Origin: Amoebophrya sp. A120
Taxonomy: Eukaryota; Protista; Dinoflagellata
Direction of reading: 5' to 3'
DNA length: 64,000 bases
NCBI GenBank assembly: GCA_905178155.1
Contig: CAJINV010000004.1
Span: 3,753,320 to 3,817,319, forward strand
In this document: piece after piece, positions 1 to 64,000 of the stretch
How positions within the stretch are numbered: the first letter of the stretch is position 1
Layout: each line of letters begins with the position of its first letter
Notes under the pieces: model-generated
Seen by the model: the letters and a program-made list of their open reading frames with translations, nothing else
What the model was told of the DNA's origin: nothing
The model's database searches: none
Position numbers and translations under genes: made by a program

Positions 1-92
1 TCCCGTAGGATATCTGCATTACATCATGCAGAGAAATTTGTGTTGCTGAATTGACTACACATGTGTAACTGTAACACTTTTTTCGTTGGATA
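1..92. mobile_element. Probable 3' end of an introner-like element truncated by the window edge
   Basis: Ends ...ttttttcgttggata, a GATA terminus like the other elements, immediately before an open Ser/Glu-rich frame. The left end is not visible. Confidence 0.45.
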
Positions 93-255
93 TTCCTCGT
101 CGTCGAAGGAGCTCACGGTGTCGGAAGCCGAGGGGAGGTCTTCGAAGGAGCCCGCTTTGTCGGAAGCAAGTCAGGGAACAGCATCCACGACGGTGATGCG
201 AAGCAGCGAGGAACCAACGAGCAGCTTCACGAGCGCGGCAGAAGATTGGGCGTAA
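93..255 (+). CDS. Last exon of a gene starting upstream of the window
   Basis: Open frame SSSSKELTVSEAEG...EDWA* followed by AT-rich sequence. Confidence 0.5.
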
Positions 256-494
256 GCTGTAGTTTCGAAACATCAAAATTAATAATGAAAAAACAGAAAA
301 AAACTTAAAGTAAGTACTTCGTTCTTGTATCTGTTGTACCAATCAGACTGTCAAAATGCCTACTTTAGAAGAAAATTCGTGGCCCACATTGTAAATCCAA
401 GATGCTCGCATGTTAATGTAAAATACTACTTACGTAAAGTTTTAGGTTTCACAGAAAATAATCCAGCGGACACTATTTTGGCCTGTAACAAAAT

Positions 495-2463
495 GAAATC
501 TCTTCGCCAGCGAGAAGTATCGCACGCACTTTTGTACGCTTCACTTCTGGATGATAAAATTAAAAAAATAAATAACGCAACTACATGAGAAATTTAGATA
601 TGTACGATATCGGCGAGAGAAAGCGACGCTGGCAACTGTTTGTAATTCGAAGTGTAAATGAAGTCGACTATAAACCGATCATCTCTTTCGGGATGATTAG
701 CGTCTCTATTTCGCCTAGCTGGCAATGCGTTGTGTTGATTCTTTTGGTCCACACTTTTTTCATCTGTCTCATTCTGTTTTTTGGGTTTTTTTTCGCGAGA
801 GATGATCATGATAGGATAAGCGGCAGCGTTCTTTTTTGTCTTGCTCTTTCTATGTCCCGCCTCAACGTGCCGTTTTTTTGTCTTGTCGTTTTTTTTTTTT
901 CCGAGACGAGAACTCATTACATTTGCTTTTGCAGCTAAAACCATGCAGAAGAGAGGTGGGAATCATCGAACACAAGAAAAACAGAGAAAAACTCAAGAAT
1001 TATTGAAAAAGTCAATATTCTACAGAAAAAGTAAAAAAAAACAGAGAAAAGGAGAAAATAAAGAAAAGAAAATAGAAAAAAAGTAGGGCCCGGAGTTTTC
1101 TAATGATTCGCCACAAGCCGCACGCTGAAGCGCGACTTTTTCAATGAAAACTGCGAAAATCATAAGAAAAGTCAAAAAATCATAGAAAAAGTCAAACGCG
1201 AATCGATCCGCCTCACTTGCCAAGCTAACGCGTCGGCGTGTGCGCGCGCGCAGCGCGCGAAAATTTTTTTTTCAGCCAGCCGCTGGGGACCCGGCCCGAG
1301 AAAAAGTTTGCGCACCCCGAGACCGAGGCGCGCGCGCGCGCAGTTTTTTTTTCAGACACCCTTCCGACAGTTGAAACCAAAAAAACTTCCGCCCCCAGCG
1401 CCAAGGAAGAAAGGCTGGCGTCTGCAACACGCGGCGCGCGATCGGAATTTTTGTGGCCGGCCCGCCCCTGACTGCCGGACACAAAAAACTTTCCGCGCCA
1501 ATCCCCGACCCAGGCGCCTGCGCGCGCACAGCGCGCGGAAATTTTTTTTTTCCAGACCGCCCCCGATTGCCGGGCGCGCGCAGAACTTTCCATCCGCGCC
1601 CTGAGGCCGGCGCGCCCGCGCGCTCTTAGCTAGGCCGGGGCCGTAGGTGAATAAATATTTTTCCAGCAAGGCCCCGACCGGAGGGCGATAAAAAAAATTG
1701 CCAACACCCTCAGCCTAAGGCCTCTGCGGGCGCCACAAAAAGGCCTGCCTCGCGCACTTTATTCACGCGGCCACGATTGCCAAGCACGACGAAAAGTTGC
1801 AGCGAGCGGGCGTCCTTAGGCCAAGGCGTGCGAGCGCGCGCAGCGCGCGAAATTTTTTTTGCCCGAAAACCGATGGCCGGGCGCGTAAGTAACAAGACTT
1901 CCGCGCCCTCGGGCTAAGGTTTGCGCGGGCGCGCGCGGCGCGTGGCAAGGATTTTCTTCCGGCAAGCCCCCGACTTCTCGAGAAGGAAAAAGCGCTCCGC
2001 GCTCTGCCACCGAAATCTCTTCGCCATCGAGAAATATCGCACGCACTTTTGTATGCTTCACTTCTAGAAAATGTAGATGATAAAATTAAAGTAACGCAAC
2101 ATCAGAAATATGTACGATATCGGCGAATAAAGCGAAGCTGGTAAATGGTTGTAATGTGAAGTGTAAATGGAACGACCGACAACTATGACCGCTTATCACA
2201 TTCACAGTCAGTGTGTTCATTTCGTCCAGCCTGCGGGACGTTGTGTTGGTATTTTTTTTCTACGTATGACATTCCATTTTTTTTTTGTCTCAGTTTCTTT
2301 GTTTTGTTTGCTTTGTTTTTTTTTCCGCGAGAGATGATAGAGGATTTTGCCGCTTTTTTTTTTTGTCTCGCTTTTTGCTTTTGAGCCGCACCACCCGTTT
2401 TTTGTCCGAGACGAGGACTTATTGCATTCGCTTTTTCATCATGATTACCTAAACGCATGCAGC
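495..2463. repeat. Degenerate ~450-bp direct repeats (~495-948 and ~2012-2463) flanking a GC-rich, internally repetitive segment
   Basis: Both copies begin gaaatctcttcgcca..gagaa.tatcgcacgcacttttgta.gcttcacttct and share tatgtacgatatcggcga and ccgagacgag. The interior has three copies of a gcgcgc..agcgcgcg(g)aaattttttt motif (~1242, ~1520, ~1834). Confidence 0.8.
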
Positions 2464-2634
2464 TGACCATTCCAACAAGATAAAGAACGCATAGCGCCGT
2501 CAGGAACAAATTTCTAAACTAGACGACCTCGTCGTCCTGCGCAACTCCACCGAGAAAGATCCGGAAGCCTCGTGAAGAGAAGATCTTCCTATTCTATCGC
2601 GCTTGACCTCCATTCAAGAAAAAAACCGAAAACC

Positions 2635-3823
2635 ATGAACCGCGTCGAGTCAAAGAAGCGCGACATCGCGGCGAAGCGACAGAGTTTGACAGGAACGGCA
2701 ACATCCACCACGTCCACTGCCGCTTCCTCTTCGTCGAACGCGACTTCTTTGTCGCGGAATTACAGTAAGGAATCCATCTCGCGCGCGCGCTCGAAATCAA
2801 CGCAGATGGACGTTGGCGACATGCACTCGCGGCAAAATTCGAAGGAGCCACCGCGGTGCAGTTCGAAGTTGCGAAAATTGGGCTTCAAAGACCTGAACGA
2901 GTACGAGGAAGGGGAGCTGGAGCGGGACTTCGTCGACAAAGTTCAGCAGGGCGACGACTCCTGGGTGCTCAACTGCCTCGCCGCGGTCGGCCGCCCGATC
3001 CTGTTTTCCGAGTGGGCCGGGGGGGTGTCCCGAACTTGCATTCTCTACGCCGCGAAACAGGGAGATCAGGAGGTACAGGGCGTGGCCCCGAGTTGTCTAC
3101 CTTTGTGACGAGAATGAAGAGTAGAATATTTTATACTTCAAACACTTCTGCTTTGCGGATTCTTACACCGGACGAAAATGAGAAATTTGAAGACAACGAA
3201 TACGAGCAAAAACTACAATCAAAAATCTCGTCCACTTCTAGATGTGCAAGATTCTTCTCGCCTACGGCGGCAAGGAGCTGCTGAAAGTCAAGGATTTGAA
3301 GGGCCGAGACGGCGAGTACTACGCGAAACTGCACGGCATCGACCTGCTCGACCTGATGCAGAATACCAGCCGGATCGACTGCTGGAACCACAAGGCACTC
3401 CGGACCCTGGGCCGCTCGCTATCGAAACAGAAGGAGGACGAAAAAAAGGGCGGGGGGAGCCCCTTGCAGGGGAAGACGTTGTATCAAATGCAAAAGTGTC
3501 TGGGTCTGGAAGATTGCAACTTGTCATGCTGTTTTTGGACTCTGAAAAAATTTGCATTGCATGACCAGCAAGAGGAGGTTAGTTTGTGCTACGCGGGGAG
3601 GGCAGTTGTCATGCGGAGTAGGCATCAGGAAGCCCTCTAAAAATCTGCGATGCTAGCTCGTGCATTACAGACATCCTGGGTCATGCAAAATATGGATAAC
3701 AAACCCGGCAACATTCCAGACCCAGACACTTTTGCAGTTGATACGTTGCTGCAGCTGTGCGAGCACAGCTACGAGGAGCTGGAAGAGGAGGAGCAAATGA
3801 AAAAAAAAGCATCGAAGAAGTAA
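2635..3823 (+). CDS. Ankyrin-repeat protein; exons 2635-3072, 3242-3481, 3749-3823
   Basis: GT-AG intron 3073-3241 joins TCILYAAKQGDQE|MCKILLAYGGKELLKVKDLKGR, an ankyrin-like motif. Removing the introner at 3482-3743 plus one cgttg gives GKTL|LQLCEHSYEELEEEEQMKKKASKK*. Confidence 0.75.
3482..3743. mobile_element. Family A introner/MITE (262 bp), DR cgttg
   Basis: TIRs tatcaaatgcaaaagtgtctgggtctggaa ... ttccagacccagacacttttgcagttgata; perfect 5-nt DR; frame restored on removal. Confidence 0.92.
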
Positions 3824-4595
3824 GGAAAATATAGGGATAAAAAGTAAATTAAAAACAGCTTGTTTTTGTCATGTAGGGTAGTTAGGAACAATGGAATGAT
3901 CGATTCTTGTACACCTGGGATTGTTCCTGGTCCTGCGTAGTTAACTACATTGAATAAATACCACCTGTATACCACTCAATTGGAAAAATCACAATCACAA
4001 TAGCATTCTTGCTTCTATTTTTATGTACAATTCTTTTGGTGGCAGTTCCGATGGTCTGCCTTATGGTGTAATGGGAGAAGTCGATTATTGATATCGTTAT
4101 GCTTGTATGCACAACGCTATTTGCAGCTTTCGTCGAAAATGCGTTTTTTTTCTTGTGCTACGACATGAATGTATTCACAAAGAAACCCACAGGAAATCTG
4201 TACAATTCTTTTGGAAAGGCAATGGAAAAGGAAGATAAGAAAACCGAAAGCGACTTTTATCATGTCTTTGCCGTGTTACTATGCTTACAACCACACACTC
4301 GTCTGTGTCCAAATCTTTTCGCAAAAAAAACGAGAGTCGTTGGCTTTGAGTTAAGTACAAGGAAATGGCGATTGACGAGAGTTTGAGTTAAGTACAGCGA
4401 CAAGCTGAAAATGTGGTTGTCATTCGACTTCTCGCAGTGTGCTTGCACTTGCTTTTAAAGATGAATACTACGTGTGTCGACCTTATATTAAGCTTTGACC
4501 CGTGCAAGAACTTTGTCGTCGAAGTAAGAGGGCGCATCAGAGAGCAAACGCAAGAATTCAGTCACTTTCACTTGGTCAGATACGGGTGTAAAAAG

Positions 4596-7500
4596 ATGTC
4601 CTCCGCAACTTCAACTTCCCGAATTCCCTCCCAGTCCTCTGCCAGCACGACGACAGCGTCGTCGCCGGCCACTACGGATGTTGAATCCTCCTCTGCACAG
4701 GAACAACAGCAAGAACCCGGCTCTCGAGGACATCCTTCACAACGGCCCGAGCGGGTGATGACCAATAACAAGCAACGTTCTACCAGTAAAAAATCGGCAA
4801 ATAAACAACTTTCCTCAACGCCGCAGAATAAGCAGCGGTTGGTGTTGAAAAATCCGGACGGCTCGCTTGTCGCTGGGTTTTCCCTATCAAATGCAAAAAT
4901 GTCTGGGGCTGGGAGGAATTAAACTTCTCATGCGCATTTCGCAACACACACAAATCTCTCATGCATAGGCAGCAAAAGTTGCCCATTCTCTGTCACGAAA
5001 ATGGGACATTTCTCATGCGGATTAGGCATTGCGGAACCTTATCGATGCCTGTGATGCTAAGGCCTCCATGCCACACCTTCTGAGGCATGCAAAAACAGCA
5101 TGAGAAAAATCTGCACTCATTCAGACCCAGACATATTTGCAATGCATATTCCCAATCCTACGTGGAGCCGAAGCCCCCCGCTTCGCCCGCAAACCACGTG
5201 CCCGCGTGGCTGGACTATCAAATGCAAATATGTCTGGGTCTGGAAGGTTGCAACTTGTGATGCTGTTTCTGCGTTCTAAAAAAATCTGTATTGCGTGACC
5301 AGCAAGAGGAGTCCAGTTTGTGCTACATGAAGACGGCGTCTCTCATGCGGAATAAGCATCAGGAAGCACCGTAAAAGTCTGTGATGCTAGGTTATGCATT
5401 ACAGGCGTCATGGGTCATCTAAAATTTAGGACAAGAGCAGACAGTAAGAATATCAAAACAAGATGAAAAATGCACGCATACACGCGCACTGCTTAACTGT
5501 GTGAAAGGTGTCGGCCCTGTTTGACCTGCTGCGGCAGGCAGGTGAATTCGTAGAACTGCTTCACATGTTAAGTAACGCACACCGGCCTCCTAGTTTTAGT
5601 GATGAATTTATATGCGCCAACATTAGTGAAAAATTTATATGCGCAGCGGCTTACTGCGCAGCGTCGGTTCGTGCACGTGTGTCGCTCTTCGTTCGTTGTC
5701 TCCAGGAGCTTGATCGTAAATTCGTGCGCTCCTCCTGCTTTATAAAATTCGATCTTCCCATCTGCCCCCGTTTTCCCACGTAGATTTAGATCTCTACCCT
5801 TTTATATCTTCTGTCGTTTAGTTTTGTTGTTTTGCCTGACTTGCCTTCTTAGCGCTAGCCCGCGCATCCCGCGTTCTTGCAGGGGCAGCTGTCTTTTTTT
5901 CCGCCTTGCCAGCGGATTTTGTCGCGGGGAAGAAAGCACTCTGGGTTCAACGGTCCCCGCCCCCCCTCGTCGTGGGTTCAACGGCCCCCATCCCTAAAGA
6001 GACCACTTAGAAATAATTCTACAGTAGATTGCAAATTTTACAGCGGTCGCCCGTTTTGCATCGGCCGAGGCTGCACACGCGTCCGGAGTATTTTTCACTG
6101 ACGTCCCTCGGCTTGGGTCATATGATGTTCTTCGTCAGGTCGCGCAGCCTCTATTAATGCGATTCGGGTCGGCTGCGCCCTATGGCTAGTATCTGTGATC
6201 CAGCTCGGCCATATATTTCGGGTTTCGACCCGAATAGCGCGCACTAGGCGCAACTATCTCTTTATACAGTGGTCTCTCCCTATCTTTACTATCTTTCAGT
6301 GCAGCGGCTTACTGCACTTATCGCCCTACGGAGACTGTGATCTGACCTCCCTCTACCTCCCCTGGTGGACGTCTGCCGCGGCTTACGGCTCTGGACGTTA
6401 ACTAGGATCGAGTGCGTTGTGCGGGTTTAGGGTTTTGAATATTTAATTTTGTATCTCCCACTGCTGCATGCACCCTGCTGCAGAACTTGTGATGCAAAAC
6501 AACCTCCGGGTTGTTCCCGCGCTTCAGGAGTAGTTCTGTTGCGTGCGGGCAGCAGAAGATGAGTAATGCTGTTGGTTTAGGGGGTTGAAAATGTTTGTGC
6601 ATGTGTAATGCAAAAGATGAAAAAGATTCGCGCGTGGGAGCGCATTTTTAAGCACAACGGGCGGGTGCCGTTCCCGCCGTCACACAATCACATACAATAC
6701 AATACAATACAACAGAGCGGGGCCCAATCAAAAAAAAAAAATTTGCATGACAAGTCTTGAATTCTTCCAGACCCAGACATTTTTGCATTCCATATGGACG
6801 GGGGCGTTGCAAATGAGTTGGAGTACATCTACACGAAGCACGAGCAGCTCTTTCTCGGGTTGCTGATCGTGCAGTTCCTGATCGAGATCGTGTTTACGGG
6901 ACTGTAAGCGATATTTTCCTTTCTTGCGTTTTAGCTTTGTTCTGATACAGTTAAGTACAGAATTTGGGTTAGGATCTGGTGAGTACAGAATTTGTGTTGG
7001 TGGTAATAAATCCGCCGGCATCGGCATCCGATATTTCTCATGCGTGATGCTGAAATGCGTATGCAACTGCAAGGAAAAAAATAATTTGTGATGCGAAAAT
7101 CTCATACATACAATCCTTACTACATCACCAGGTACATCTACTATGGCAATGAATTGATCGAGGAGATGACGATCATTTATTCGCACTTGATCGGGAAGAA
7201 CAACGTAGTCCGGCTCTACACCCTGACCGTCATCGTCGAACTGGTCTACATATGAAATGCAAATATGTCTGGGTCTGCATGAGTACAAGGTTTGTCATGC
7301 ATATTTTCCATGAGTCATGATGTCTGTGATGCATGCCTAGCATCACGATCACAGATTCTGCGGGAGCTTTCTGATGCTCCTACCGCATGAGAAATGCCCT
7401 CTTTGCGTAGCAACAACTGGACTTCTTTTCCTGTTCATGCAAGACAGATCTCATGTTGAATCCAAAGGCAGCATCACAAGTTGCACCCTTCCAGACCCAG

Positions 7501-7813
7501 TCATTTTTACATATGATACTACAGCTCGTTTTACTACCTCCTCGGCGGCATGGCGTTGTGGAAGGGGAAAGCGGTTCTGTTCGAGCGGTTCGCGTCCTTC
7601 GCGCTGTTCGGCTGCCTGCAGTCGGTGTTCCTCGCGTTCGCAAACAAATTCAACCTGATCTGCTTCCTCTTCCGGTTACTGGCCTACATCTACGCGCGGT
7701 TTCTCCGCAACTACCTGCGGTCGGTGGCGATCTTGCAGGAGCCGTCGAGAAGAGCTGGTATCGAGGAGGACAGTCCGGAGCGGGGGAGGGTGGCCGGCGG
7801 GGGGATACCGTGA
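4596..7813 (+). CDS. Multi-pass membrane protein with a Ser/Thr-rich N-terminus; exons 4596-4884, 5154-5215, 6800-6903, 7130-7250, 7524-7813
   Basis: Removing three introners and GT-AG intron 6904-7129 gives one frame with several hydrophobic segments (LFLGLLIVQFLIEIVFTGLYIYYG; LYTLTVIVELVYSSFYYLLGGMALW; FNLICFLFRLLAYIY). Confidence 0.75.
4885..5148. mobile_element. Family A introner (264 bp), DR ttccc
   Basis: tatcaaatgcaaaaatgtctgggg ... cagacccagacatatttgcaatgcata; frame restored (GFS|QSYVEP). Confidence 0.88.
5216..6794. mobile_element. Family A introner expanded to 1579 bp by a nested insertion, DR tggac
   Basis: Left TIR at 5216, right TIR ending ...tttgcattccata at 6794, tggac on both sides; frame restored (WLD|GGVANE). 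Confidence 0.88.
5428..6737 (+). mobile_element. Retrotransposed-type insertion with poly(A) end and 7-bp TSD aaaattt
   Basis: aaaattt at 5421-5427 and 6738-6744; (CAATA)n run near 6691-6712 followed by an A-run. Removing the insert plus one TSD leaves 262 bp, the family A size. Confidence 0.75.
7251..7518. mobile_element. Family A introner (268 bp, opposite internal orientation), DR ctaca
   Basis: tatgaaatgcaaatatgtctgggtctg ... ccagacccagtcatttttacatatgata; frame restored (LVY|SSFYY). Confidence 0.9.
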
Positions 7814-10100
7814 GCTGCAGGAGAGGAAATTGCAGGACAGTAGCAGAACTTGATTATTGCTTCTTGGTCGTGGCCGCGGGTGGATGGACGTGGGCTGCCG
7901 GAAGATGAAGTTTCATGGAGCTTCTAGAGCTTTTAGCAGAGCTTCAAGTTTTTACTGGCGAACAAATGCCGCGTGGTCGGGGTGCGGACGCTGTGTTCCG
8001 GAACAGCCAGACAAGTGCATCAGTCACCTCTCTTCTGATCAAGAAGAGGTGCGACTGCGGTCGGCGGGTAGGGAGGTAGAATCTCCAGGGACCACACTCA
8101 CGACCGGGACTGCAGCGACGCACGGGATTACAAAAACAGCGAGAGTGCTGCCTGGTGCTCAGCCTGACAGGCGACTTTATTACAGCGACAGTAGGTTGAA
8201 TTCTCTGGTGGACTTCGCCGCTGGTGATGCGTGTGAAACATGACAGGCGCTGCACGATGAATATTTTTTTTCCGAGAATGAAGCGAGAAACAGAAAGAAG
8301 ATAGACGAACTCTGAGTTTCAGTTTTCCAATGCACGAAGTTTGTTTCAAATGTTGAATTGTTGTTGAACAAGTATCGATAGAGGCTTCGTACCACGCAAG
8401 CACTTCGTGGACTTGCGAAAGACAGAGCGATTCGTCGGTGATCTTTTTTCACATGCCTGTTCGTCTTGGAAAGATCCCTTGTCGTTTGGAAGGTGTTTGC
8501 AAAATTACGGCGAAGAAGATGATTGTAGCGGGAACGGAAAATCTCAATGAGCGTTTCCGCAGACGAAATGATGAGCCAAGAGCGAAATGCAGTCTTCTGT
8601 TGGTGGAACGTATTGAGAGACTCTTTTCCTCCGGGATAGCGAGAATGTGATGGTGGAAAAGCTGCTCGCCGAGAGACGACTTAGGTTGATTATCCACGTC
8701 TGCAGCGACTTCTATGGTTTTTCTTATTTTTTTCGGAAGCCGGACGATAAGGATAAGAATGCAATTTCTTCGGGCGACAACTCGATAGGTAGGCGGCCTA
8801 ATCGATCGCCCGATCTGCGCCCCAATTTGGAGGCTTTGGCAGAGATGTGCTTGCCCCGCTGATTTGATGGCTCCCCCCATCGCCAAAAAAAGCTGGGAGC
8901 ACGCGGGCGCAGTCGGAAAACGCATACACCGGCGACACCCCGCAAGCGTGCAAGCCCAGCGCGCTGGTTTGTCGTTGTTCCCGGTGAACAGGCCGCGCGA
9001 TAGGTGTGCGCGGCCCGCCCGGCTCTTGGAAGCCATAGCGCGGCGAGATTGACACCCGGTCGCGGCGGCCGGACGTTTGACGGACCGACCCGCTGGCGCG
9101 CTGGTGGGGCCGCCGGCCCGACTCGCGCCCGCGGCCGGCGCTGCGTTGCGCCGGCCGCTAGTTGCCTGGCGCAGCGCTTTGCGCCTGTCCTCGGCCCGCG
9201 CGCGGGCGCGCTCGCCTATCCTTGGACAGCGCGCGCAGGTGGCGCACACAATGCAAGCAGTTTGCCAGGGCCGGGCGGGCGCACTCTCTCTCTTGGGCCG
9301 GCCGGCGCCGGGGTGTTATCTGGCTCGCGCTGCCCCATCGGTCGCACAGCAGCTGCGCGCCCCGGTTGACGCCGGCGGGTTTAGTCCTCGATGAAAAGAA
9401 ACGCTCCCCGCTTTAGAGATGCGCGCCTGTCTGTGTCCTTTCCAGGTGGGAATCAATTTCCGAAAGAAAGGCCGGCGCGTCCGCAATTTTGTGTTTGAGA
9501 TGCCTGATGTTCGTCTTGCTGTGTGAGTTCGTTGGCAGGGGAAGCTATGTGTGCAGGACCGTGCGCCGAGCCCGAGGGGCCGTAGACATACAGAAACAGA
9601 GTAGTTGAGCTGCATGTCCAGGAGTCGTTGAGAGTATGAACGTGGTAGAGCCAGCTCAAAGGAGCTTGTTATCCGCTCTTTCTATCTGTCTGAACTTTTC
9701 TTGTCGTGTCACGGGCGCGGCTCGCAGTGTCTACCTTTGTCGGAGGCGGAGTGGCGTTGCAAAAGTTGCCTCTACAACTTCAACATCATCTCAGAGGATT
9801 TGCATTGATTCGGTGTTTATTGTTATCTTCGAAAACTTTGAGAGTGAGAGAGGCTAGTTTCAGTTGCAGTAATCAGGATTCGCTGACCTTTGCCGTTTTC
9901 GTCTTCCGCGCTTGAGTTCTGTTATTACCGGAACGCGCCGAATCACCTCCAGCTCCGCCACGACGTGGACAATCACCACACTCACATTTATCGTGTGGCT
10001 TTTCGGTTGGGGGCTGTGTCGGGAGCGGGGCAGAGCAGTTCGAGTGCTGAATCCGGAGCGCGCGCGAAATGCCCGAGGAGTATTGGCGCCCGCGAATCGC

Positions 10101-10368
10101 TATCCAGTGCAAACTTGTCTGGGTCTGGAAAGATGGAACTTGTCATGCTACCTCTGCGGGCTACATAAAATCTGTATTGCGTGCTGAACGCGCTAGAAGT
10201 CCAGTTTCGGCAACGTGGAGAGGGCGTTTCTCATGCAGTATGAGCATCAGAAAGCTCATCTCGCAGAATCTGTATTGCTATGGCATGCATCGCAGGCACC
10301 CTGGGTCCCAGAACATATGCATGACAAACTTGGCACTTTTCCAGACCCAGACACATTTGCATTCGATA
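10101..10368. mobile_element. Family A element without its own matching DR
   Basis: tatccagtgcaaacttgtctgggtctggaa ... ttccagacccagacacatttgcattcgata; flanks atcgc and agagt differ. Confidence 0.85.
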
Positions 10369-10442
10369 AGAGTCCCTGGGGAACCATAACAAACACAGGC
10401 CCAGTTCGTGACCCGGGTGGCGTAGGCCCAGCGCAAATGAAG

Positions 10443-10725
10443 TATCAAGTGCAAACGTTCCTGGTTCTGGAAGCAGAGCAAGACTTGCGTCGACGTTGTC
10501 CTGTGCGTGGGTTCTACAAGATCTGTCTTGCATGTGCAGCAGCATGCGTCCAACCCTTGGTGCGCGAAGATGGTGTTTGTATTGCGGGATAGGCATCAAG
10601 ACGTCCTCGAGAAATCTGCGGCGCTAGGGCGTACATCGCAGACATGGTCATGGCTCACGCAAAACCACGTCGTGCGTGACAACTTTGCCTCCTGCTTCCA
10701 GACCAAGACATATTTGCGGTTGATA
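10443..10725. mobile_element. Diverged family A element without its own matching DR
   Basis: tatcaagtgcaaacgttcctggttctggaag ... cttccagaccaagacatatttgcggttgata; flanks tgaag and atcgt differ. Confidence 0.8.
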
Positions 10726-11938
10726 ATCGTGTCCGGTCTACGAGCCAAACGCGCTGCCAGCTCCATGGACCAGCTCCGCGAGGCGGATGCCCGCCCCGCC
10801 AGAGAAAAGCGCCGACGCCTTGCAGCGGCGCCGACTTTCTTCCGGTGTGCTTGTGGGGCCCGCGCGCGACAGCCGGGCGGCCGCCCGCTGGGCGCGCGGG
10901 GGGGCGTGGCCCGGTCGCCTATGCGATGCGCGCCCGTGCAGCCCCAGGGCGATGAACGCCGGCGGCCGGACAAGCCCTGTACTTTCTCGGGCGCGAACGC
11001 TCCGTGTCCGTATTCACCCGGCGGACGCGGTTTTGTGTTGGTTGCAGTTCCGCCGGGCAGGACGCCTCGCCCGCGGGGGTCCGCCAGCGTGTTGGCCTGT
11101 GCGTGGGCGGCCCCTGCCGGACGGTTTTTCGCATGCAGTTGCTTGCCCCGCGGCATAGATTGGTGCCTTGTGTCAGACGGTTGTCGCATGTTGTTGATTA
11201 TTCAGTATTCTCATTCTTATGCCGACGTTGCGTTGTGTTGGCAGTGGATTCACCACTTGTGCGCAGCGCTCGCCGTGGACGATGGGCTCGCACGCTTGCC
11301 GAGCCCTCATCTTACATCGGAGTCGTATTTTGGGGCCTCCGGCTACGTTGTAATTCCGATAAAGAGCGAGTACCGGAGGCGAAACATTTTTTTTTGTACA
11401 TACATACGATACGCCGTTTTTTGATATCTGAGCGACAGGTGCATGAGTCGTTGTTTATTTTGTTGAGGTGAGCGTGAGTATCTATTCCCATTCTATATCC
11501 GTTCGTCCCAAACTTCGGTTCGTTTCTTTTGTAACGGCGTGTGCCTATTTTATTGAGAGTGTACATCTTCATCTATGTGGTTGCGTAATGATGAGCTGCT
11601 TTCGCGAATTCCGAAAATAGAGTGGAGGCAAAAAGGCGAGTGATATAAATCTTCTCGAAAAAAAGGCAACAGTTTCCTAGCTTCTCATGAAGACGAGTAG
11701 AATGAGCAAAAAGTTTAGGTGAAAAGGTTTGAAAAACGAACTCGAGGAATTCCTTGAGAGCAATCCGTTTGTAGTACTAGAAGACCGGTGGTGGTGAGAC
11801 GAAATCAAAAGAGTAAGTACCGTCCCTCCTGTTGCGTACATTCTTGTAGTTGTAATTGTCTCAACACTGGCACTCCAAAATAAACGCACTCCGCCAACAC
11901 GACAGTAAGAGCTTTCTTGTCACCTGTAGTCTGCCACG

Positions 11939-14900
11939 ATGAACAACTTCGCCCAACAACAGCCGTGGGTAACTCCAATCGATCTCGTGAACGCGGACGA
12001 CCTCTTCGCGAAATCGCCGAAAGTCGGGGACATTAACTTGTACCCCAACAGCGCTCCCACTACGCACGGTCGAAATTCGCCCGCTTTTCGGGGGCGGGGC
12101 TTGACGCCACTGCCCGGACGCGGCGATCCTGCACCGGGCATTGAGAACGGGAATGTGCAAGTAGAGGCCTCGTCGTCCAGCTACAATGCCGGCGGACGTT
12201 CCATGAGCCACGTCCCTCCGCCGCCTCTACCGAAACAAAGGGCTATTACTGGTTCGACCTTTGTGCCATCTGCGTTTCCAGGACCTTCGGTTCCGGGAGT
12301 GCCCCACGCTGGCGGAAAGGTATTTATTTTTCAGAAGCAGCTGTATATTTTTCCAAGTGGAAGAATGATGGATGGACCATTCAGTGAATGTAAACGTGCA
12401 TTAATCCCAGCATCACCAAAAGCATATTGCTACTTTCATTCAGGAGCACGAAACAAATGACGATAAAGAGGAAATTCATACTTTTCACGTAAAAAATAGA
12501 AATACAAATCGACCACCAGGCTGCCGCATCGGCATCGTCACAGGGTACTAATCCTCCGTCGTCGGCGGCTGCTTCCAGTGGGACTTCTATCGTCAAGAAT
12601 CCTTTCGAGACCTATGCCGCTGGCGGTATGGCGGCTGTGCTGGGACCGGTACGACGGAAGTCTTCAAAGCGGATAGATTGCCCACTCCAGGGCAATGTGG
12701 TTGCAGTGACTCGGACTGGCCCGTCCAGTCCTTCGTCGCCGACGTTTTCCGACAGCATATCCCCCATGGACACCAGCGTTGGAGTGGGCGCTCGACTGGC
12801 GGCGCCGCGTATTCGTGTGCCATCGCTTTTGAGCGTGAACGAACTGGGTCAGGGCGCGGACGACGGAGCGGCTCACGGAAGCAGCTCTCCAGTCTTGGAA
12901 TCCGTCGCACATGTATGTGTCAAGCATTTTTTGAGTTTTTTGAGATGAGTTTTCTATTTCTTGTTTTGCATTGGCATTCTGTAATATTGTAGTTCGAATA
13001 AATAGTCATCTTCTTTGTAGAAAAGAATGAATGCGCACACCAGAAGATAAAGTACCCTGATAGTACTGAAAAATCAAACTACAGAGCCTCGGTATGCCGC
13101 CCAGCAAATTACCAGGAGTGCGTTTCAGCAAGCCAGACAGTCCGATCTTAAGTGCCAACCTGCTGCATCCGCAGGACACGACGCAGCTGTTGCGAAGGCA
13201 GGAGGGAGACCGTGGTGACGACGGGACGATGCACGACGATGAAATCCTTCCGTTCCACGATTTCAAAGACAAGTTGTTCAACGAAGGTAATGTTCCCCGG
13301 GAGTATTTCGAGCCCCTCTTCGCTGACACAATTCTGCGACACCCGAGCCTGGAGGAGGTGTCCACTATAATGCAGAAACACTGTATAAAAGATATTTTTT
13401 TAAAGTTTCAGTTAATGAACCTCTACCGTAGTCAGCCCGACGTGGACTTGCCCTACAGCGAAGCCCACACTTTTGTTTTTCTACTGGTTTCCATACGAAG
13501 TCACGCATGCATAGAAGCACAAAGGATGAGCTCCTTGGCATCGAAGGCGAGTATGGCAGTTGTCATTTTTCTATCGCTCATACCAAAAACTTCTTCAGAT
13601 TTGTACCCGCGGAGCGCCGGGGGATTTCTCTCGTTTCGCGACTTCGAGCTGTATCTGAAGACAATGTTCCCGAAGCAGCATTTGCGTCCGGGTAAAATGG
13701 AAAAGCAGATTAACCTTTTTTGGCAGAAGAAGAATCTGCACGACTCGGCAGCGGTTATCAAGAATGTCGGAGAGCAGATTTTAAGCCACAACGAGAAGAA
13801 ACTAAATGGAGTGATTGTCGCAGAAGCAGAGGGACGGAAGGCGATTCTTGGCGACGCGCAAGCCAAGCACGGCGTTCTTCTACAGTCGCAGGCCGAGGCG
13901 ACGTTGCACCTCGAAAACCACGCCACGACACAGCGTCACGGCATCGTGAATCACATCAATGCGCAAACCCAGGGGCTGACGACGCACATCAACGCGCAAA
14001 CCCAGGGGCTGACGAACCACATGTCTACGCAATCTCAAGGCATCAAGGATCACATCCAGGGTCACATCGACACCCAGAACGTGGGGATGATGACAGCGAT
14101 CACGGCGCAGAACCAAGAACTGTACAACCACTCCCGCGATTTAAACACGCAGCAGATGGACCTCGTTAAGGAGGAAAACCTGAAGCAAACCGAGCAGATC
14201 GAGGGGTTCACAACGGCGCAAACAGAGCAGATTCAGGAATTCATCAAAGAGCAGCTCCGGAAGCAACAGGAAGCAGACAAAACCCGGCAGGAGGCGGCGG
14301 ACAAGAGGTTTCTGCAGGAGGTCACAACCACAATCGAAACGACCGGCAAGAAGTCGGTAGCCGCAATTTCCACCCTGCAGAAGAGCGTGGATACCATGAA
14401 AAACCAGTCGGAAAACTACCAGAAGGAGCGCTTGCAGTTCATGAAAAAGACCGGTCCCGGTGCGATCGGCGCCACACCGTACGGTGCTGGTGGAACAGGT
14501 GTGCCGCGCAGCTCGAACAACAAGCCTGATGCACTGAAGGGTGCTAGTACAACGCGTCCGGTTGGGCCAGGCTTGCAGCCGCCACCAGGTAATTACGGAG
14601 TTTAGTATAATCCTTGTTTTTGAGTAATGATGTGTAAAGCCACGTGTACACGTTCTCGTTCATAAAGTTTAAAAAAATTATCAAAACAGGGCGGCAGATG
14701 GCGTCTCTGAATCCAACCGCCCACCAACCGTTGGTCGCGCCCCAGCAGCAGTACATTCCTGACGGGTTTTCTTCGAATACTAGCAGCGCCTTCATCTTGA
14801 CCCGCCCAAGCTTGAAGCAGAGAATCATGCAGGTGCGAAATCCGGGCCATGGTTCTGCGGAACAGCAAACGGTGGAATATTACGGGTCGCTGGGCGAAGC

Positions 14901-14976
14901 CGGAGCTGGCAACGCTGCTTTGCAGCACGGAGAGGGCGTTCCAGGTCATCACCGGACTTTTCAGGGAAGAAGTTGA
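11939..14976 (+). CDS. Uncharacterised protein with low-complexity ends and a coiled-coil region; exons 11939-12319, 12520-12912, 13085-14588, 14690-14976
   Basis: Three phase-compatible GT-AG introns link the ORFs at 11939, 12628, 13094 and 14644. It contains 11-residue repeats (HINAQTQGLTT/N) and a Q/E/K-rich helix. Confidence 0.7.
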
Positions 14977-17039
14977 TTCATTGGAATCTGTAGTTGTCAC
15001 TTGTTGCGAGGAAGATATCAGTCAACAGGAGGATCGAGCCGAGTTTGCGTTTCTTGACGGGGAGCATGACGTGTCAAGCTCAAGTACTTATCAAAATACA
15101 GTAAAATAAGGTGCGCCACCAGACGAGGAGAAATATAATCGAAGCATGCCAATATCAATAAAAAGCTCTTCTCACGGTCGCCTCAGTCCCACTTAATTTT
15201 ACGCACCATCAAGTTTTGCAGATGGAGATTTTTTAGTTTACAGATACAAGAATCCTGATGAATTTGTTGCGGCTTTCGCCTGCCGCCACAACCAAGCAGT
15301 CAACAATGTACAGTTGTGAATTTGTACGATTTTGATTTTCTTTATTTTGGCCGCTATTGATATCCATGTGCATGTCCTCAGGCGTGGAGGCTGACCCGCG
15401 GCTCGATGCAGAGCACTTTGATTTTGATTAATTTTTGTCGAGTTTTTTTACAATGAGTGTAAATGTATGATCCTCGTCGTGTCGAAGGATGGTGAGCAAT
15501 GATTAAAACACTGCAGAAAAAAGAAAAACATGCGTGATAATGAAATCAACCCTTCAGTCAGCTTCACAAAAAATTTTGCAAAAAACATCGACCGGCCAGG
15601 GAACTTTCTTTGTCTCTTTTCAAGAAGTAAAAAGAACTAAAAACTCGACTCTCAGTCAACATAACCCCCAAGCCTCTACGAGAGTGGCCGCGAGCTGAAC
15701 CCCGAATCGCCAAGCAATGGCAGGGTCCCGGACCCGAGTTCTGCTTCGTTCATCCAACTAATCGCACTTCTATAGCTACACTTCTAGGTGGAAGGTCAAG
15801 GTAGAATTAAAACGAAACAATTTTGAACTTCGTGTTTCGTCGTAGAGCTTTCGTTTGCCAAGAAACCCATCGGTATCTGAATCTCAAGGTCATCGTCTTC
15901 TGCAACAAAAGTAGAAGAGTTCCACACGCATTGTCATTTTCACTTCTTGATGCTACAGTCACCATTCCGATACATACTTTTAGTTCTCAGTGTGTTTCTA
16001 GCGCCAATTTGTCGTGGTCGTTGCATCCGTGTGGCCAAATCCACATGTTAAGTGCGGACTTTTTGTCTCCTTAATAGTCTTTGCCATTTGATGCATTGTG
16101 ATTTCTGCCCCAATCGTTGAACAACTCTAAGTCGTCAAGAGGCCTTCTTCACGTCGAGCAAATCTATTAAGCCGTAACGTCAAGCGAAAGTAGAAACACT
16201 AAAAGAAGCAAATTGGTATCCTCATCAAATTGGCTTTTTTCCCTATCGTCATGAGCCCGAATAGAAATAAATTCAAACTCCGTCGTGACTCAGCCAGGAT
16301 CAGTATCATCGTTGCTATCGTCAGCTAGACATGCAAACTTGCGATTGAACGAAGTGCATTGCTTAGAACGTCTCGTAAATGTATGCAGGCCTTTCAGATC
16401 GTGTCCGTACAAGGCAAACAGAAACCTCAGATTTTTTCGATCTTCATTTTTTGGCTTTTTTCTTGCCTTCTGCGATCGCATTTTTCTACTGAATTCGTAT
16501 TCGTTCACATTGGATTGAATAGATGGAGTCTCTGGTTTCAGTGTCTGTGAATCATGCGCAAAATCGTATCTTTCTTTGAATCGAACAAGACAGCAGGTAC
16601 GCGCAATCTTGCCATGTTTTTTTTGGGGGAGGGAAATGTAGAGCAACAGGAATAAAAGTCAAAGCTTTTATTGTGTTTCCGTCGGATTTATTCGTTTGGC
16701 ACGCTTTTCAAAGAAGGTGCTTTTCTTGCTTGTAGTAATTTACTTCAGTATGAGTAATTAATTTCTACTGTCTGTGTAGTCTGTCAGAGTAGTAGATATT
16801 GTTGTTCTAGATGCTTATTTCCTGAATTAAGAAATCCATGAACAAAATGTATTCCTCCATCCTCCACGTCCACTGAGTTCATCTTCGTTTTTGCTTGCTG
16901 AGACCGTCGGACGGCACGCGGAACAGACGCAAGGGCCAGCGGGCACAGTAGAAGGTTGTAGGGAGATGTTTTATTTCCGATTTGCTTCTCTTTTTGCATC
17001 CTCCTGTTCGTTGTTACTCTGCACGCCCCTACCGGCGCG

Positions 17040-20000
17040 GGGCAGAATGGTGTGCCACCGATCGGTGGTGACCCTCATGCCCCGCACAGGCTTACTTATC
17101 CGGTGTGCCGCTGATCGGCGGTGACCTGCTTCTGGCTTTCAGCGCGCGCTTTTTCGCGCAGCGCGAATTTGGCGGGGCAGAATGGTGTGCCACCGATCGG
17201 TGGTGACCCTCATGCCCCGCACAGGCTTACTTATCCGGTGTGCCGCCGATCGGCGGTGACCTGCTTCTGGCTTTCAGTGCGCGCTTTTTCGCGCAGCGCA
17301 ACTCCGGTGTGGCAGAGTGGTGTGCCACCGATCGGTGGTGACCCTCATGCCCCGCACAGGCTTACTTATCCGGTGTGCCGCCGATCGGCGGTGACCTGCT
17401 TCTGGCTTTCAGTGCGCGCTTTTTCGCGCAGCGCAACTCCGGTGTGGCAGAGTGGTGTGCCACCGATCGGTGGTGACCCTCATGCCCCGCACAGGCTTAC
17501 TTATCCGGTGTGCCGCCGATCGGCGGTGACCTGCTTCTGGCTTTCAGTGCGCGCTTTTTCGCGCAGCGCAACTCCGGTGTGGCAGAGTGGTGTGCCACCG
17601 ATCGGTGGTGACCCTCATGCCCCGCACAGGCTTACTTATCCGGTGTGCCGCCGATCGGCGGTGACCTGCTTCTGGCTTTCAGTGCGCGCTTTTTCGCGCA
17701 GCGCAACTCCGGTGTGGCAGAGTGGTGTGCCACCGATCGGTGGTGACCCTCATGCCCCGCACAGGCTTACTTATCCGGTGTGCCGCCGATCGGCGGTGAC
17801 CTGCTTCTGGCTTTCAGTGCGCGCTTTTTCGCGCAGCGCAACTCCGGTGTGGCAGAGTGGTGTGCCACCGATCGGTGGTGACCCTCATGCCCCGCACAGG
17901 CTTACTTATCCGGTGTGCCGCCGATCGGCGGTGACCTGCTTCTGGCTTTCAGTGCGCGCTTTTTCGCGCAGCGCAACTCCGGTGTGGCAGAGTGGTGTGC
18001 CACCGATCGGTGGTGACCCTCATGCCCCGCACAGGCTTACTTATCCGGTGTGCCGCCGATCGGCGGTGACCTGCTTCTGGCTTTCAGTGCGCGCTTTTTC
18101 GCGCAGCGCAACTCCGGTGTGGCAGAGTGGTGTGCCACCGATCGGTGGTGACCCTCATGCCCCGCACAGGCTTACTTATCCGGTGTGCCGCCGATCGGCG
18201 GTGACCTGCTTCTGGCTTTCAGTGCGCGCTTTTTCGCGCAGCGCAACTCCGGTGTGGCAGAGTGGTGTGCCACCGATCGGTGGTGACCCTCATGCCCCGC
18301 ACAGGCTTACTTATCCGGTGTGCCGCCGATCGGCGGTGACCTGCTTCTGGCTTTCAGTGCGCGCTTTTTCGCGCAGCGCAACTCCGGTGTGGCAGAGTGG
18401 TGTGCCACCGATCGGTGGTGACCCTCATGCCCCGCACAGGCTTACTTATCCGGTGTGCCGCCGATCGGCGGTGACCTGCTTCTGGCTTTCAGTGCGCGCT
18501 TTTTCGCGCAGCGCAACTCCGGTGTGGCAGAGTGGTGTGCCACCGATCGGTGGTGACCCTCATGCCCCGCACAGGCTTACTTATCCGGTGTGCCGCCGAT
18601 CGGCGGTGACCTGCTTCTGGCTTTCAGTGCGCGCTTTTTCGCGCAGCGCAACTCCGGTGTGGCAGAGTGGTGTGCCACCGATCGGTGGTGACCCTCATGC
18701 CCCGCACAGGCTTACTTATCCGGTGTGCCGCCGATCGGCGGTGACCTGCTTCTGGCTTTCAGTGCGCGCTTTTTCGCGCAGCGCAACTCCGGTGTGGCAG
18801 AGTGGTGTGCCACCGATCGGTGGTGACCCTCATGCCCCGCACAGGCTTACTTATCCGGTGTGCCGCCGATCGGCGGTGACCTGCTTCTGGCTTTCAGTGC
18901 GCGCTTTTTCGCGCAGCGCAACTCCGGTGTGGCAGAGTGGTGTGCCACCGATCGGTGGTGACCCTCATGCCCCGCACAGGCTTACTTATCCGGTGTGCCG
19001 CCGATCGGCGGTGACCTGCTTCTGGCTTTCAGTGCGCGCTTTTTCGCGCAGCGCAACTCCGGTGTGGCAGAGTGGTGTGCCACCGATCGGTGGTGACCCT
19101 CATGCCCCGCACAGGCTTACTTATCCGGTGTGCCGCCGATCGGCGGTGACCTGCTTCTGGCTTTCAGTGCGCGCTTTTTCGCGCAGCGCAACTCCGGTGT
19201 GGCAGAGTGGTGTGCCACCGATCGGTGGTGACCCTCATGCCCCGCACAGGCTTACTTATCCGGTGTGCCGCCGATCGGCGGTGACCTGCTTCTGGCTTTC
19301 AGTGCGCGCTTTTTCGCGCAGCGCAACTCCGGTGTGGCAGAGTGGTGTGCCACCGATCGGTGGTGACCCTCATGCCCCGCACAGGCTTACTTATCCGGTG
19401 TGCCGCCGATCGGCGGTGACCTGCTTCTGGCTTTCAGTGCGCGCTTTTTCGCGCAGCGCAACTCCGGTGTGGCAGAGTGGTGTGCCACCGATCGGTGGTG
19501 ACCCTCATGCCCCGCACAGGCTTACTTATCCGGTGTGCCGCCGATCGGCGGTGACCTGCTTCTGGCTTTCAGTGCGCGCTTTTTCGCGCAGCGCAACTCC
19601 GGTGTGGCAGAGTGGTGTGCCACCGATCGGTGGTGACCCTCATGCCCCGCACAGGCTTACTTATCCGGTGTGCCGCCGATCGGCGGTGACCTGCTTCTGG
19701 CTTTCAGTGCGCGCTTTTTCGCGCAGCGCAACTCCGGTGTGGCAGAGTGGTGTGCCACCGATCGGTGGTGACCCTCATGCCCCGCACAGGCTTACTTATC
19801 CGGTGTGCCGCCGATCGGCGGTGACCTTCTTCTGGCTTTCAGTGCGCGCTTTTTCTCGCAGCGCAAATTCAACGGGGCAGAGTGGTGTGCCACCGATCGG
19901 TGGTGACCCTCATGCCCCGCACAGGCTTACTTATCCGGTGTGCCGCCGATCGGCGGTGACCTTCTTCTGGCTTTCAGTGCGCGATTTTTCGCGCAGCGCA

Positions 20001-20050
20001 AATTTGGCGGGGCAGAGTGGTGTGCCACCGATCGGTGGCGACCCTCTTGC
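17040..20050. repeat. 135-bp tandem array, ~22 copies, with near-identical interior copies
   Basis: Identical blocks recur every 270 nt (two units), e.g. 17191 and 17461. Only the edge units diverge. Each unit has the 14-bp palindromes ccaccgatcggtgg and ccgccgatcggcgg. Confidence 0.97.
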
Positions 20051-20275
20051 CCCGCCCCGTCTTTTCGGGCGCGCCATCGCAAGTGAGTGGGTTTTGCGAC
20101 TCGGAATGGAAACACCGGAACGACGGCAGCCGGCTGATGGATCTAAGCGTTTTCAGTGCGGGTGTTGGACGCGCAGCAGCACCGTTGGGATGTTGGGTAC
20201 TTCGTTGCTTTGTGTTATTGACCTTGATTGTTGCCGTTGCGATGGTAGGGGGAATTCAATGAGAAAGACAAGGAA

Positions 20276-22444
20276 GTACCCGCAAAACAACATATCGATT
20301 GGTCAGGATTTTTACGACACATTCCTGGAGGACGAGATGTGGGGCCACCATCGTGTCCGTACACCACTACTGAGGATAAACTTGGGCCGGACGGCGCATC
20401 TTCGTCAGTTCATTGCGGTTGTTGCGGGTGCTGATTGTTTTTCTGATCACTGGCATGAATAGAGAATGATATCCTGTTTGATCTCATCGTATGAATTTAC
20501 CAACATCAAGTACGTAGTAGACCAAGAGAATATATCGTCGTGTAGAATGGACACTACTCTGACAACAAAACATCGATTCAGGATTTGAAATAGTGGAAGA
20601 AGGAGATATTGCGGTTTACCGAACCCTCTCGCCTCCACAAACAAAACGGGCAACCCAATCTCGATGCCCCGGAGGCCGAACCGTCGCGCAATGCAGCATC
20701 GCCGGTGCTTTCTGTTTTAAAGATCGAGATTTTATTCTAGTTTGCAGAAATGATATCATATCCATGACCTTGTACCACGAAGTCAACACGATCAGCATGT
20801 CCAACTAGAGCGTGAACTACCTCCAACCCAACATATCGATTCAGGATTTGTACCGCCAGTGGGGCTGACGCTAAGGACAAGAGACCCACCCGGCGCCCCT
20901 TCATTGTTGGTCCCCCCGCAATCCTGTTGAAGAAGCCGATTCGAAGACGCCAGTTGCCTCCTCTCCGAGTCGTCGGCACTACAGGCGTTTTTCGTAGACC
21001 CTTTTCTCTACGCTGGTGTGATGTGTTGCAGGCTTGGATGAGAGCGGAGACTACCTTGTCAACAAAAACTTGATACAGGATTTGTACCAGGACCAGAACG
21101 GCGAGATGTTGCCCGATGTCGAACCCGGAAACCCTTGCCGAGAAGTGCGGATGACATCATCTACCGATCGACACCGGTGCTCTTTATCGTTGTTTTTTTT
21201 TTCGGGATATGGAAAAAATTAAGATATGCATGCGAGTTGTGTAGAACCATAGAGATTAGAACGCATGCTACCTGCAAAACAACACATCTATTCAGGATTG
21301 GCACCTCCAGACGGGACAGCCAAATCGCTGCTGAACCTGATTATCACCAAAAGCGTTAAGCCACCCGGCGAGAAACATCCTCCACGGTGTCAAGCTGCAT
21401 GGCCTGCGAAATATTCGGGCCGCGGTACTTTTGGTCTATTTTCAGTACTATCGTTCTTTTTCATGCAGGAGCAGCAGCGCATGCGCAGTAGCCGACGAGA
21501 GCATGTACTACCTGCAACTCAACACATCTATTCAGGATTTGTACCAGCCAAACAAGCAGAGCCTCCCGATTTTGTCCAACAAACAGAAATAAATACGAAC
21601 CAAGAAGCCGTGCATTCCGCATCTGATTCGGCGGTACTAGCCATTTTTTTTCCATGCAGAATCTAGTTTTGACAACCTGCAACCACATGTCTCAATCTGC
21701 TGCTCCATTTAGAATCAGAGCTACCTGCCAATCAAAATATCGATTCAGGATTTGAACCTGCCGGATTCGCGGACATATCAAGAAGCTCTGCGCGATTTGT
21801 CCTGCTTTCGAACAAGATCAAGTCCGGACCAGGTCTCCGCGACGCGGGGTTTGAGAGCTGTCCAACCAAGAACGGTGTTGTTTATCTTTTTTCCAGTATT
21901 CAGCATCATGGAAGTCGTTTGTCATGGATGAAAAGCATGAAAAGTCGCATATCCCAGTGCTGCTTCGCTTAGAACGGCCACTACGTGTTGTTCGACACAT
22001 CGATTCAGGTTTTGCACCAGCGGAATCCACAGTTCACACTGCCCCCGTTGCTCCTTCTCGCTCATGATCCCTCCGGCCGGTTGGTTTGAATTCGAGGCCA
22101 TTTTCACGACCGAAAAACAGCGATACCATACAGGAGGTGCTTTTTGTTGCCTTTTGCTCGTCTATCTCTCTTGTACTTACATCATCGTTTTTTCGAGCTT
22201 GCGTGATCAATACAAACTGCTTACATGTACCCGAAAACAAATTGTCAGGGACGGCTGCTGAAACTGCCGGCGGGTCCTTGTACGGGGAAGTTAGCGAAAT
22301 GGCCGGCTTCACCGAGGTACTCTGCTTTGTTTTCTTCATGACAACATGGTGCTATCTTCGTAGTCCGATGTTTGTATCATCTCAATGTTCATGATAAGAG
22401 CAAAAACTACTGGCAAAACAAAACACCTATCCAGGATTTGTACT
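20276..22444 (+). repeat. Periodic array of a 38-bp motif (CTACCTGCAA..CAA.A.ATCGATTCAGGATTTGTACC) with ~175-240-nt divergent spacers
   Basis: Copies at ~20276, 20554, 20817, 21051, 21268, 21508, 21721, 21981 and 22407. Confidence 0.85.
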
Positions 22445-24250
22445 CGAGGAACCCCCTGCGGACTCGCTTCTTGCATCCAGTATGGTACAGTTTATCGCCG
22501 GCGCTGCATGACGATCGCGTGAGGCTCTAACATCCGACCAATGAAGCTGCAGCCAACGTGTGGACTTCTAACCTTCGGGAACCCAGGTCCGCGTTATCGT
22601 GTTGTGTTTTCGTAGTTGCCGCTTCTGCAGCTTCAGTTGTAGTTTCAATGGCGTCGACACATAGTAGCAGCACACACCAGGAATTTTCTACTCTTGCAGT
22701 ATCCACCAAATATTTTACCAATCAGGGGCGCCGTGTGCAGATAAATTTTGAGGAGCAGGAGGCGTTTGCTGCAAAATGCGTGTGAAGCCGGCCACATCAC
22801 ACGACGACCCTGGCAAAAGCGGATTCACGTTCTCACGCACGAAGACTCGTCTCCACGAACGAAACCGCCCAGGTTCTCTGTCTCGTTTGGTGGTTTCCGC
22901 CTCCGTGCAATCAATCTGTTGTAGTGTGATGATGTTGTCTCCCAATGTCACCGTGCGAATTATGAACGTCTGTCTCCCGCGAGTATCATGCGCGCAAAAC
23001 AACACGACACTCAGGACCAGCAACACGAAGGAATACAGTCTGGTGCGGTACAAGACAGGGCTAGCAGAGGACGCATCGGGGCAGCAGTTGTTCCTATTTT
23101 ACCTCATCGGACGGCTGAAGACCAGCAGGTTCTGTATCGTTGTTGTTTGCGCATTGATTGTAGCTGCTGCCATGATTTTTATCCGCTATTTCTTGCATAC
23201 ATTCATTTTTTCAAAACTTCTCAAACCTCTGAGCAGTATACCGAACTCGTGTACATTTCAGGTCTCGTGCGGGCTCGTCGTTGTCTCGAGGTGTCTCTGT
23301 GGTGCGTGAGACGCGGTGGTAGCGGACGCGCCTTCTTCGAGGGTAGTTTTGGGGCGAAGTAGCTGCAAAGAAAACTGGCGACCCGTCCCGTCTGTTGACC
23401 CGAACCCGATCGAATAGTCCGGAAAGCCGGTTCGCGTGCAGGGCGAGCGTGTAGGTATCTTATTGCATAGTTGAAGAAAATTTTTTTTGAATTCGTTTTC
23501 GTAGATTGACGTGAACGTGTACTACTAGGACATTATACCTCTAAATGACAGCCTCATGATTTTTCCGCTGCAGCTTCCGGAATCAATTATCAAAGTATGG
23601 TCTAGAATGTCTTCTTAGGCTGGTGATAATCGATCAAACAAGAGAGGACGCAGATGAAAATTGCGCTCTATCTTTCCTTTTTATCATTATCGCAGATGAT
23701 AGGGTTCCCGGGTTTAGGTTCGTTTAGGGTTTCTATCTTGATCTTATCCAACAACATCCTCCCATCGACGACCCGATAGAAATGAAGAGGAATAGCCTCA
23801 CCTTTACGCTGGCGGCAGCACTTCTGCATGTGACCTATGACTAGAACAAAAGTAGAGATCCCACACGGCAAAAACATGCATGAGCAGGTAAATGTGAAAA
23901 ATGATCGCCATCTTAATATGCAGGTTAAGCCACTTCGTTGGAGAAAGCAGTAGCGCCACAAACCAGACACTAATCTCCAACCTTACTACTTCGTGTCGCT
24001 TCCCCGTTTTTTTTTCCAGCGACGTCCGTGTGATGGTGTCTCTTCAAAGAACTTAAGAGTTAGCAGGCTGTCGCGTATGCCGACCTAGTAGTCTCCGCTA
24101 TGTAAAGTTTCAAGTCTTTTAGAAAGCATACCTGTGGCTAGCACACCCCAAAGAAATATATCCTGATGATATGATGTGCTACCACCTGAATTTTCCATAA
24201 ATGCGACCCCCCCCCTCCCGCGCTCCCCGCCCAGCCCTTTTCCGAAGAAA

Positions 24251-27200
24251 ATGTCCGTTTCCACCAAGTCGGCCCGCTCCGCCTTCACGCACGAATTTCC
24301 CCATTGGGAAGACCACCCCCTGGACGCCTTTCCGAACACCCGGCTAAACAGTTTGATCGAGGAGTGGTGCTGGCAGGAAAAAGTCGGCTCCTGGGTGTTC
24401 AACTGCAATGCTAAGAGCAAAAATGGACCAGAAACTTCTACAGCCTCAACGCCAAAAATTCGCCTGGACAACGACGCGCTGCTGTACATTTGCAAGTACC
24501 TGTTCGTGCGGAAATTGAAAATCTGTAAACGGTACCCCCGGAACTTCGCCGAATTTGAGGACTTGCGGAAAAAGTCGTACTTTTTCGCGAACGCGGACAA
24601 ATGCCAGCCGACGCCGATTGTCGGTATAGAAACAGCGTACTTTGATTCCTAAGTGTAACAATGTGCGAAGATGACGTGGCACCACTTCGAGTACCGACGC
24701 GGCGAGAAGTTTCCTACACAGCCTATAGTGCCATATGTGCGTCGAAAAATGTCAGGAAGACAAGTACACGTCGAAAAATTCACTTTACTTAGGTTCCCGG
24801 AGCAAGCATCACCTGCAGTTTGGCCAGAACCTAAAATACATCGCTGGACAGGCGAACGTATCCACTGCAAAAGCAACATCGCACTCATAGTAAATGCACC
24901 GCGCAAACTACAATTTCGCCAAAGTAGAAACTCGAACTTGCCATGCAAAATCAGATAGCAAAAGCAAAATCTTTCTGTCATGCATGTTAGCACGACCACG
25001 AGCAGTGCGATACTTTTGCAGTGGATAGAGCGACTGGGTTTTCTTTACGGGGGATTATAGTCAAGTCGTGTTCTTCGAGGACTTCAAATTTGAGGACAAC
25101 GATGTGGGCGATCTCGGCATGTGCCACCTGGCGGACTTTTTGGTCATGTCCAACGTTTTGGTCCGGAACTTGCGGTTTTTCAAAAACAAAGTCGGGGAGC
25201 TCGGCGCGGTCGCCATGGCGGGGTATCTGCAAAAGGCGCCAGTGCACGAGTTCCACGCATCCCACAATTTCATCCCCCGCCTTGGGTGCATGGCGTTGGT
25301 TGTTGCCGCCGCTAGTAACCCACACTACCCGCTTTGCTTCCCGGAATACTACAAGTGGCAATTGCAGCAAGGCAGGGGCAGCAGCAGCAGGAGTTCCTAC
25401 CAGCGTTACACCAACCAGACCGACCACGCCTGGCAGACCATGCGGGAAGACGGGCCGCAGCCGCGGCCGTTGTGGATGCGTTTGGAGTCGAACATCATCG
25501 AGGGGTGGACGGAGATGCGCACCATGGAAGCGGAGCGGGCGTTCCACCAGCACTGCAAGTTCGCTCATTTACTCGACCCCCGCGCCGCCATCTGCCCGGA
25601 ATTCTTGACGGAGTTGCGCGCGGCACGGTCGCGGGAGGACGACCTGATTTGCGAAATCCGGGACAAGCAAAACACCTCCTGCACGCCGAGGTTCTGCATC
25701 GGGAGTTGTCGAAGGGGGTACTGCGACCAAAAGGGAGCCTCGAAAGACGGGGTGCTGAAGCGGGGGAAAGTGGTGGATTTGGGGCAGGGACTGGGAAAAA
25801 TCAACATGATGTGGTACAAAATGCCGAAAATGCACATTTGCTACATGAACAGCAGCAAAATGGAACTTGAAAACCGGAAAAAAATCGCGCCGCCCATCGC
25901 AAAGGTATACGTATTTTTTTTTCGTAAGATTGAGTGATTGAGATTGTTGGACTTCGATCGCGATCGCAATCATGGCTTTTACAGGCAGAAACACAAGAAC
26001 GAATGATTTTTTTGTTTGTGCGATTGTATCATCACAATTTATTTTCCCAGGTTCCTTACGAAGGTCAGTTGTACCGGCACGGCTTCACGTTTTTTATGCA
26101 GCACGTTTACCAGCGGCACAACCTACCGGCTCCGAAAACCCTACAGCTCGCACTGGAACTCCCTTTAGATATTTCTCGGCGGTACTACCCGGACCTGACG
26201 CACGACGGGACCAGCGGCGCGGGCAGCCCGCGGGTGTTGGATTTGAATGTGGCCGCAGCAGCGGCCGCGATATCGTCTACTACGACTCCGCAGACGCCGG
26301 CTGGTACGGGGACAGCTTCACCTGGCGGTGTAGTAGTCAACGCCGGGGGCAAGCAAGACGTCGAGAGCAGTGGTGCTTCGGCTCCGATTGCCGGCGCACC
26401 ACAGCTTGAGCAGCGAACGGAGACGTTTGTTGAAACACCCCCGGCGGCCAACAAGGCCACCGCTGCTTCCTCCTCCTCCGCAAATAAACCCGCTTGGAAC
26501 ATGGCTTTGCTGTACCAAAAACGACCTGGAAGTAAAGACGCCGCAGCCGCGGCGCAGCAAGAAGAACTGCAGATGCAGAACGAGGAGAAAGGTCCTCGTG
26601 CAGAAAGTAGCGTGGAAGAAGATAAAAAGGAAGCACATTTTCAGCCGGTGAAGGACCAAGGGAGAGCAACCTCAGGAACTGCTTTGGGTGAAGTTGCAGG
26701 TGCAGGAGTAATCCAAAAGGAACAACTATCTAAACCTAAAAGGAAGGTTCCCATCAAAAATCCGCTCGAAACTTCATCAGACGACGAGTTGTCCCCGAAT
26801 GACGTAGGCCTAAGAACCCCGCCGAACAAAGACGAAAAAAAGAAGCACAAGTGGCACGATGACACTGAGAACTACAATTTTGACTCCGACGAAAGCTTGG
26901 ACTGGGGACGAGACCCGAATAGGAACAAGTCGAGTAAACCTCTTTCCCCCGATACAATACCGAACAAGCGAAATAAAGAGCAGCAGGAGGGTCCGCTTGT
27001 ACTAGATGCTGCAGAGCTGAAAAAGTGGAATTTGAATGTGGGCGAGAAAATAGAGCGGCCTGCTCCAATGAGTACAGCCGGGGCAGTCACGACGAAAGTT
27101 GTAACTAGTCCATCTACAACCCGGCCTGGCTTTAGCGAGCAGCGTCCGGAAGGCGTGGCTCCGACATTCAACATGCAGCAGGGAGGGAGCAGCAGCAGCA

Positions 27201-30200
27201 GGGCGCGACCGCCGCAAAACGAACTACAATCTCCGCCGCAGTTCAATAGGCAGCAAGGAGGGAGCAGCAGCAGCAGCAGAAATCCTCCTCCTTTGGCACA
27301 ACAGCAATCGCACAACTACATAGAAGTAGAAGAGGCGAAACAGCCCTCCCGAGGCCCACCTTTATTGACGAAGGAACAGTTCGAGAAAAGGGACGAGTTG
27401 CTGGCCAAGCACCGAGAAAGGGTGGAGCAGTCACGGAGATTGGGGACTACAGATCAACAGGGTTCAATATTTCAGAGTCAACAAGAAGAACGGATACGGA
27501 CAGCACAAGCAGGCCTACAGCAAAACCGGCCCGCCACCGGAGGATCAACCACGAGTAGATCTGGCTCTACTACTAGAAAACCACCGGTACTGTCATCAGC
27601 ATTTGAACCTCCATCGAGAAATATCAAAAATACACAGGGTCAAAAACAAAAACCACGAGCACAACGACCACGATTGTCCGAAGAAGAAAAAAAACAGCGC
27701 CTTGTAGATCTACAGCAGCGAATGCAAGCCTACAGAAAAAATATCCAAGACGCAACGAAATACCACCCGCAGAACATGTTTGGCTGCTGCAACCGGGACG
27801 ATTTGAATGACCCGGAGATGCCCCGAACCCGGGATGCACTCGCGAGAGAGGTGGAGGAGGCCGAAAAAAAGAACCTTACCGATCAGAAGAAGAAACTCTT
27901 AAATAACATCCGCGCGCAGCTCTTGACGCAGGTGCGGGAGAAGCGGTACTCGGCGCTGGATTTGCAGCGAGCGCAAGGGATGGCGATGAAGATGTTCGTG
28001 GAGAAATTGACGGCCGTTTTGAAAGCAGACCAGCATTTCAACGAACATTGGGATCGCTGGTTCTCCTGGATCTGTGAACATTTCTGGACCGAACTTCGGA
28101 GAATATCGCAGGAAACCTCCGGCACGAACTCCTTCGCGGGGCGCGGGTTTCAACCTTTCCGCACACTGGAATTGCTAGAATGGGAGCTCGCGGAGCGGAT
28201 CGGTACATAGTACTTACCTACAACGGTAGTAGATTGCATTTTGCAGCTGGCTCTATGTATGAGTGTATCAGTATGTGAATGTAAGTACCTATTTCGCGTC
28301 TGCTTTTGGTTACATATTAATTTCTACAGTCGGCGCGGTTGTTTTTTTAGCATCACAAAACTACTGCAACATTTGACTTGAACAAAATCATACAATCAGG
28401 TCTTTGTTTGAATCTGGATGTGGTTCCCGGTTCGGAAAGGGAGCGGATTTTTATGCCAGACATGGCGGAGAAATCGAAAAGACAGTGGATTGTGGTGACG
28501 AAGGGCTACACCGACCGCCAGAAAGGCCGCTGGATCAAGGTGCCCAACATTCCGAAAATTTGGCGGCACGTTTGGCACCACGCGGGAAACTTGAAACGCA
28601 TGGCGAAGCTCGTTGCTCCACCAAAAGAGAACAAGGACGACCCAAACAAGAAGAACCCCAATATTAGCCCTGGCGGCCCGGATCAACGAACAAAAACGCA
28701 AAGTACACCGGAAAGATACAAAGCGGCCAAGGCCAACGAACTTATCCACGCGTTTGACGACCCAGGACTCCGCATCCTGCAGCAGCACCGGCTTCAAAAG
28801 ACCCCACTGTTCCTCGGCATGGCCTCGCTTTCCAGTCCGTTGCAAGACTTGCTGTTGTGCGAGCGGGTATTTAGTGCGTGGGAAAAGAGAAAGATAGACT
28901 TGAGGAACTTTGAAGACCTGCAGGAAAACGTGTTTTGCCAGAAAATTTCGGATTTTTTCCTCACCTACCTGCTAAAAGTGGAAGCGGTTTACTACCAGAA
29001 ACTCACCCACTTCGCGCGGTTTAGAATCGAAAATAACGACCAGAAGATGATGACGTTGTTCGCGGAGAAGCACGACCTCGACGTGCCAGAATATTTGAAC
29101 AGCTTCGACGCGGAGAACGAGTTCCGAGTGCTGTTCAATGACGAAGACTACATCTACAAGCGGCTCTGTTCCTTCGAAAAATCCGTTTGTCTCAAGAACG
29201 GGTTGGATTTAACAATCGGGAGTTCCGTTTTGTCCCCTCACTACCACTATCAAAAGTAAAAAAAAATGTCTGGGTCTGGAAACTTGTGATGCTGGGTGGC
29301 GTCTCATGATGAGGCTACAGATGCTGGCTCAGCGTGACAAGTTTCTGAGCTCCTAGGTGTTGCCTATTCTGCATGACAAACTGCGCTTCTGCATCACAGA
29401 AAAGCGGAGCTCTTGGGTAACGTGCATGACAGATTTAAGAGTCATGTCAGACAAGCATGACAAACGTGAATTCTTCCAGACCCAGACACTTTTACAGTTG
29501 ATAACCACGTGGAGGCAGTGGAAAACTACGCGGTGCGCGCGGCGATTCTGTTTCGGATATCAAATGTAAAAATGTCTGGGTCTGGAAGATTGCCAGGTTT
29601 GTCATGCACGTTTTGCATGACTCCTGAACTGATGTCTGTGATGCATGCCCTAGCATAACAGATTTTGTGAGGGCTTCCTGATGCCTATACCGCATGACAA
29701 ATGCTCTTTCCGTGTGGCAAAACTTGGACTCTCTTTGCTGCTCATGCCATACAGATTTTTTTACAATCCAAAATCAGCATGACAAGTTGGATTCTTCCAG
29801 ACCCAGACATTTTTACAGTTGATATCGGAAGTTTCTGAATTCTTGGCTGAAACTGTTGGAGGAGTTTGTCGTGCAGAATCCGGTATCCTGTGCAGAAGTA
29901 TCGTACTCGTAGTAATCCTATTCATGCATTACAGATTTTTTTCTCAAGTTAAATCCGCATGACAAATTCCATTTCTAATGCTAAGAAAATTTGTAATGCA
30001 GTTTATACTAGTACGATGCTTTTGCACAGGATATCCGGGCAAATTACCGGGAAGAAACAAAACCAGGCTGCACCACCCGGTGGGGCTGTTTGACGCGAAG
30101 ATGTTTTTGTCGCATGAGACGCTGGAAAAGATAGCACAGCTTTTTCGAAGATTGCTCGTGTTGGAGATAAAGGGGCGTCCTGAAAAACAGGGGCTGGAAC

Positions 30201-32965
30201 AAAACCGCCGAGATGAGACTGACGCCAAAAGTGGTTTTGCAGGAATACGCGGGGTGGAGCAACAGGATAAGGATAAAAAAGCTGCCGCTGCTTCCAGCAA
30301 AAGGGCTTCTCCCAAGTTTGACGACGGGGACACCGACCCGAACGGCACTAACCGTGGGATGGATCCTACTTCAGCGACACAGTCCGCCGCCGCGCGAAGA
30401 CCCCGTCCCCCTCTCCGCGTGCAGTATGAAAAGGCGAAAAAAGTGGAGCAGCAAGCGGGGGAGGTGTGTTTGCAACGTGGCGTCCTCACTGAGGAGAACC
30501 TGCAGGATTTGCACCGGGCCTGGGTCGCGAAAAACAAGGCGCGCCGGGACGTCGTCGCTCTACTTGCGCGGTGGAGTGGGTCGTCGTCGGGGTCCAAGAT
30601 GGATGTTGGCGGCACAAAAGGGCCAGAACGTCAAGAACCATGTCCGAAAATCGCGCAAAGGAACTATTGGCACGCTATCGAGACGGGAAACGCATACCAA
30701 CGCCTATTTCAGTGGGTCCAGAGACAGGCCCCGGTGTACGCCGCAAAGCGGAGACGCTTCGAGCAGGTAGAATTTATGATATGGAGATCTATTTTTATAC
30801 CATTTCGTATTTTTATCATGTTATAGAACGTCAACGTAGGCACCATGACGTGAGAATGGTTATGCCACTGACGAATGAACAAAAAAATCAAAATGAAATC
30901 GCAGGTCTGCGACGAAATTGATGCGGTAAAAGAAGAGTTCATTGACGTGATCCTCGAAGCGCAAACGTACGACTTTGGCTTTACCATTCCCACTGTCCCA
31001 CGCTGGGAGCACTATAGCACAAAAAGGAATAAAAATGATGCTGGCAACAGCACAACTTCTAGAAGTACTACTACACCAAGGCCGGTCGTGCCGCCGTTTT
31101 GCGTTGCGGAACTCTTTGCGAAGGTGGAAAAGTCGGAACTGGACAAAACCCTTTTGGATGCCATCAAGGACTTGTTTCAAGACGTCCAGCGGGTAAAGCA
31201 GGCACGAGGCATGTACGAAGCGGAAATAGTGAAACTAAAGAACAAGTTTCATTTTTCGCAGGAACTACCACTACTTCCAAAAAGCACGACTGCTCAGAAC
31301 AAGACGAGCACGCCGGTGTTGGAGAAAGAAGTAGAAAAAGGGACTGCTTGTAGTTCATCTACAAATTCAAATTCGCTCCTCGCTCCACCGAGAATACTCC
31401 GGGCCGAAGGACCACTTTCCTCAGAGGCGGAAACCGAGCTGTTAAAAACCGTGAAGTTGGAATCTCCACTGGCGTTTCCCCTCGGATGTTTGGACGGCCG
31501 AGGCGAAGCTGTGACGGACGCCGGAGATCAGCAGCAGGATTTGATCGCCATGAACAAGAAAGCGCTGGATTTAGCGGCAAATCTCCCGTTTTTATTTCTT
31601 CCGAAACTTGGGACGCCGATGGCGATTTCGTGCGGAGAAAACGACGGATTCGTGGCGGATAGCTGTTCAGAGTTTATTATTCCGCAAATGATCAACGTTG
31701 TCGCACAAGAACAGGGGAATAAGCGCGGTCTTTATGATCCGAACAAAAACTACAGCAATAACAATAAAATTATTTCGGAGACGCAGAAACGGCTTCTGGA
31801 GACCCAGGGCTACCGCAAAGTTATGTTTGCCGAAGATCCAGCAAGTTCTAGTAATACAACTGAAGAAGGAGAAAAAGCTGAGTCAGAACCTGAACCGAAA
31901 CCGAGCGGGACGACGAGGGATAGTGCAACAACGAAACAGAAGCCTCCCGTCGAGTGCTTTCTTCACGAACAAGCCCCGAATTTGTGGCCGAACCTCTGTA
32001 TCCGAACGGACGAAGAAACTGGGGAAGAGTACTTTGAGGCCGACCCGCCCGTGGATCAGCCGGACGGGAGCCGGTCGCTCGCGCCGGTCCGCGGTAACCA
32101 GCTGCGCAAAGACATGACGGAAAAAGAAATCGAAAAGATGTTCTTTGACCGCGGGTTTTTTACACTGCCGCCCATGACAAATTCTAGAAGCTCATTGTCG
32201 ATGAAAATGATGAAGAAAATCTTAACGAAAGAAGACCACGAAATGCGACTCCAGGCATTTTCGTTGCAGCAAAAGAATTCTAGCACACCGGAAAAATTGT
32301 CGGCGGAACGGAAGGAAATCATGCGAAAGTTGATCGGGGTGAGCAAAATTTTTCCGCGGTGGATACTTGAGAACATCCCGAAAGTAAAAGCCCGCTGGGA
32401 GGAGAAGCGGGAGATCTTCGAGAAGGTGACACAACAAAATTTGCAGTACCAAAAATCTTTGGCAGCGGAGCAGAAAAGCGAAGTAGAAAAACAAAATGAC
32501 GCAAATAGTTCCGACAACAAAGAGGACGAGGACAGCAGGATGAAAAAAGCCCCGCTCTTCACACACAAGTCCCTCAATCCGGAGTTGGAGCGGCCTGCGC
32601 AGCATCTGTACCCAAACCACACTTTCGTGAAGCTGGAACCGACTTTGGTCGACTTTTTGCTTTCTGCGAGCAATAAATCGACCGAGGAGAAGGAGATGAG
32701 AGAGCGGCAAAAACTATTAACGGAAACAGCAGCGGTCACACCCCACCAGCCGCACGAGGTACTAGGAACAACTACACAACAAACAGAAGTTCTGCCAGCA
32801 GCTTCAGTTGGTGTACAAGAACTAGCAGACATCTTAACCGAACCAAATTGGACGGGCGTGCCAGATTGCTCCAGCGAAAGCGACTTGGAAGGAAGAGAAT
32901 GGGACGAGGACAGAGCAGATTCGCCGGATACGTTCTTCACCAGCAGCGACGCCAGCAGCATCTAG
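24251..32965 (+). CDS. Very large multi-exon protein with an N-terminal RNI-like leucine-rich-repeat region and long low-complexity regions
   Basis: LRR-like motifs FEDNDVGDLGMCHLADFL, FFKNKVGELGAVAMAGYL, ASHNFIPRLGCMAL. ORFs are joined in phase by GT-AG introns (~25905-26051, ~28203-28399, ~30767-30905) and four introners. The 5' exon joins near 24620-24818 are uncertain. Confidence 0.7.
24859..25027. mobile_element. Family B-like introner (169 bp), imperfect DR gaacg/gagcg
   Basis: tatccactgcaaaagc ... gatacttttgcagtggata; removal plus 5 nt gives IAGQAN|DWVFFTG in frame with the LRR exon. Confidence 0.8.
29248..29503. mobile_element. Family A introner (256 bp), DR accac
   Basis: A-type TIRs, perfect DR; frame restored (PHYH|VEAVENY). 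Confidence 0.9.
29558..29824. mobile_element. Family A introner (267 bp), DR tcgga
   Basis: A-type TIRs, perfect DR; frame restored (ILFR|KFLNSW). Confidence 0.92.
29884..30033. mobile_element. Family B introner (150 bp), DR tccgg
   Basis: tatcctgtgcagaagtatcgtac ... gtacgatgcttttgcacaggata; frame restored (QNP|GKLPG). Confidence 0.92.
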
Positions 32966-34125
32966 CTCGTGCTCGGTCACGGTCACGGCCGGTGAAGATT
33001 TTTCTTGAGCACCATCTTGGTAAACGTAAAGACAAGCGAGTCCTTGTGTACAACTTGTTCGTACCTGAACCCTTTACGTAGCGAAGAAAACGTCGAGACG
33101 AGAAAAGGATACAAGAACGAGTCTAGCCCTAGAAGTGCCTACATTATATCCACCCCATATCGATAAAGTTCCACAACGGACGACGACGACGACCTGTATA
33201 AAGAAAAATTTTGCCAGTAACACCAGTAGCGACATTTTGCTTTCACGACGAAAAACCAAAGTAGACATGTGTTTCGACTTCATCCCCATCCGTATCGACA
33301 GAAGACGTAATTTATGATTTTTGCATGTTGCACTTGCTTCCGCACCTTCTCGTCTTCGAAACGGTTCTCTTTCATATCCTCGGTTTTACAGTACAATAGA
33401 AATTCAAGTATCCATTTCATCTTACCTTGCTATTCCTTGTAGCAGGCAGGCTGCTGTTTCGCCTACCATTCCTACTTCGGTATATCCCGTCTTCAGGGAA
33501 GCTTCGTTTGATCTCGAGTAAAACATTCAAACTGTGTTTTCTCCTGAAGCAGTGTTTGTTTTGTTGTTTACTTCTTCATTTTACGACGGCTCTACTTCTG
33601 CTTGTTGTGCTTTCCGTTCGGTTTGTTTCGGACAACTCCGACTTTCCTGTGCGTGTCGTGTTCGGCTGGCACCATGCTGCGCTTTTCCCCGACATAACCG
33701 CAGCCTCTACAAAGCATACGCAAGCCGTCGAATCACGACCTAACCCTGAGAGATGATACTTTCTGAATCTGCTCCGACATAACACGGCAAGTGGTCAGCA
33801 CAACGCGGAGTTGACCTCCACCGCGAGAAATGGACCTTTCCCGAAAAAGCAGCCAAAAGATAGCCGGCACAAGCAATCATGAGTCTGATTGTGGTATTAA
33901 GTACTTGAGCAGGAGGTTTTGATACTTCATAGTGCGACTTGGGTTTTATTTTCCTCCTCCCTTTCTCCTCTGTCTCTGTGCTGCGGCCTCCTGCAATACA
34001 TAGCCCGAGCTATGGAAGTTCCTACTTGCAGATTTTTTGGTTTCTTTCCGTGAAAGAACCACGAGAGTGTTGAGGCACCGTCGTTTCAGGCTGAGAGCTA
34101 CGGCCGCAACATCTTTTTTCAAAAG

Positions 34126-37100
34126 ATGGCAGCAGTCACCGCGAACACTGCTCCCACCTCCACGAAGCCGGCCGCGGCACTGGTGCCGCAGGTCGGCGGA
34201 CAGACACAGACGCACCAGCAACCGAGCGCGGCGGCCAACATCGGTGCGCCGCAAGTTGTAGGCACATCCATCGGACCCGGCGCGCACGTGCGCAGGAACC
34301 AGCTGCAGACAATTTCGCCCGCCATGCAGTACCGCAGTACTACGCACAACCGCGTGGGCAGCGCCATGACGCGCCGGTTGTCGCCCACCGCGCTGGTACA
34401 ACTGAGCCCGCGGAGCTTCGGGATCCGCAGTGCCGTTATCGGTAGTGCTGCGACGGCGAGAACGACTACAACGGCGGCGGGGTTGCAGAGCCAAATGAAC
34501 GCCGCCGGCGGAGGAGCTTCCACAGCAGGTAGCCTCTGTATGACTGTTTCGGTTTTTTTCGAAGTCTTGAACAAACCAAGAAACTTAGAGTGCCCTGAGG
34601 CTGAATCTGAAATAAAGGTATAGAAACAGCAAAAGCAGGTAACGAACCGTCGGCAATATTAAAGGAGAACACCACGACGACGACGTCCACAGCCATGCCG
34701 GCTGGCACGACAGCACCCCCTAGTACAACTACGACCTCGTCGGGGTTGCTGCACACCAAATCCACGAAACATCTGTACGGTGGCAACCAGCTCGGGCTGC
34801 CACCTTCTGCGCGGTTTCGCTCCATGTCGCCCACCGGGTTGCTGCGTGCCGGGTTGGGACCCACAAACACCAGCAATTTCACATTTCAACCTACCGCTTT
34901 GTCGAAACCCACGACTACCGCTGGTACAACAACGACGGACCACGCGCAAATAAAGGCTGCGACCGTTGCGAGGATCGCCAACGCCGCGCGGCCGCCCAGC
35001 GGAACCAGTAGTGGTGCAGCTCCTGCGACGGCGACGACGAGCGGAGCAGGTGTAGCAAATGCCGCAGGAACTGGAGGTATTAAAACGGGGAACAAGAGTA
35101 CTGTTTCGTCTACTGCAGGAACGCCAATGGGGGAAACAGTGAACAACCCCTATCAAATGTAAAAATGTCTGGGTCTGGAAGATTCTGACACTTGTCATGC
35201 ACGTTTTGCATGAGCCATGACGTCTGTGATGCATACCCTAGCAATACAGATTTCTTGAGGGCTTCTTGATGCCTATTCCGCATGGCAAATGCCTGCTCAG
35301 CGTAGCAAAAATTGCATTCCCTTTGGTACTCATGCAATACAGATTTTTTTGGAATCTAAATGCAGCATCACAAGTTGCATTCTTCCAGACCCAGACATTT
35401 TTACATTTGATAACCCCGGTGTGTTGACGACGGCGACGTCCACCACGACTGAGCAGCTGCGCCAACTGATTGGCGCGCCACCGTCATCATCCTCTGCCAC
35501 CCGGTTACTCAAAGACGGCTCGCTGGAACGAAGAAACTTCCAGTTCAAAACGCAAGCGATGTATCCGCTGCAAAAGTAATTTATATTGCACTCATAGTAA
35601 TTGTATTCTGCGATTGTCACAGACACAGTCAGTGAAGATGTTGACAATTCTCACACTTGTTTACCAACGTGGTTCAGAACTGAACTTTTCTGTTTGAAAA
35701 ATATACAAACATATTTGTAGTGCAATTACTACCGGAAGAGCAAGAGGTACAAAAATACTCTTGCAAAAATGCATACGATGCTGCAAGGCGGAGCAACCAC
35801 CTCGTCCAAAGCAGCGAACCACAGCCGGCGGCAGTCTTTCTCGGTTGCCAGCGTCGAGCACTGGAAGCAGCAAGGGACGGCTGGTGTTGCTTCGACTAAA
35901 AAGTTAACACCGACAGAACAACTACAGGGTGGAGCTGCTGCAGGTGTACCCCTAGTGCCCGCGGGATCTACTGCAAGTTCGACATCGGGAAATAAAGGAG
36001 GTGCTGTTGAGCAACAAGACAAAACGTCAGAACAACATCAAACACCCGCGGCGACAAGCAGGAACAGCAGCAGGGCCAGCGCTCTTATAGCCGCGGCGGC
36101 GAACGCCACAGCAAAGTTTTTCTCTCCGCAAAGCCGAGCGGGCTTTAATATCGCACGAGCTAGCGCGGCAAGTGCAACTGGATCTGGAACAATTGCCGCT
36201 GCTGGAAAAATTACCGCTGGCGAAACTTCTACTTCCGGAACGGCGACTGGTGGGACGAGCACGCGCGCGGCCTCGTCTAGTTCCTCTAGTTCCACCGCAG
36301 CTGCAGGAGAACAAGGGGACAATAGTACGAAGTCGCAACCTGCCCACTCCGTGGACGCCTTGGTGGCGCAGGCGGTGCAAAAGGTGGACTCCCGGGTCGG
36401 CTCAAAAACGGGCAGTGGCTCCGCGGGGGTCAGTCCGCAACACGCAAACAGTGCTCGGACGTCGAGTGGGCAGCTGCTCCGGGGCGCGGCCATCACCAAT
36501 TCCGGCCTGTTCGGCAAAAATACCAGCTCGGCCTCCTCTCTCCTTCAGTTTCACAGCCCCACCGGGCCGACGGGGCCCGATAACATTAGCACAGGTGGAC
36601 CACTTCTACAAGCCGGAACAAGTGCAGGTGCCCCGACCCGTGGGAGACAGCCGTTTGGCATTCGGAACCAGAGCCCGCGGGGCGGCATCGGGAAGTTTTC
36701 GGTCTCCCCGGAGAAGTTTGTGTCTCTGTCGCCCTTCAAGCACGGGTTTCTCGGCTTTGGCGTCAGTCCCCGCGGCCCCCAGAGTCGAACGTCGGCAGCT
36801 GGGTCCCCGGGCATGGACGGAAAAAATTTGGGCAGCGCTGGTGCTGCCGTGGTAGCCGCAGCGGTTGCAGGAAGTGGAAGTGGAAGTGCATCGTCTTCTT
36901 CCAGTGCGACCGGAGCACCACAAAACACGACCCCCGCGACAACTGGTGTTAAAAATAGTACCGGAGCTGCTCCTGCAGGGGGCCCCGCAGTGGGCAACCC
37001 GATCCCACCGCTGCACCCCTCGAGTTTGACCTCGCCTGCAGACAGTGCTCTGCCGCAGATCGCGCTGGAGTCCAAGTTCGCGGCCACGCAAAACTTCTAT

Positions 37101-40100
37101 GAAGAGAGTGCACCGCAGCTCCTCCTCGTCCCCTTGATTTGTGATGCTAAGCAAACGAATCCCAAATCCATTCGCTGCCTCGTGGCACTGTTTGCATGAC
37201 AAGACATTCCGGAAGCACAACCAGTACTACATAATTCGGTGCGTATATATCGTTCGGCGCGTATTGAGTTTCTGTTTGTCAGGCACGTTAACGACGTGTG
37301 CTGGCGATTCTATTGCTGTTCATACCACGGAAGAGATGAAATGGGACTCACTGCGGGTGCAGCTGTGCACTTGCATATCTTGCCCCGCGGAGGAAACCAC
37401 CCACAGGAGCCGCAGTCGGCGCGTCTGCCGGGGGCGCCTGTGGTGACGCAGCACTCATCGCGGAGTGGGCACCCGGTCGTGAAGCCTGGTGGCGCGTCAG
37501 CGCAGTACCGAACCTCTTCCCACAGTGCGACCGGCAATCCAAGCGGGTCCTCCTTTATGCAGAAGCAACAGTCGAGCGCAACGCTCGGGGGAGCTGCCCA
37601 CCGGGCCATCGGAACAAGCAGGGGGCCTTCGCAGCCGATTGTGGGCACGCGCCGCAGCCCGATTCAGCAGGCACGGATTCTGGGGGCACAGCCGGCGCGA
37701 GGGCCCAGCCCGATTGCCAGCATACAATTGAAGGGCCTGGGATTCGGGTTGAGGAGCAACAGTCCGGGGGTGGCCTGGTAAATACTATGTGAAGGAGGAT
37801 CAAATCATACAGAAACAGAAACTACCACTTTTGGTTTTCAATATGCCACTAAACATAACAGAGAAATTCTTCCGGAATGGTGACCACACACTGGGAGAAC
37901 GTTGTCAGACTTTAGTTCTAAAAATTATCAGGACCACCGGTAGCGGCGCGAAGCCTCACCTGCAGGCCTCGGAAAATAAAGCGCTGTACAGCTCGCGGCA
38001 GAATTTGCTGCAGCAAATCGACATCGAGGCGACGAGCGTGGAAATCCTTCGCGGCGGGGGCAGTAGTGGTAATAGTGCGGGACCTGCTGCTCCGGGAGAT
38101 CATGGTACCACTAAAACTGCAGCACCCGCAGCTAGTATCATGGCTGCGACCCCCGTGGGTGACCAGGCCGTCGGGCAGAACAAGTATCAGACGCCGGATG
38201 GCAAAGGCCTGATGAGCAACAGCATGGCCAGCACCCCGGCGGAGCAGAGCTGTCCGCCAAGTGCCATGGTGGTCGAGAAATTGGTATATATTAGTACTCT
38301 GAATGTATACCGACATAAGTGCTGTCCGCTTAGTGCAATCTGTATGTTGAAGCTTTGCCATAGTACTACTGCAACTGCACTGTCACTGACTCTGCAATTG
38401 AGGTTATGCCTGAGCAGCTCTGCAAAAGTGCGAGAACTTTGCTTTTTGTACATGCAGTTGCACCCGACCGAGTATATTAAATGGCACTAATATCGGTATC
38501 AAAACTAAAACAGCAAGGAATGGTCGAGGCTGTATCCGATTGTTCGCAAAAGTCCACGCCGGCGATGCAGCGTGGGGTCATTGCGCCGGTGAACGTTGCT
38601 GCGTCGGAGGTGGTCGTGAACGTGGAGCAGCCTACTTCTAGCAGCTCTGCCACCTCAGCTGGTGTCGTGCAACGGCCACAAGAAACGAGTCGAGAAGCTG
38701 CGGCCCAAAAGTCATCTTCCGGCTCCTGCAACTCCGAAAGCGAGCAAGAGGCTTCGAGCACGACAAAAGGCGGCCCGAACAGCACCGGGTTTCTGCAGCA
38801 GTTTCCGCCGGCGTTACCCCTGCCTCCGAGCGGTGGACCGCAGCCATCTGCGGACGGCTTGTCTTCGGCCTCGGGCTCGAAGCCGTCAACCTCGCGAAGC
38901 ACTGTCGCAGGAGTAGAGGGTGGAAATAACAGTGCTACAGGTGGCGTATCTGCTGGGACTACATCAATGTCGTCAGCAACTACCAGAATGGCCTCATCTT
39001 CCCGGCAGCAGCTCTTAAGCAGGCCCCAGCTGACAAAACGAAGTCTGAACAAGGCGCCGTCAGCGTCGAAGATAAAGGTAGACTTGTTTATGTAACTTGG
39101 TAGATTATTTCAGTTTGAGAGCAACCTTTGTCTTCTTCCTGTAGACGGGTCTGCTTTTCGTGTTGCGGCGCATGAGGACGTCGACCCGAGAATTTTGGAG
39201 CATTTCTGTGAGTTTTGTCTTTGCATGTCGAGTAGTTTCAGAACAGCAAACCTACAAGAGAGCCGGCACATGATGTTACAGGCACAAGTAGACGCAGTAG
39301 GCGGGTTCCGGCTCTCGCCAGAATCTATGCAGCGGGGCATCGTCGTGCAGCCACAAAGCCGTCTGGTGGACGCAAGAGGCGGGTACACAACTTATTACAC
39401 TTCTTAGTTCATTAAGTGTGCTGCTGTACGGAAAAATCACAGGTGCTGTATGTACTCTCTTGTTTGGCGTGATTTTGGTGGAAGATAAAACAACACTTTC
39501 ACTCCAGACCGCCCCTGCTGGACACCAGCAAGTCCTCGTCGGGCTTCAAAACTACTACCGGCATCAAGCCCCTGGCACAGCCCCAGATCGGTCTCGTTCC
39601 GCAATCTTCCCCCCAGCATAAACCCACGTCCACCCCTCCCCCGACTGGACACAAGTACAGCGTACGGGCGGGCGTGGTTGTTGCAGGGCACTGGGCAGCC
39701 AGCCGAATCCAGCGCTGGTGGCGACTGCTGGTGTTTCACTCGAGGTTCTACAGCCACGGGCGGAATGTATCAATACTACGGTGTACCTGTTTCGCGATGA
39801 CTGAACTTGGCCGCTTTTCAATTCATTTTGGCATGATGAAGTCATCTCGGGAGTTCTTTAGATGAGTGTTTTGCACGAGCTGCGTGGCGACTAGAACAAG
39901 AGCCGCATGACGAGATGAACATGAAAATAGAAGTACCAGTACCAAAAATGTTATAAATTTATTATCAGGTGCTCAAGTGGATCGGGTCGCTCGAATGGCT
40001 GATGAAGCAAAACATGCTGTACGGCACCGAGATTGCGGAACAAGAGGACTTTGACTACTGGGACCGGGCGTTTCACAGCTCGGCGCTGGATAGCGAAGTA

Positions 40101-40478
40101 GACCCGTGGGGGAATAAGCGATTACGGGAGCACCTGAACAAGATGTGGTACGGGTCGGAGCAGGGACCAGCGGTAACTGCAGGCCAGCAGCAGCAAGTGG
40201 TGCAGGTTGTGACTTCTCAGCAGCAAGATAGCATTGCTCAACAGCATGATTTGCAGCAGTACAACGACCACGCCTATCTTCCCAATGCCACCGGTCAGCA
40301 ACAAGCAGTCACGCAGCAAGAAGTCCTGCCAGCTGGTCAACAGTATTTTTATCCCAGCGGTGGACCCGTGGCAGGAGCCGTCCCCGTCGGGCAGCAAAGT
40401 GTGCTGCAACTCGAACAGCAGCAGTACGCACCACAGTACCAGCAGGTGGTGAATCAGGACCAAATTCCCTGCCAATAA
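34126..40478 (+). CDS. Large Ser/Thr/Ala/Gly-rich multi-exon protein with an IQ-like motif near the C-terminus (could be more than one gene)
   Basis: Chain of + strand ORFs (34126, 34695, 35769, 37239, 37789, 38481, 39969) linked by GT-AG introns and two introners; AASRIQRWWR at ~39695-39724. Confidence 0.55.
35151..35412. mobile_element. Family A introner (262 bp), DR acccc
   Basis: tatcaaatgtaaaaatgtctgggtctggaag ... cttccagacccagacatttttacatttgata, a perfect long TIR; frame restored (NNP|GVLT). Confidence 0.93.
37098..37377. mobile_element. Family D introner (280 bp), degenerate DR acttc/tcttg
   Basis: tatgaagagagtgcac ... gtgcacttgcata; shares atcccaaatcca and tggcactgtttgcatgacaa with 58331-58579; removal plus 5 nt gives QNF|PRGGNH. 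Confidence 0.78.
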
Positions 40479-41484
40479 AGACGGCAGTTTAATACTATAC
40501 ATATACAGTTAGTATATCATCTGCGATTGCAAAATTTAAATTTTGTTGTTTTCGCCTTGCCACTGCCAGTGCTGTCTTCTTTCGCTGGGTCTTTAGGAAG
40601 ATAGCATTGGGATAAAGATGATTATCGAGTCTTGAGAGAGATTTTGCTTTGGGATTATATTATCATCTCCTGTGGCTGCGGCGCCCCAGAGTAGTGCTTA
40701 CAAAGTTTAGGCACTGCCGCGTAAGTGCGGTCGGGGAGGACCGAGAGAGGCAAAACCAAAATGCAGTAGTACATATTAATTGAAATGAGGACGTCCCTCG
40801 GTGGGTGTGATGACGACCCCCGCCTATGCGGGCTGTTATTCTCGCCACTGTGATACTGACTCTTTAAAATCTCGAGCCGACGAGGACGAAAAAGCTACTC
40901 ACGAGAGTCGGAGCGTTGTTGTAGTCCTTCTCGATGTTCTTTCGGCGCGTTGTCGGTATTAAGTGGTACTATGTATTTGCATTGTCCAAAATCTCTGCTG
41001 CGAGGCTGAGTCTGTCAGCGCAAAGAGAACATCTTCACAATGATCTCGAAAGGCAAACTTGTGTGCAGTTCAAGTTCTGGCGGGGCGTGACCCAAGGTCG
41101 CACAAATTTAAAGAATTTAGATCCGTTCTGCTTCTGCACAACACATCAGAACAAGGAAGGTCAATTTGAAATATGATCCTGAAAGGAAGTTCTTAAGCAC
41201 TTGATCCTAAGCAGACGCCATATGGATGAAGTGCTACAACTATCTACACCTAAAGATATTGGGAATAAAGACTCCCTGCAGTATCATGATGATAGAATGA
41301 CCTAAACCTAATTCTCCACTGAGCCACCGCTCTGACGAGAAAACCTCAACTCCGTATTCGTACTGTCTGAAAAGAAGGAGACTTCAAGTAGTAAGGCGGA
41401 TGCTGTGGCTGTGCGCTGTGGCATGCTTGAGCTTGCCATGCGGTTTAGAAATAATTGTTCCTGCAGCTGCGTGTCTTTTCGAAA

Positions 41485-41905
41485 TGATGATAAACCTCAA
41501 CCATAGAATCACTCCACTCCGATGTTTGGTGACGATTCAACTGTACACATCATGCACTACCATCTGACACAGACACAAACGCTGTATTGCTCAAGGTACT
41601 TGGGATGAAATTTTGTCATGCTTCTATCGAACGTAAGCACAACTACATGGCCAACATCCTGATGAGAAACCTCAACCATAGAATCACTCCACTCCGATGT
41701 TTGGTGACGATTCCTTGTACACATCATGCACTACCATCTGAATCAAAGCTTGTATTGCGCAATGTCCTTGGGATAAAATTTTGTCATGCTTCTATCGAAC
41801 ATAAGGTAGGCATCTATATCCTGATGAGAAACCTCAACCATAGAATCACTCCACTCCGATGTTTGGTGACGATTCCTTGTACACATCATGCACTACCATC
41901 TGAAG
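41485..41905. repeat. Tandem repeat, ~2.5 units of ~160-175 bp, intergenic
   Basis: aaacctcaaccatagaatcactccactccgatgtttggtgacgatt...tgtacacatcatgcactaccatctga occurs three times (~41492, ~41668, ~41829). Confidence 0.9.
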
Positions 41906-42438
41906 CAAAAGTATGTAAGCGCCGAAAAAGGTTAATCAGACCATGCACAATATACATCCCTCGGAAAGATCAAAGCAGTATTTCGTGGGCACAGCAGGTG
42001 GTCAAACAATGAGGACACCATGCGCAAGCGCAACGCATAGGACAGGAGTCGAGATCCAGATCACTCCACCCACGCTTTCTAAAAATCCAAGAAAAAATTT
42101 AAAGATCAACTCGCGCGGGGAACGGAAATCTAAAGAGATCAATGTCTGTTGCATCATGCTTCTAAATCTAAATCTAACTTCACCTGAATCTAAAGATCCG
42201 ATCTGCTGGTGGGAAGATGTTGTTGACAGCAGAAAGAAGCTGAGCTCTATTGAACATGGCCGATCAAAATATAGCTTTGCTTTGCCTGATCTGCTCCGAA
42301 GCGGGGCTACACTAGTTCCTCAAATATAGCCGCTGCATAGAACAAGTAGTGCTTGTTCCGACGCCAACTGTTTCTATTCCAATTTACAATCTCACAGGGA
42401 CGAGAATCGTAGTCAGATTTTCACAAAACCGACTGAAA

Positions 42439-42824
42439 ATGGTCCACGTCTACAACGAAGCCACCAAGACCTTCTACCAGGTCCACCAGAAGAAGGTTGC
42501 CCAGCGACCGGCCAGGGAGGTGGGCAAGCGCCAGAAGAACACGGAATACATGAAGAAGCTCTTGGTATACTTGATATCGTCTTTTGGTTTTGTTTATTTC
42601 TTGCTTTGCTTTTGGCCGAAAATTATACGTACCAATGGAATTTGGATTTATTTTGGGCGCAAGCAGCCTTCTGCAGGGCTAATGTGTACTACGATGAAGG
42701 GCGATTGGAGGATTTTTTAAAATGCAAATCTTGAATTCCACCAAAAATTTTTCCCTAAATCCTAAAACAGGCTCTGGAGGCCGCGCACCCGGTGAAGTGC
42801 ATTTACACGGACAAGAAGGAGTAA
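42439..42824 (+). CDS. Small basic 59-aa protein; exons 42439-42564 and 42771-42824
   Basis: Phase-0 GT-AG intron 42565-42770; strong G/C third-position bias; MVHVYNEATKTFYQVHQKKVAQRPAREVGKRQKNTEYMKKLL|ALEAAHPVKCIYTDKKE*. Confidence 0.65.
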
Positions 42825-43987
42825 AAAGTCAGACGAGGACGACGCAAAATGGAGCATAGAACCACTCTGAAAACAACAACCCTCGCTGCCAGATGACTTT
42901 AATTTGTGGCGCCGAACAGCACTTGTGCAGCGCGGAAAAATGTTGAGAAGATTCTGACTACGATTTAAAAATCTGACAGCAATTATTTTTGCTGGGATGG
43001 TTTCCGCTGAAGTCCTTGCCGACGGCTTGGGAAAACGCTGCGGATCATGTTGCCTTCACAGAGAAGAGTGTTCCGGTCGTTTTGCGTAGCATTGTAGCAC
43101 TAGGCTTTCCATCGTTGTTGCTACGATCTGAGATGGTGTCGAACGTAGTAGACCACCTCTCTTGCGAAACACACCATCGGTGCCGAGACCACCTCTCTTG
43201 CAAAGCACATCCATGCACGCTTTAGAAGAGCGACCGTGGCGAAGATGGATCAAAAGCAACAGTTCGGTTCGTGCGAACAGCAACACAGAGGATTGAAAAT
43301 CGCGATTTAGATTGACAGAAAAGGAATAATAATCAGTCGGTTCTGCTTCGTACTTCAGCTTGCTTCCTAGCAGCTGACCTCAATGAACAAATGCAACTTC
43401 GGTTGATGAAACAGAAGGGCTACGACTCTCTGGTGTAACAGAAATACTCGGTCCTTCGAGCACGTGCTGCACCTTCCTCGTGCGCAATCACAACAAGTTT
43501 AGGCGAACTCGTGCACAGCAATTTCGTTCTCATCAACATTCGTTCGTCCCCTTCTGTCGTGGCGCAGTGACGCCCTCGCGAGAACAGTTTTAGACGCGAT
43601 AGAAGGTAGACAAGTACTGATTGAGATTCTTCGATTCATCTTTAACTTTATCGTATGGAAGAAAAAGTTAGCTCTGGTGCACAATAACAATCGGATATAC
43701 AGGGCCTGTAAGATAATCCATACGCGACCCTGCAGGCGCGGCCTGCACCCCAAGCACTTTTTAAGCTATTGAATACACGTTTTCTAGCTCTTTCATCTTC
43801 ACTTTCCACTATAAGCACTTTTATTCTTGGACGGCACGCCGCGGGCGTCGTCCGTTGTGATTTTCGTGTCAACATCATCCCGTGCTGTGTTGTATATCAA
43901 CATACGTCTTTAAAATCCAAAAGTAGTACGTACTCTCGCACGATTTCTGTATTGCTTACTTAGTTGATAACCACAACCTCACACAAC

Positions 43988-46952
43988 ATGGCGTACCAGC
44001 CCTACATTGGCATGGGTGGCTCCGACTACTACGGAGGCGACCCAAACTACGCCGCGTGGGCGGGGTCCGACGCGGCCAAGGAGCAGTTTGGGGAGACGGT
44101 TGCCACCTCCGGGGCCGGGTCCTCGGACCACACCATTACCGTCAAGGTCCAGGGCGGCGGGTTCCTGGCCCAGACCAAGGGCGGCCTGGACACCGGGGTT
44201 GGGGGGCGCTACGTCGACTACAACTCGGACGGCTACATTTTCAATGAGGCGGGGGTCGATGCCATGGGCAACGTCGTCGCGCAGAAGCAGCACGGCGGCG
44301 GCGGGGGTTACTACGACCAGAACGGGCAGTGGGTCCAGACCGGCGATGGCGGGAGCGGGAGCGGCGGCTACGTAGACGAAAATGGGCAGTGGGTCTACAC
44401 GCCGGGGGGCAACGAGGAGGACCAGGCCGCCTACAACTTTAGTCGCAAGAAGATTGACGTGAGTGTGCAGGGCTACAGCCACGACGACCTCGTGGACGAC
44501 GGCCGGAACCACATGGTGGGCGGGGGCGGGAGATTCGGGGGAGCAGGAGGTGGAGGTGGGCATCACCACCACGGAGGCAGCGGTGGGGGCTCGGGATCAT
44601 ATGGTAGTTCCGGGGGAGCAGGGTATAGTAACTCCGGCGGTGGAGGCGGTTCGTACGGTGCTAACGGTTCGTACGGAGGTGGTGGCGGAGGGTATAACTC
44701 GGACGCCGAGTCAGCGAGCTCCTCCTCTTCCGAAGACTTGGGGCAAAGAGGCGGAAAACTGATCCAATACGCGATGGAAGTGCCGACGCCGATAGGGAAA
44801 GCGAAAGTTTTGGTTTTTGAAGACTGGACCGTGGACTTCGACGATGACGAGTGCTGGTGAGGTTTATTTTGCAGTGACTAAATGATGCGACGCGCTTTCG
44901 ATTATTGTTCTTCTACCTAGTCGTGCACATGCTCGTGGGGGACTTCTCACTCTCGACGTCACTGATAGTTGTATAGCAAAAATTTTAGAAATACTGCGAA
45001 CCACAATAGAGAAAACCAAATCGTAATAACCTCGTTTATTTTCTACACAGGAACCTCGGCGACACGACGCGCACGTGCGTGAAGCCGACCGGCACGTGGA
45101 AGGGGGAGTCTCCGCAGGACTTTACCTGCACGCACGGCCAGGCGTGGAACCTGGTGTGGGGGTCCGACCCGAAGACCGGCAAGCAGGTGCCCGTGTTGAC
45201 CATCGGCGGATTGGAATTTCGCGACGGCTACATCCCGGGCAGTCAAAACGCGTCTAATTGGGAAAACGGGAAGAGCAGCTCGGGCGGCGGGGGGATCGGC
45301 GGCTGGTTCCATAATCTGATGTCCGGCGACAGTATCATGGGCGGGTCGAGTTCGACGACAAGCAAGGGGAAGGGAAAAAGGAGTGGCAGTAGTTCCGCTT
45401 TCGCAGCCGAGGGCGACTGGGGCGAAGTAGACGGCACCGCCGGCCGCGGGCGGGGCAGGACCGGGATCTCCGGGCACTGCATCTACGGCATCTGCCCCCC
45501 GCAGAACATCAAGACGGTGCGAAAGATCGGGATGCAGGCTCACGCCCACGCACTCGACATGGATAAGCACCAACAGCAACAGGCCGCGAAAATGGCGGAG
45601 CACCAGAAACAGATGCAGAAGGTGGCCAACCGACAGGAAGAGCAGCGGGCCGCGAACGCCATGCGGCTGCAGGCCGACAAGTGGAAGCTGCAGCAGCACA
45701 AGGCGGAGTTGCAGGCAGAAACCGCGATGAAGCAAAACATGATGCGGGCGGAGTTGAACGCCGTGCGTATGGACAAGCAGAACGAGCTCGCGCAGATGCA
45801 GGGCCGCGCGGATATGAAGATGATAGAGATGGCGCAGGCCAACCACGAGACGAAGATGAAGGCGAAGCTGGACATGGAGGCCGCGCAGATGTCCGCGGAC
45901 TTGCTCGCGGCGCAGCAGGACACCATCAACCTGCAAAACGAGATGGAGACGAAGCTGACCCTGGAGCAAAAGCGCGCCGAGGCGATGTCGATGAAGGCCC
46001 GGCAGCGCATGAAGGACGGCCGCAGCCGCGGGGGCGTGAGAGACGGCCCCGGCGGATCCGGCGTGGGTGCGCGCGGCGGCGGTCGGGGGGTCCGCGGAGC
46101 GAGCGGCGGCCGCGGGGTCGGTGGCATTGGTGGCCGCGGCGTCGGGGCCTACGCGACCGGGGGCGGCGGCGTTCGGACGCCCTTCGACTGCGCGAAATAC
46201 GTGCCGGCGAAAGAAAGGTAAGAATTTGATAAAAACAGAAGTTGGTGGCTTCGATTTTTGCTCTCTTTCGTTCGTGCATCTGTTGTTGTAAGAACAGCCC
46301 CTGGATTTACATGTAGTGATGATGAAGGATGAAGATGATGGTCAATGTTTTGTTTTCTACCCTCAAGAAATAGTGCGCGATTTGTAGTTTGAGTATCGTT
46401 AGCACTCTGACATGCATTCACGTAACTGCTGATTTAACATCGTTCACCTCGATGTCGATGTGGAGCAACCAGAGTTTGTTGTCGAAGTGATAAATTGTGA
46501 AATCTATCAAAACTGCAAAAATGATGATGAACAGGGACCAGATGCGCATTTGGCACTTTGGTTTGGTGGATGTCAACATGGGCACTTACATGAGCAATAA
46601 GTGGCAGCGAAAGTACGTGGTGGTCCGCGACATGCTGTTTGAGATTTACGACTCCCCTACGGCCCAAGTCCCCATCGCCACCTACCCGTTTACCCCCGAT
46701 AGCAAGTTCTCCAGCTTCAAGTCGGACACCTGCAGCACGGAGGGAAGGATGCTGTCCCGCACCCGGAGTTACGGCTTCGAGTTTGACACGCGGCACTTCC
46801 TGGGCATGGTACATGTCGATTGCCACGACATGAAAAATCTCACCGAGTGGATGCACAAAATGGAAGACTGCCGGGCGCACCAGCGGCAGGCGGCACAATC
46901 ACTCGCGGAAACGGTGAACGCAATCAACGAAATTTACAACGAAGCCGGCTGA
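43988..46952 (+). CDS. Gly-rich / coiled-coil / C-terminal PH-domain protein; exons 43988-44857, 45051-46217, 46536-46952
   Basis: Phase-compatible GT-AG introns; PH-like motifs KWQRKYVVVRDMLFEIY, YGFEF and LTEWMHKME; M/Q/A/E-rich coiled coil. Confidence 0.78.
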
Positions 46953-47649
46953 TAAAGAGCACCAACTACTTACTGTTTTTGCGAAAAGAAGTTTTATCGG
47001 TTTAGTTTCATTTAATTCCCATTCCTCGTGCGACCTGATGCTGAAGTTGATAGAGAAGTAGATTAAGGCGATAGTAGTTCGATGTCCAGCAGACAAAGAC
47101 CTTGCGCAAGCGAGTTGTCGACGACTAGCGTCATCAGCAAAGGCAACAGAAGAAGGCCTGGAAGTGGGCTTTCAAACGTCCAATCTATCTTTCTAGTTAT
47201 CGGAACTGCAAACAAGTTTATTCCAAATCAATGGTCTGCCGCGGTACAATTTTTTTCCCCGCGGTCTTTCCTATCTAGCAACGAACAAGAAAGGCGGCTG
47301 CACCCGAGGCGGAGTCGTCGAAAGATGACTGTTGTTCTTGGCTTGGGAGTGAAGAGGGCACGAAAGAAAGCCAGGAGTTTCAATATCTACAGCTTACTGA
47401 GATCAAAGATTGAGAAACTGTACTAGAGCGGAGCGAGGAGCGACACTTAGCTTAGCGGTAACATAGCTTGTGCGCTTGTGGTGCACCAATAAAAGAAGGT
47501 CCTTTTTTATCATCTGTTACAACATGCTGCCAGCCTTATTAAATCGTGCTCGTGGTATTCCTGATTTCGGAGAAAGAACGTGAGTTGTATAATCGTATAA
47601 TCGATGTAAATGAACACCACGATCAGTCCACGATCGTTGTGAAAGAAGG

Positions 47650-48821
47650 ATGCTGAACGATGCCCCGAGGACTGGTCGGAGCGAAAGCAGCAGCAGTTTC
47701 TCTTCGTTCTCTTCGAAAAATAACGAGGTCAACTTGCGAAATCACGCACCGCCGGATGAAGTGGGGGAACAAGAGACGAGAAGAAAAAATGTCGTGCAAG
47801 ACGGTAGTAACTACAACTCTTCCTCGTCTGTCGAGTCATCGTCGTCGTCATCGTTTTCTAGACGGGAAAAGAACTCGACGCCGCCGTCTAGCGGGCCTCG
47901 TGGAAGAAGTCAGACTAGCACTAGAGGAGCGTCGCCTGCCGATATTAATGCGACTGCAACAAAATCCCTAAAAGACGACCTGGTCCGCACGAAGACGGGG
48001 AATCTGGTGAGCAAAAACGCGGTGCTGTATGGGGCCCAAAACATCGAGCTAAAGGGCACCGGGTGCTACATCGGAAGCAACGTGACGCTGCGCGGGGATC
48101 TGGCGATGCTGCGGCTGGGCGAGTATTGCTTAATACACGGGGCGGCTCCTCGTGGTGGATCCACGACAAGAAATTCTATTGAGCAGGAAGATATTTCGGC
48201 GACCAGGAAAACGAAAACCACCGCGTCGACGACGACGACGATAATTCGGCCCAGCAGGAAGTTTTTCCAGCACGTTTACGTCGCTTTGAAGATCGGGGAC
48301 TTTGTGCGGATCGGGCCGAACAGCGTCGTGCAAGCGGCGTCCATCGGGAGCTACGTCAGCGTGGGGCGGAACGTGGTGATTGGTAACAGGTTATTCTCCG
48401 GAAAGTATCACCGATACTCGTTCTTTACGAGGAGAAATTCCAGTCTGGCAATGTTGGCATGGCAAATCATCTGCTTCTTGCACCTGAATGTTCATCTGCA
48501 TGACAAATGTCAGCTGAGTTAGCCCTTGTCGATCAAACATGCATCATCACGATACTTTTCCAACCTGCATACAGAGCGGTTATCCACTCGTACTGCGTGA
48601 TAGAGGACGACACGGTCATTCCCGATAACGAGGTAATCCCGCCGTTCTCCATCGTGTCTGGCGCGCCCATGAAGCTCCGGGCCGAGCTCCGGGAGACGTT
48701 CGCAAGCGAGCTGGCGACGACGTTGAAAGAAGAGTATCAGGGGTTTTTGACGGGTATGACGACGAAGACAGCGGCGGGGGAGGAAGATGTGGATGAACTG
48801 GGCGCACGGCCGGATGGCTAG
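47650..48821 (+). CDS. DCTN5: Dynactin subunit 5 (p25); exons 47650-48389 and 48575-48821
   Basis: TKTGNLVSKNAVLYGAQNIELKG, LRGDLAMLRLGEYCLI, IGDFVRIGPNSVVQAASIGSYVSVG and TVIPDNEVIPPFSIVSGAP match the p25 left-handed beta-helix. Confidence 0.9.
48392..48571. mobile_element. Degenerate B-like introner coinciding with GT-AG intron 48390-48574
   Basis: tattctccggaaagtatc ... gatacttttccaacctgcata, flanked by caggt and cagag. Confidence 0.55.
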
Positions 48822-49399
48822 AACGAGCTGGCAGGTAGTTTATTCTTCCGCTAAACGACAACGACTGCCACTGCAACAACGCGATGCAGTCGTGTGCATT
48901 GTTTCGTGTCGTCTGGAGGAGTTGGTTGTGGTTGCTTTTTAGCCTCACACGACCAGACCAGGCGAATGGGAATCACCAATTCGCAAAAACACCAGCGCGA
49001 ATCATGATCGTCGTGTGACAACTGCATGGGAGGAGGACGCCTTGCAAGTTTGTTTTGACTGTTCGGCGTGCAGTTCGGTAAAAAAAAGCTCCTAGCTGGA
49101 ACTGGAACGCGGATATGCCACTCACGCACGCACGAAGGGATAAAAAGGAAAGTTCTACTACGTGATCACGAATCTTCGGCTTGAGGCTGTCTTCGATCTT
49201 GCCACCTGTCTTCCTCCTTGAAAGCCGCAAGACTACAATTCACAAGAGGTGAAGATCTGCGTACTTCGGCACGGCTCGTCAGCACAAAAAGAGATCATTT
49301 TCATCTGGACCAAAGAGAAAAGCTTTTCTTGCATCAAGACTTGAATCTGAATCGTCCTCGTCGTGAATCTGAATTTATTTCCTTCTACCGAAACTAAAA

Positions 49400-50868
49400 A
49401 TGGTCTACGCGGTTCTCATCCACGGTGTGGAAGGTCGTCTGTTTTTCAGCCTGTTTTACTCTGCCGAGGGGAATGACAGCCGCAAGAAGACGAGGCAGCA
49501 GACCATCATGCGGCGGATTTTAGCGGAGCACTTGTTTCAAAAACACACGGACAGCAACTTCGTCTCATCTTCGACTAGCAGTTCCTTCGGCGGAATGTTA
49601 AATGGCGGAGGAAGTGGCTCGTCGTCCAGCGGAACTTCCAGCTCTTCCTCCACCGCAGCTTCCAGCGCGTACAGCCCGGTTTTCGAGTTGCTCTGCGGCG
49701 GGCCGGATGGACTGGCGGTGAAGGAGGGAAACAAAAGCAGCAGCACGTTGCTGAACAAAACGACAAATTTGTTTGGGGAATGGATTATGGATTGCAAAAA
49801 TGTCTGGGTCTGGAAGATTGCCAGATGCAGATTTTCCATAACCCATGAGGTCTGGTATGTAGGACATAGCATGACAGATTCTGCGGGACCTTTCTAATGC
49901 CTCTCCTGCATGAGAAACTGCCTCTCGATTAGGTCAAAAGTGCACAACTTTTGGCAATCATGCAACACAGTTTTTTGCCTGATTCAGATTTAGCATGACA
50001 AGTTGCAATCATCCAGACCCAAACATTTTTGCATTTGATATGGATCGGAAACAAGAAGGATAATGCAATGTTGCACCACGGAGGTCCTCTTTCACTAGAC
50101 CCGGCTGCATTCAGTGCTATGCACGGAGTAGTAGATAAAAACGCAGTGGATCCAGCAAGAATTACACATGGAAACACTGCGGACCCGCATCTGCTGGGCC
50201 ACGTGCCGGGCTATCTGCAGAACAAGAGCACCAACTACTACGCTTCGAGCCTGTTCGGTGGCGGCAGTTCTTCGGCCTCCAAAACCTTCGGGAACAATGT
50301 GCAGAGTGGGTACAACAATTACACGGCCTCGCGCAACAAGAAGAACGCTGCCAACGCGAACAACGTCACAGAGGGCGTGGTGCGGATGGGAGGCAGCGTT
50401 TCCGGGATTTTTGAGCAGAGCAAGATGCTGTTCTGGAAGCAGGTGAACGGTATCTTCTTCACGATTTTGTGTGAACCACTGGAAAACACGCTACTCGCGA
50501 CGAACTTCCTGGAACTGCTGATCACAGAATTGCACCGCCACTTCGAAATAGAGCTGAAGCTGGGCGGGAGCGGGAATTATGACAAGAAAAATAAGAATTA
50601 CACCGACAGAAATAATGCCATGACTGCCGCAGGAGATCACCATCCGCTGCTGGAGGACCATCTTCATGGGGGAGGGAATGACCACGGCCGGGTGGCCAGT
50701 AATGGCGGAAACAATTACGGGAGCACACTCGCGGATCGGATTCTAGACAAACCAGACGAAGTTCTGATGATTCTGCACTACATGCTCCCCGGAGGACAGC
50801 TGCAATTCATAACCTACAATCTGTACGCGTTTTTAAGGACAAACATAGCGGACTCACTGAGCAACTGA
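49400..50868 (+). CDS. AP5S1: AP-5 complex subunit sigma; exons 49400-49785 and 50046-50868
   Basis: MVYAVLIH, ENTLLATNFL and ILHYMLPGGQLQFI match AP5S1 motifs; long low-complexity inserts. Confidence 0.85.
49786..50040. mobile_element. Family A introner (255 bp), DR tggat
   Basis: A-type TIRs; frame restored (GEW|IGNKK) in AP5S1. Confidence 0.92.
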
Positions 50869-51687
50869 GATGAAATGTATTTCTGTGATAATCGCTTTCG
50901 TGATAGATTTTGCTGGTGCTCACTTGTTGTTGTTGATCAAAATTTGAAACGAAGCCACTTCTCATGATGAAGCAAACGCACGCGCGCCGAAGATCGAAAT
51001 TAAGTACTGACAAAACGCATGCTGAACTGCAGCAAAGAGAAAGACTTAAGCAGCTAAATCATGATGAACACTTCAACTATCATCTTTCGGGTCTGAAACT
51101 ACACCGAATGAAGATACGTTACTTTACTTTCGTTCTGCTGACGATAAAGGAATTACTTTACTTTCGTTCTGCTCGGCCAGGGCCTTCCGTTGTACCTCGA
51201 CCGCCATATTTATTTATCGCAAACGAAGCAGATGATCCGTGAAAGTGAAGTAGAAACACAAAAAAGGAAAAGGATCCTCCAGTGGTTTCGAAGATCAGGT
51301 CTTGTTCAAACAAAAGGTCATCTCCCTCCACGTGCAACATCCAAAAAGATAGAGATCATGATGAGAGGATCCACAAGCACGAGCAGAAAGTCGAGTTGAT
51401 AGAATGGTTCAACTCAAGGAATAAACGATCTTCTGGTTCGGAGTAACCTCGCGAAGCTAGCACTGTCGTGCCTATTCTTCAAACAGCGAATCCAACGGGT
51501 ACAAGTAGGCTGAAGAGTAGTTCTTGTTGTTTTCCGGTACATCACTACAACATAGCGGCGCAAGTACGTTTGTAGAGGCGTTAATCTTCTTCTTCTACAG
51601 TAGAGTTTGTCGTCGTACAAATACCATATTTAAATTTTTTAGAAGCTTCTCTCAGGCCGACCTTCTTCTCGTTTCGCTTTCGAAAAA

Positions 51688-53958
51688 ATGGTAAAAAAGA
51701 GCATGAAACGAAAGCAGGCCTCTTCTGCAGGAGACCACAGCGCGGGTGGCAACAAAAATGCGAAAGCATCATCATCCTCCGCCGCCAGCACTGCCGCGGA
51801 ACCAGCACAGCAAATGGAGCATCTTTTGTCCGGTCCGGCGCTGAAACAGGCCAAGAAAATTTCCATCGCTAAAATTAACGGTCCGGACGAGGGAAAGTTG
51901 CTCCTCCCGCGAAACGCGGAGGATAAGAAGCAGGGCGAGCGGGTGGTGGTCGTGCTGGAAAAGTGTTTTTTGGAGCTAGTGCAGATCCGGAAGGGGACGT
52001 ACGAATTGCTCAATTCCGACGACCACAAGACCTTACTGATGAAAAACGAAAAGCGCAGGAACGACCTGGCGGAAGCACGCCCGGACATTACGCACCAGTG
52101 TTTGATGACGCTTCTGGATTCGCCGCTGAATAAAAAAGGTAGACGTTATTTTGTCCGTGCAAGACAGATTTACGTTTGCCACCTGAGCCAGCATGTTGAC
52201 AACATACTCCATTTTTTATATTTTTTCTTGCAAAATAGAACAACTTGATGTAATGCTGCTCGCATTGGTGCGATATATAGCATTAGCATTGCACCAACCA
52301 CCATGAAAACCTTAACAGGCAAGCTGCTGATCTACCTGCACACAGCGCAGAATGTGTTGATTGAAGTGCACCCGAGCCTGCGTGTCCCCCGAACGTTCAA
52401 GCGATTTTGCGGGCTCATGGTGGAGCTGTTGCAGAAAAACAAAATCAGAGCCGCGCAAACAAACGAGATCCTGATGAAGGTGCGATGAGTCCTTATTTTT
52501 TTTTTCGCAACTTCCTGATGGATCGTCCTGTTTGAAGATGCAGACGAAAGATTTGTTGATAGGGCATACACTAGTTTCTGATTGTGTTTTGCATTATTGT
52601 TGGCAATGGGAGACTTCGACAGCCATATAGATTCGGAATAGATTCCAAATAGATTTGAGATAGATGGTTTCTGTTTTCCGAAAAAGCGTCTGCAGTTCTG
52701 CAGCACGCGATCGAATGGAGAATAAAAACAGTCACCGAAGTCGCGAGCTGGGCGAAAAATGAGAACAATTCTGACCAAAATTTCCCGGGCCGATGAGAAG
52801 TGGCCACAAGGTGCCTGCCCTAGCCCGAGAAAGTGGCCAGGTGAAGGGGGTAATCTTGCAGCGCAAGCGCCGCGCTATGCTTTTAGTTGGGCCTAGACTC
52901 TCGGACCAAGTAAGAGCATACCCTGGCGCCTGGGAAAAAGATTGCTCTGGCCCGCAAAAGTTGGCACAGGCGCCACGGCATTCTTTTGCCGGGGCTGCCA
53001 GGTTTTAAGGCCAGGCACTGTCACAGAGGTGCGCATGTGATGCGAAATTCTCCTGGCCCGAGAAAGTGGCCAGATCGATGATGGAGGAGCGTGGTGTTTC
53101 TGATGCGAAAATGTTCTGGCCCGAGAAAGTGGCCAGATAAGGGGGGGGTGATCTTGAAGTACAAGCAGCACGCTGTGCTCTTACCTGGGCCTCTCGACTT
53201 TGAGGCCAGGTAAGAGCATAGCATGGCGCTTGGAAGGAAAAAAGGCCCCGTCGGCCCAAACAAAGTTGGCCCAAACACCACGGCACTCTGTTCCCTGGCC
53301 TTCCAAGTTTTGGGGCCTTCCAAGTTTTGGGGCCTATGCAGACGAAAGATTTGTTGATAGGGCATACACTATTTATTGTGTTTTGCATATTGCATTGTTG
53401 TGGTCAACTCGTTTATTATTTCCAAAAACCCCATCACAGGTTATCTCCAACCCGATTGACAAGTACCTTCCACCGGGCGGGCGCAAAGTCGGTCTTTCTG
53501 TGACGGGCAAGTCCGTGAACGTTCGCGACTACTGTAAAATGCTGGTGGACGAGCAGAGACCAAATAAACCACTAGGAGGAGCTTCTGATGCAGGAGCACG
53601 AGAAGCTGCAGCAGGAAGTAGTGCTAAAGGCTCATCACCGTCCACCTCTAGCAGCAGTTCAACAGCGCCATATGCAGGTGCGCAACAGGTAGTTGCAGCT
53701 ACGACAGCACATCAGCAGCAACCAGGTCATCTACCTTGTGCTGAGGAAGAGGAGCAGCCAACCCTGGATGTGAAACAAACCGCGTTTCTGCCGATCACGT
53801 TCGTGATTGGGGCGGTGGCCCACTGTGACCCGGCGAGCGAAAGCAATTTCGGCCTGGATTACACGACGGAAAAGATAAGTATTTCCCCGTTTGGGCTCAG
53901 TGCGAGTTGTGTATGCAGCAAGCTTTGCCACGAGTTTGAACACTTGTGGAATGTTTGA
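51688..53958 (+). CDS. EMG1: 18S rRNA pseudouridine methyltransferase EMG1/NEP1; exons 51688-52138, 52319-52479, 53440-53958
   Basis: [48 protein letters not shown] and [22 protein letters not shown]; two GT-AG introns. Confidence 0.95.
52539..53395. repeat. Intronic ~55-bp direct repeats flanking a ~740-bp insertion with internal repeats
   Basis: tgcagacgaaagatttgttgatagggcatacacta at 52539 and 53337; cccgagaaagtggccag at ~52824, ~53057 and ~53120. Confidence 0.8.
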
Positions 53959-54590
53959 TAGTACAGATGAGCCTCGATGGCGGATACGAGTTGTAGTAAA
54001 CGACAATGCTTATGATTGCAGTGCGGTATGTGCCTTGGTACAATTACAATGACCGAGGATGGAAGAATAAAAATCTATCGAGGTGAAAATTCTTATTCTG
54101 ATGCAGTAATGCTGGGAGCCGCTGCTGCATTTGTTTTTGCGTTCCTTCACAGGCGTCTCCTGCAAGTCTGCAGCTTCCGTTCCTGGATGAATTTTCGTGC
54201 GGCGTGGTTGGGTCTTTTCGAAGATGAGAGCTGCAAAAATATTGTTGATTTGCTTCTGAGAGACAGATGACATCAAAACCATGCAAAAACCGTCTTGCAA
54301 AAAAGAACAATTTTCCCGACATAGATTTAGATAGACGAAAGAATTGATAAGTACAACTTCGACCAGCGTAGACAAGGTCAGCGAGTCTAGCTTGATGTGT
54401 CCTAGTACAAGCGTCGTGACAAAGTAAGCGATCATAGTACAATCATAATCAAGTCGTTTTAAGTGTACCAAGTGAGATACAAGAAAGGAATTTTTTTGTG
54501 CACGACCTCCTTCCTTTATCAACATTCCTCAAATCTAAAGAGTCAAGAGCCAAAGTTTCAGGTTTATAAGATTAAGCGTATCAAAATCAA

Positions 54591-57500
54591 ATGCCCTCGA
54601 CGCCAACGGACAGTTCATTCTTGCGACAGCAAGTCGTGCAAGACACACCGACTTTTGGGGTGCCAGGTCGTGGTGGCGATACAGGAAGGAAGGGCAGTAC
54701 GAGTAGCGCCACTGGTTTTCATCCAAAGAGTGGCACATCTTCTACCGCTGCGTCATTTGTCAAAACAGCAGCATCTTCGGCAAGCGACGCGGCTACAACA
54801 GGAACTACACCCGGAACAAGAAGTGCTGTCCCCTTCGCGGCCCCCGCACTTGTTCCTGCGGCCGAGACTTTTTCAAAAATGTCTGTGTCAGCCTCGTCGG
54901 CTACGGCTTCATCAGCTGCGGAAAGCAGAAGTACCATGATGAACATAGCGGCCAAAGAACCGCCCGTAGTTGCGGCCGAACCCGCGTTCGAGCGGGACAC
55001 GGATGAAACAGAAGAGATGACGGCGGACGAGGTGTGGCGAAAAGTCCTGATGCCCAACGCGGCGTCGGCACCACTAGCGTTTGCTGCGGGCTACGACCAA
55101 CGTAGAAATAATGATAGACGGTTCCTTGTTCAAATGTTTGAATTTCGCATCTATTTCTATACAGAAGCACCAAGATTTTGATGTTCCAGAAAAAGATGCT
55201 CGCATTCATTTTCGCTGTGTTTTTGTGTTGACGGTTCTTGGCCTGATAAATTTTTCCAAGAAATTGATTCCTATACAGGTCTGTTCGACGGCTGGGTCAA
55301 GCAGCCCTCGCCGTGCTGCGGTGCCGCGTCCGTTGCGGGCGCCTGGAATGCGCTGCGGAACGTGCACCGTTCGGGGGACAACTATCAAAAGGAAAAATCC
55401 CCCCACCCCATACTCAAACTAGAAATTTGTGATGCAGATTTGTGGTCACAAATCAGCTTTGTCATGCTAGAAGGGAAAAGATGCGGACTGTAGTGCTGGT
55501 TGGCGTGGGAAAGCCTTGCACCTTCAGCATGACAGGGGGCAGCTGGAAGTGGGAAACAGCATGACAAATTGCCAGCAAACGAGGCCAGAGCTGCGTCTCT
55601 TGGCCTTCTAGCATTACAAGTCGATTTGTGTACTCAAATACTCGACCCGGCTTTCACTAGGGGGAGCATTCGTACACTTTGTGCCCTCCGGGACTATGCC
55701 TCTGCTTCCGTCTAAACTGAGGGGTCCACTTATCCCTCTCGGTATTCGGTCGCAGGGAAGGGTTGCCGGGGTCTCCCTCGCATCGGTTCTCGATGTCGGG
55801 TGTGAGTTTGTGACTGCGGGGGCAGTGGTTGGCTTAGGTGTGTGGAGTACATCTGAAAAGAGGCTCCCATTCCTTCTTCCAGGTAGCGATCCTAGATCGC
55901 TGCCATGCGGAGCCACCCCCGTATTTCACCCCCAGGGGGTTGTGGACCTGGCAAAACCGATGAGTTCGGGCTGCTGACTGTTCCACCTCTTCCGAGAGCG
56001 ATCATGTTACGCCTCACGCCTCAAATACAGCATCACAAGTTTCGTTTTCGATGTGGGGAGGGGGGATTTTTCGTTTTGATAACAACGCGAAGGACTTCCG
56101 CAAGCTCTCCGATGTGCTGGCGAAGTACTGCGACGCGTTGGCGAGAGGGAGACGGAAGCGGTTGGATCGCATTCTCGACGGGTATTTGCGGTGTGTCCTG
56201 CCCTCCGGGGAGGAGATTGCGAAGATGGGGGACTACTTCTTGGCGAAAATTCAGCAGCACAACTTTCTCGGCGAGGAGTACGAGCAGCAAGAGTGGCAGC
56301 GGAGAAACATCTCGCATCTGGAGCTGCATGCGGGCGGTGGTGGGGACAACATCGCGACTTGTGCGACTGAAAAGAACTTGTCCAGTACCGCTCTCTTAGC
56401 TGCAGCGAACATCGAGTCTTCAATGGATATTGCGGTCGAGAAGATGGAGAAGTGTAGTAATAATTTTTCGGGGGCACCAACATCTAGAACCACTTCGGCA
56501 CTAGCAGTTCCAAAGATTGTGCAGAAGAACAATCCACCTGCTCTCCCGGTGGGCAAGGACATGACGGACGCCGAAAAGAAGGAGCTGCCGGTCTCGAAAT
56601 ATTTCAAGACGGAGGAGAAGTTATGAACTGCAAAAACATCGTACTAGTATAAATTGCAATACAAATTAGCTCAGCATTACAAACTTTGTAATGCGGATTT
56701 TCTTTAACAAAAAGATTTGTATTATGCATAAACGCAATTAGTACGAGTACGATACTTTTGCACAGGATAGAAGTTTCCGATGTTACTGTACCTAGAGAAA
56801 TTCATCGAGGACTACCTGTTTCAAGTTGAGCAACGCACCTGGATCGGGACCAAGAAGAGTATTTATTGCGTATGTTGTTGTTTGTCATGCAAGACACAAC
56901 ACGTGATGAGGTATATTTCTCATGCAGGACGCACAGAACAAATACGACATTTTATCAAAAAACAGAAAACAAGCCCGTCGACCCTGAGAAAACCCCTGTC
57001 GAGGGTGTTACCAAAACCGCCGCGAAAGACGCGTTGAAAGCGGTGTGTGAAGCACAAGTTGCGCTCCGCTGCACAGTGGCGACAGACGAAAAAAATTCTA
57101 GTCCAACTGCCGGGGAGAACAACATTTCGTCGTCCGAGGAAACCACTGCAGTGACGGCGTCGAGCGGCTCGAGTTCGCGCACCTCCAGTAAGGAGTCAAC
57201 CACAAATGCAGTTCCGACGCCATATTTCACGCCCTACTCGGACTTGAGTTCGGCCAGTTCGTCCGGCGAGGAGGGGGGCTTGGACCTGGGCGCCGTGCGG
57301 GTGGACCTGCTCACCGGGCATCCAGCGCTGCTGCCGAGCGGGCGGGGTTTGAATGTGGAAACGACCGCCGTGCAAAAGGACTATAACGAGATGAAGATGA
57401 GCTACCCTAGTGGTGGTGATACAACATCGCTGGCGACCACTTTTCAGAACGGGTTGGGAAATCGAACCATTTCCGCGGCGCTGGCAACCGCGAGTGCGTC

Positions 57501-60500
57501 TCTGCGCGGTGGACAGAGTGGCAAACCGGCGAGCGGAGTTGTACAACTTCTTGATGCACCCACCCCAGCGCACTCTCCCGCGGATGAAGAGGTATCAGAT
57601 AAAACTACTAGCGCGCCGGCGGCGGTGGACGAACAGAAGCAAGCGGGCCAAGCTGGTACCGAATCCGAAAGGAAGCAGGAGACAATCACACCACCAGGAA
57701 CAACTGCCGCTGCTGCAGACAACACTTCATCTACAACTCTGCAGCCCAACACTATCAACCCTTCCCAATACGAGGGGATTCTGTGGTCGGCGTTTCTGGA
57801 GCTCTCCCAGGAGGAGCGATTCGCCACCGAGCTGGGTGAACTGTACACGAAAAAGCGGGCGGTCGCGCGCCTCACGCAGTACTTACCCGGCACCGCGGAA
57901 ATCGGCAACTGGGGCATTCTCAAGGCGTGCAAAAGAACGGGGCTGGATTATCAAAGTGAAAAAAACTGCTTCCTCCCATTAACATTATTGAAACGGAAAT
58001 TTCTGTTGCTGGATTTGTGTACACAAATCAGAGCTGTATAATTGCAGCATGTGCTTGTAGGCATTTTCTAAACCTGATTAGGTATGCAAAAGGCTAGCAC
58101 TCAGGAATGACAGACAGCTTTGCAGTAGCCAAAAAAGCATGACCGCTTGGCTGGGGAATGCGCCGCACGGCGTCCATTTGCCTCATATGAAGGACAAAGC
58201 TGATGCTGATTTGTGGTCACAATCACAAATCAGCGTCAAACTCGATATGGGAAGGGGGGATTTTTTTATCACAATATAGTTGCGAAAGTAATCGCGAACC
58301 GGCGGTCGATTCTGGGTGGGAAAGCAGTTTTATGGAAGTGCACAGCCTCCCCTGTATTTGTCATCCAAAATCCCAAATCCAGGCTGTGCCTCTTGGCACT
58401 GTTTGCATGACAAATTCTGGTGTGCTGCACTTCTGTTTAGCATGACAAGTTCTGGTAGTTCAAATAGCACCAATACACTCCCGCGCAAATTTGTCATGCG
58501 AAACCGGCATTCTTGCTGATGCTTGTAATGCCACTCATGCTACACAAATGAGGAGGAGGGGCGGTTGTGTACTCTCATAACAATCCGCGCCCGGCGAGGA
58601 GAAGCGAAAGGAGGATTTGTGGAACCTGCTGAAATATCCTGTGCAAAAGTATCGTACTCGTATTGCAGTCATGCATTACAAATTTGCCTTCAAACGTAAA
58701 TCCGCATTACAAATTCTATTTCTCATGCAGTAATCCGCCGAACAGTCCCAGTACCCCCCGAGTAGCCCCCCCAACTACTCACCCGAGCCCATGATCCCAC
58801 CTGTGCTTCGCACCAACTTTGGATCGGCTCAACATTCGCTTCCGGGGGGTGCAATTTGGTATCTAACCGACATTGTGCCAAGAGGAGGGCCTCCTCGGAA
58901 CCGCCTGGCGAAAGCCTGCCATGGGTTTCACTATCCACGGGTGGTGTTGCGGGTATTCCTGGCGAAAGCCAAAAACCGGCAGAAAACGGGCCACGGCAGT
59001 GCTCTCGCTGGACATTACCAACATTTGTCCGGGCAGGGCCGTCCTCTTGCCGGACACAACCAACATCTGTCCGAAACAGCCTAGGGCCAAGACGACACCG
59101 TGAGGACGACCACAGGGGGTTCGTCTCAATGATGATGATGATGCTGAGGAAATTTGTAATGCATTTATACTTACGAGTACGATACTTTTGCAGTCCATAT
59201 GAAAGCGAACATCGGGCAACCGCAGACGGTTCTGCTGTTTCACCTCACCAACCATTACGCGTTGCTTTACTGTTGGCGCGAGTACTTCTGCCTGAAACCG
59301 CCGGGGGAAGAGAAGAATAAAGCAGCGCTCGTAGTAGGCGGAGAACAAGAAGAAGAGAAACTAAGTACAACTACACCAACAACGGGAGACGTCGTTTCTG
59401 TTGCTCCGGAAGGACGAGGAAACTATACAGGAGCAGTAGACCTACGACCTGCAACCACCACCACACGTCCTGCGGAAGAAGATGTCGAAAGTAGTAAAGG
59501 ACTCGAAACCGCTAGCAGTGCTTCTGCTTCTTCCTCCGCATCGAAAAACGTTGGGACGGGTGATGTTCCTGTCAGCAGTTCTTCATCAAAACAGGACCCA
59601 GCCGTCGTGGTGGTAGTGCCCAAAACTTCTTCCACCTCTGCCAATTGTTCTACTTCCGCCGCCGCGCCGAAGCGTTCCGCCACGCCACCGCCGAAGGTGA
59701 CACCGAGGGGGAGTGTGAAAAAGAAGAAGACGACAGGCGCGGCCTCTCGTGCAGGTGGAATCACTTCTGGTGCCAAGCAGAACACGACATCGACGACCTC
59801 TTCTACTTCGCCAAACAATCAATCGGGTGCTGCAGCTGCGGAGATGAGCGAGGGGAAAAAAACTTCATCAGCGACCAAACCATCTTCCTCTGCGAACAAT
59901 ACTAAAGCCGGTGCATCAACATCTTCTGTCCCACCGCCGGTCCCGTCGAATTACCAACACGTGCGGGAGATCTACACCGCCCGGAAGGGGCAGCGCCCCA
60001 CCGCGTGGCTGTCGTTGGATGAGGTGTACTATGAACTGCAAAAGTATCGTACTCGTATAAATGCATTACAAATTTCCTCAGCGTGAGAAATAAAATTTGT
60101 AATGCTGATGTACCTTAAGAAAAAGATTTGCAATGCATTACTGCAATGCGAGTCGTGCGATACTTTTGCACAGGATATGTACAAAATTCTGGTTGGGTGG
60201 TCCGGGTACGCCATCATGAAGGTCACGCTGAAGCCTACGAATTGCAAAAATGTCTGGGTCTGGAAGATTGCAACTTGTCATGCTGTTTTTGGATTCTAAA
60301 AAAATTTGTATTGCATGACCAGCAAGAGGGGTGCAATTTGTACTACACGGACAGGGCATTTCTCATGCGAAAGGTGCATCAGGTTCAGGAAGCCTTCTAA
60401 AAGTCTGCGATGCTAGGTCATGCATTACAGGCATCATGGGTCACGGGAAATATGCATGGCAAATCTTGCATTCTTCCAGAGCCAGACCCAGACATATTTG

Positions 60501-60581
60501 CACTTGATAAAGCCGGAAAACGACCCGTTCGCCTCCGAACAAAGCAACGACGAAGAGGATGAAGCGGACGTGTGTCAATGA
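54591..60581 (+). CDS. Protein with a split Cys/His papain-like (C39/BIVM-like) domain, interrupted by 7 introners and 2 GT-AG introns
   Basis: Reassembled motifs WVKQPSPCCGAASVAGAWNAL, IGNWGILKAC, LLFHLTNHYALLYCWREY and EIYTARKGQRPTAWLSLDEVYKILVGWSGY; GT-AG introns 55102-55278 and 56859-56965. The fold assignment is inference. Confidence 0.7.
55383..56081. mobile_element. Family C introner with nested insertion (699 bp), DR acaac
   Basis: tatcaaaaggaaaaatccccccacccca ... tggggaggggggatttttcgttttgata; frame restored (SGDN|AKDFRK). Confidence 0.9.
55642..56019 (+). mobile_element. Nested insertion with 9-bp TSD ctcaaatac
   Basis: ctcaaatac at 55633-55641 and 56020-56028; ends in the tandem acgcctcacgcctc. 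Removal leaves 312 bp, versus 313 bp for the C copy at 61891. Confidence 0.78.
56622..56769. mobile_element. Family B introner (148 bp), DR gaagt
   Basis: tatgaactgcaaaaacatcgtac ... gtacgatacttttgcacaggata; frame restored (EEK|FPMLL). Confidence 0.9.
57949..58276. mobile_element. Diverged family C introner (328 bp), degenerate DR tggat/tagtt
   Basis: Interior shared with 61891-62203; ends gatatgggaaggggggatttttttatcacaata; removal plus 5 nt gives GLD|AKVIAN. Confidence 0.75.
58331..58579. mobile_element. Family D introner (249 bp), degenerate DR agttt/acaat
   Basis: tatggaagtgcacagcc ... ggttgtgtactctcata; removal plus 5 nt gives KAV|SAPGEEKRKEDLW. Confidence 0.75.
58635..59199. mobile_element. 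Family B introner with nested insertion (565 bp), DR tgaaa
   Basis: tatcctgtgcaaaagtatcgtactcgta ... tacgagtacgatacttttgcagtccata; frame restored (LLK|ANIGQP). Confidence 0.9.
58729..59140 (+). mobile_element. Nested insertion ending in a (GAT)n tail, with atgc duplication
   Basis: The empty site tctcatgctgaggaaattt is intact in the B copy at ~62362. Removal leaves 149 bp, the family B size. Confidence 0.8.
60030..60177. mobile_element. Family B introner (148 bp), DR tgtac
   Basis: B-type TIRs; frame restored (DEVY|KILVGW). Confidence 0.92.
60236..60509. mobile_element. Family A introner (274 bp), DR aagcc
   Basis: A-type TIRs (left end begins tac); frame restored (TLKP|ENDPF). Confidence 0.92.
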
Positions 60582-61519
60582 GTCGATGTGGTGGTACAAC
60601 TCCTCTTTGTATTTGGTCGTCGTGGTGTCCTCCTCCTCCGCAATCAAACTCGGGGAGCACTTTTTACAAAATTTAAATCGTTTTTCTATGTTTGTTGTAG
60701 CTCGTTGTGTAGATGAAGATGATGGAAACGAAGAAAGGCGTCCTCCTCTTCGAGATGCTATGTATAAACTTGTGCCATCCGACAATAGGATAGCCAATTT
60801 CATCATCCACGTTAGATTTGTTGCAGTTTTGGTGCTGTCGAGCGTCCGACCACTTTTTTGAACAATTTGAGTATTGATTTTTTTTTTTGACCATCGTTCC
60901 ATTTTACTTACTTTGTTTTTTGCGCTTTTCAACAAATCATGTTGAGATTTTCTACTCTCTGATTTCGGCCGTGTCCACTCTTTTGGCAAAAATAAAACGA
61001 CTTAACCGCGACAAAGTCGACATCACGTTGCTGCTGTTTCAGAACATTTTTCGAACTGACGACTTTTTTCGAAATTTTTTGTTTCCAAACAACTAAAAAC
61101 AAGCACTGCAGCCACTGCTGGCTCGATTGCACCATCACCCGGAGACCATACCGGTGCCTGCTTCGCTGCGTGTGGGCCCAGCGCTGGATGGTTTTGCTGC
61201 TTTGACCGACGTCTGTTCCATCTGTTTGTAGCAGTCTGGGACCAACTTGGCAGGACGATGTCATTTTCTCATGGGGATCCACTTTCGCAGTGGCATCGGA
61301 CTTCTTTGCGCAAGACAGGCATCGATCGCACCATCTTCGTAAGTAGCCGCCTCGCAACCACTAGGAGTCTCTCTGTTGTTCGCAAAGTGTAGTAGGATCT
61401 GCTGCTCGGGTGCACTATCAAGGTTGACACACGCGGCGGCGGTGTTGCAATTATTGGCTGATTTTCTGCAAGGAAAGAATAAAGATCTACCGTGTTTGTA
61501 GTAGTTCTCAATCTGCGCC

Positions 61520-64000
61520 ATGACGACGTCCTCGAGTACTGTCTTTGAGCCGCCACCGCGCACGCTCGGTGCGGGGCAAATGGTGGTTTCGCCGAGTCGC
61601 CAGCTCGCATTGTCGACCATGGATGAACAGCAGCAGCAGCAGAACTTGGAGCTCGCTGCTATAGGTGGGGCCTATATTAACCATTACGACGGAGCCGGAG
61701 AAGTAGGACCACAACAGAAGAAACCTTCTGTGGTTATGCAGGTCGGGCAGAGTGCAGCAGTAGCAGCGTCGAGCTCCTCGTCCAGAGCTGCGCAACATCA
61801 AGGTGATTTCGCGGTGCAGCGTATCACAGACGGGCAAACCAGAATGATGCGGGTAAGTGGTACAACCACGCCCAGCAGCTCGTCGTCCGCTATTGGGAGG
61901 AAAAATCCCTCCTCCCCGTATCGAAACTAAGTTTCTGATGCTGAATTTGCGTACACAAATCAGATTTGTCTTGCAGAAAGTGCTTGGCGGAATTTTCTGA
62001 GCCTGTTTGGGTCCGCAGAAGGCTAGCAATCCCGCTTGGCAAACAGGTTTGCAGTAGCCGAAAGCGCATGACAGACTTACTCTGGAAGGCGTTAAATGGC
62101 TCGTCCTATGACGCTATATGCAAGACAAAGATGATTTGTGACCACAAATCTGCATCACAAATCTCCGTTTTGATATGGGGAGGGGGGATGTTTCATTTTG
62201 ATATTTGCAGTACCGTCTTCACGGGAAGCGGTTTTTTCGGATCACGGACAACATCAGGTATACGTTCTTGATATCCCGTGCAAAAGTATCGTACTCGTAT
62301 AAATGCAAGTCTTGCATTACAAATCTTGCTTTTCAGGTAAATCCGCATTACAAATTTTATTTCTCATGCTGAGGAAATTTGTAATGCCTACTTTATACGA
62401 GTACGGTACTGCATACTGGAAAATTTTTGATGCGATTCTTGTGGTGACACAACAGGTTTTCATTTTTGCTAGAACAAGATGAAGCCGACTCACCGCCACC
62501 ATGAACAAATGAAAAACATTTTAAGTACATATGCGATACCACATCCAACGAAATCGAAATGTAACTGAATAAAGAACTAAGAAATAATCACAAGCTTCCG
62601 ATGTTGAACGCGGCAGCTTCGAGCAAGTACGCAGTGGGGGCGCAAGATCGAGCGGCAACCGCAGATAATCTTCCGCCTCCGTACAACTTCCAACCGGGGT
62701 CCAGAATGGTCCAAGAAAGCAGCGCCACCACGACCACTCTCCCCGGCGGTGCTGGTGCGACCAGTCCTGCGTCGTCCGGGACCGCGGCGCAAGAGCAGCG
62801 GCAAATCTGGATCGAGCACGCCCGCGTGGTGGCGGCGGGCACCATTGTGTACTGTGGTTTCTTCGCGTTACTCTCGCTCATCGTTGGGATTTCGGACGAC
62901 AGCGTGGCGCTGATCGGGTTGGCAGTGGAGTTCTCCCTGGACGCGATCACCAGTTTTTTGGTGCTCTGGCGGTTCAAGCGGGGCAAGCAGCGGAATTTCA
63001 CGTCGCAGTACGCCGAGGCCGATTTCCAGGCGCAGCGCGACCGTTTACGGGAAAAAAATTCCGGGATCGGCATTGGCATCGTGTTTCTAACCTCCGTATG
63101 AACTGCAAAAATGTCTGGGTCTGGAAGAATCCGAACTTGTGATCCGCATCTCAGAACACAGAAAAACCTGTCATGCGTAGGTAGCAAAACCTGCTCGCTT
63201 TCTGTCACCAAAATGGGGGATTTGTCATGCGGATTCGGCATTGCGGAAGCTTCTCGAAAACTGTGATGCTAGAGCTTCCATTCCAGACCTTCTGTGTCAT
63301 GCAAAATCAGCATGAGTCTTCCAGACCCAGACACTTTTGCAGTTGATACTCCGCCCTGTTCCTGTTCTGCATGGCGATCTGGAAACTGGCCAGCTGGGAC
63401 AACCGCGGCACGCACGGGGACGCAAACCGGTCCACTTCGTTTTATGCATAATTGCAAATATGTCTGGGTCTGGAAGACCACCGATTTCTCATGCTAGTCT
63501 GGCATGACAGGGAGCTCTGTATTGCGCGACCGCGAACGCCTTGTCTTGTTTGTCATGAGAAAATGCTGTTTCTCATGCGGAATACGCAACACAGAATCAC
63601 GAAAGAGTCTGTGATGCTTGGCGTTGCATTACAGTGTACTATACTATTCGCTGACATGCATCACAAGTTTCCAGACCCACACATATTTGCACTTAAAACG
63701 TTTTACTCGGAGGCCATCGCTTGGCCGTGTGCGATCGTGTTCAGCGTCTTAGCCGCGGTCAAAAGGCAGCTGGCGCTGGATTTGGGCAGCAGCGTACTGT
63801 ATGAAGGTACCGCTTACATTCATAGGAATTTTCATGTCATGCTAGGAATTCATCTTTGCATCTTGATTTGATTCGCATGTTGACCACCTCGTCGGTCCCG
63901 CTCGCTGTCTCACATGGTTGGGTCCTCCATAACTGCTACGCGTGCGTATTGGCTGCTTGCTTTAACTACACAGAATAAACCACTACTACAGACGCCTTGA
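61520..64000 (+). CDS. TMEM163-like / cation diffusion facilitator family transporter, 3'-incomplete
   Basis: SVALIGLAVEFSLDAITSFLVLWRF, REK..GIGIGIVFLTSALFLF and LAAVKRQLALDLGSSVLYE after removing introners; donor at 63807. The 5' exon joins (61853-62594) are uncertain. Confidence 0.72.
61891..62203. mobile_element. Family C element (313 bp), degenerate DR tccgc/tttgc
   Basis: tattgggaggaaaaatccctcctccccgtatcgaaac ... gttttgatatggggaggggggatgtttcattttgata. Confidence 0.8.
62272..62415. mobile_element. Family B element (144 bp) inside a probable GT-AG intron, DR cttga/ctgga
   Basis: B-type left TIR and interior; right TIR partly deleted; the flanking frame contains a stop. Confidence 0.82.
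63097..63348. mobile_element. Family A introner (252 bp), DR ctccg
   Basis: A-type TIRs; frame restored (FLTS|ALFLF). Confidence 0.9.
63443..63698. mobile_element. Family A introner (256 bp) with eroded termini, DR cgttt
   Basis: tatgcataattgcaaatatgtctgggtctggaag ... ttccagacccacacatatttgcacttaaaa; frame restored (STSF|YSEAIAW). Confidence 0.82.

What the first reader, a model, noticed from the sequence alone, without database searches (positions are those of the whole stretch)
3482..63698. TIR-bounded MITEs acting as non-GT-AG introns (introner system)
Seen: about 19 elements interrupt coding frames, including conserved AP5S1 and a TMEM163-like gene. Each has TIRs and a 5-nt flanking DR, and removing the element plus 5 nt restores the frame in every exonic case I worked through. 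Sliding the junction across the DR gives no GT-AG pair in cases such as 3482 (cgttg), 7251 (ctaca) and 35151 (acccc). Ordinary GT-AG introns coexist in the same genes. Established: IR/DR-bounded non-canonical introners were described in Amoebophrya (Farhat et al. 2021), and to my knowledge their excision machinery is unresolved. Inference: a second, structure-guided intron removal pathway operates here.
Basis: partly seen in the sequence, partly recalled or inferred. Interest (0 to 1): 0.9.

Follow-up and report, generated by a model that had tools for sequence, protein, structure and literature searches.

The report
Hairpin transposons spliced without GT-AG
In the marine parasite Amoebophrya A120, small hairpin-shaped transposons sit inside genes and are cleanly missing from transcript assemblies although they lack the usual splice signals; this system is already published, and what is added here is a likely fixed cut position and a predicted branch-point letter, which make the unknown removal mechanism testable.

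Summary
Confirmed, but already known. The window holds 24 TAT…ATA inverted-repeat elements flanked by a 5-nt duplication (17 of 24 perfect). Its AP5S1 gene, with element+5 nt removed, is identical to a public Amoebophrya sp. A120 protein, the strain in which Farhat et al. 2021 described these introners. Transcript contigs skip exactly element+5 nt at 11 junctions, none able to read GT-AG. Not found in the papers searched: (1) four junctions with mismatched duplications share only one cut, 1 nt before TAT and 4 nt after ATA; (2) in 161 exonic elements of a wild relative, tolerated end variants depend on transcript direction: intron U+2, A+3 and A-7 never vary (Fisher p=0.008, post hoc); (3) the one element with a damaged 3' end is partly retained. 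These point to RNA-level removal measured from the hairpin, more likely by a modified spliceosome (0.5) than a separate pathway (0.38). No lariat or circle data could be obtained. This scan earlier noted a similar element in Prorocentrum (e1-7693921).

The parts
3482..3743 (+).
4885..5148 (+).
5216..6794 (+). Long (1579 nt) family A element, DR TGGAC; no internal ORF over 92 aa
7251..7518 (+).
10101..10725 (.). Composite of two family A copies (inner ends 10368 and 10443), outer DR ATCGC/ATCGT; no convincing coding frame
24859..25027 (+). Family B element, DR GAACG/GAGCG; present unbroken in DNA contigs of X1 and X7; no RNA cover
29248..29503 (+). Family A element, DR ACCAC
29558..29824 (+). 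Family A element, DR TCGGA
29884..30033 (+). Family B element, DR TCCGG; an RNA contig piece starts at its right end
35151..35412 (+). Family A element, DR ACCCC, 32-nt perfect TIR; no joint shown
35562..35775 (+). Element of a further family, DR CGATG; an RNA contig piece starts at 35776
37098..37377 (+). Family D element, DR ACTTC/TCTTG; RNA join 37093>37379 allows cut after 1-4 nt of the upstream copy
49786..50040 (+). Family A element in AP5S1, DR TGGAT; removal with 5 nt gives exactly public protein P0001
49400..50868 (+). AP5S1 gene (PF15001), 402 aa; both exons match homologue P0002
55383..56081 (+). Family C element, DR ACAAC; RNA joint 55377>56082 in 3 of 3 runs
56622..56769 (+). Family B element, DR GAAGT; RNA joint 56615>56769 in 3 of 3 runs
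57949..58276 (+). Family C element, DR TGGAT/TAGTT; RNA joint 57947>58281, cut after 4 or 5 nt
58331..58579 (+). Family D element, DR AGTTT/ACAAT (2 of 5 alike); RNA joint 58329>58584, cut after 4 or 5 nt
58635..59199 (+). Long family B element, DR TGAAA, opposite orientation to 60030; RNA joint 58629>59200
60030..60177 (+). Family B element, DR TGTAC; RNA joint 60024>60178; folds as one hairpin (z -9.3)
60236..60509 (+). Family A element with 5' end TAC, DR AAGCC; RNA joint 60230>60510 in 3 of 3 runs
61891..62203 (+). Family C element, DR TCCGC/TTTGC; RNA joint 61888>62207, cut after 3-5 nt
62272..62415 (+). Decayed family B element (CTTGA/CTGGA) inside a GT-AG intron
63097..63348 (+). Family A element, DR CTCCG; RNA joint 63091>63349
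63443..63698 (+). Family A element with damaged ends (3' AAA for ATA, extra bases after 5' TAT), DR CGTTT; spliced in X3 and X5, retained in the main X4 contig and in an X5 contig
55102..55278 (+). Ordinary GT-AG intron in the same transcript
56859..56965 (+). Ordinary GT-AG intron in the same transcript
62258..62594 (+). Ordinary GT-AG intron holding the decayed element

Best explanation
These are Amoebophrya A120 introners: non-coding transposons with TAT…ATA ends and a 5-nt target duplication, which transcript contigs lack exactly as element plus 5 nt without GT-AG, likely cut 1 nt before TAT and 4 nt after ATA, and most likely removed from the RNA by a modified spliceosome that would use the hairpin as a ruler and the first A of ATA as branch point. 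Shown: anatomy, 5-nt duplication, exact removal, both orientations, no need for matching duplications. Inferred: insertion by a trans-acting integrase-like DDE transposase; the fixed register (intron = N-UAU…AUA-NNNN); donor-like reading of U+2/A+3; branching at A-7; 3' cut set by distance rather than by AG. Because the ends are inverted repeats, either orientation presents the same signals, and because one duplication copy leaves with the intron, insertions change no codon.
For: Removal: 10 of 10 exonic elements in 54401-64000 have an RNA joint of length+5, 9 of them in 3 of 3 runs, plus 37098; one spliced frame of 1091 codons spans nine joints against 403 unspliced. Register: allowed cuts {1-4}, {4,5}, {4,5}, {3,4,5} meet only at 4; one wild-relative case gives an in-frame stop for cut 5 (L034:3345). 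Polarity: in 161 exonic elements, 5' T1 and A2 161/161, 5' T3 156 (5 C); 3' first A of ATA 161/161, T 160, last A 156 (5 G); mirror test p=0.008; strand calls agree 115/115 within loci and 8/8 with Pfam strands. Window cases fit: 5' TAC spliced, 3' AAA partly retained although its arm duplex (-36.8) is no weaker than fully spliced ones (-23.1). Literature: A120 keeps nearly all spliceosomal proteins and U2, U4, U5, U6 but no U1 was found (PMC7789003 section 10), while a GT-AG strain has U1 (PMC12005148); fixed branch points at about -8 exist in Entamoeba invadens and other lineages.
Against: No lariat, circle or intermediate was observed; only contigs were available. No trace of snRNA-pairing selection: TIR positions 4-7 are alike at both ends, G at +5 is not enriched (59 vs 63), and G+1 or AG are barely above exon background (N5=G 51 vs mirror 41; N3N4=AG 14 vs mirror 6). 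A spliceosome indifferent to +1, -1 and -2 has no precedent that I found. The polarity rests on 11 variants and was noticed post hoc; among less certain elements with intact duplications 4 fit and 2 do not (5' TGT in L078, 5' AAT in L065). The upper bound of the register rests on one RNA contig and one stop codon; contigs hide minority cuts; 31 of 52 duplication mismatches fall on third codon positions (p=0.017 against 44%), as if both copies sometimes reach mRNA.
Confidence: 0.5

Rival explanations
1. A separate, spliceosome-independent RNA pathway binds the hairpin base, reads a few terminal bases, cuts at fixed offsets and ligates the exons, releasing a circle or linear RNA.
For: No GT/AG or snRNA-pairing signature; only 8 of 155 exonic elements allow GT/GC-AG at any slide; strong hairpins (z -6 to -9); both orientations work. 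Euglena nonconventional introns have a similar shape, 3 nt before and 5-6 nt after the stem, and leave as circles.
Against: The invariant letters fall where a spliceosome needs them (U+2, purine +3, an A near -8) and are not explained by pairing; no dedicated enzyme is known or was found; U1 is undetected in just the strains with these introns.
Confidence: 0.38
2. The elements are excised from DNA in the transcribing stage (like ciliate IESs), so RNA merely copies edited DNA.
For: Transposon anatomy; empty-site DNA could not be tested (the joined-form table was not given, and contigs drop rare variants).
Against: End variants depend on transcript direction, which symmetric DNA cutting would not see; DNA contigs run unbroken across 24859; one element is both spliced and retained in RNA runs.
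Confidence: 0.05
3. The joints are reverse-transcription template switches across a hairpin between direct repeats, or ribosomes hop between the duplicated codons, and the RNA is not really spliced.
For: Hairpin plus direct repeat is the classic set-up for such artefacts (own knowledge); all RNA data seen are cDNA-derived contigs.
Against: Removal is the dominant form and stays at exactly +5 where only 1 nt of sliding homology is left (57949, 58331); the upstream copy is kept, not the downstream one; depth inside unique element interiors falls to 0.1 in two of three runs; every element has stops in all frames, also in conserved AP5S1.
Confidence: 0.03
4. On the register only (not additive with the above): the cut slides within the duplication from element to element or molecule to molecule, as Farhat et al. 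drew it.
For: Third-position excess of mismatches; PMC7789003 Fig. 3 and S23 legends call the sites variable.
Against: Four RNA junctions share one position, about 27-fold likelier under a fixed cut at 4 than under a uniform cut (hand calculation, before any penalty for choosing the position); published variability is expected from aligner ambiguity across a perfect repeat.
Confidence: 0.25

Closest known systems
Amoebophrya A120 introner elements (Farhat et al. 2021, PMC7789003; Gozashti et al. 2025, PMC12130899)
   Same: Same strain label; IR starts TAT + 7 nt + AAA; 3-5 nt DR; RNA-supported non-canonical introns; about 29,850 copies; no cognate transposase found; classed 'TIR DNA, unknown'.
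   Different: Nothing in kind. Those papers, in the parts I saw, leave the cut position as variable or unknown and report no direction-dependent end constraint; here the DR is always 5 nt and the cut likely fixed.
Euglenid nonconventional introns (PMC12501133, PMC11282704)
   Same: No GT-AG, terminal inverted repeat, DRs, longer 3' than 5' overhang beyond the stem, coexistence with GT-AG introns.
   Different: Signature N3-CDG…CH'G-N5-6|R depends on pairing, and introns leave as circles; here N1-UA(U)…A(UA)-N4, with variants not explained by pairing; product unknown.
Fritillaria borealis non-canonical introns (via review PMC11282704; original not read)
   Same: MITE-derived introns with TIR and TSD in a lineage with altered splicing; credited to the U2 spliceosome.
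   Different: They keep preferred ends (AG-AC, AG-AT); here +1, -1 and -2 are free.
IS3EU/GingerRoot DNA transposons (PMC10045372)
   Same: TA..TA termini.
   Different: 6-bp duplication there, exactly 5 here; no transposase found to test kinship.

Membership tests
Amoebophrya A120 introner elements | IR starting TAT, 7 variable nt, then AAA | tested here: met
   End profile; definition in PMC7789003 section 11
Amoebophrya A120 introner elements | 3-5 nt direct repeat at the boundary | tested here: met
   5 nt; 17 of 24 perfect in window, 220 of 265 in relative
Amoebophrya A120 introner elements | Removed from transcripts without GT-AG | tested here: met
   11 RNA joints, none canonical at any slide
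Amoebophrya A120 introner elements | Repeated genome-wide, host is A120 | tested here: met
   Summed DNA contig depth up to about 2.2 million at a TIR against about 45 for unique sequence (a rough sign only); identical A120 protein
MITE (non-autonomous TIR transposon) | TIR, fixed-length duplication of random sequence, no coding capacity | tested here: met
MITE (non-autonomous TIR transposon) | Cognate autonomous element or empty-site alleles | tested here: inconclusive
   No transposase family in 109 of 142 long ORFs of the relative's loci; no orthologous locus recovered; no genome held
IS3EU/GingerRoot | TA..TA termini | tested here: met
   265 of 281 with TA at both ends
IS3EU/GingerRoot | 6-bp target duplication | tested here: not met
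   0% at 6 nt, 83% at 5 nt; definition
U2-type spliceosomal intron | GT/GC-AG ends | tested here: not met
   0 of 22 in window; 8 of 155 in relative
U2-type spliceosomal intron | Branch-point A near the 3' end | tested here: inconclusive
   A-7 invariant 161/161, but no U2-pairing bias around it
U2-type spliceosomal intron | Lariat product, snRNP dependence | not testable with these tools
   No raw reads of this strain
Euglenid nonconventional intron | N3-CDG / CH'G-N5-6|R signature | tested here: not met
   Ends are TAT..ATA with no purine rule after the cut; definition
Euglenid nonconventional intron | Released as full-length circle | not testable with these tools
   Contigs only

The most novel reading that the evidence does not exclude
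Three terminal letters of a DNA transposon serve as a complete, orientation-proof splicing code (N-U-A at the start, an A seven bases before the end, a hairpin between), read by a machine that needs neither GT, nor AG, nor U1: a spliceosome freed of both terminal dinucleotides, which lets tens of thousands of insertions land in exons at no cost to the protein.
Probability: 0.45. Interest if true: 0.85.

Novelty: already known. Interest (0 to 1): 0.55.

Why it matters
The system is published for this very strain, so the finding is no discovery. Its mechanism is still open in the papers I could search, and it concerns most introns of the genome. A fixed register and a named candidate branch nucleotide turn that open question into two simple assays (lariat RT-PCR, spliceosome inhibition) and one genome-wide count. 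Either outcome matters: a spliceosome that ignores both terminal dinucleotides, or an independent splicing machine parallel to that of euglenids.

Tried and rejected
No whole genome is held, and the relative's records are not held for extension, so no genome-wide count and no search for the autonomous element. Run search: no RNA holder listed on record; runs X3-X5 are RNA by guess, supported here only by their loss of GT-AG introns; they are 2 samples of 1 study and may not be independent of the published data. Raw-read runs X9 (111 partial reads, none on exons) and X10 (0 reads) gave no test, so no strand, level, lariat or circle data. One search's joint table was swamped by repeat contigs of the DNA runs; one low-depth joint (60329>63319, side 22) was set aside as repeat-derived. 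No match in viral contigs. Selection on duplication identity: not seen (perfect in 129 of 161 exonic vs 59 of 71 non-exonic, p=0.72; both-TA ends 155 vs 66, p=0.32). Codon-model polarity of single mismatches was uninformative; the frame choice in part 4 was naive and was discarded. Nearby frame-keeping GT-AG pairs exist for 9 of 11 RNA-tested elements but are not used in the contigs. Farhat Table S4 lists T at +2 in 9 of 9 top A120 classes and TT in 9 of 9 A25 classes; this fits the register but may be aligner preference, so I gave it little weight. No fold or complex job was run: no candidate protein exists.
Full report
1. What is in the window. An inverted-repeat scan, motif and profile scans and RNA joints give 24 elements with both ends, 8.2 kb in all, 144-1579 nt, in at least five families. 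22 of 24 read TAT…ATA, one TAC…ATA (60236) and one TAT…AAA (63443). Each is flanked by a 5-nt repeat of unrelated sequence; 17 of 24 are perfect. All 24 have stops in all three + frames. A codon model, partly trained on this window, puts 22 of 22 tested junctions on the + strand, with 10101 scoring as non-coding.

2. Where it comes from. The second AP5S1 exon is 100% identical to P0001, labelled Amoebophrya sp. A120. Removing element 49786 plus 5 nt gives P0001 exactly; of nine offsets tried no other does, though +2 and +8 also keep the frame. Both exons align to homologue P0002. Farhat et al. 2021 (PMC7789003; I read the abstract, sections 10, 11 and 16, passages, supplement part 3 and legends, not the figures) describe for A120 an IR of TAT + 7 nt + AAA, 3-5 nt DRs, 29,850 repeated introns, 65% non-canonical introns, no U1 found, and cut positions 'variable' or 'unknown'. 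Gozashti et al. 2025 (passages; 22 of 118 Amoebophrya rows of one supplement) class these families mostly as TIR DNA of unknown superfamily with mixed splice sites. The system is therefore known.

3. RNA evidence. Contigs of runs X3, X4 and X5 (RNA by guess; 2 samples, 1 study) were laid on 54401-64000. Of 14 joints listed, 10 are element joints, 3 are GT-AG introns, and 1 is a low-depth repeat joint that I set aside. All 10 exonic elements there are skipped by length+5, 9 in 3 of 3 runs. An eleventh join, 37093>37379, comes from X3. None of the 11 can read GT-AG, GC-AG, GA-AG or AT-AC at any of six slides, and frame-keeping GT-AG pairs within 30 nt, present for 9 of 11, are unused. Nine joints lie in one frame of 1091 codons. 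Family B copies 58635 and 60030 are in opposite orientations and both are removed from one transcript.

4. Cut position. Where the two repeat copies differ, the transcript shows which letters stay. The number of upstream letters kept can be 1-4 (37098, ACTTC/TCTTG), 4-5 (57949, TGGAT/TAGTT), 4-5 (58331, AGTTT/ACAAT) and 3-5 (61891, TCCGC/TTTGC). The only shared value is 4, so the intron would be N-UAU…AUA-NNNN. The D pair and the C pair are each in the same orientation, so these four alone do not separate element polarity from transcript polarity. With only 2 of 5 letters alike (58331) removal is still exact and dominant, so the repeat is not the guide: the cut is measured from the element's ends.

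5. A larger sample. One TIR pattern fetched 132 loci (480 kb) from one metagenome record series, a close relative by element identity (72-95% to window copies). Profiles found 281 elements; among the 265 with TA at both ends the repeat is exactly 5 nt. The codon model called 161 exonic, 71 non-coding-like and 49 uncertain; strand calls are concordant. Oriented by transcript, 5' T1 and A2 and the first A of the 3' ATA never vary (161 of 161 each), while 5' T3 is C in 5, the last A is G in 5 and the 3' T is C in 1. The two ends are one sequence to a transposase, so the asymmetry (0:5 and 5:0, Fisher p=0.008, post hoc) must come from the RNA side. Pairing does not explain it: a C-A mismatch at pair 3 is accepted five times while the U-G wobble is never seen. 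TIR positions 4-7 pair poorly (34-70%) in exonic and non-exonic copies alike, so the terminal three pairs are cut off from the main stem and likely fray. In the window, 60236 (5' TAC) is spliced in 3 of 3 runs and 63443 (3' AAA, plus extra bases at the 5' end) is partly retained. Against: 2 of 6 variants with intact repeats in the uncertain class do not fit; repeat perfection is no higher in exons; mismatches favour third codon positions, 31 of 52, which I cannot explain under a strictly fixed cut.

6. Mechanism. Insertion (inferred): a trans-acting DDE enzyme making a 5-nt stagger; TA..TA ends recall IS3EU, whose 6-bp duplication does not match (PMC10045372 passages); no transposase was found in the 1579-nt copy or in 109 ORFs of the loci. 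Removal: in the inferred register the invariant letters are U+2, A+3 and A-7. The first two match the window's own donors (GTAG, GTAT, GTAT) minus the G; the third lies where fixed branch points sit in Entamoeba invadens (-8; bioRxiv 2022.06.08.495308 passages). U1 is undetected in A120/A25 but present in a GT-AG strain. I therefore favour a modified spliceosome in which the hairpin replaces splice-site search (0.5). The lack of any snRNA-pairing bias and of any preference at +1, -1 and -2 keeps a separate, euglenid-like pathway close (0.38; PMC12501133 and PMC11282704 passages). DNA excision (0.05) and reverse-transcription or ribosome artefacts (0.03) are unlikely for the reasons given under rivals.

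7. Novelty. Seven literature searches returned no paper giving a fixed register, a branch point or an excision product for these elements; the library lacks most subscription papers (Roy 2023, Henriet 2019 and Guminska 2021 were seen only as citations), and the published logos could not be viewed. Passages of a 2024 review repeat Farhat's description. Verdict: observation confirmed; system already known in this strain; two likely new, testable details; interest 0.55.

Noticed in passing
window 17041-20055: Tandem array of a 135-nt unit, 22.3 copies, 99% matches, open for 1115 codons in one frame; weak repeated DUF1990 hits.
   Followed up: no
window 1-92: Lone right end of a family C-like element at the window edge; similar sequence in six loci hits.
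   Followed up: partly
window 52486-53432: Long putative GT-AG intron in the EMG1 gene with internal palindromes and a duplicated segment, unlike the TAT families.
   Followed up: no
window 5216-6794: The long family A copy has a unique 1.2-kb interior ending in an A-run; a matching loose end in an X3 contig suggests other copies.
   Followed up: partly
window 29776-29830: Run X9, which lays no reads on exons, has about 100 reads from one transcribed locus carrying a related family A end: a retained or UTR copy in another strain or at low parasite share.
   Followed up: no
loci L001-L132: Element length plus 5 is a multiple of three in 110 of 265 (81 and 74 in the other classes), and never remainder 1 among the window's 24; may reflect family modal lengths.
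   Followed up: no
window 54401-63806: One X4 contig runs across two genes without a break; overlap of transcripts or a polycistronic precursor, not distinguishable from contigs.
   Followed up: no
window 41485-41910: 162-nt repeat in 2.5 copies.
   Followed up: no

What the first reader, a model, noticed from the sequence alone, without database searches (positions are those of the whole stretch)
3482..60509. Introners occur in both orientations within same-strand genes
Seen: all host genes are on +. Family A interiors run one way at 3482, 5216 and 60236 (left TIR followed by ttgcaacttgt(c/g)atgctg) and the reverse way at 7251, 29558, 35151 and 49786. Family B ends in caggata at 56622 and 60030, with the interior reversed relative to 29884 and 58635. 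The frame is restored in both orientations. Inference: a directional branch point or polypyrimidine tract in the interior cannot define the junctions, so recognition probably rests on the symmetric TIR stem.
Basis: partly seen in the sequence, partly recalled or inferred. Interest (0 to 1): 0.8.

Follow-up and report, generated by a model that had tools for sequence, protein, structure and literature searches.

The report
Known Amoebophrya introners, spliced both ways

Summary
The window encodes three proteins that public databases name Amoebophrya sp. A120. It holds 13 family-A copies and 6 family-B copies of MITE-like elements, plus four elements of other families (C-F). Their inverted ends start TAT, and most have a perfect 5-bp target duplication.

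Among in-gene copies whose orientation could be scored, A is 5 forward and 4 reverse, and B is 2 and 2. All sit in + strand genes.

Of 19 in-gene elements:
- 16 are removed as exactly element + 5 nt, shown by RNA contigs or by the public protein models. This covers both orientations of A and of B.
- 2 have ORF support only.
- 1, with damaged ends, is retained in an RNA contig.

No permitted junction is GT..AG. Copies carrying 0.4-1.3 kb nested insertions are still removed.

Two elements with diverged duplications (E, F) place the junction at 0 or -1 nt before TAT and +5 or +4 nt after ATA.

These are the non-canonical "introner elements" of Farhat et al. 2021, who already proposed the hairpin model. 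I found no printed statement that they work in both orientations, so that point is a modest addition. That the stem itself is the signal remains inferred.

The parts
3482..3743 (+). Family A element, forward (the reference copy); TSD CGTTG; sits in the last exon region of a + strand gene
   Evidence: Removing element + 5 keeps the frame to a stop at 3821 (phase 0). ORF evidence only.
4885..5148 (+). Family A element, forward (66% identity over full length); TSD TTCCC; intron 1 of protein P0003
   Evidence: Junction peptide found in P0003. None of the 6 junction options is GT..AG.
5216..6794 (+). Family A element, forward, carrying a nested insertion of about 1.3 kb that ends in a 12-A run; TSD TGGAC; intron 2 of P0003
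7251..7518 (-). Family A element, reverse; TSD CTACA; intron 4 of the same gene (P0003), which also holds two forward copies
10101..10368 (+). Family A copy, forward, with no TSD, in an apparently non-coding stretch; not an intron
10442..10725 (.). Degenerate family A copy, no TSD, in a non-coding stretch
24859..25027 (.). B-like element; flanks GAACG and GAGCG (4 of 5 match); removal not tested
29248..29503 (.). Family A ends with a different interior (not orientable); TSD ACCAC; intron of P0002
29558..29824 (-). Family A element, reverse; TSD TCGGA; intron of P0002
29884..30033 (+). Family B element, forward (the reference copy); TSD TCCGG; intron of P0002
35151..35412 (-). Family A element, reverse; 32-nt perfect TIR; TSD ACCCC
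   Evidence: A 233-codon ORF runs across it after removal. ORF evidence only.
49786..50040 (-). Family A element, reverse; TSD TGGAT; the only intron of the AP-5 sigma-like protein P0001
   Evidence: P0001 (402 aa) equals the translation with 49786-50045 removed. RNA contigs stop at 49779 and start at 50040 (table 8). DNA contigs run from the flanks into the element.
55383..56081 (.). Family C element (TATCAAAAGGAAAAATCCCC); TSD ACAAC
   Evidence: Joint 55377>56082, skip 704, 5 ambiguous letters, in 4 of 4 RNA runs.
56622..56769 (-). Family B element, reverse; TSD GAAGT
   Evidence: Joint 56615>56769, skip 153, in 4 of 4 RNA runs. Orientation.
57949..58276 (.). Element D (C-like ends); flanks do not match; its 3' end is ambiguous (58276 or 58278)
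   Evidence: Joint 57947>58281, skip 333, 1 ambiguous letter. Arms.
58331..58579 (.). Element E (TATGGAAGTGCACAG...); flanks AGTTT and ACAAT
   Evidence: Joint 58329>58584, skip 254, 1 ambiguous letter. This fixes the junction at -1/+4 or 0/+5.
58635..59199 (+). Family B element, forward, with a nested insertion of about 0.4 kb; TSD TGAAA
   Evidence: The contig has 95 letters between the pieces ending at 57947 and starting at 59200. That equals the 49-nt and 46-nt exons, so 58630-59199 is removed. Orientation.
60030..60177 (-). Family B element, reverse; TSD TGTAC
   Evidence: The contig has 53 letters between 60024 and 60510. This is exact removal of this element and the next, each with 5 nt.
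60236..60509 (+). Family A element, forward; TSD AAGCC
   Evidence: Same contig arithmetic. Orientation.
61891..62203 (.). Element F (C-like ends; 7 G.U-type and 0 A.C-type arm mismatches); flanks TCCGC and TTTGC
   Evidence: Joint 61888>62207, skip 318, 2 ambiguous letters. Arms.
62272..62415 (.). Degenerate B-like copy lying inside a canonical GT..AG intron (62258-62594)
63097..63348 (+). Family A element, forward; TSD CTCCG
   Evidence: Joint 63091>63349, skip 257, 5 ambiguous letters, in 4 of 4 RNA runs.
63443..63698 (.). Family A copy with damaged ends (3-nt insertion after TAT; ATA changed to AAA); TSD CGTTT; retained in an RNA contig, where a TAA at 63449-63451 ends the ORF
   Evidence: Contiguous piece 63349-63806 in X5 (table 8)..

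Best explanation
These are copies of the published MITE-like 'introner elements' of Amoebophrya sp. A120. In either orientation they are removed from the mRNA as exactly the element plus one 5-nt target-site copy, at junctions that are not GT..AG, and the removal is likely directed by the elements' conserved inverted termini (UAU...AUA) and the hairpin they are predicted to form.

Shown directly:
- The elements have TIRs and 5-bp TSDs and occur at very high copy number.
- Both orientations occur in + strand genes.
- Removal from RNA is exact for both orientations of families A and B.
- Removal tolerates nested insertions of 0.4-1.3 kb.
- In two copies with diverged duplications (E, F), the junction lies at 0 or -1 relative to the first T and +5 or +4 past the last A. 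The upstream copy of the duplication therefore stays in the mRNA.

Inferred:
- The features seen to be shared by both orientations, by six families and by copies with nested insertions are the first and last roughly 16 nt and the stem they can form.
- So the machinery would read the termini and place the 3' cut by distance, because the 5 nt before that cut have no conserved sequence.
- Inverted termini look the same to the transcript whichever way the element was inserted, which would explain why orientation does not matter.
- Whether a modified spliceosome (Farhat et al. found no U1 snRNA) or another enzyme makes the cut is unknown.
For: Identity: proteins P0001, P0002 and P0003 are each 100% identical to the window query used to find them (the match covers 95-100% of that query), and their sources name them Amoebophrya sp. 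A120. Farhat 2021 describes the A120 inverted-repeat motif as TAT, then 7 variable nt, then at least three As, with 3-5 nt direct repeats (section 11). That fits all 17 tabulated termini.

Copy number: word depth on the elements in DNA run X1 is about 10^4-10^5, against about 45 on unique flanks.

Orientation.

Exact removal was supported for 16 of 19 in-gene elements:
- 6 explicit joints in 4 of 4 RNA runs: C, B56622 reverse, D, E, F, A63097 forward.
- 3 by contig-piece arithmetic: B58635 forward, B60030 reverse, A60236 forward.
- 7 by junction peptides in public proteins: A4885 forward, A5216 forward, A7251 reverse, A29248, A29558 reverse, B29884 forward, A49786 reverse.

The same RNA contigs skip five GT..AG introns, so they are spliced RNA from the + strand. 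DNA contigs at single-copy depth run from the flanks into the elements.

None of the junction options allowed by the protein models for A49786, A4885, A5216 and A7251 is GT..AG.

Offset control: only +5 and +8 reopen the 1091-codon ORF.

Termini: 17 of 17 start with TA and 17 of 17 end with ATA.

Folding: all 19 elements fold with 15-33 arm-arm pairs. For the 18 that were shuffled, z is -3.8 to -13.2 (30 mononucleotide shuffles each; the 1579-nt copy was not shuffled). Four canonical introns give z of +1.4 to -1.4.

The copy with damaged termini is retained.
Against: - G.U-type and A.C-type arm mismatches are 23 and 23 over 20 elements. Family A alone shows 4 G.U against 13 A.C. So nothing shows selection on RNA pairing as distinct from DNA-level TIR conservation.
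- Copy 63443 still folds with 26 arm-arm pairs yet is retained, so a stem alone is not sufficient. This is one case, contigs drop minor isoforms, and a spliced form may also exist.
- Three of four B copies have four unpaired positions (4-7) next to the stem base and are still removed.
- The interiors carry a bidirectional motif that could supply internal signals in either orientation.
- The RNA evidence comes from assembled contigs of one study (two samples), not raw reads, so splicing efficiency per orientation was not measured.
- A3482 and A35151 rest on ORFs only.
- Reverse A copies rest on gene models plus contig end-points, not on a listed joint.
Confidence: 0.6

Rival explanations
1. The conserved 5' end (UAUC/G...UGCAAAA) and 3' end (UUUUGCA...G/CAUA) would be read as two separate linear motifs by a modified spliceosome. 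The hairpin would be only a by-product of transposon TIRs. Orientation does not matter because inverted ends give the same two motifs either way.
For: TA at the start and ATA at the end are invariant in 17 of 17 elements, while positions 4-7 vary and are often unpaired. The copy with damaged ends but an intact stem is retained. There is no G.U excess. Farhat 2021 found nearly all spliceosomal proteins present (section 10 passages).
Against: The last 5 nt of the removed segment have no conserved sequence, so the 3' junction would still have to be set by distance. Families E and C/F differ from A and B in most of the 16 terminal positions apart from TAT, yet they are removed the same way. Element F keeps pairing through 7 G.U-type mismatches and no A.C-type.
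Confidence: 0.2
2. Ordinary lariat splicing that uses interior signals. The elements carry branch-point-like TNATGC words on both strands, so either orientation would offer a sense-strand branch site, and the termini would only mark the ends.
For: GTCATG/CATGAC and related 6-mers are 10-22x enriched in the interiors. In 13 of the 14 elements examined, a sense-strand TNATGC lies 39-96 nt before the 3' end, in both orientations.
Against: 3 of the 6 canonical introns examined have no TNATGC at a branch-like distance, so it is not the organism's general branch signal. A29248 has its only sense copy 216 nt from the 3' end and is still removed. Nested insertions of 0.4-1.3 kb change the spacing without stopping removal. 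The motif could equally be a transposase binding site.
Confidence: 0.1
3. The elements are excised from DNA (as in ciliate IES removal) in the cells that make the RNA, rather than spliced out of RNA.
For: Removal is precise and leaves one copy of the duplication, which formally resembles precise DNA excision.
Against: DNA contigs of run X1, at the single-copy depth of about 40-50, run from unique flanks into the elements at 49786, 55383, 56769, 59199/60030, 60509 and 63097. No empty-site joint appeared among the 15 joints listed, though 469 more were not shown. RNA assemblies also hold contigs that run from other exons into element ends, which are unspliced forms (loose ends).
Confidence: 0.02
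4. The pattern is an artefact. The elements would be insertions in dead or mis-annotated genes, and frame restoration would be chance.
For: Copies 10101 and 10442 lie outside genes, and copy 63443 is retained.
Against: A 1091-codon ORF appears only with the +5 or +8 rule. Four RNA runs carry the joints. P0001 is a full AP-5 sigma-like protein that spans the junction.
Confidence: 0.01

Closest known systems
Introner elements (non-canonical introns with inverted and direct repeats) of Amoebophrya sp. A120; Farhat et al. 2021, BMC Biol 19:1 (PMC7789003; I read the abstract, sections 11, 12 and 16, passages of section 10 and the methods, and searched the supplement text)
   Same: Same organism, going by the database names of three encoded proteins. 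Same anatomy: inverted repeats at the intron ends beginning TAT, then 7 variable nt, then AAA; 5-bp direct repeats; non-GT/AG junctions; a predicted hairpin; co-oriented gene blocks; very high copy number. These are the same objects.
   Different: The paper calls the intron borders variable or unknown relative to the hairpin. In the text and supplement I searched, 'orientation' refers only to gene orientation. This report adds four things: both orientations are removed alike, nested insertions are tolerated, one copy with damaged ends is retained, and two copies with diverged duplications narrow the junction to 0/+5 or -1/+4.
Introners that create introns in either orientation with standard splice sites (Polarella glacialis classes 6, 8 and 10, and Aureococcus anophagefferens as cited there); Roy et al. 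preprint 10.1101/2020.10.14.339549 (passages read)
   Same: TIR/TSD transposons that become introns on insertion in either strand orientation, with removal that restores the reading frame.
   Different: Those use GT/GC/GA..AG sites carried by the element or recruited from a constrained TSD, and they show an orientation bias. Here the TSDs are unconstrained, no junction option is GT..AG, and the orientation counts are even (A 5:4, B 2:2).
Nonconventional introns of euglenids, as summarised in the review PMC11282704 (passages read)
   Same: Non-canonical junctions, intron ends that pair and bring the exons together, TSD-like repeats at the borders, a suspected MITE origin, and coexistence with conventional introns in the same genes.
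   Different: The lineage is unrelated. The euglenid signature is CAG/CTG at +4..+6 and -8..-6, whereas here it is TAT(C/G)...(C/G)ATA at the very ends. Excision as circles and removal after conventional introns are shown in Euglena and are untested here.
MITEs, the non-autonomous TIR DNA transposons
   Same: Size of 150-270 bp, TIRs of 28-32 bp, a fixed 5-bp TSD, no coding capacity, thousands of copies, and copies also present outside genes.
   Different: No autonomous partner was seen in the window and the superfamily is not assigned. Gozashti et al. 2025 (PMC12130899, passages read) report A120 introner families with TIRs and integrase-like ORFs. I did not test any link to families A-F.

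Membership tests
Amoebophrya A120 introner elements (Farhat 2021) | Inverted repeats of 8-20 nt or more at the two ends of the intron | tested here: met
   21-33 Watson-Crick positions of about 36 between the arms in all 19 in-gene elements.
Amoebophrya A120 introner elements (Farhat 2021) | Direct repeats of 3-5 nt overlapping the exon/intron borders | tested here: met
   16 of 19 in-gene elements have a perfect 5-bp repeat. D and F match at 3 of 5 positions and E at 2 of 5.
Amoebophrya A120 introner elements (Farhat 2021) | The A120 motif: TAT, seven less conserved nt, then at least three As | tested here: met
   5' arm: T 17/17, A 17/17, T 16/17, and A at positions 11-13 in 16/17 each. The motif wording comes from section 11.
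Amoebophrya A120 introner elements (Farhat 2021) | Non-canonical junctions supported by RNA | tested here: met
   Joints AC..TA, AG..AT, TT..GT, TT..AA, GC..TT and CT..TA in 4 of 4 RNA contig sets.
Amoebophrya A120 introner elements (Farhat 2021) | Host genome is strain A120 | tested here: met
   Three window-encoded proteins are named Amoebophrya sp. A120 by NCBI/nr, each at 100% identity to the query.
MITE / TIR DNA transposon | TIRs, a fixed-length TSD, many copies, no ORF | tested here: met
   The elements are 148-274 bp apart from those with nested insertions.
MITE / TIR DNA transposon | A cognate autonomous element with a transposase | not tested
   None seen in the window. The whole genome is not held.
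Canonical-site introners (Aureococcus, Polarella, Micromonas type) | GT/GC..AG splice sites carried by the element or recruited from the TSD | tested here: not met
   No junction option is GT..AG for the four elements enumerated. None of the 16 TSDs fits GGTNN, AGGTN, NAGGT or NNAGG, which are the only forms that would allow GT..AG (my own derivation).
Euglenid nonconventional introns | Non-canonical borders with pairing ends and TSD-like repeats | tested here: met
Euglenid nonconventional introns | CAG/CTG at +4..+6 and -8..-6; excision as full-length circles; removal after conventional introns | tested here: not met
   Positions 4-6 here are C/G, A, A, so the sequence signature is not met. 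Circles and the order of removal cannot be tested with assembled contigs.
U12-type (minor spliceosome) introns | A 5' site /RTATCCTT and a conserved branch site close to the 3' end (consensus recalled, not taken from a call) | tested here: not met
   Only family B begins TATCCT; family A begins TATCAA. The base before TAT is A or G in only 6 of 17. Farhat 2021 reports no U11, U12, U4atac or U6atac.
tRNA-type bulge-helix-bulge introns | Two 3-nt bulges around a 4-bp helix formed between exon and intron (recalled) | tested here: not met
   The flanks are identical direct repeats, not complementary, and the stem starts at the element's first and last base. This was judged by inspection only.

The most novel reading that the evidence does not exclude
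Amoebophrya removes transposon hairpins from its mRNAs by structure and distance alone. It cuts at the first U of the UAU...AUA hairpin base and five nucleotides past its last A, whatever those five nucleotides are, whichever way round the element was inserted and whatever is nested inside it. The 3' splice site would then have no sequence of its own. The pathway might be non-spliceosomal (an endonuclease plus a ligase), convergent with euglenid nonconventional introns.
Probability: 0.3. Interest if true: 0.8.

Novelty: already known. Interest (0 to 1): 0.4.

Why it matters
How Amoebophrya A25 and A120 splice the more than 60% of their introns that lack GT-AG has been open since 2021. My two full-text searches on Amoebophrya introns found no later paper on the mechanism.

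This window adds four constraints that any model must meet:
1. Removal does not depend on element orientation.
2. It does not depend on interior length or content.
3. The removed segment is always the element plus 5 nt, and the upstream copy of the duplication is kept.
4. One copy whose stem is intact but whose end triplets are damaged is retained.

All four can be tested genome-wide with data that already exist. None of them changes the published picture.

Tried and rejected
- **Whole genome:** not held for this window, so genome-wide orientation counts were not possible.
- **Sequencing runs:** no RNA holder is listed on record. I treat X3-X6, labelled 'RNA? (a guess)', as RNA only because their contigs skip five GT..AG introns. 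Raw-read run X10, which carries the same species label, laid 0 reads on 20 kb, so it gives no test.
- **G.U versus A.C arm mismatches as a test of RNA-level pairing:** 23 against 23, inconclusive. The elements with diverged TSDs (D, E, F, B24859) show 13 against 7, and F alone shows 7 against 0, but that split was made after seeing the data.
- **TNATGC as a general branch signal:** rejected, because 3 of 6 canonical introns lack it at a branch-like distance.
- **U12-type and bulge-helix-bulge readings:** rejected (see the membership tests).
- **Candidate TIR pair 54027-54479:** intergenic, no TSD, not followed.
- **A10101:** looked useful for fixing the junction but lies in a non-coding stretch.
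- **B24859 (flanks GAACG and GAGCG):** could show which flank is kept. I tried to fetch its annotated protein with the search of protein representatives and the queue was full three times, so it stays untested.
- **Earlier findings of this scan:** none for this genome or sequence.
- **Element D:** its 3' end is ambiguous (58276 or 58278), so only E and F are used as firm evidence for the junction offset.
- **90-nt flank translation:** misleading where elements or stop codons lie close by; replaced.
Full report
**What is there.** The window is eukaryotic. It encodes dynactin-5, AP-5 sigma and EMG1 domains. Three of its proteins are in public databases at 100% identity to the window queries, named 'unnamed protein product [Amoebophrya sp. 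A120]'.

A 22-nt core of the family-A terminal inverted repeat occurs 24 times, as 12 pairs, against 0 in 100 shuffles. A 13th, degenerate copy lies at 10442-10725. Each element begins TATC/G...TGCAAAA and ends with the complement.

- 16 of the 19 in-gene elements are flanked by a perfect 5-bp direct repeat of unconstrained sequence.
- Family B (TATCCTGTGCAAAAGTATCGTACTCGTA) has four clear copies and two degenerate ones.
- Four further elements, C to F, share the TAT...ATA ends.
- In DNA run X1 the word depth on the elements is 10^4-10^5, against about 45 on unique sequence. The families therefore have thousands of copies.

**The observation.** blastn of every copy against copy 3482 aligns 4885, 5216, 10101, 60236 and 63097 in the same sense over their full length. 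It aligns 7251, 29558, 35151 and 49786 in the opposite sense. Copies 29248 and 63443 share only the ends.

For family B, 29884 and 58635 run one way and 56622 and 60030 the other. The B interior is itself partly palindromic, with a 68% self-match in reverse.

In-gene counts are even: A is 5 forward to 4 reverse, and B is 2 to 2. One gene (P0003) holds two forward A copies and one reverse A copy.

**Strand and frame.** RNA contigs skip five GT..AG introns on the + strand, and the three public proteins map to +.

- Removing each element plus 5 nt produces ORFs of 1091, 595, 411, 344, 233 and 220 codons that run across the elements.
- In the 54.3-60.9 kb gene, only +5 (1091 codons) and the in-frame +8 (1084) open the frame. 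Offsets 0-4, 6, 7, 9 and 10 give 389-412 codons, and keeping the elements gives 387.

**RNA and gene-model evidence.** Runs X3-X6 (one study, two samples) are labelled only 'RNA?'. I treat them as spliced RNA because their contigs skip the GT..AG introns.

All four runs carry these joints:
- 55377>56082: element C, skip 704.
- 56615>56769: B reverse, skip 153.
- 57947>58281: element D.
- 58329>58584: element E.
- 61888>62207: element F.
- 63091>63349: A forward, skip 257.

The listed end dinucleotides are AC..TA, AG..AT, TT..GT, TT..AA, GC..TT and CT..TA.

Contig-piece arithmetic adds three more. There are 95 letters between 57947 and 59200, which equals the two small exons, so B58635 (forward, with a 0.4-kb nested insertion) is removed exactly. 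There are 53 letters between 60024 and 60510, so B60030 (reverse) and A60236 (forward) are both removed exactly.

The public proteins add seven. P0001 equals the translation with 49786-50045 removed. 16-residue peptides spanning the junctions of A4885, A5216 (1.3-kb nested insertion), A7251 reverse, A29248, A29558 reverse, B29884 and A49786 reverse are all present: 7 of 7. Enumerating every junction that reproduces the proteins gives no GT..AG option for the four elements mapped that way (A49786 in P0001; A4885, A5216 and A7251 in P0003). The ordinary introns in the same genes do have one.

In total, 16 of 19 in-gene elements have RNA or gene-model support. A3482 and A35151 have ORF support only. 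One element is retained, as described below.

For reverse A copies, the support is gene models plus contigs that stop at 49779 and start at 50040. No joint for them appears in the list that was shown.

**DNA versus RNA.** DNA contigs at single-copy depth run from the unique flanks into the elements. The elements are therefore in the genome and absent from the mRNA.

**Where the cut falls.** With a perfect duplication, six junction positions are indistinguishable. Elements E and F have diverged flanks and ungapped arms.

- E is removed as 58330-58583 or 58331-58584.
- F is removed as 61889-62206, or shifted by up to +2.
- The offsets common to both are -1/+4 or 0/+5 relative to the first T and the last A.
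- D agrees if its 3' end is placed at 58276, but that end is ambiguous.

So the upstream flank stays in the mRNA. The 3' junction lies 4-5 nt beyond the element, in sequence that shows no conservation.

**What could be recognised.** The features I found to be common to both orientations, to six families and to the copies with nested insertions are the termini. TA opens the element in 17 of 17 and ATA closes it in 17 of 17. An A-run at positions 11-14 is nearly invariant, and positions 4-7 vary.

All 19 elements are predicted to fold with 15-33 arm-arm pairs. For the 18 shuffled, z is -3.8 to -13.2; the 1579-nt copy was not shuffled. Four canonical introns score +1.4 to -1.4, and the fifth, which holds a decayed B copy, scores -4.4 (30 mononucleotide shuffles each).

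Several results count against reading this as proof of a stem signal:
- Arm mismatches are G.U-type 23 times and A.C-type 23 times.
- Three of four B copies have a 4x4 internal loop next to the stem base and are still removed.
- Copy 63443 keeps 26 arm-arm pairs but has a 3-nt insertion after TAT and AAA in place of ATA. It is contiguous in an X5 contig (63349-63806), where a TAA inside its left end closes the ORF.
- That single case favours a role for the end triplets. Because contigs drop minor isoforms, a spliced form is not excluded.

The interiors are not purely directional. GTCATG/CATGAC-type words are 10-22x enriched and sit on both strands of nearly every copy. In 13 of the 14 elements examined, a sense-strand TNATGC lies 39-96 nt before the 3' end, in both orientations. 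It is not a general branch signal, since 3 of 6 canonical introns lack it at such a distance.

Orientation independence therefore does not exclude interior signals by logic alone. The nested insertions and A29248 make them unlikely.

**What is known.** Farhat et al. 2021 (PMC7789003; abstract, sections 11, 12 and 16, passages of section 10 and the methods, and the supplement text searched) describe exactly these objects:
- More than 60% of introns in A25 and A120 are non-canonical.
- Introner elements have 8-20 nt inverted repeats and 3-5 nt direct repeats.
- The A120 motif is TAT, then 7 nt, then AAA.
- They propose a hairpin model that brings the exon ends together.
- They found no U1 snRNA, and they call the borders relative to the hairpin variable or unknown.

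In their main text and supplement text, 'orientation' refers only to gene orientation.

Intron creation by introners in either orientation is in print for Polarella and Aureococcus, with standard splice sites (preprint 10.1101/2020.10.14.339549, passages). Euglenid nonconventional introns are the nearest functional analogue (review PMC11282704, passages). Two full-text searches on Amoebophrya introns found no later work on the Amoebophrya mechanism. A third, general search for introners in either orientation brought up the Polarella preprint.

**Verdict.** The objects and the hairpin idea are already published. The orientation point, the tolerance of nested insertions, the retained copy with damaged ends and the 0/+5 (or -1/+4) junction are small additions. 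They constrain a mechanism that remains unknown.

Noticed in passing
window 5426-6745 (inside element 5216-6794): A nested insertion of about 1.3 kb that ends in a run of 12 As, which looks retroposon-like. The host element is still removed exactly in the public protein model P0003.
   Followed up: partly
window 58730-59140 (inside element 58635-59199): A nested insertion of about 0.4 kb and unknown kind inside a family-B copy. The RNA contigs still remove the whole 565-nt element plus 5 nt.
   Followed up: partly
window 62258-62594: A canonical GT..AG intron that contains a decayed B-like copy (62272-62415; flanks CTTGA and CTGGA; right end shortened). Either the element landed in an existing intron, or a decayed introner now relies on nearby standard splice sites.
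   Followed up: no
window 63443-63698: A family-A copy with damaged end triplets is retained in an RNA contig, and a TAA inside its left end closes the 344-codon ORF. Removing it would extend the ORF. Whether both forms exist is unknown.
   Followed up: partly
element interiors throughout the window: Words such as GTCATG, TCATGC, TGTCAT and TAATGC are 10-22x enriched in the interiors and occur on both strands, often as short inverted pairs. They may be transposase binding sites. Three canonical introns (6904-7131, 56859-56965, 62258-62594) also carry them and may be decayed introners.
   Followed up: partly
window 49337-50670, 56674-57340, 58008-58674, 60009-60675, 62010-64000: RNA contig depth over element sequence is several-fold to 20-fold above that of the flanking exons, and RNA contigs from other loci run from exons into element ends. 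Element-containing RNA (unspliced or excised) is therefore abundant in the transcriptome assemblies.
   Followed up: no
window 8000-11500: A stretch without a convincing ORF that holds two family-A copies lacking target duplications (10101-10368 and 10442-10725) and a GC-rich block at about 8.9-9.4 kb.
   Followed up: no
window 17115-20462: An unbroken 1115-codon + strand ORF in the most GC-rich part of the window (GC 0.63, AT skew -0.34). Its only family match is a short, weak DUF1990 hit, and it holds no element.
   Followed up: no
run X10 (raw RNA reads, same species label): It laid 0 reads at 95% identity or more on 20 kb that the other RNA runs cover. The label probably covers a different strain.
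   Followed up: no

Follow-up and report, generated by a model that had tools for sequence, protein, structure and literature searches.

A retroposon nested in an introner of Amoebophrya sp. A120 probably targets introners, and the enlarged introner is very probably still removed from host RNA

Introduction

What brings a retroposon into an intron of a coding gene, and can that intron still leave the RNA after growing six-fold? One introner in a 64,000-nt stretch of the Amoebophrya sp. A120 genome (contig CAJINV010000004.1, positions 3,753,320 to 3,817,319, forward strand; hereafter the window, in whose coordinates positions are given) raises both questions. According to the main text of Farhat et al. 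(2021; PMC7789003), Amoebophrya introners are repeated non-canonical introns with inverted ends and a 3–5 nt direct repeat, those of A120 carry the motif TAT plus seven bases plus AAA, and the mean A120 non-canonical intron is 240 nt long. A preliminary description of the locus had proposed that a target-primed retro-insertion used the introner as a safe harbour and that excision does not depend on element length. Here, we analyzed the introner, its insert, related copies of the insert, and the RNA of the host gene.

Results

The long introner is an ordinary introner enlarged by an insert

The element at 5216–6794 is a 1579-bp introner, six times the size of its empty 262-bp form. It is bounded by a perfect 5-bp direct repeat, TGGAC, and its terminal inverted repeats (TIRs) are imperfect, 38 nt long and 84% complementary, longer than the 8–20 nt exact motifs given in the main text of PMC7789003. 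Both outer features are thus intact, as had been stated, and the terminal stem was predicted to pair with or without the insert (P 0.85–1.0 over most of the stem). Inside the introner, the two AAAATTT copies (Table 1) enclose 1310 bp, just as the preliminary description had it. This insert contains (CAATA)3 at 6695–6709, and the 12-A run at 6730–6741 shares four of its As with the AAAATTT duplication. Removal of the insert and one duplication leaves the 262 bp that had been claimed, and this empty form aligned end to end with 11 of the 11 other aligned introners of the window (252–283 bp, 64–83% identity). A 7-bp A-rich duplication is weak by itself, and an automatic search picked up a chance match of 8 bp at another place in the introner; the insert boundary is fixed by the empty-site alignment together with longer copies (from runs X9 and X5 and the metagenome copies L001–L003), whose match to the window ends exactly at 5428.

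The window holds 13 introner copies of this family (family 1), in which the A120 ends motif TAT-N7-AAA is present. A perfect flanking 5-mer direct repeat was found in 9 of the 12 introners tested as well as in the 13th copy, which lies at 29248–29503; its left inverted repeat is expanded by an A-run, and its direct repeat is ACCAC. With the boundaries used, the introners at 10101–10368, 10443–10725, and 63446–63698 lack a perfect direct repeat on their flanks.

Table 1 Features of the long introner and its host gene, in window coordinates
Feature	Position	Strand	Basis or remark
Host coding exon 1, ATG at 4596	4596–4879	+	X3 record 9 covers 4490–4879, 0 differences
Host exon 2, 62 nt, directly upstream of the long introner	5149–5210	+	Inferred from size match and open frame
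Left direct repeat TGGAC of the introner	5211–5215	+	
Introner left part; TIR 5216–5253 starting TAT-N7-AAA	5216–5420	.	
Left AAAATTT target duplication (7 bp)	5421–5427	+	Cut 205 bp from the left end of the introner
Element A body, 5′-truncated, multicopy retroposon	5428–5622	+	L001–L003 similarity; X9 and X5 contigs
Element B, 1087 bp	5623–6709	+	Between CAACA copies 5618–5622 and 6710–6714; L002 and L003 lack it
Element A 3′ tail (15 nt) and poly(A)	6715–6737	+	Tail ends all three relatives, exact or with one change
Right AAAATTT target duplication	6738–6744	+	Subterminal motif GCATGACAA immediately after
Introner right part with TIR	6745–6794	.	Predicted pairing with the left end
Host exon 3, begins with the right TGGAC	6795–6903	+	X3 record 9 positions 453–561, 0 differences
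Host exon 4	7132–7245	+	X3 record 9 and in-silico joining
Further introner between host exons 4 and 5	7251–7518		
Host exon 5, stop 7811–7813	7519–7813	+	X3 record 9 and in-silico joining

Element A is very probably a retroposon

The 1310-bp insert consists of two elements, A (5428–5622 and 6715–6737) and B, which is nested inside the 3′ end of A. It had been described as one poly(A) insert with a (CAATA)n run; both tails are indeed present, but the (CAATA)n run belongs to B and not to the poly(A) element A. Within the window, no other copies of the insert were found. One metagenome scan, using a 24-base pattern from the core of A without flanks, gave three matches, all of them genuine A relatives (L001, L002, and L003, all from one assembly) that reach further 5′ than the window copy and are 98–99% identical to it over 189–195 bp. 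Contigs of X9 and X5 match the window from 5428 onward and continue differently before this position, indicating that the window copy of A is 5′-truncated exactly at the duplication edge. The inserts of L001, L002, and L003 measure 939, 787, and 838 bp and are flanked by target duplications of 18, 19, and 18 bp, respectively, compared with 7 bp in the window. All three end in the 15-nt tail of A plus poly(A), with one change in L001; an A-run of 12–18, the As of the duplication included, is present in 4/4 A copies, and the four copies have four different 5′ ends. In run X1, the summed contig depth was ~43 on unique DNA, up to ~2,200 on A, and 130–900 on B, values that are a sign of many copies only and not a copy number. 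This excess and the existence of variant contigs identify A as a multicopy family.

The 5′ extensions of L001–L003 differ by indels and share no frame. Pfam gave nothing at cut-off in 13 frames of the insert or in two frames of the longest copy, L003, and no open reading frame for a reverse transcriptase (RT) or endonuclease was found in these frames; a longer master copy could encode an RT. Of the 5′-extended copies with an RT that had been envisaged, the extended copies were recovered, up to ~840 bp, but the RT was not. No tRNA was detected in the window, and Rfam gave no match in window 4500–8000 or in A of L001–L003. A contains internal T7–T8 runs, which speak against transcription by Pol III, and the search for a Pol III head is weakened by possibly incomplete 5′ ends. 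With neither an RT to place on a tree nor a Pol III head detected, A was classed neither as Tx1 nor as SINE. The 3′ ends of A, when folded, had no structure beyond that of shuffles (z −0.9 to +0.9), and tail patterns had 0 matches in prokaryote genomes and viral contigs. The L003 copy starts with three tandem 18-bp units (2077–2140), which could be a true 5′ end.

The tail, the variable duplications, the truncation, and stutters of target sequence at the 5′ end lead us to hold with high confidence that A is a retroposon moved by target-primed reverse transcription, and the poly(A), the duplications of 7, 18, 18, and 19 bp, and the four different 5′ ends lend the earlier proposal of such an insertion the same support. 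A could instead be the 3′ end of a cellular mRNA, that is, a processed pseudogene, as its poly(A) end and the match of 5429–5470 (42 nt) to RNA reads of run X11 would allow; however, at least four dispersed copies have their own duplications and indels, no open frame is common to them, and Pfam recognized no family in two L003 frames, so that this origin is highly improbable.

The 42-nt stretch was the only one matched by ~160 raw RNA reads of X11, with three differences that are also found in one X3 contig. These differences lie 3 nt apart, and the start of the insert was considered as the last codons of an open reading frame; this candidate was rejected, L001–L003 having a 1-nt indel relative to the X11 flank and no shared frame. 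The X11 reads at this stretch come from a diverged, transcribed relative of A.

Element A is found at matching sites of two introner families

All three metagenome relatives of A lie inside introners, though the search pattern was free of flanks. L002 belongs to the introner family of the window, and the cut is at 205 from the left end in both. The window and L002 hosts are 74.9% identical, whereas their A cores are 98.9% identical; the duplications are 7 versus 19 bp, and the host exons are unrelated. The divergent hosts, near-identical A cores, and unrelated host exons indicate that the two insertions are independent. L001 and L003 share one homologous site in introners of a second family, which has TAT...ATA ends; their hosts are 78% identical, and an empty introner of this family is present in the window at 61889–62203. 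In the window, members or ends of the second family, with TAT...ATA ends and a C-rich/G-rich inner arm, were noted at 55382–55700, ~55760–56083, ~58244–58276, and 61889–62203, with boundaries set roughly.

All four cuts lie 57–75 bp from the nearer introner end, with the poly(A) toward that end, and ~6–8 nt before GCA(T/A)(G/C)(A/G)CAA (GCATSACAA-like), a motif that occurs near both ends of the two introner families. In an X5 contig that supplies a fifth flank, the A-run is followed by ATCTGCATGACAAC, which includes the motif. The motif was counted 16 times in 4,668 bp of marked introner versus four times in the remaining 59.3 kb, an enrichment that is partly circular because the motif was derived from the same insertion sites. 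A is in the sense orientation relative to its host in the window (from RNA) and in L003 (from open frames) and apparently antisense in L001.

A might be an ordinary L1-like passenger that cuts any A-run and survives in introners only because they are abundant and spliced out. The L1 consensus cut resembles T|AAAA, and two of the four cut sites (window and L002) read T|AAAA, the sample being small. Introners make up 17% of the A120 assembly according to the main text of PMC7789003. A-runs are plentiful (33 per kb outside introners, ~10 and ~20 per introner for the two families), yet two pairs of independent insertions hit the same base or site, two coincidences with a rough chance of ~1 in 200 under a model of A-runs only. 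The sites of L001 and L003, moreover, have merely two or three As but the common downstream motif. The probability of finding three of three copies in introners by chance is 0.005 at an introner share of 17% and 0.04 at 35%, and the share of A in introns is inflated by selection against exon insertions. We consider an undirected passenger of this kind unlikely.

Near-identical TIR-flanked A120 introners with retro-like ORFs, reported in the main text of Gozashti et al. (2025; PMC12130899), raise the alternative that introner and cargo moved jointly as one DNA transposon, the common site reflecting descent from one event. The hosts are 75–78% alike versus 98–99% for the A cores, however, the duplication lengths and 5′ ends differ, and two unrelated host families are involved. 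Joint movement is largely refuted for these four copies and is the explanation to which we give least credence. Tx1-like targeting is recognized by separate insertion events at one fixed position in a repeated DNA element; 4/4 copies show this pattern and form two same-site pairs, in a small sample comprising four full A copies and one flank (n 4–5). These results suggest that A likely targets introners at a subterminal motif. The safe-harbour reading comes out stronger than originally claimed, because three of three additional A copies lie at matching introner sites.

Element B and a third level of nesting

The first 22 nt of B nearly repeat A sequence that lies upstream, and (CAATA)3 forms its other end. 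When closed up across CAACA, the window A is almost a letter-for-letter match to L002 and L003. The joint 5617–6710, with five shared letters, is present in X2 and X5, and the short form of A without B was found in L002, L003, X2, X5, and X9. A joint 5616–6336 marks a shortened B at the same spot in A. In L001 (9170–8774, minus strand), a different element of ~400 bp, C, with AATCTG repeats at its end, occupies the spot of B in the 3′ end of A; B and C are unrelated (blastn gave nothing better than E 0.18).

Repeated insertion at one spot in A by microsatellite-tailed retroelements is the best reading of B and C. For the inner layer only, B could be a separate retroposon with the tail of A that was template-switched onto the body of A within a single reverse transcription, or a deletion at CAACA could have shortened an ancestral long A. 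Other B copies likewise end in the tail of A (X2 record 16, X1 record 8), and the 5-bp CAACA repeat is equally compatible with deletion and duplication. On the other hand, A is broken at one spot by the unrelated B and C and by the shortened B, short tandem repeats end both B and C, and the short form of A recurs in the five sources named above, so that we regard template switching or deletion as possible, though clearly the less favored account. Together, the locus is a three-level nest in which B lies in A and A lies in the introner, and the insertion sites suggest that introners are the target of its middle level.

Three hairpins of B (5640–5660, 6298–6318, and 6374–6392) have a common 7-nt loop, CGGCUUA, on differing stems with one paired change, and their z-scores were 0.3, −2.0, and −2.4. 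From these folding models, the hairpins may possibly act as an RNA recognition signal.

The enlarged introner is absent from host RNA

Contig 9 of run X3 (1540 nt, depth 57.9), a run whose RNA label is a guess and whose sample differs from that of the DNA runs, equals 4490–4879, 6795–6903, 7132–7245, and 7519–8000 with 0 differences. The 1915 genomic letters between 4879 and 6795 are represented in the contig by only 62 (391–452), a piece assigned to the exon at 5149–5210 by size, not by letters. The GT-AG intron 6904–7131 is also missing from this contig, while X1 contigs (4400–4911 and 6768–7276) cross exon–intron borders of the host gene, indicating that X3 contig 9 is spliced RNA. The exons joined in silico give a 287-aa open frame, consistent with the earlier remark that the host frame is open on both sides, and one direct-repeat copy is lost together with each introner. 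The cut in the long introner can be placed in six equivalent registers, and GT..AG occurs in none of them. A Pfam search with two exon-derived pieces of the host product found no family. The raw RNA runs X10 and X11 covered no host exon and are therefore uninformative on splicing.

The long allele could nevertheless be unspliced if the RNA came from cells in which the 262-bp introner is empty; alternatively, the insert could be an assembly error. No contig was shown to bridge either insert junction, the RNA and DNA samples differ, and empty-site joints occur in DNA runs. At a likeness of at least 92%, the empty-site joint was found in three contigs each of X1 and X2, which are either other members of the very large introner family, probably the case, or an empty allele of the locus. 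However, an assembly error would not yield a target duplication, a break exactly at the truncation point of A, and an insertion at the very base that was hit independently in L002; the exons of the RNA contig have 0 differences, and coverage in X1 and X2 extends to 30/30 bins of the insert, possibly through other copies. Both an unspliced allele and an assembly error are therefore very unlikely. The claim of excision despite six-fold length agrees with X3 contig 9, which is without the element, the insert not being shown in the DNA reads of that sample at the locus. Taken together, the 1.58-kb long allele is very probably excised from host RNA.

Elsewhere in the window, 22 near-perfect tandem copies of a 135-bp unit (17041–20055) lie within a 1115-codon stop-free frame (17115–20462), and Pfam matched dynactin subunit 5 (47614–48519), AP-5 sigma-1 (49999–50865), and the EMG1/NEP1 methyltransferase (53158–53955).

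Discussion

We consider it probable that A was target-primed into the introner by a LINE-type enzyme aiming at the subterminal motif, and that the resulting 1.58-kb element is spliced through its paired ends. In this process, the cut ~6–8 nt before the motif would come from a LINE-type endonuclease/RT or from a protein tether on the subterminal repeat of the introner, and the T-run at the cut would prime on the poly(A) of A. Early termination of copying would leave 5′ ends of different lengths and stutters for which the target served as template. The enlarged introner would still be removed, its paired ends and direct repeat defining the cut. B, and C in L001, would have been inserted later at one spot ~20 nt before the poly(A) of A through a second, microsatellite-tailed retro system. 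For the broader idea that a retroposon family evolved to recognize the subterminal repeat of several introner families, and that second-tier microsatellite-tailed retroelements target the first, we see the chances as evenly balanced. If this is true, the recognized repeat is perhaps a binding site of the introner mobilizer, A enters coding genes in either orientation at little cost, the introner being cut out by its ends, and some of the ‘retro-derived introners’ reported in the A120 genome are such passengers.

Amoebophrya removes introns that lack GT-AG ends, apparently without U1, and base-exact loss after six-fold growth suggests paired ends as the signal. The excised long introner contains a poly(A) tract in the sense orientation. 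If the broader idea is true, the natural length series (~260, 1070, 1150, 1280, and 1580 bp) would offer a test of end-defined splicing in a cell where U1 was not detected. Transposons that target transposons are known in animals and plants; an intron as the target would let a retroelement into coding genes without breaking them.

Among known systems, the introners described in the main text of PMC7789003 are alike in their inverted ends, direct repeat, repeated family, A120 motif, and removal without GT-AG; the present copy differs in having grown six-fold by nested retro-insertions. The word ‘nested’ does not occur in that main text, and introner-targeting elements are unmentioned in the parts of the paper covered. 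A120 TIR-flanked introners such as family 38 in the main text of PMC12130899 likewise combine DNA-type ends with a retro-related interior, but they have LTR-related ORFs and near-identical copies, whereas here independent non-coding insertions lie in divergent hosts. The pipeline of that study, as given in its main text, filtered out secondary insertions, and a system of the present kind would be missed by introner surveys that apply such a filter. Euglenid nonconventional introns, as covered in PMC11282704, are also end-paired, likely MITE-derived, and dozens to thousands of nucleotides long, but belong to another lineage with another boundary code, and the covered text describes no targeted retroposon. 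Because these introns reach thousands of nucleotides and ORF-bearing A120 introners exist (PMC12130899), length tolerance alone is not new.

Closest to A in its behavior are retroelements that target DNA transposons. In the covered parts of Kojima (2015; PMC4494074), Mariner-N4_AMi receives insertions of crocodilian SINEU and Tx1-Mar in fixed regions. As with A, a non-coding, 5′-truncated retroposon prefers fixed positions in an abundant DNA transposon; in contrast, an snRNA or tRNA head was not found in A, which occurs in an alveolate; its target is an intron that the mRNA loses, and one motif is common to two target families. Xenopus Tx1, a non-LTR element that targets the non-autonomous DNA transposon Tx1D, is similar in this respect, but Tx1 encodes its own enzyme, whereas none was found for A, and the covered parts of PMC6719617 and PMC4494074 do not call Tx1D an intron. 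Among the openly accessible papers listed by a literature search, no report of a retroposon targeting introners appeared. On this comparison, A resembles known transposon-targeting retroelements, and the new part is likely that its target is spliced out of the mRNA.
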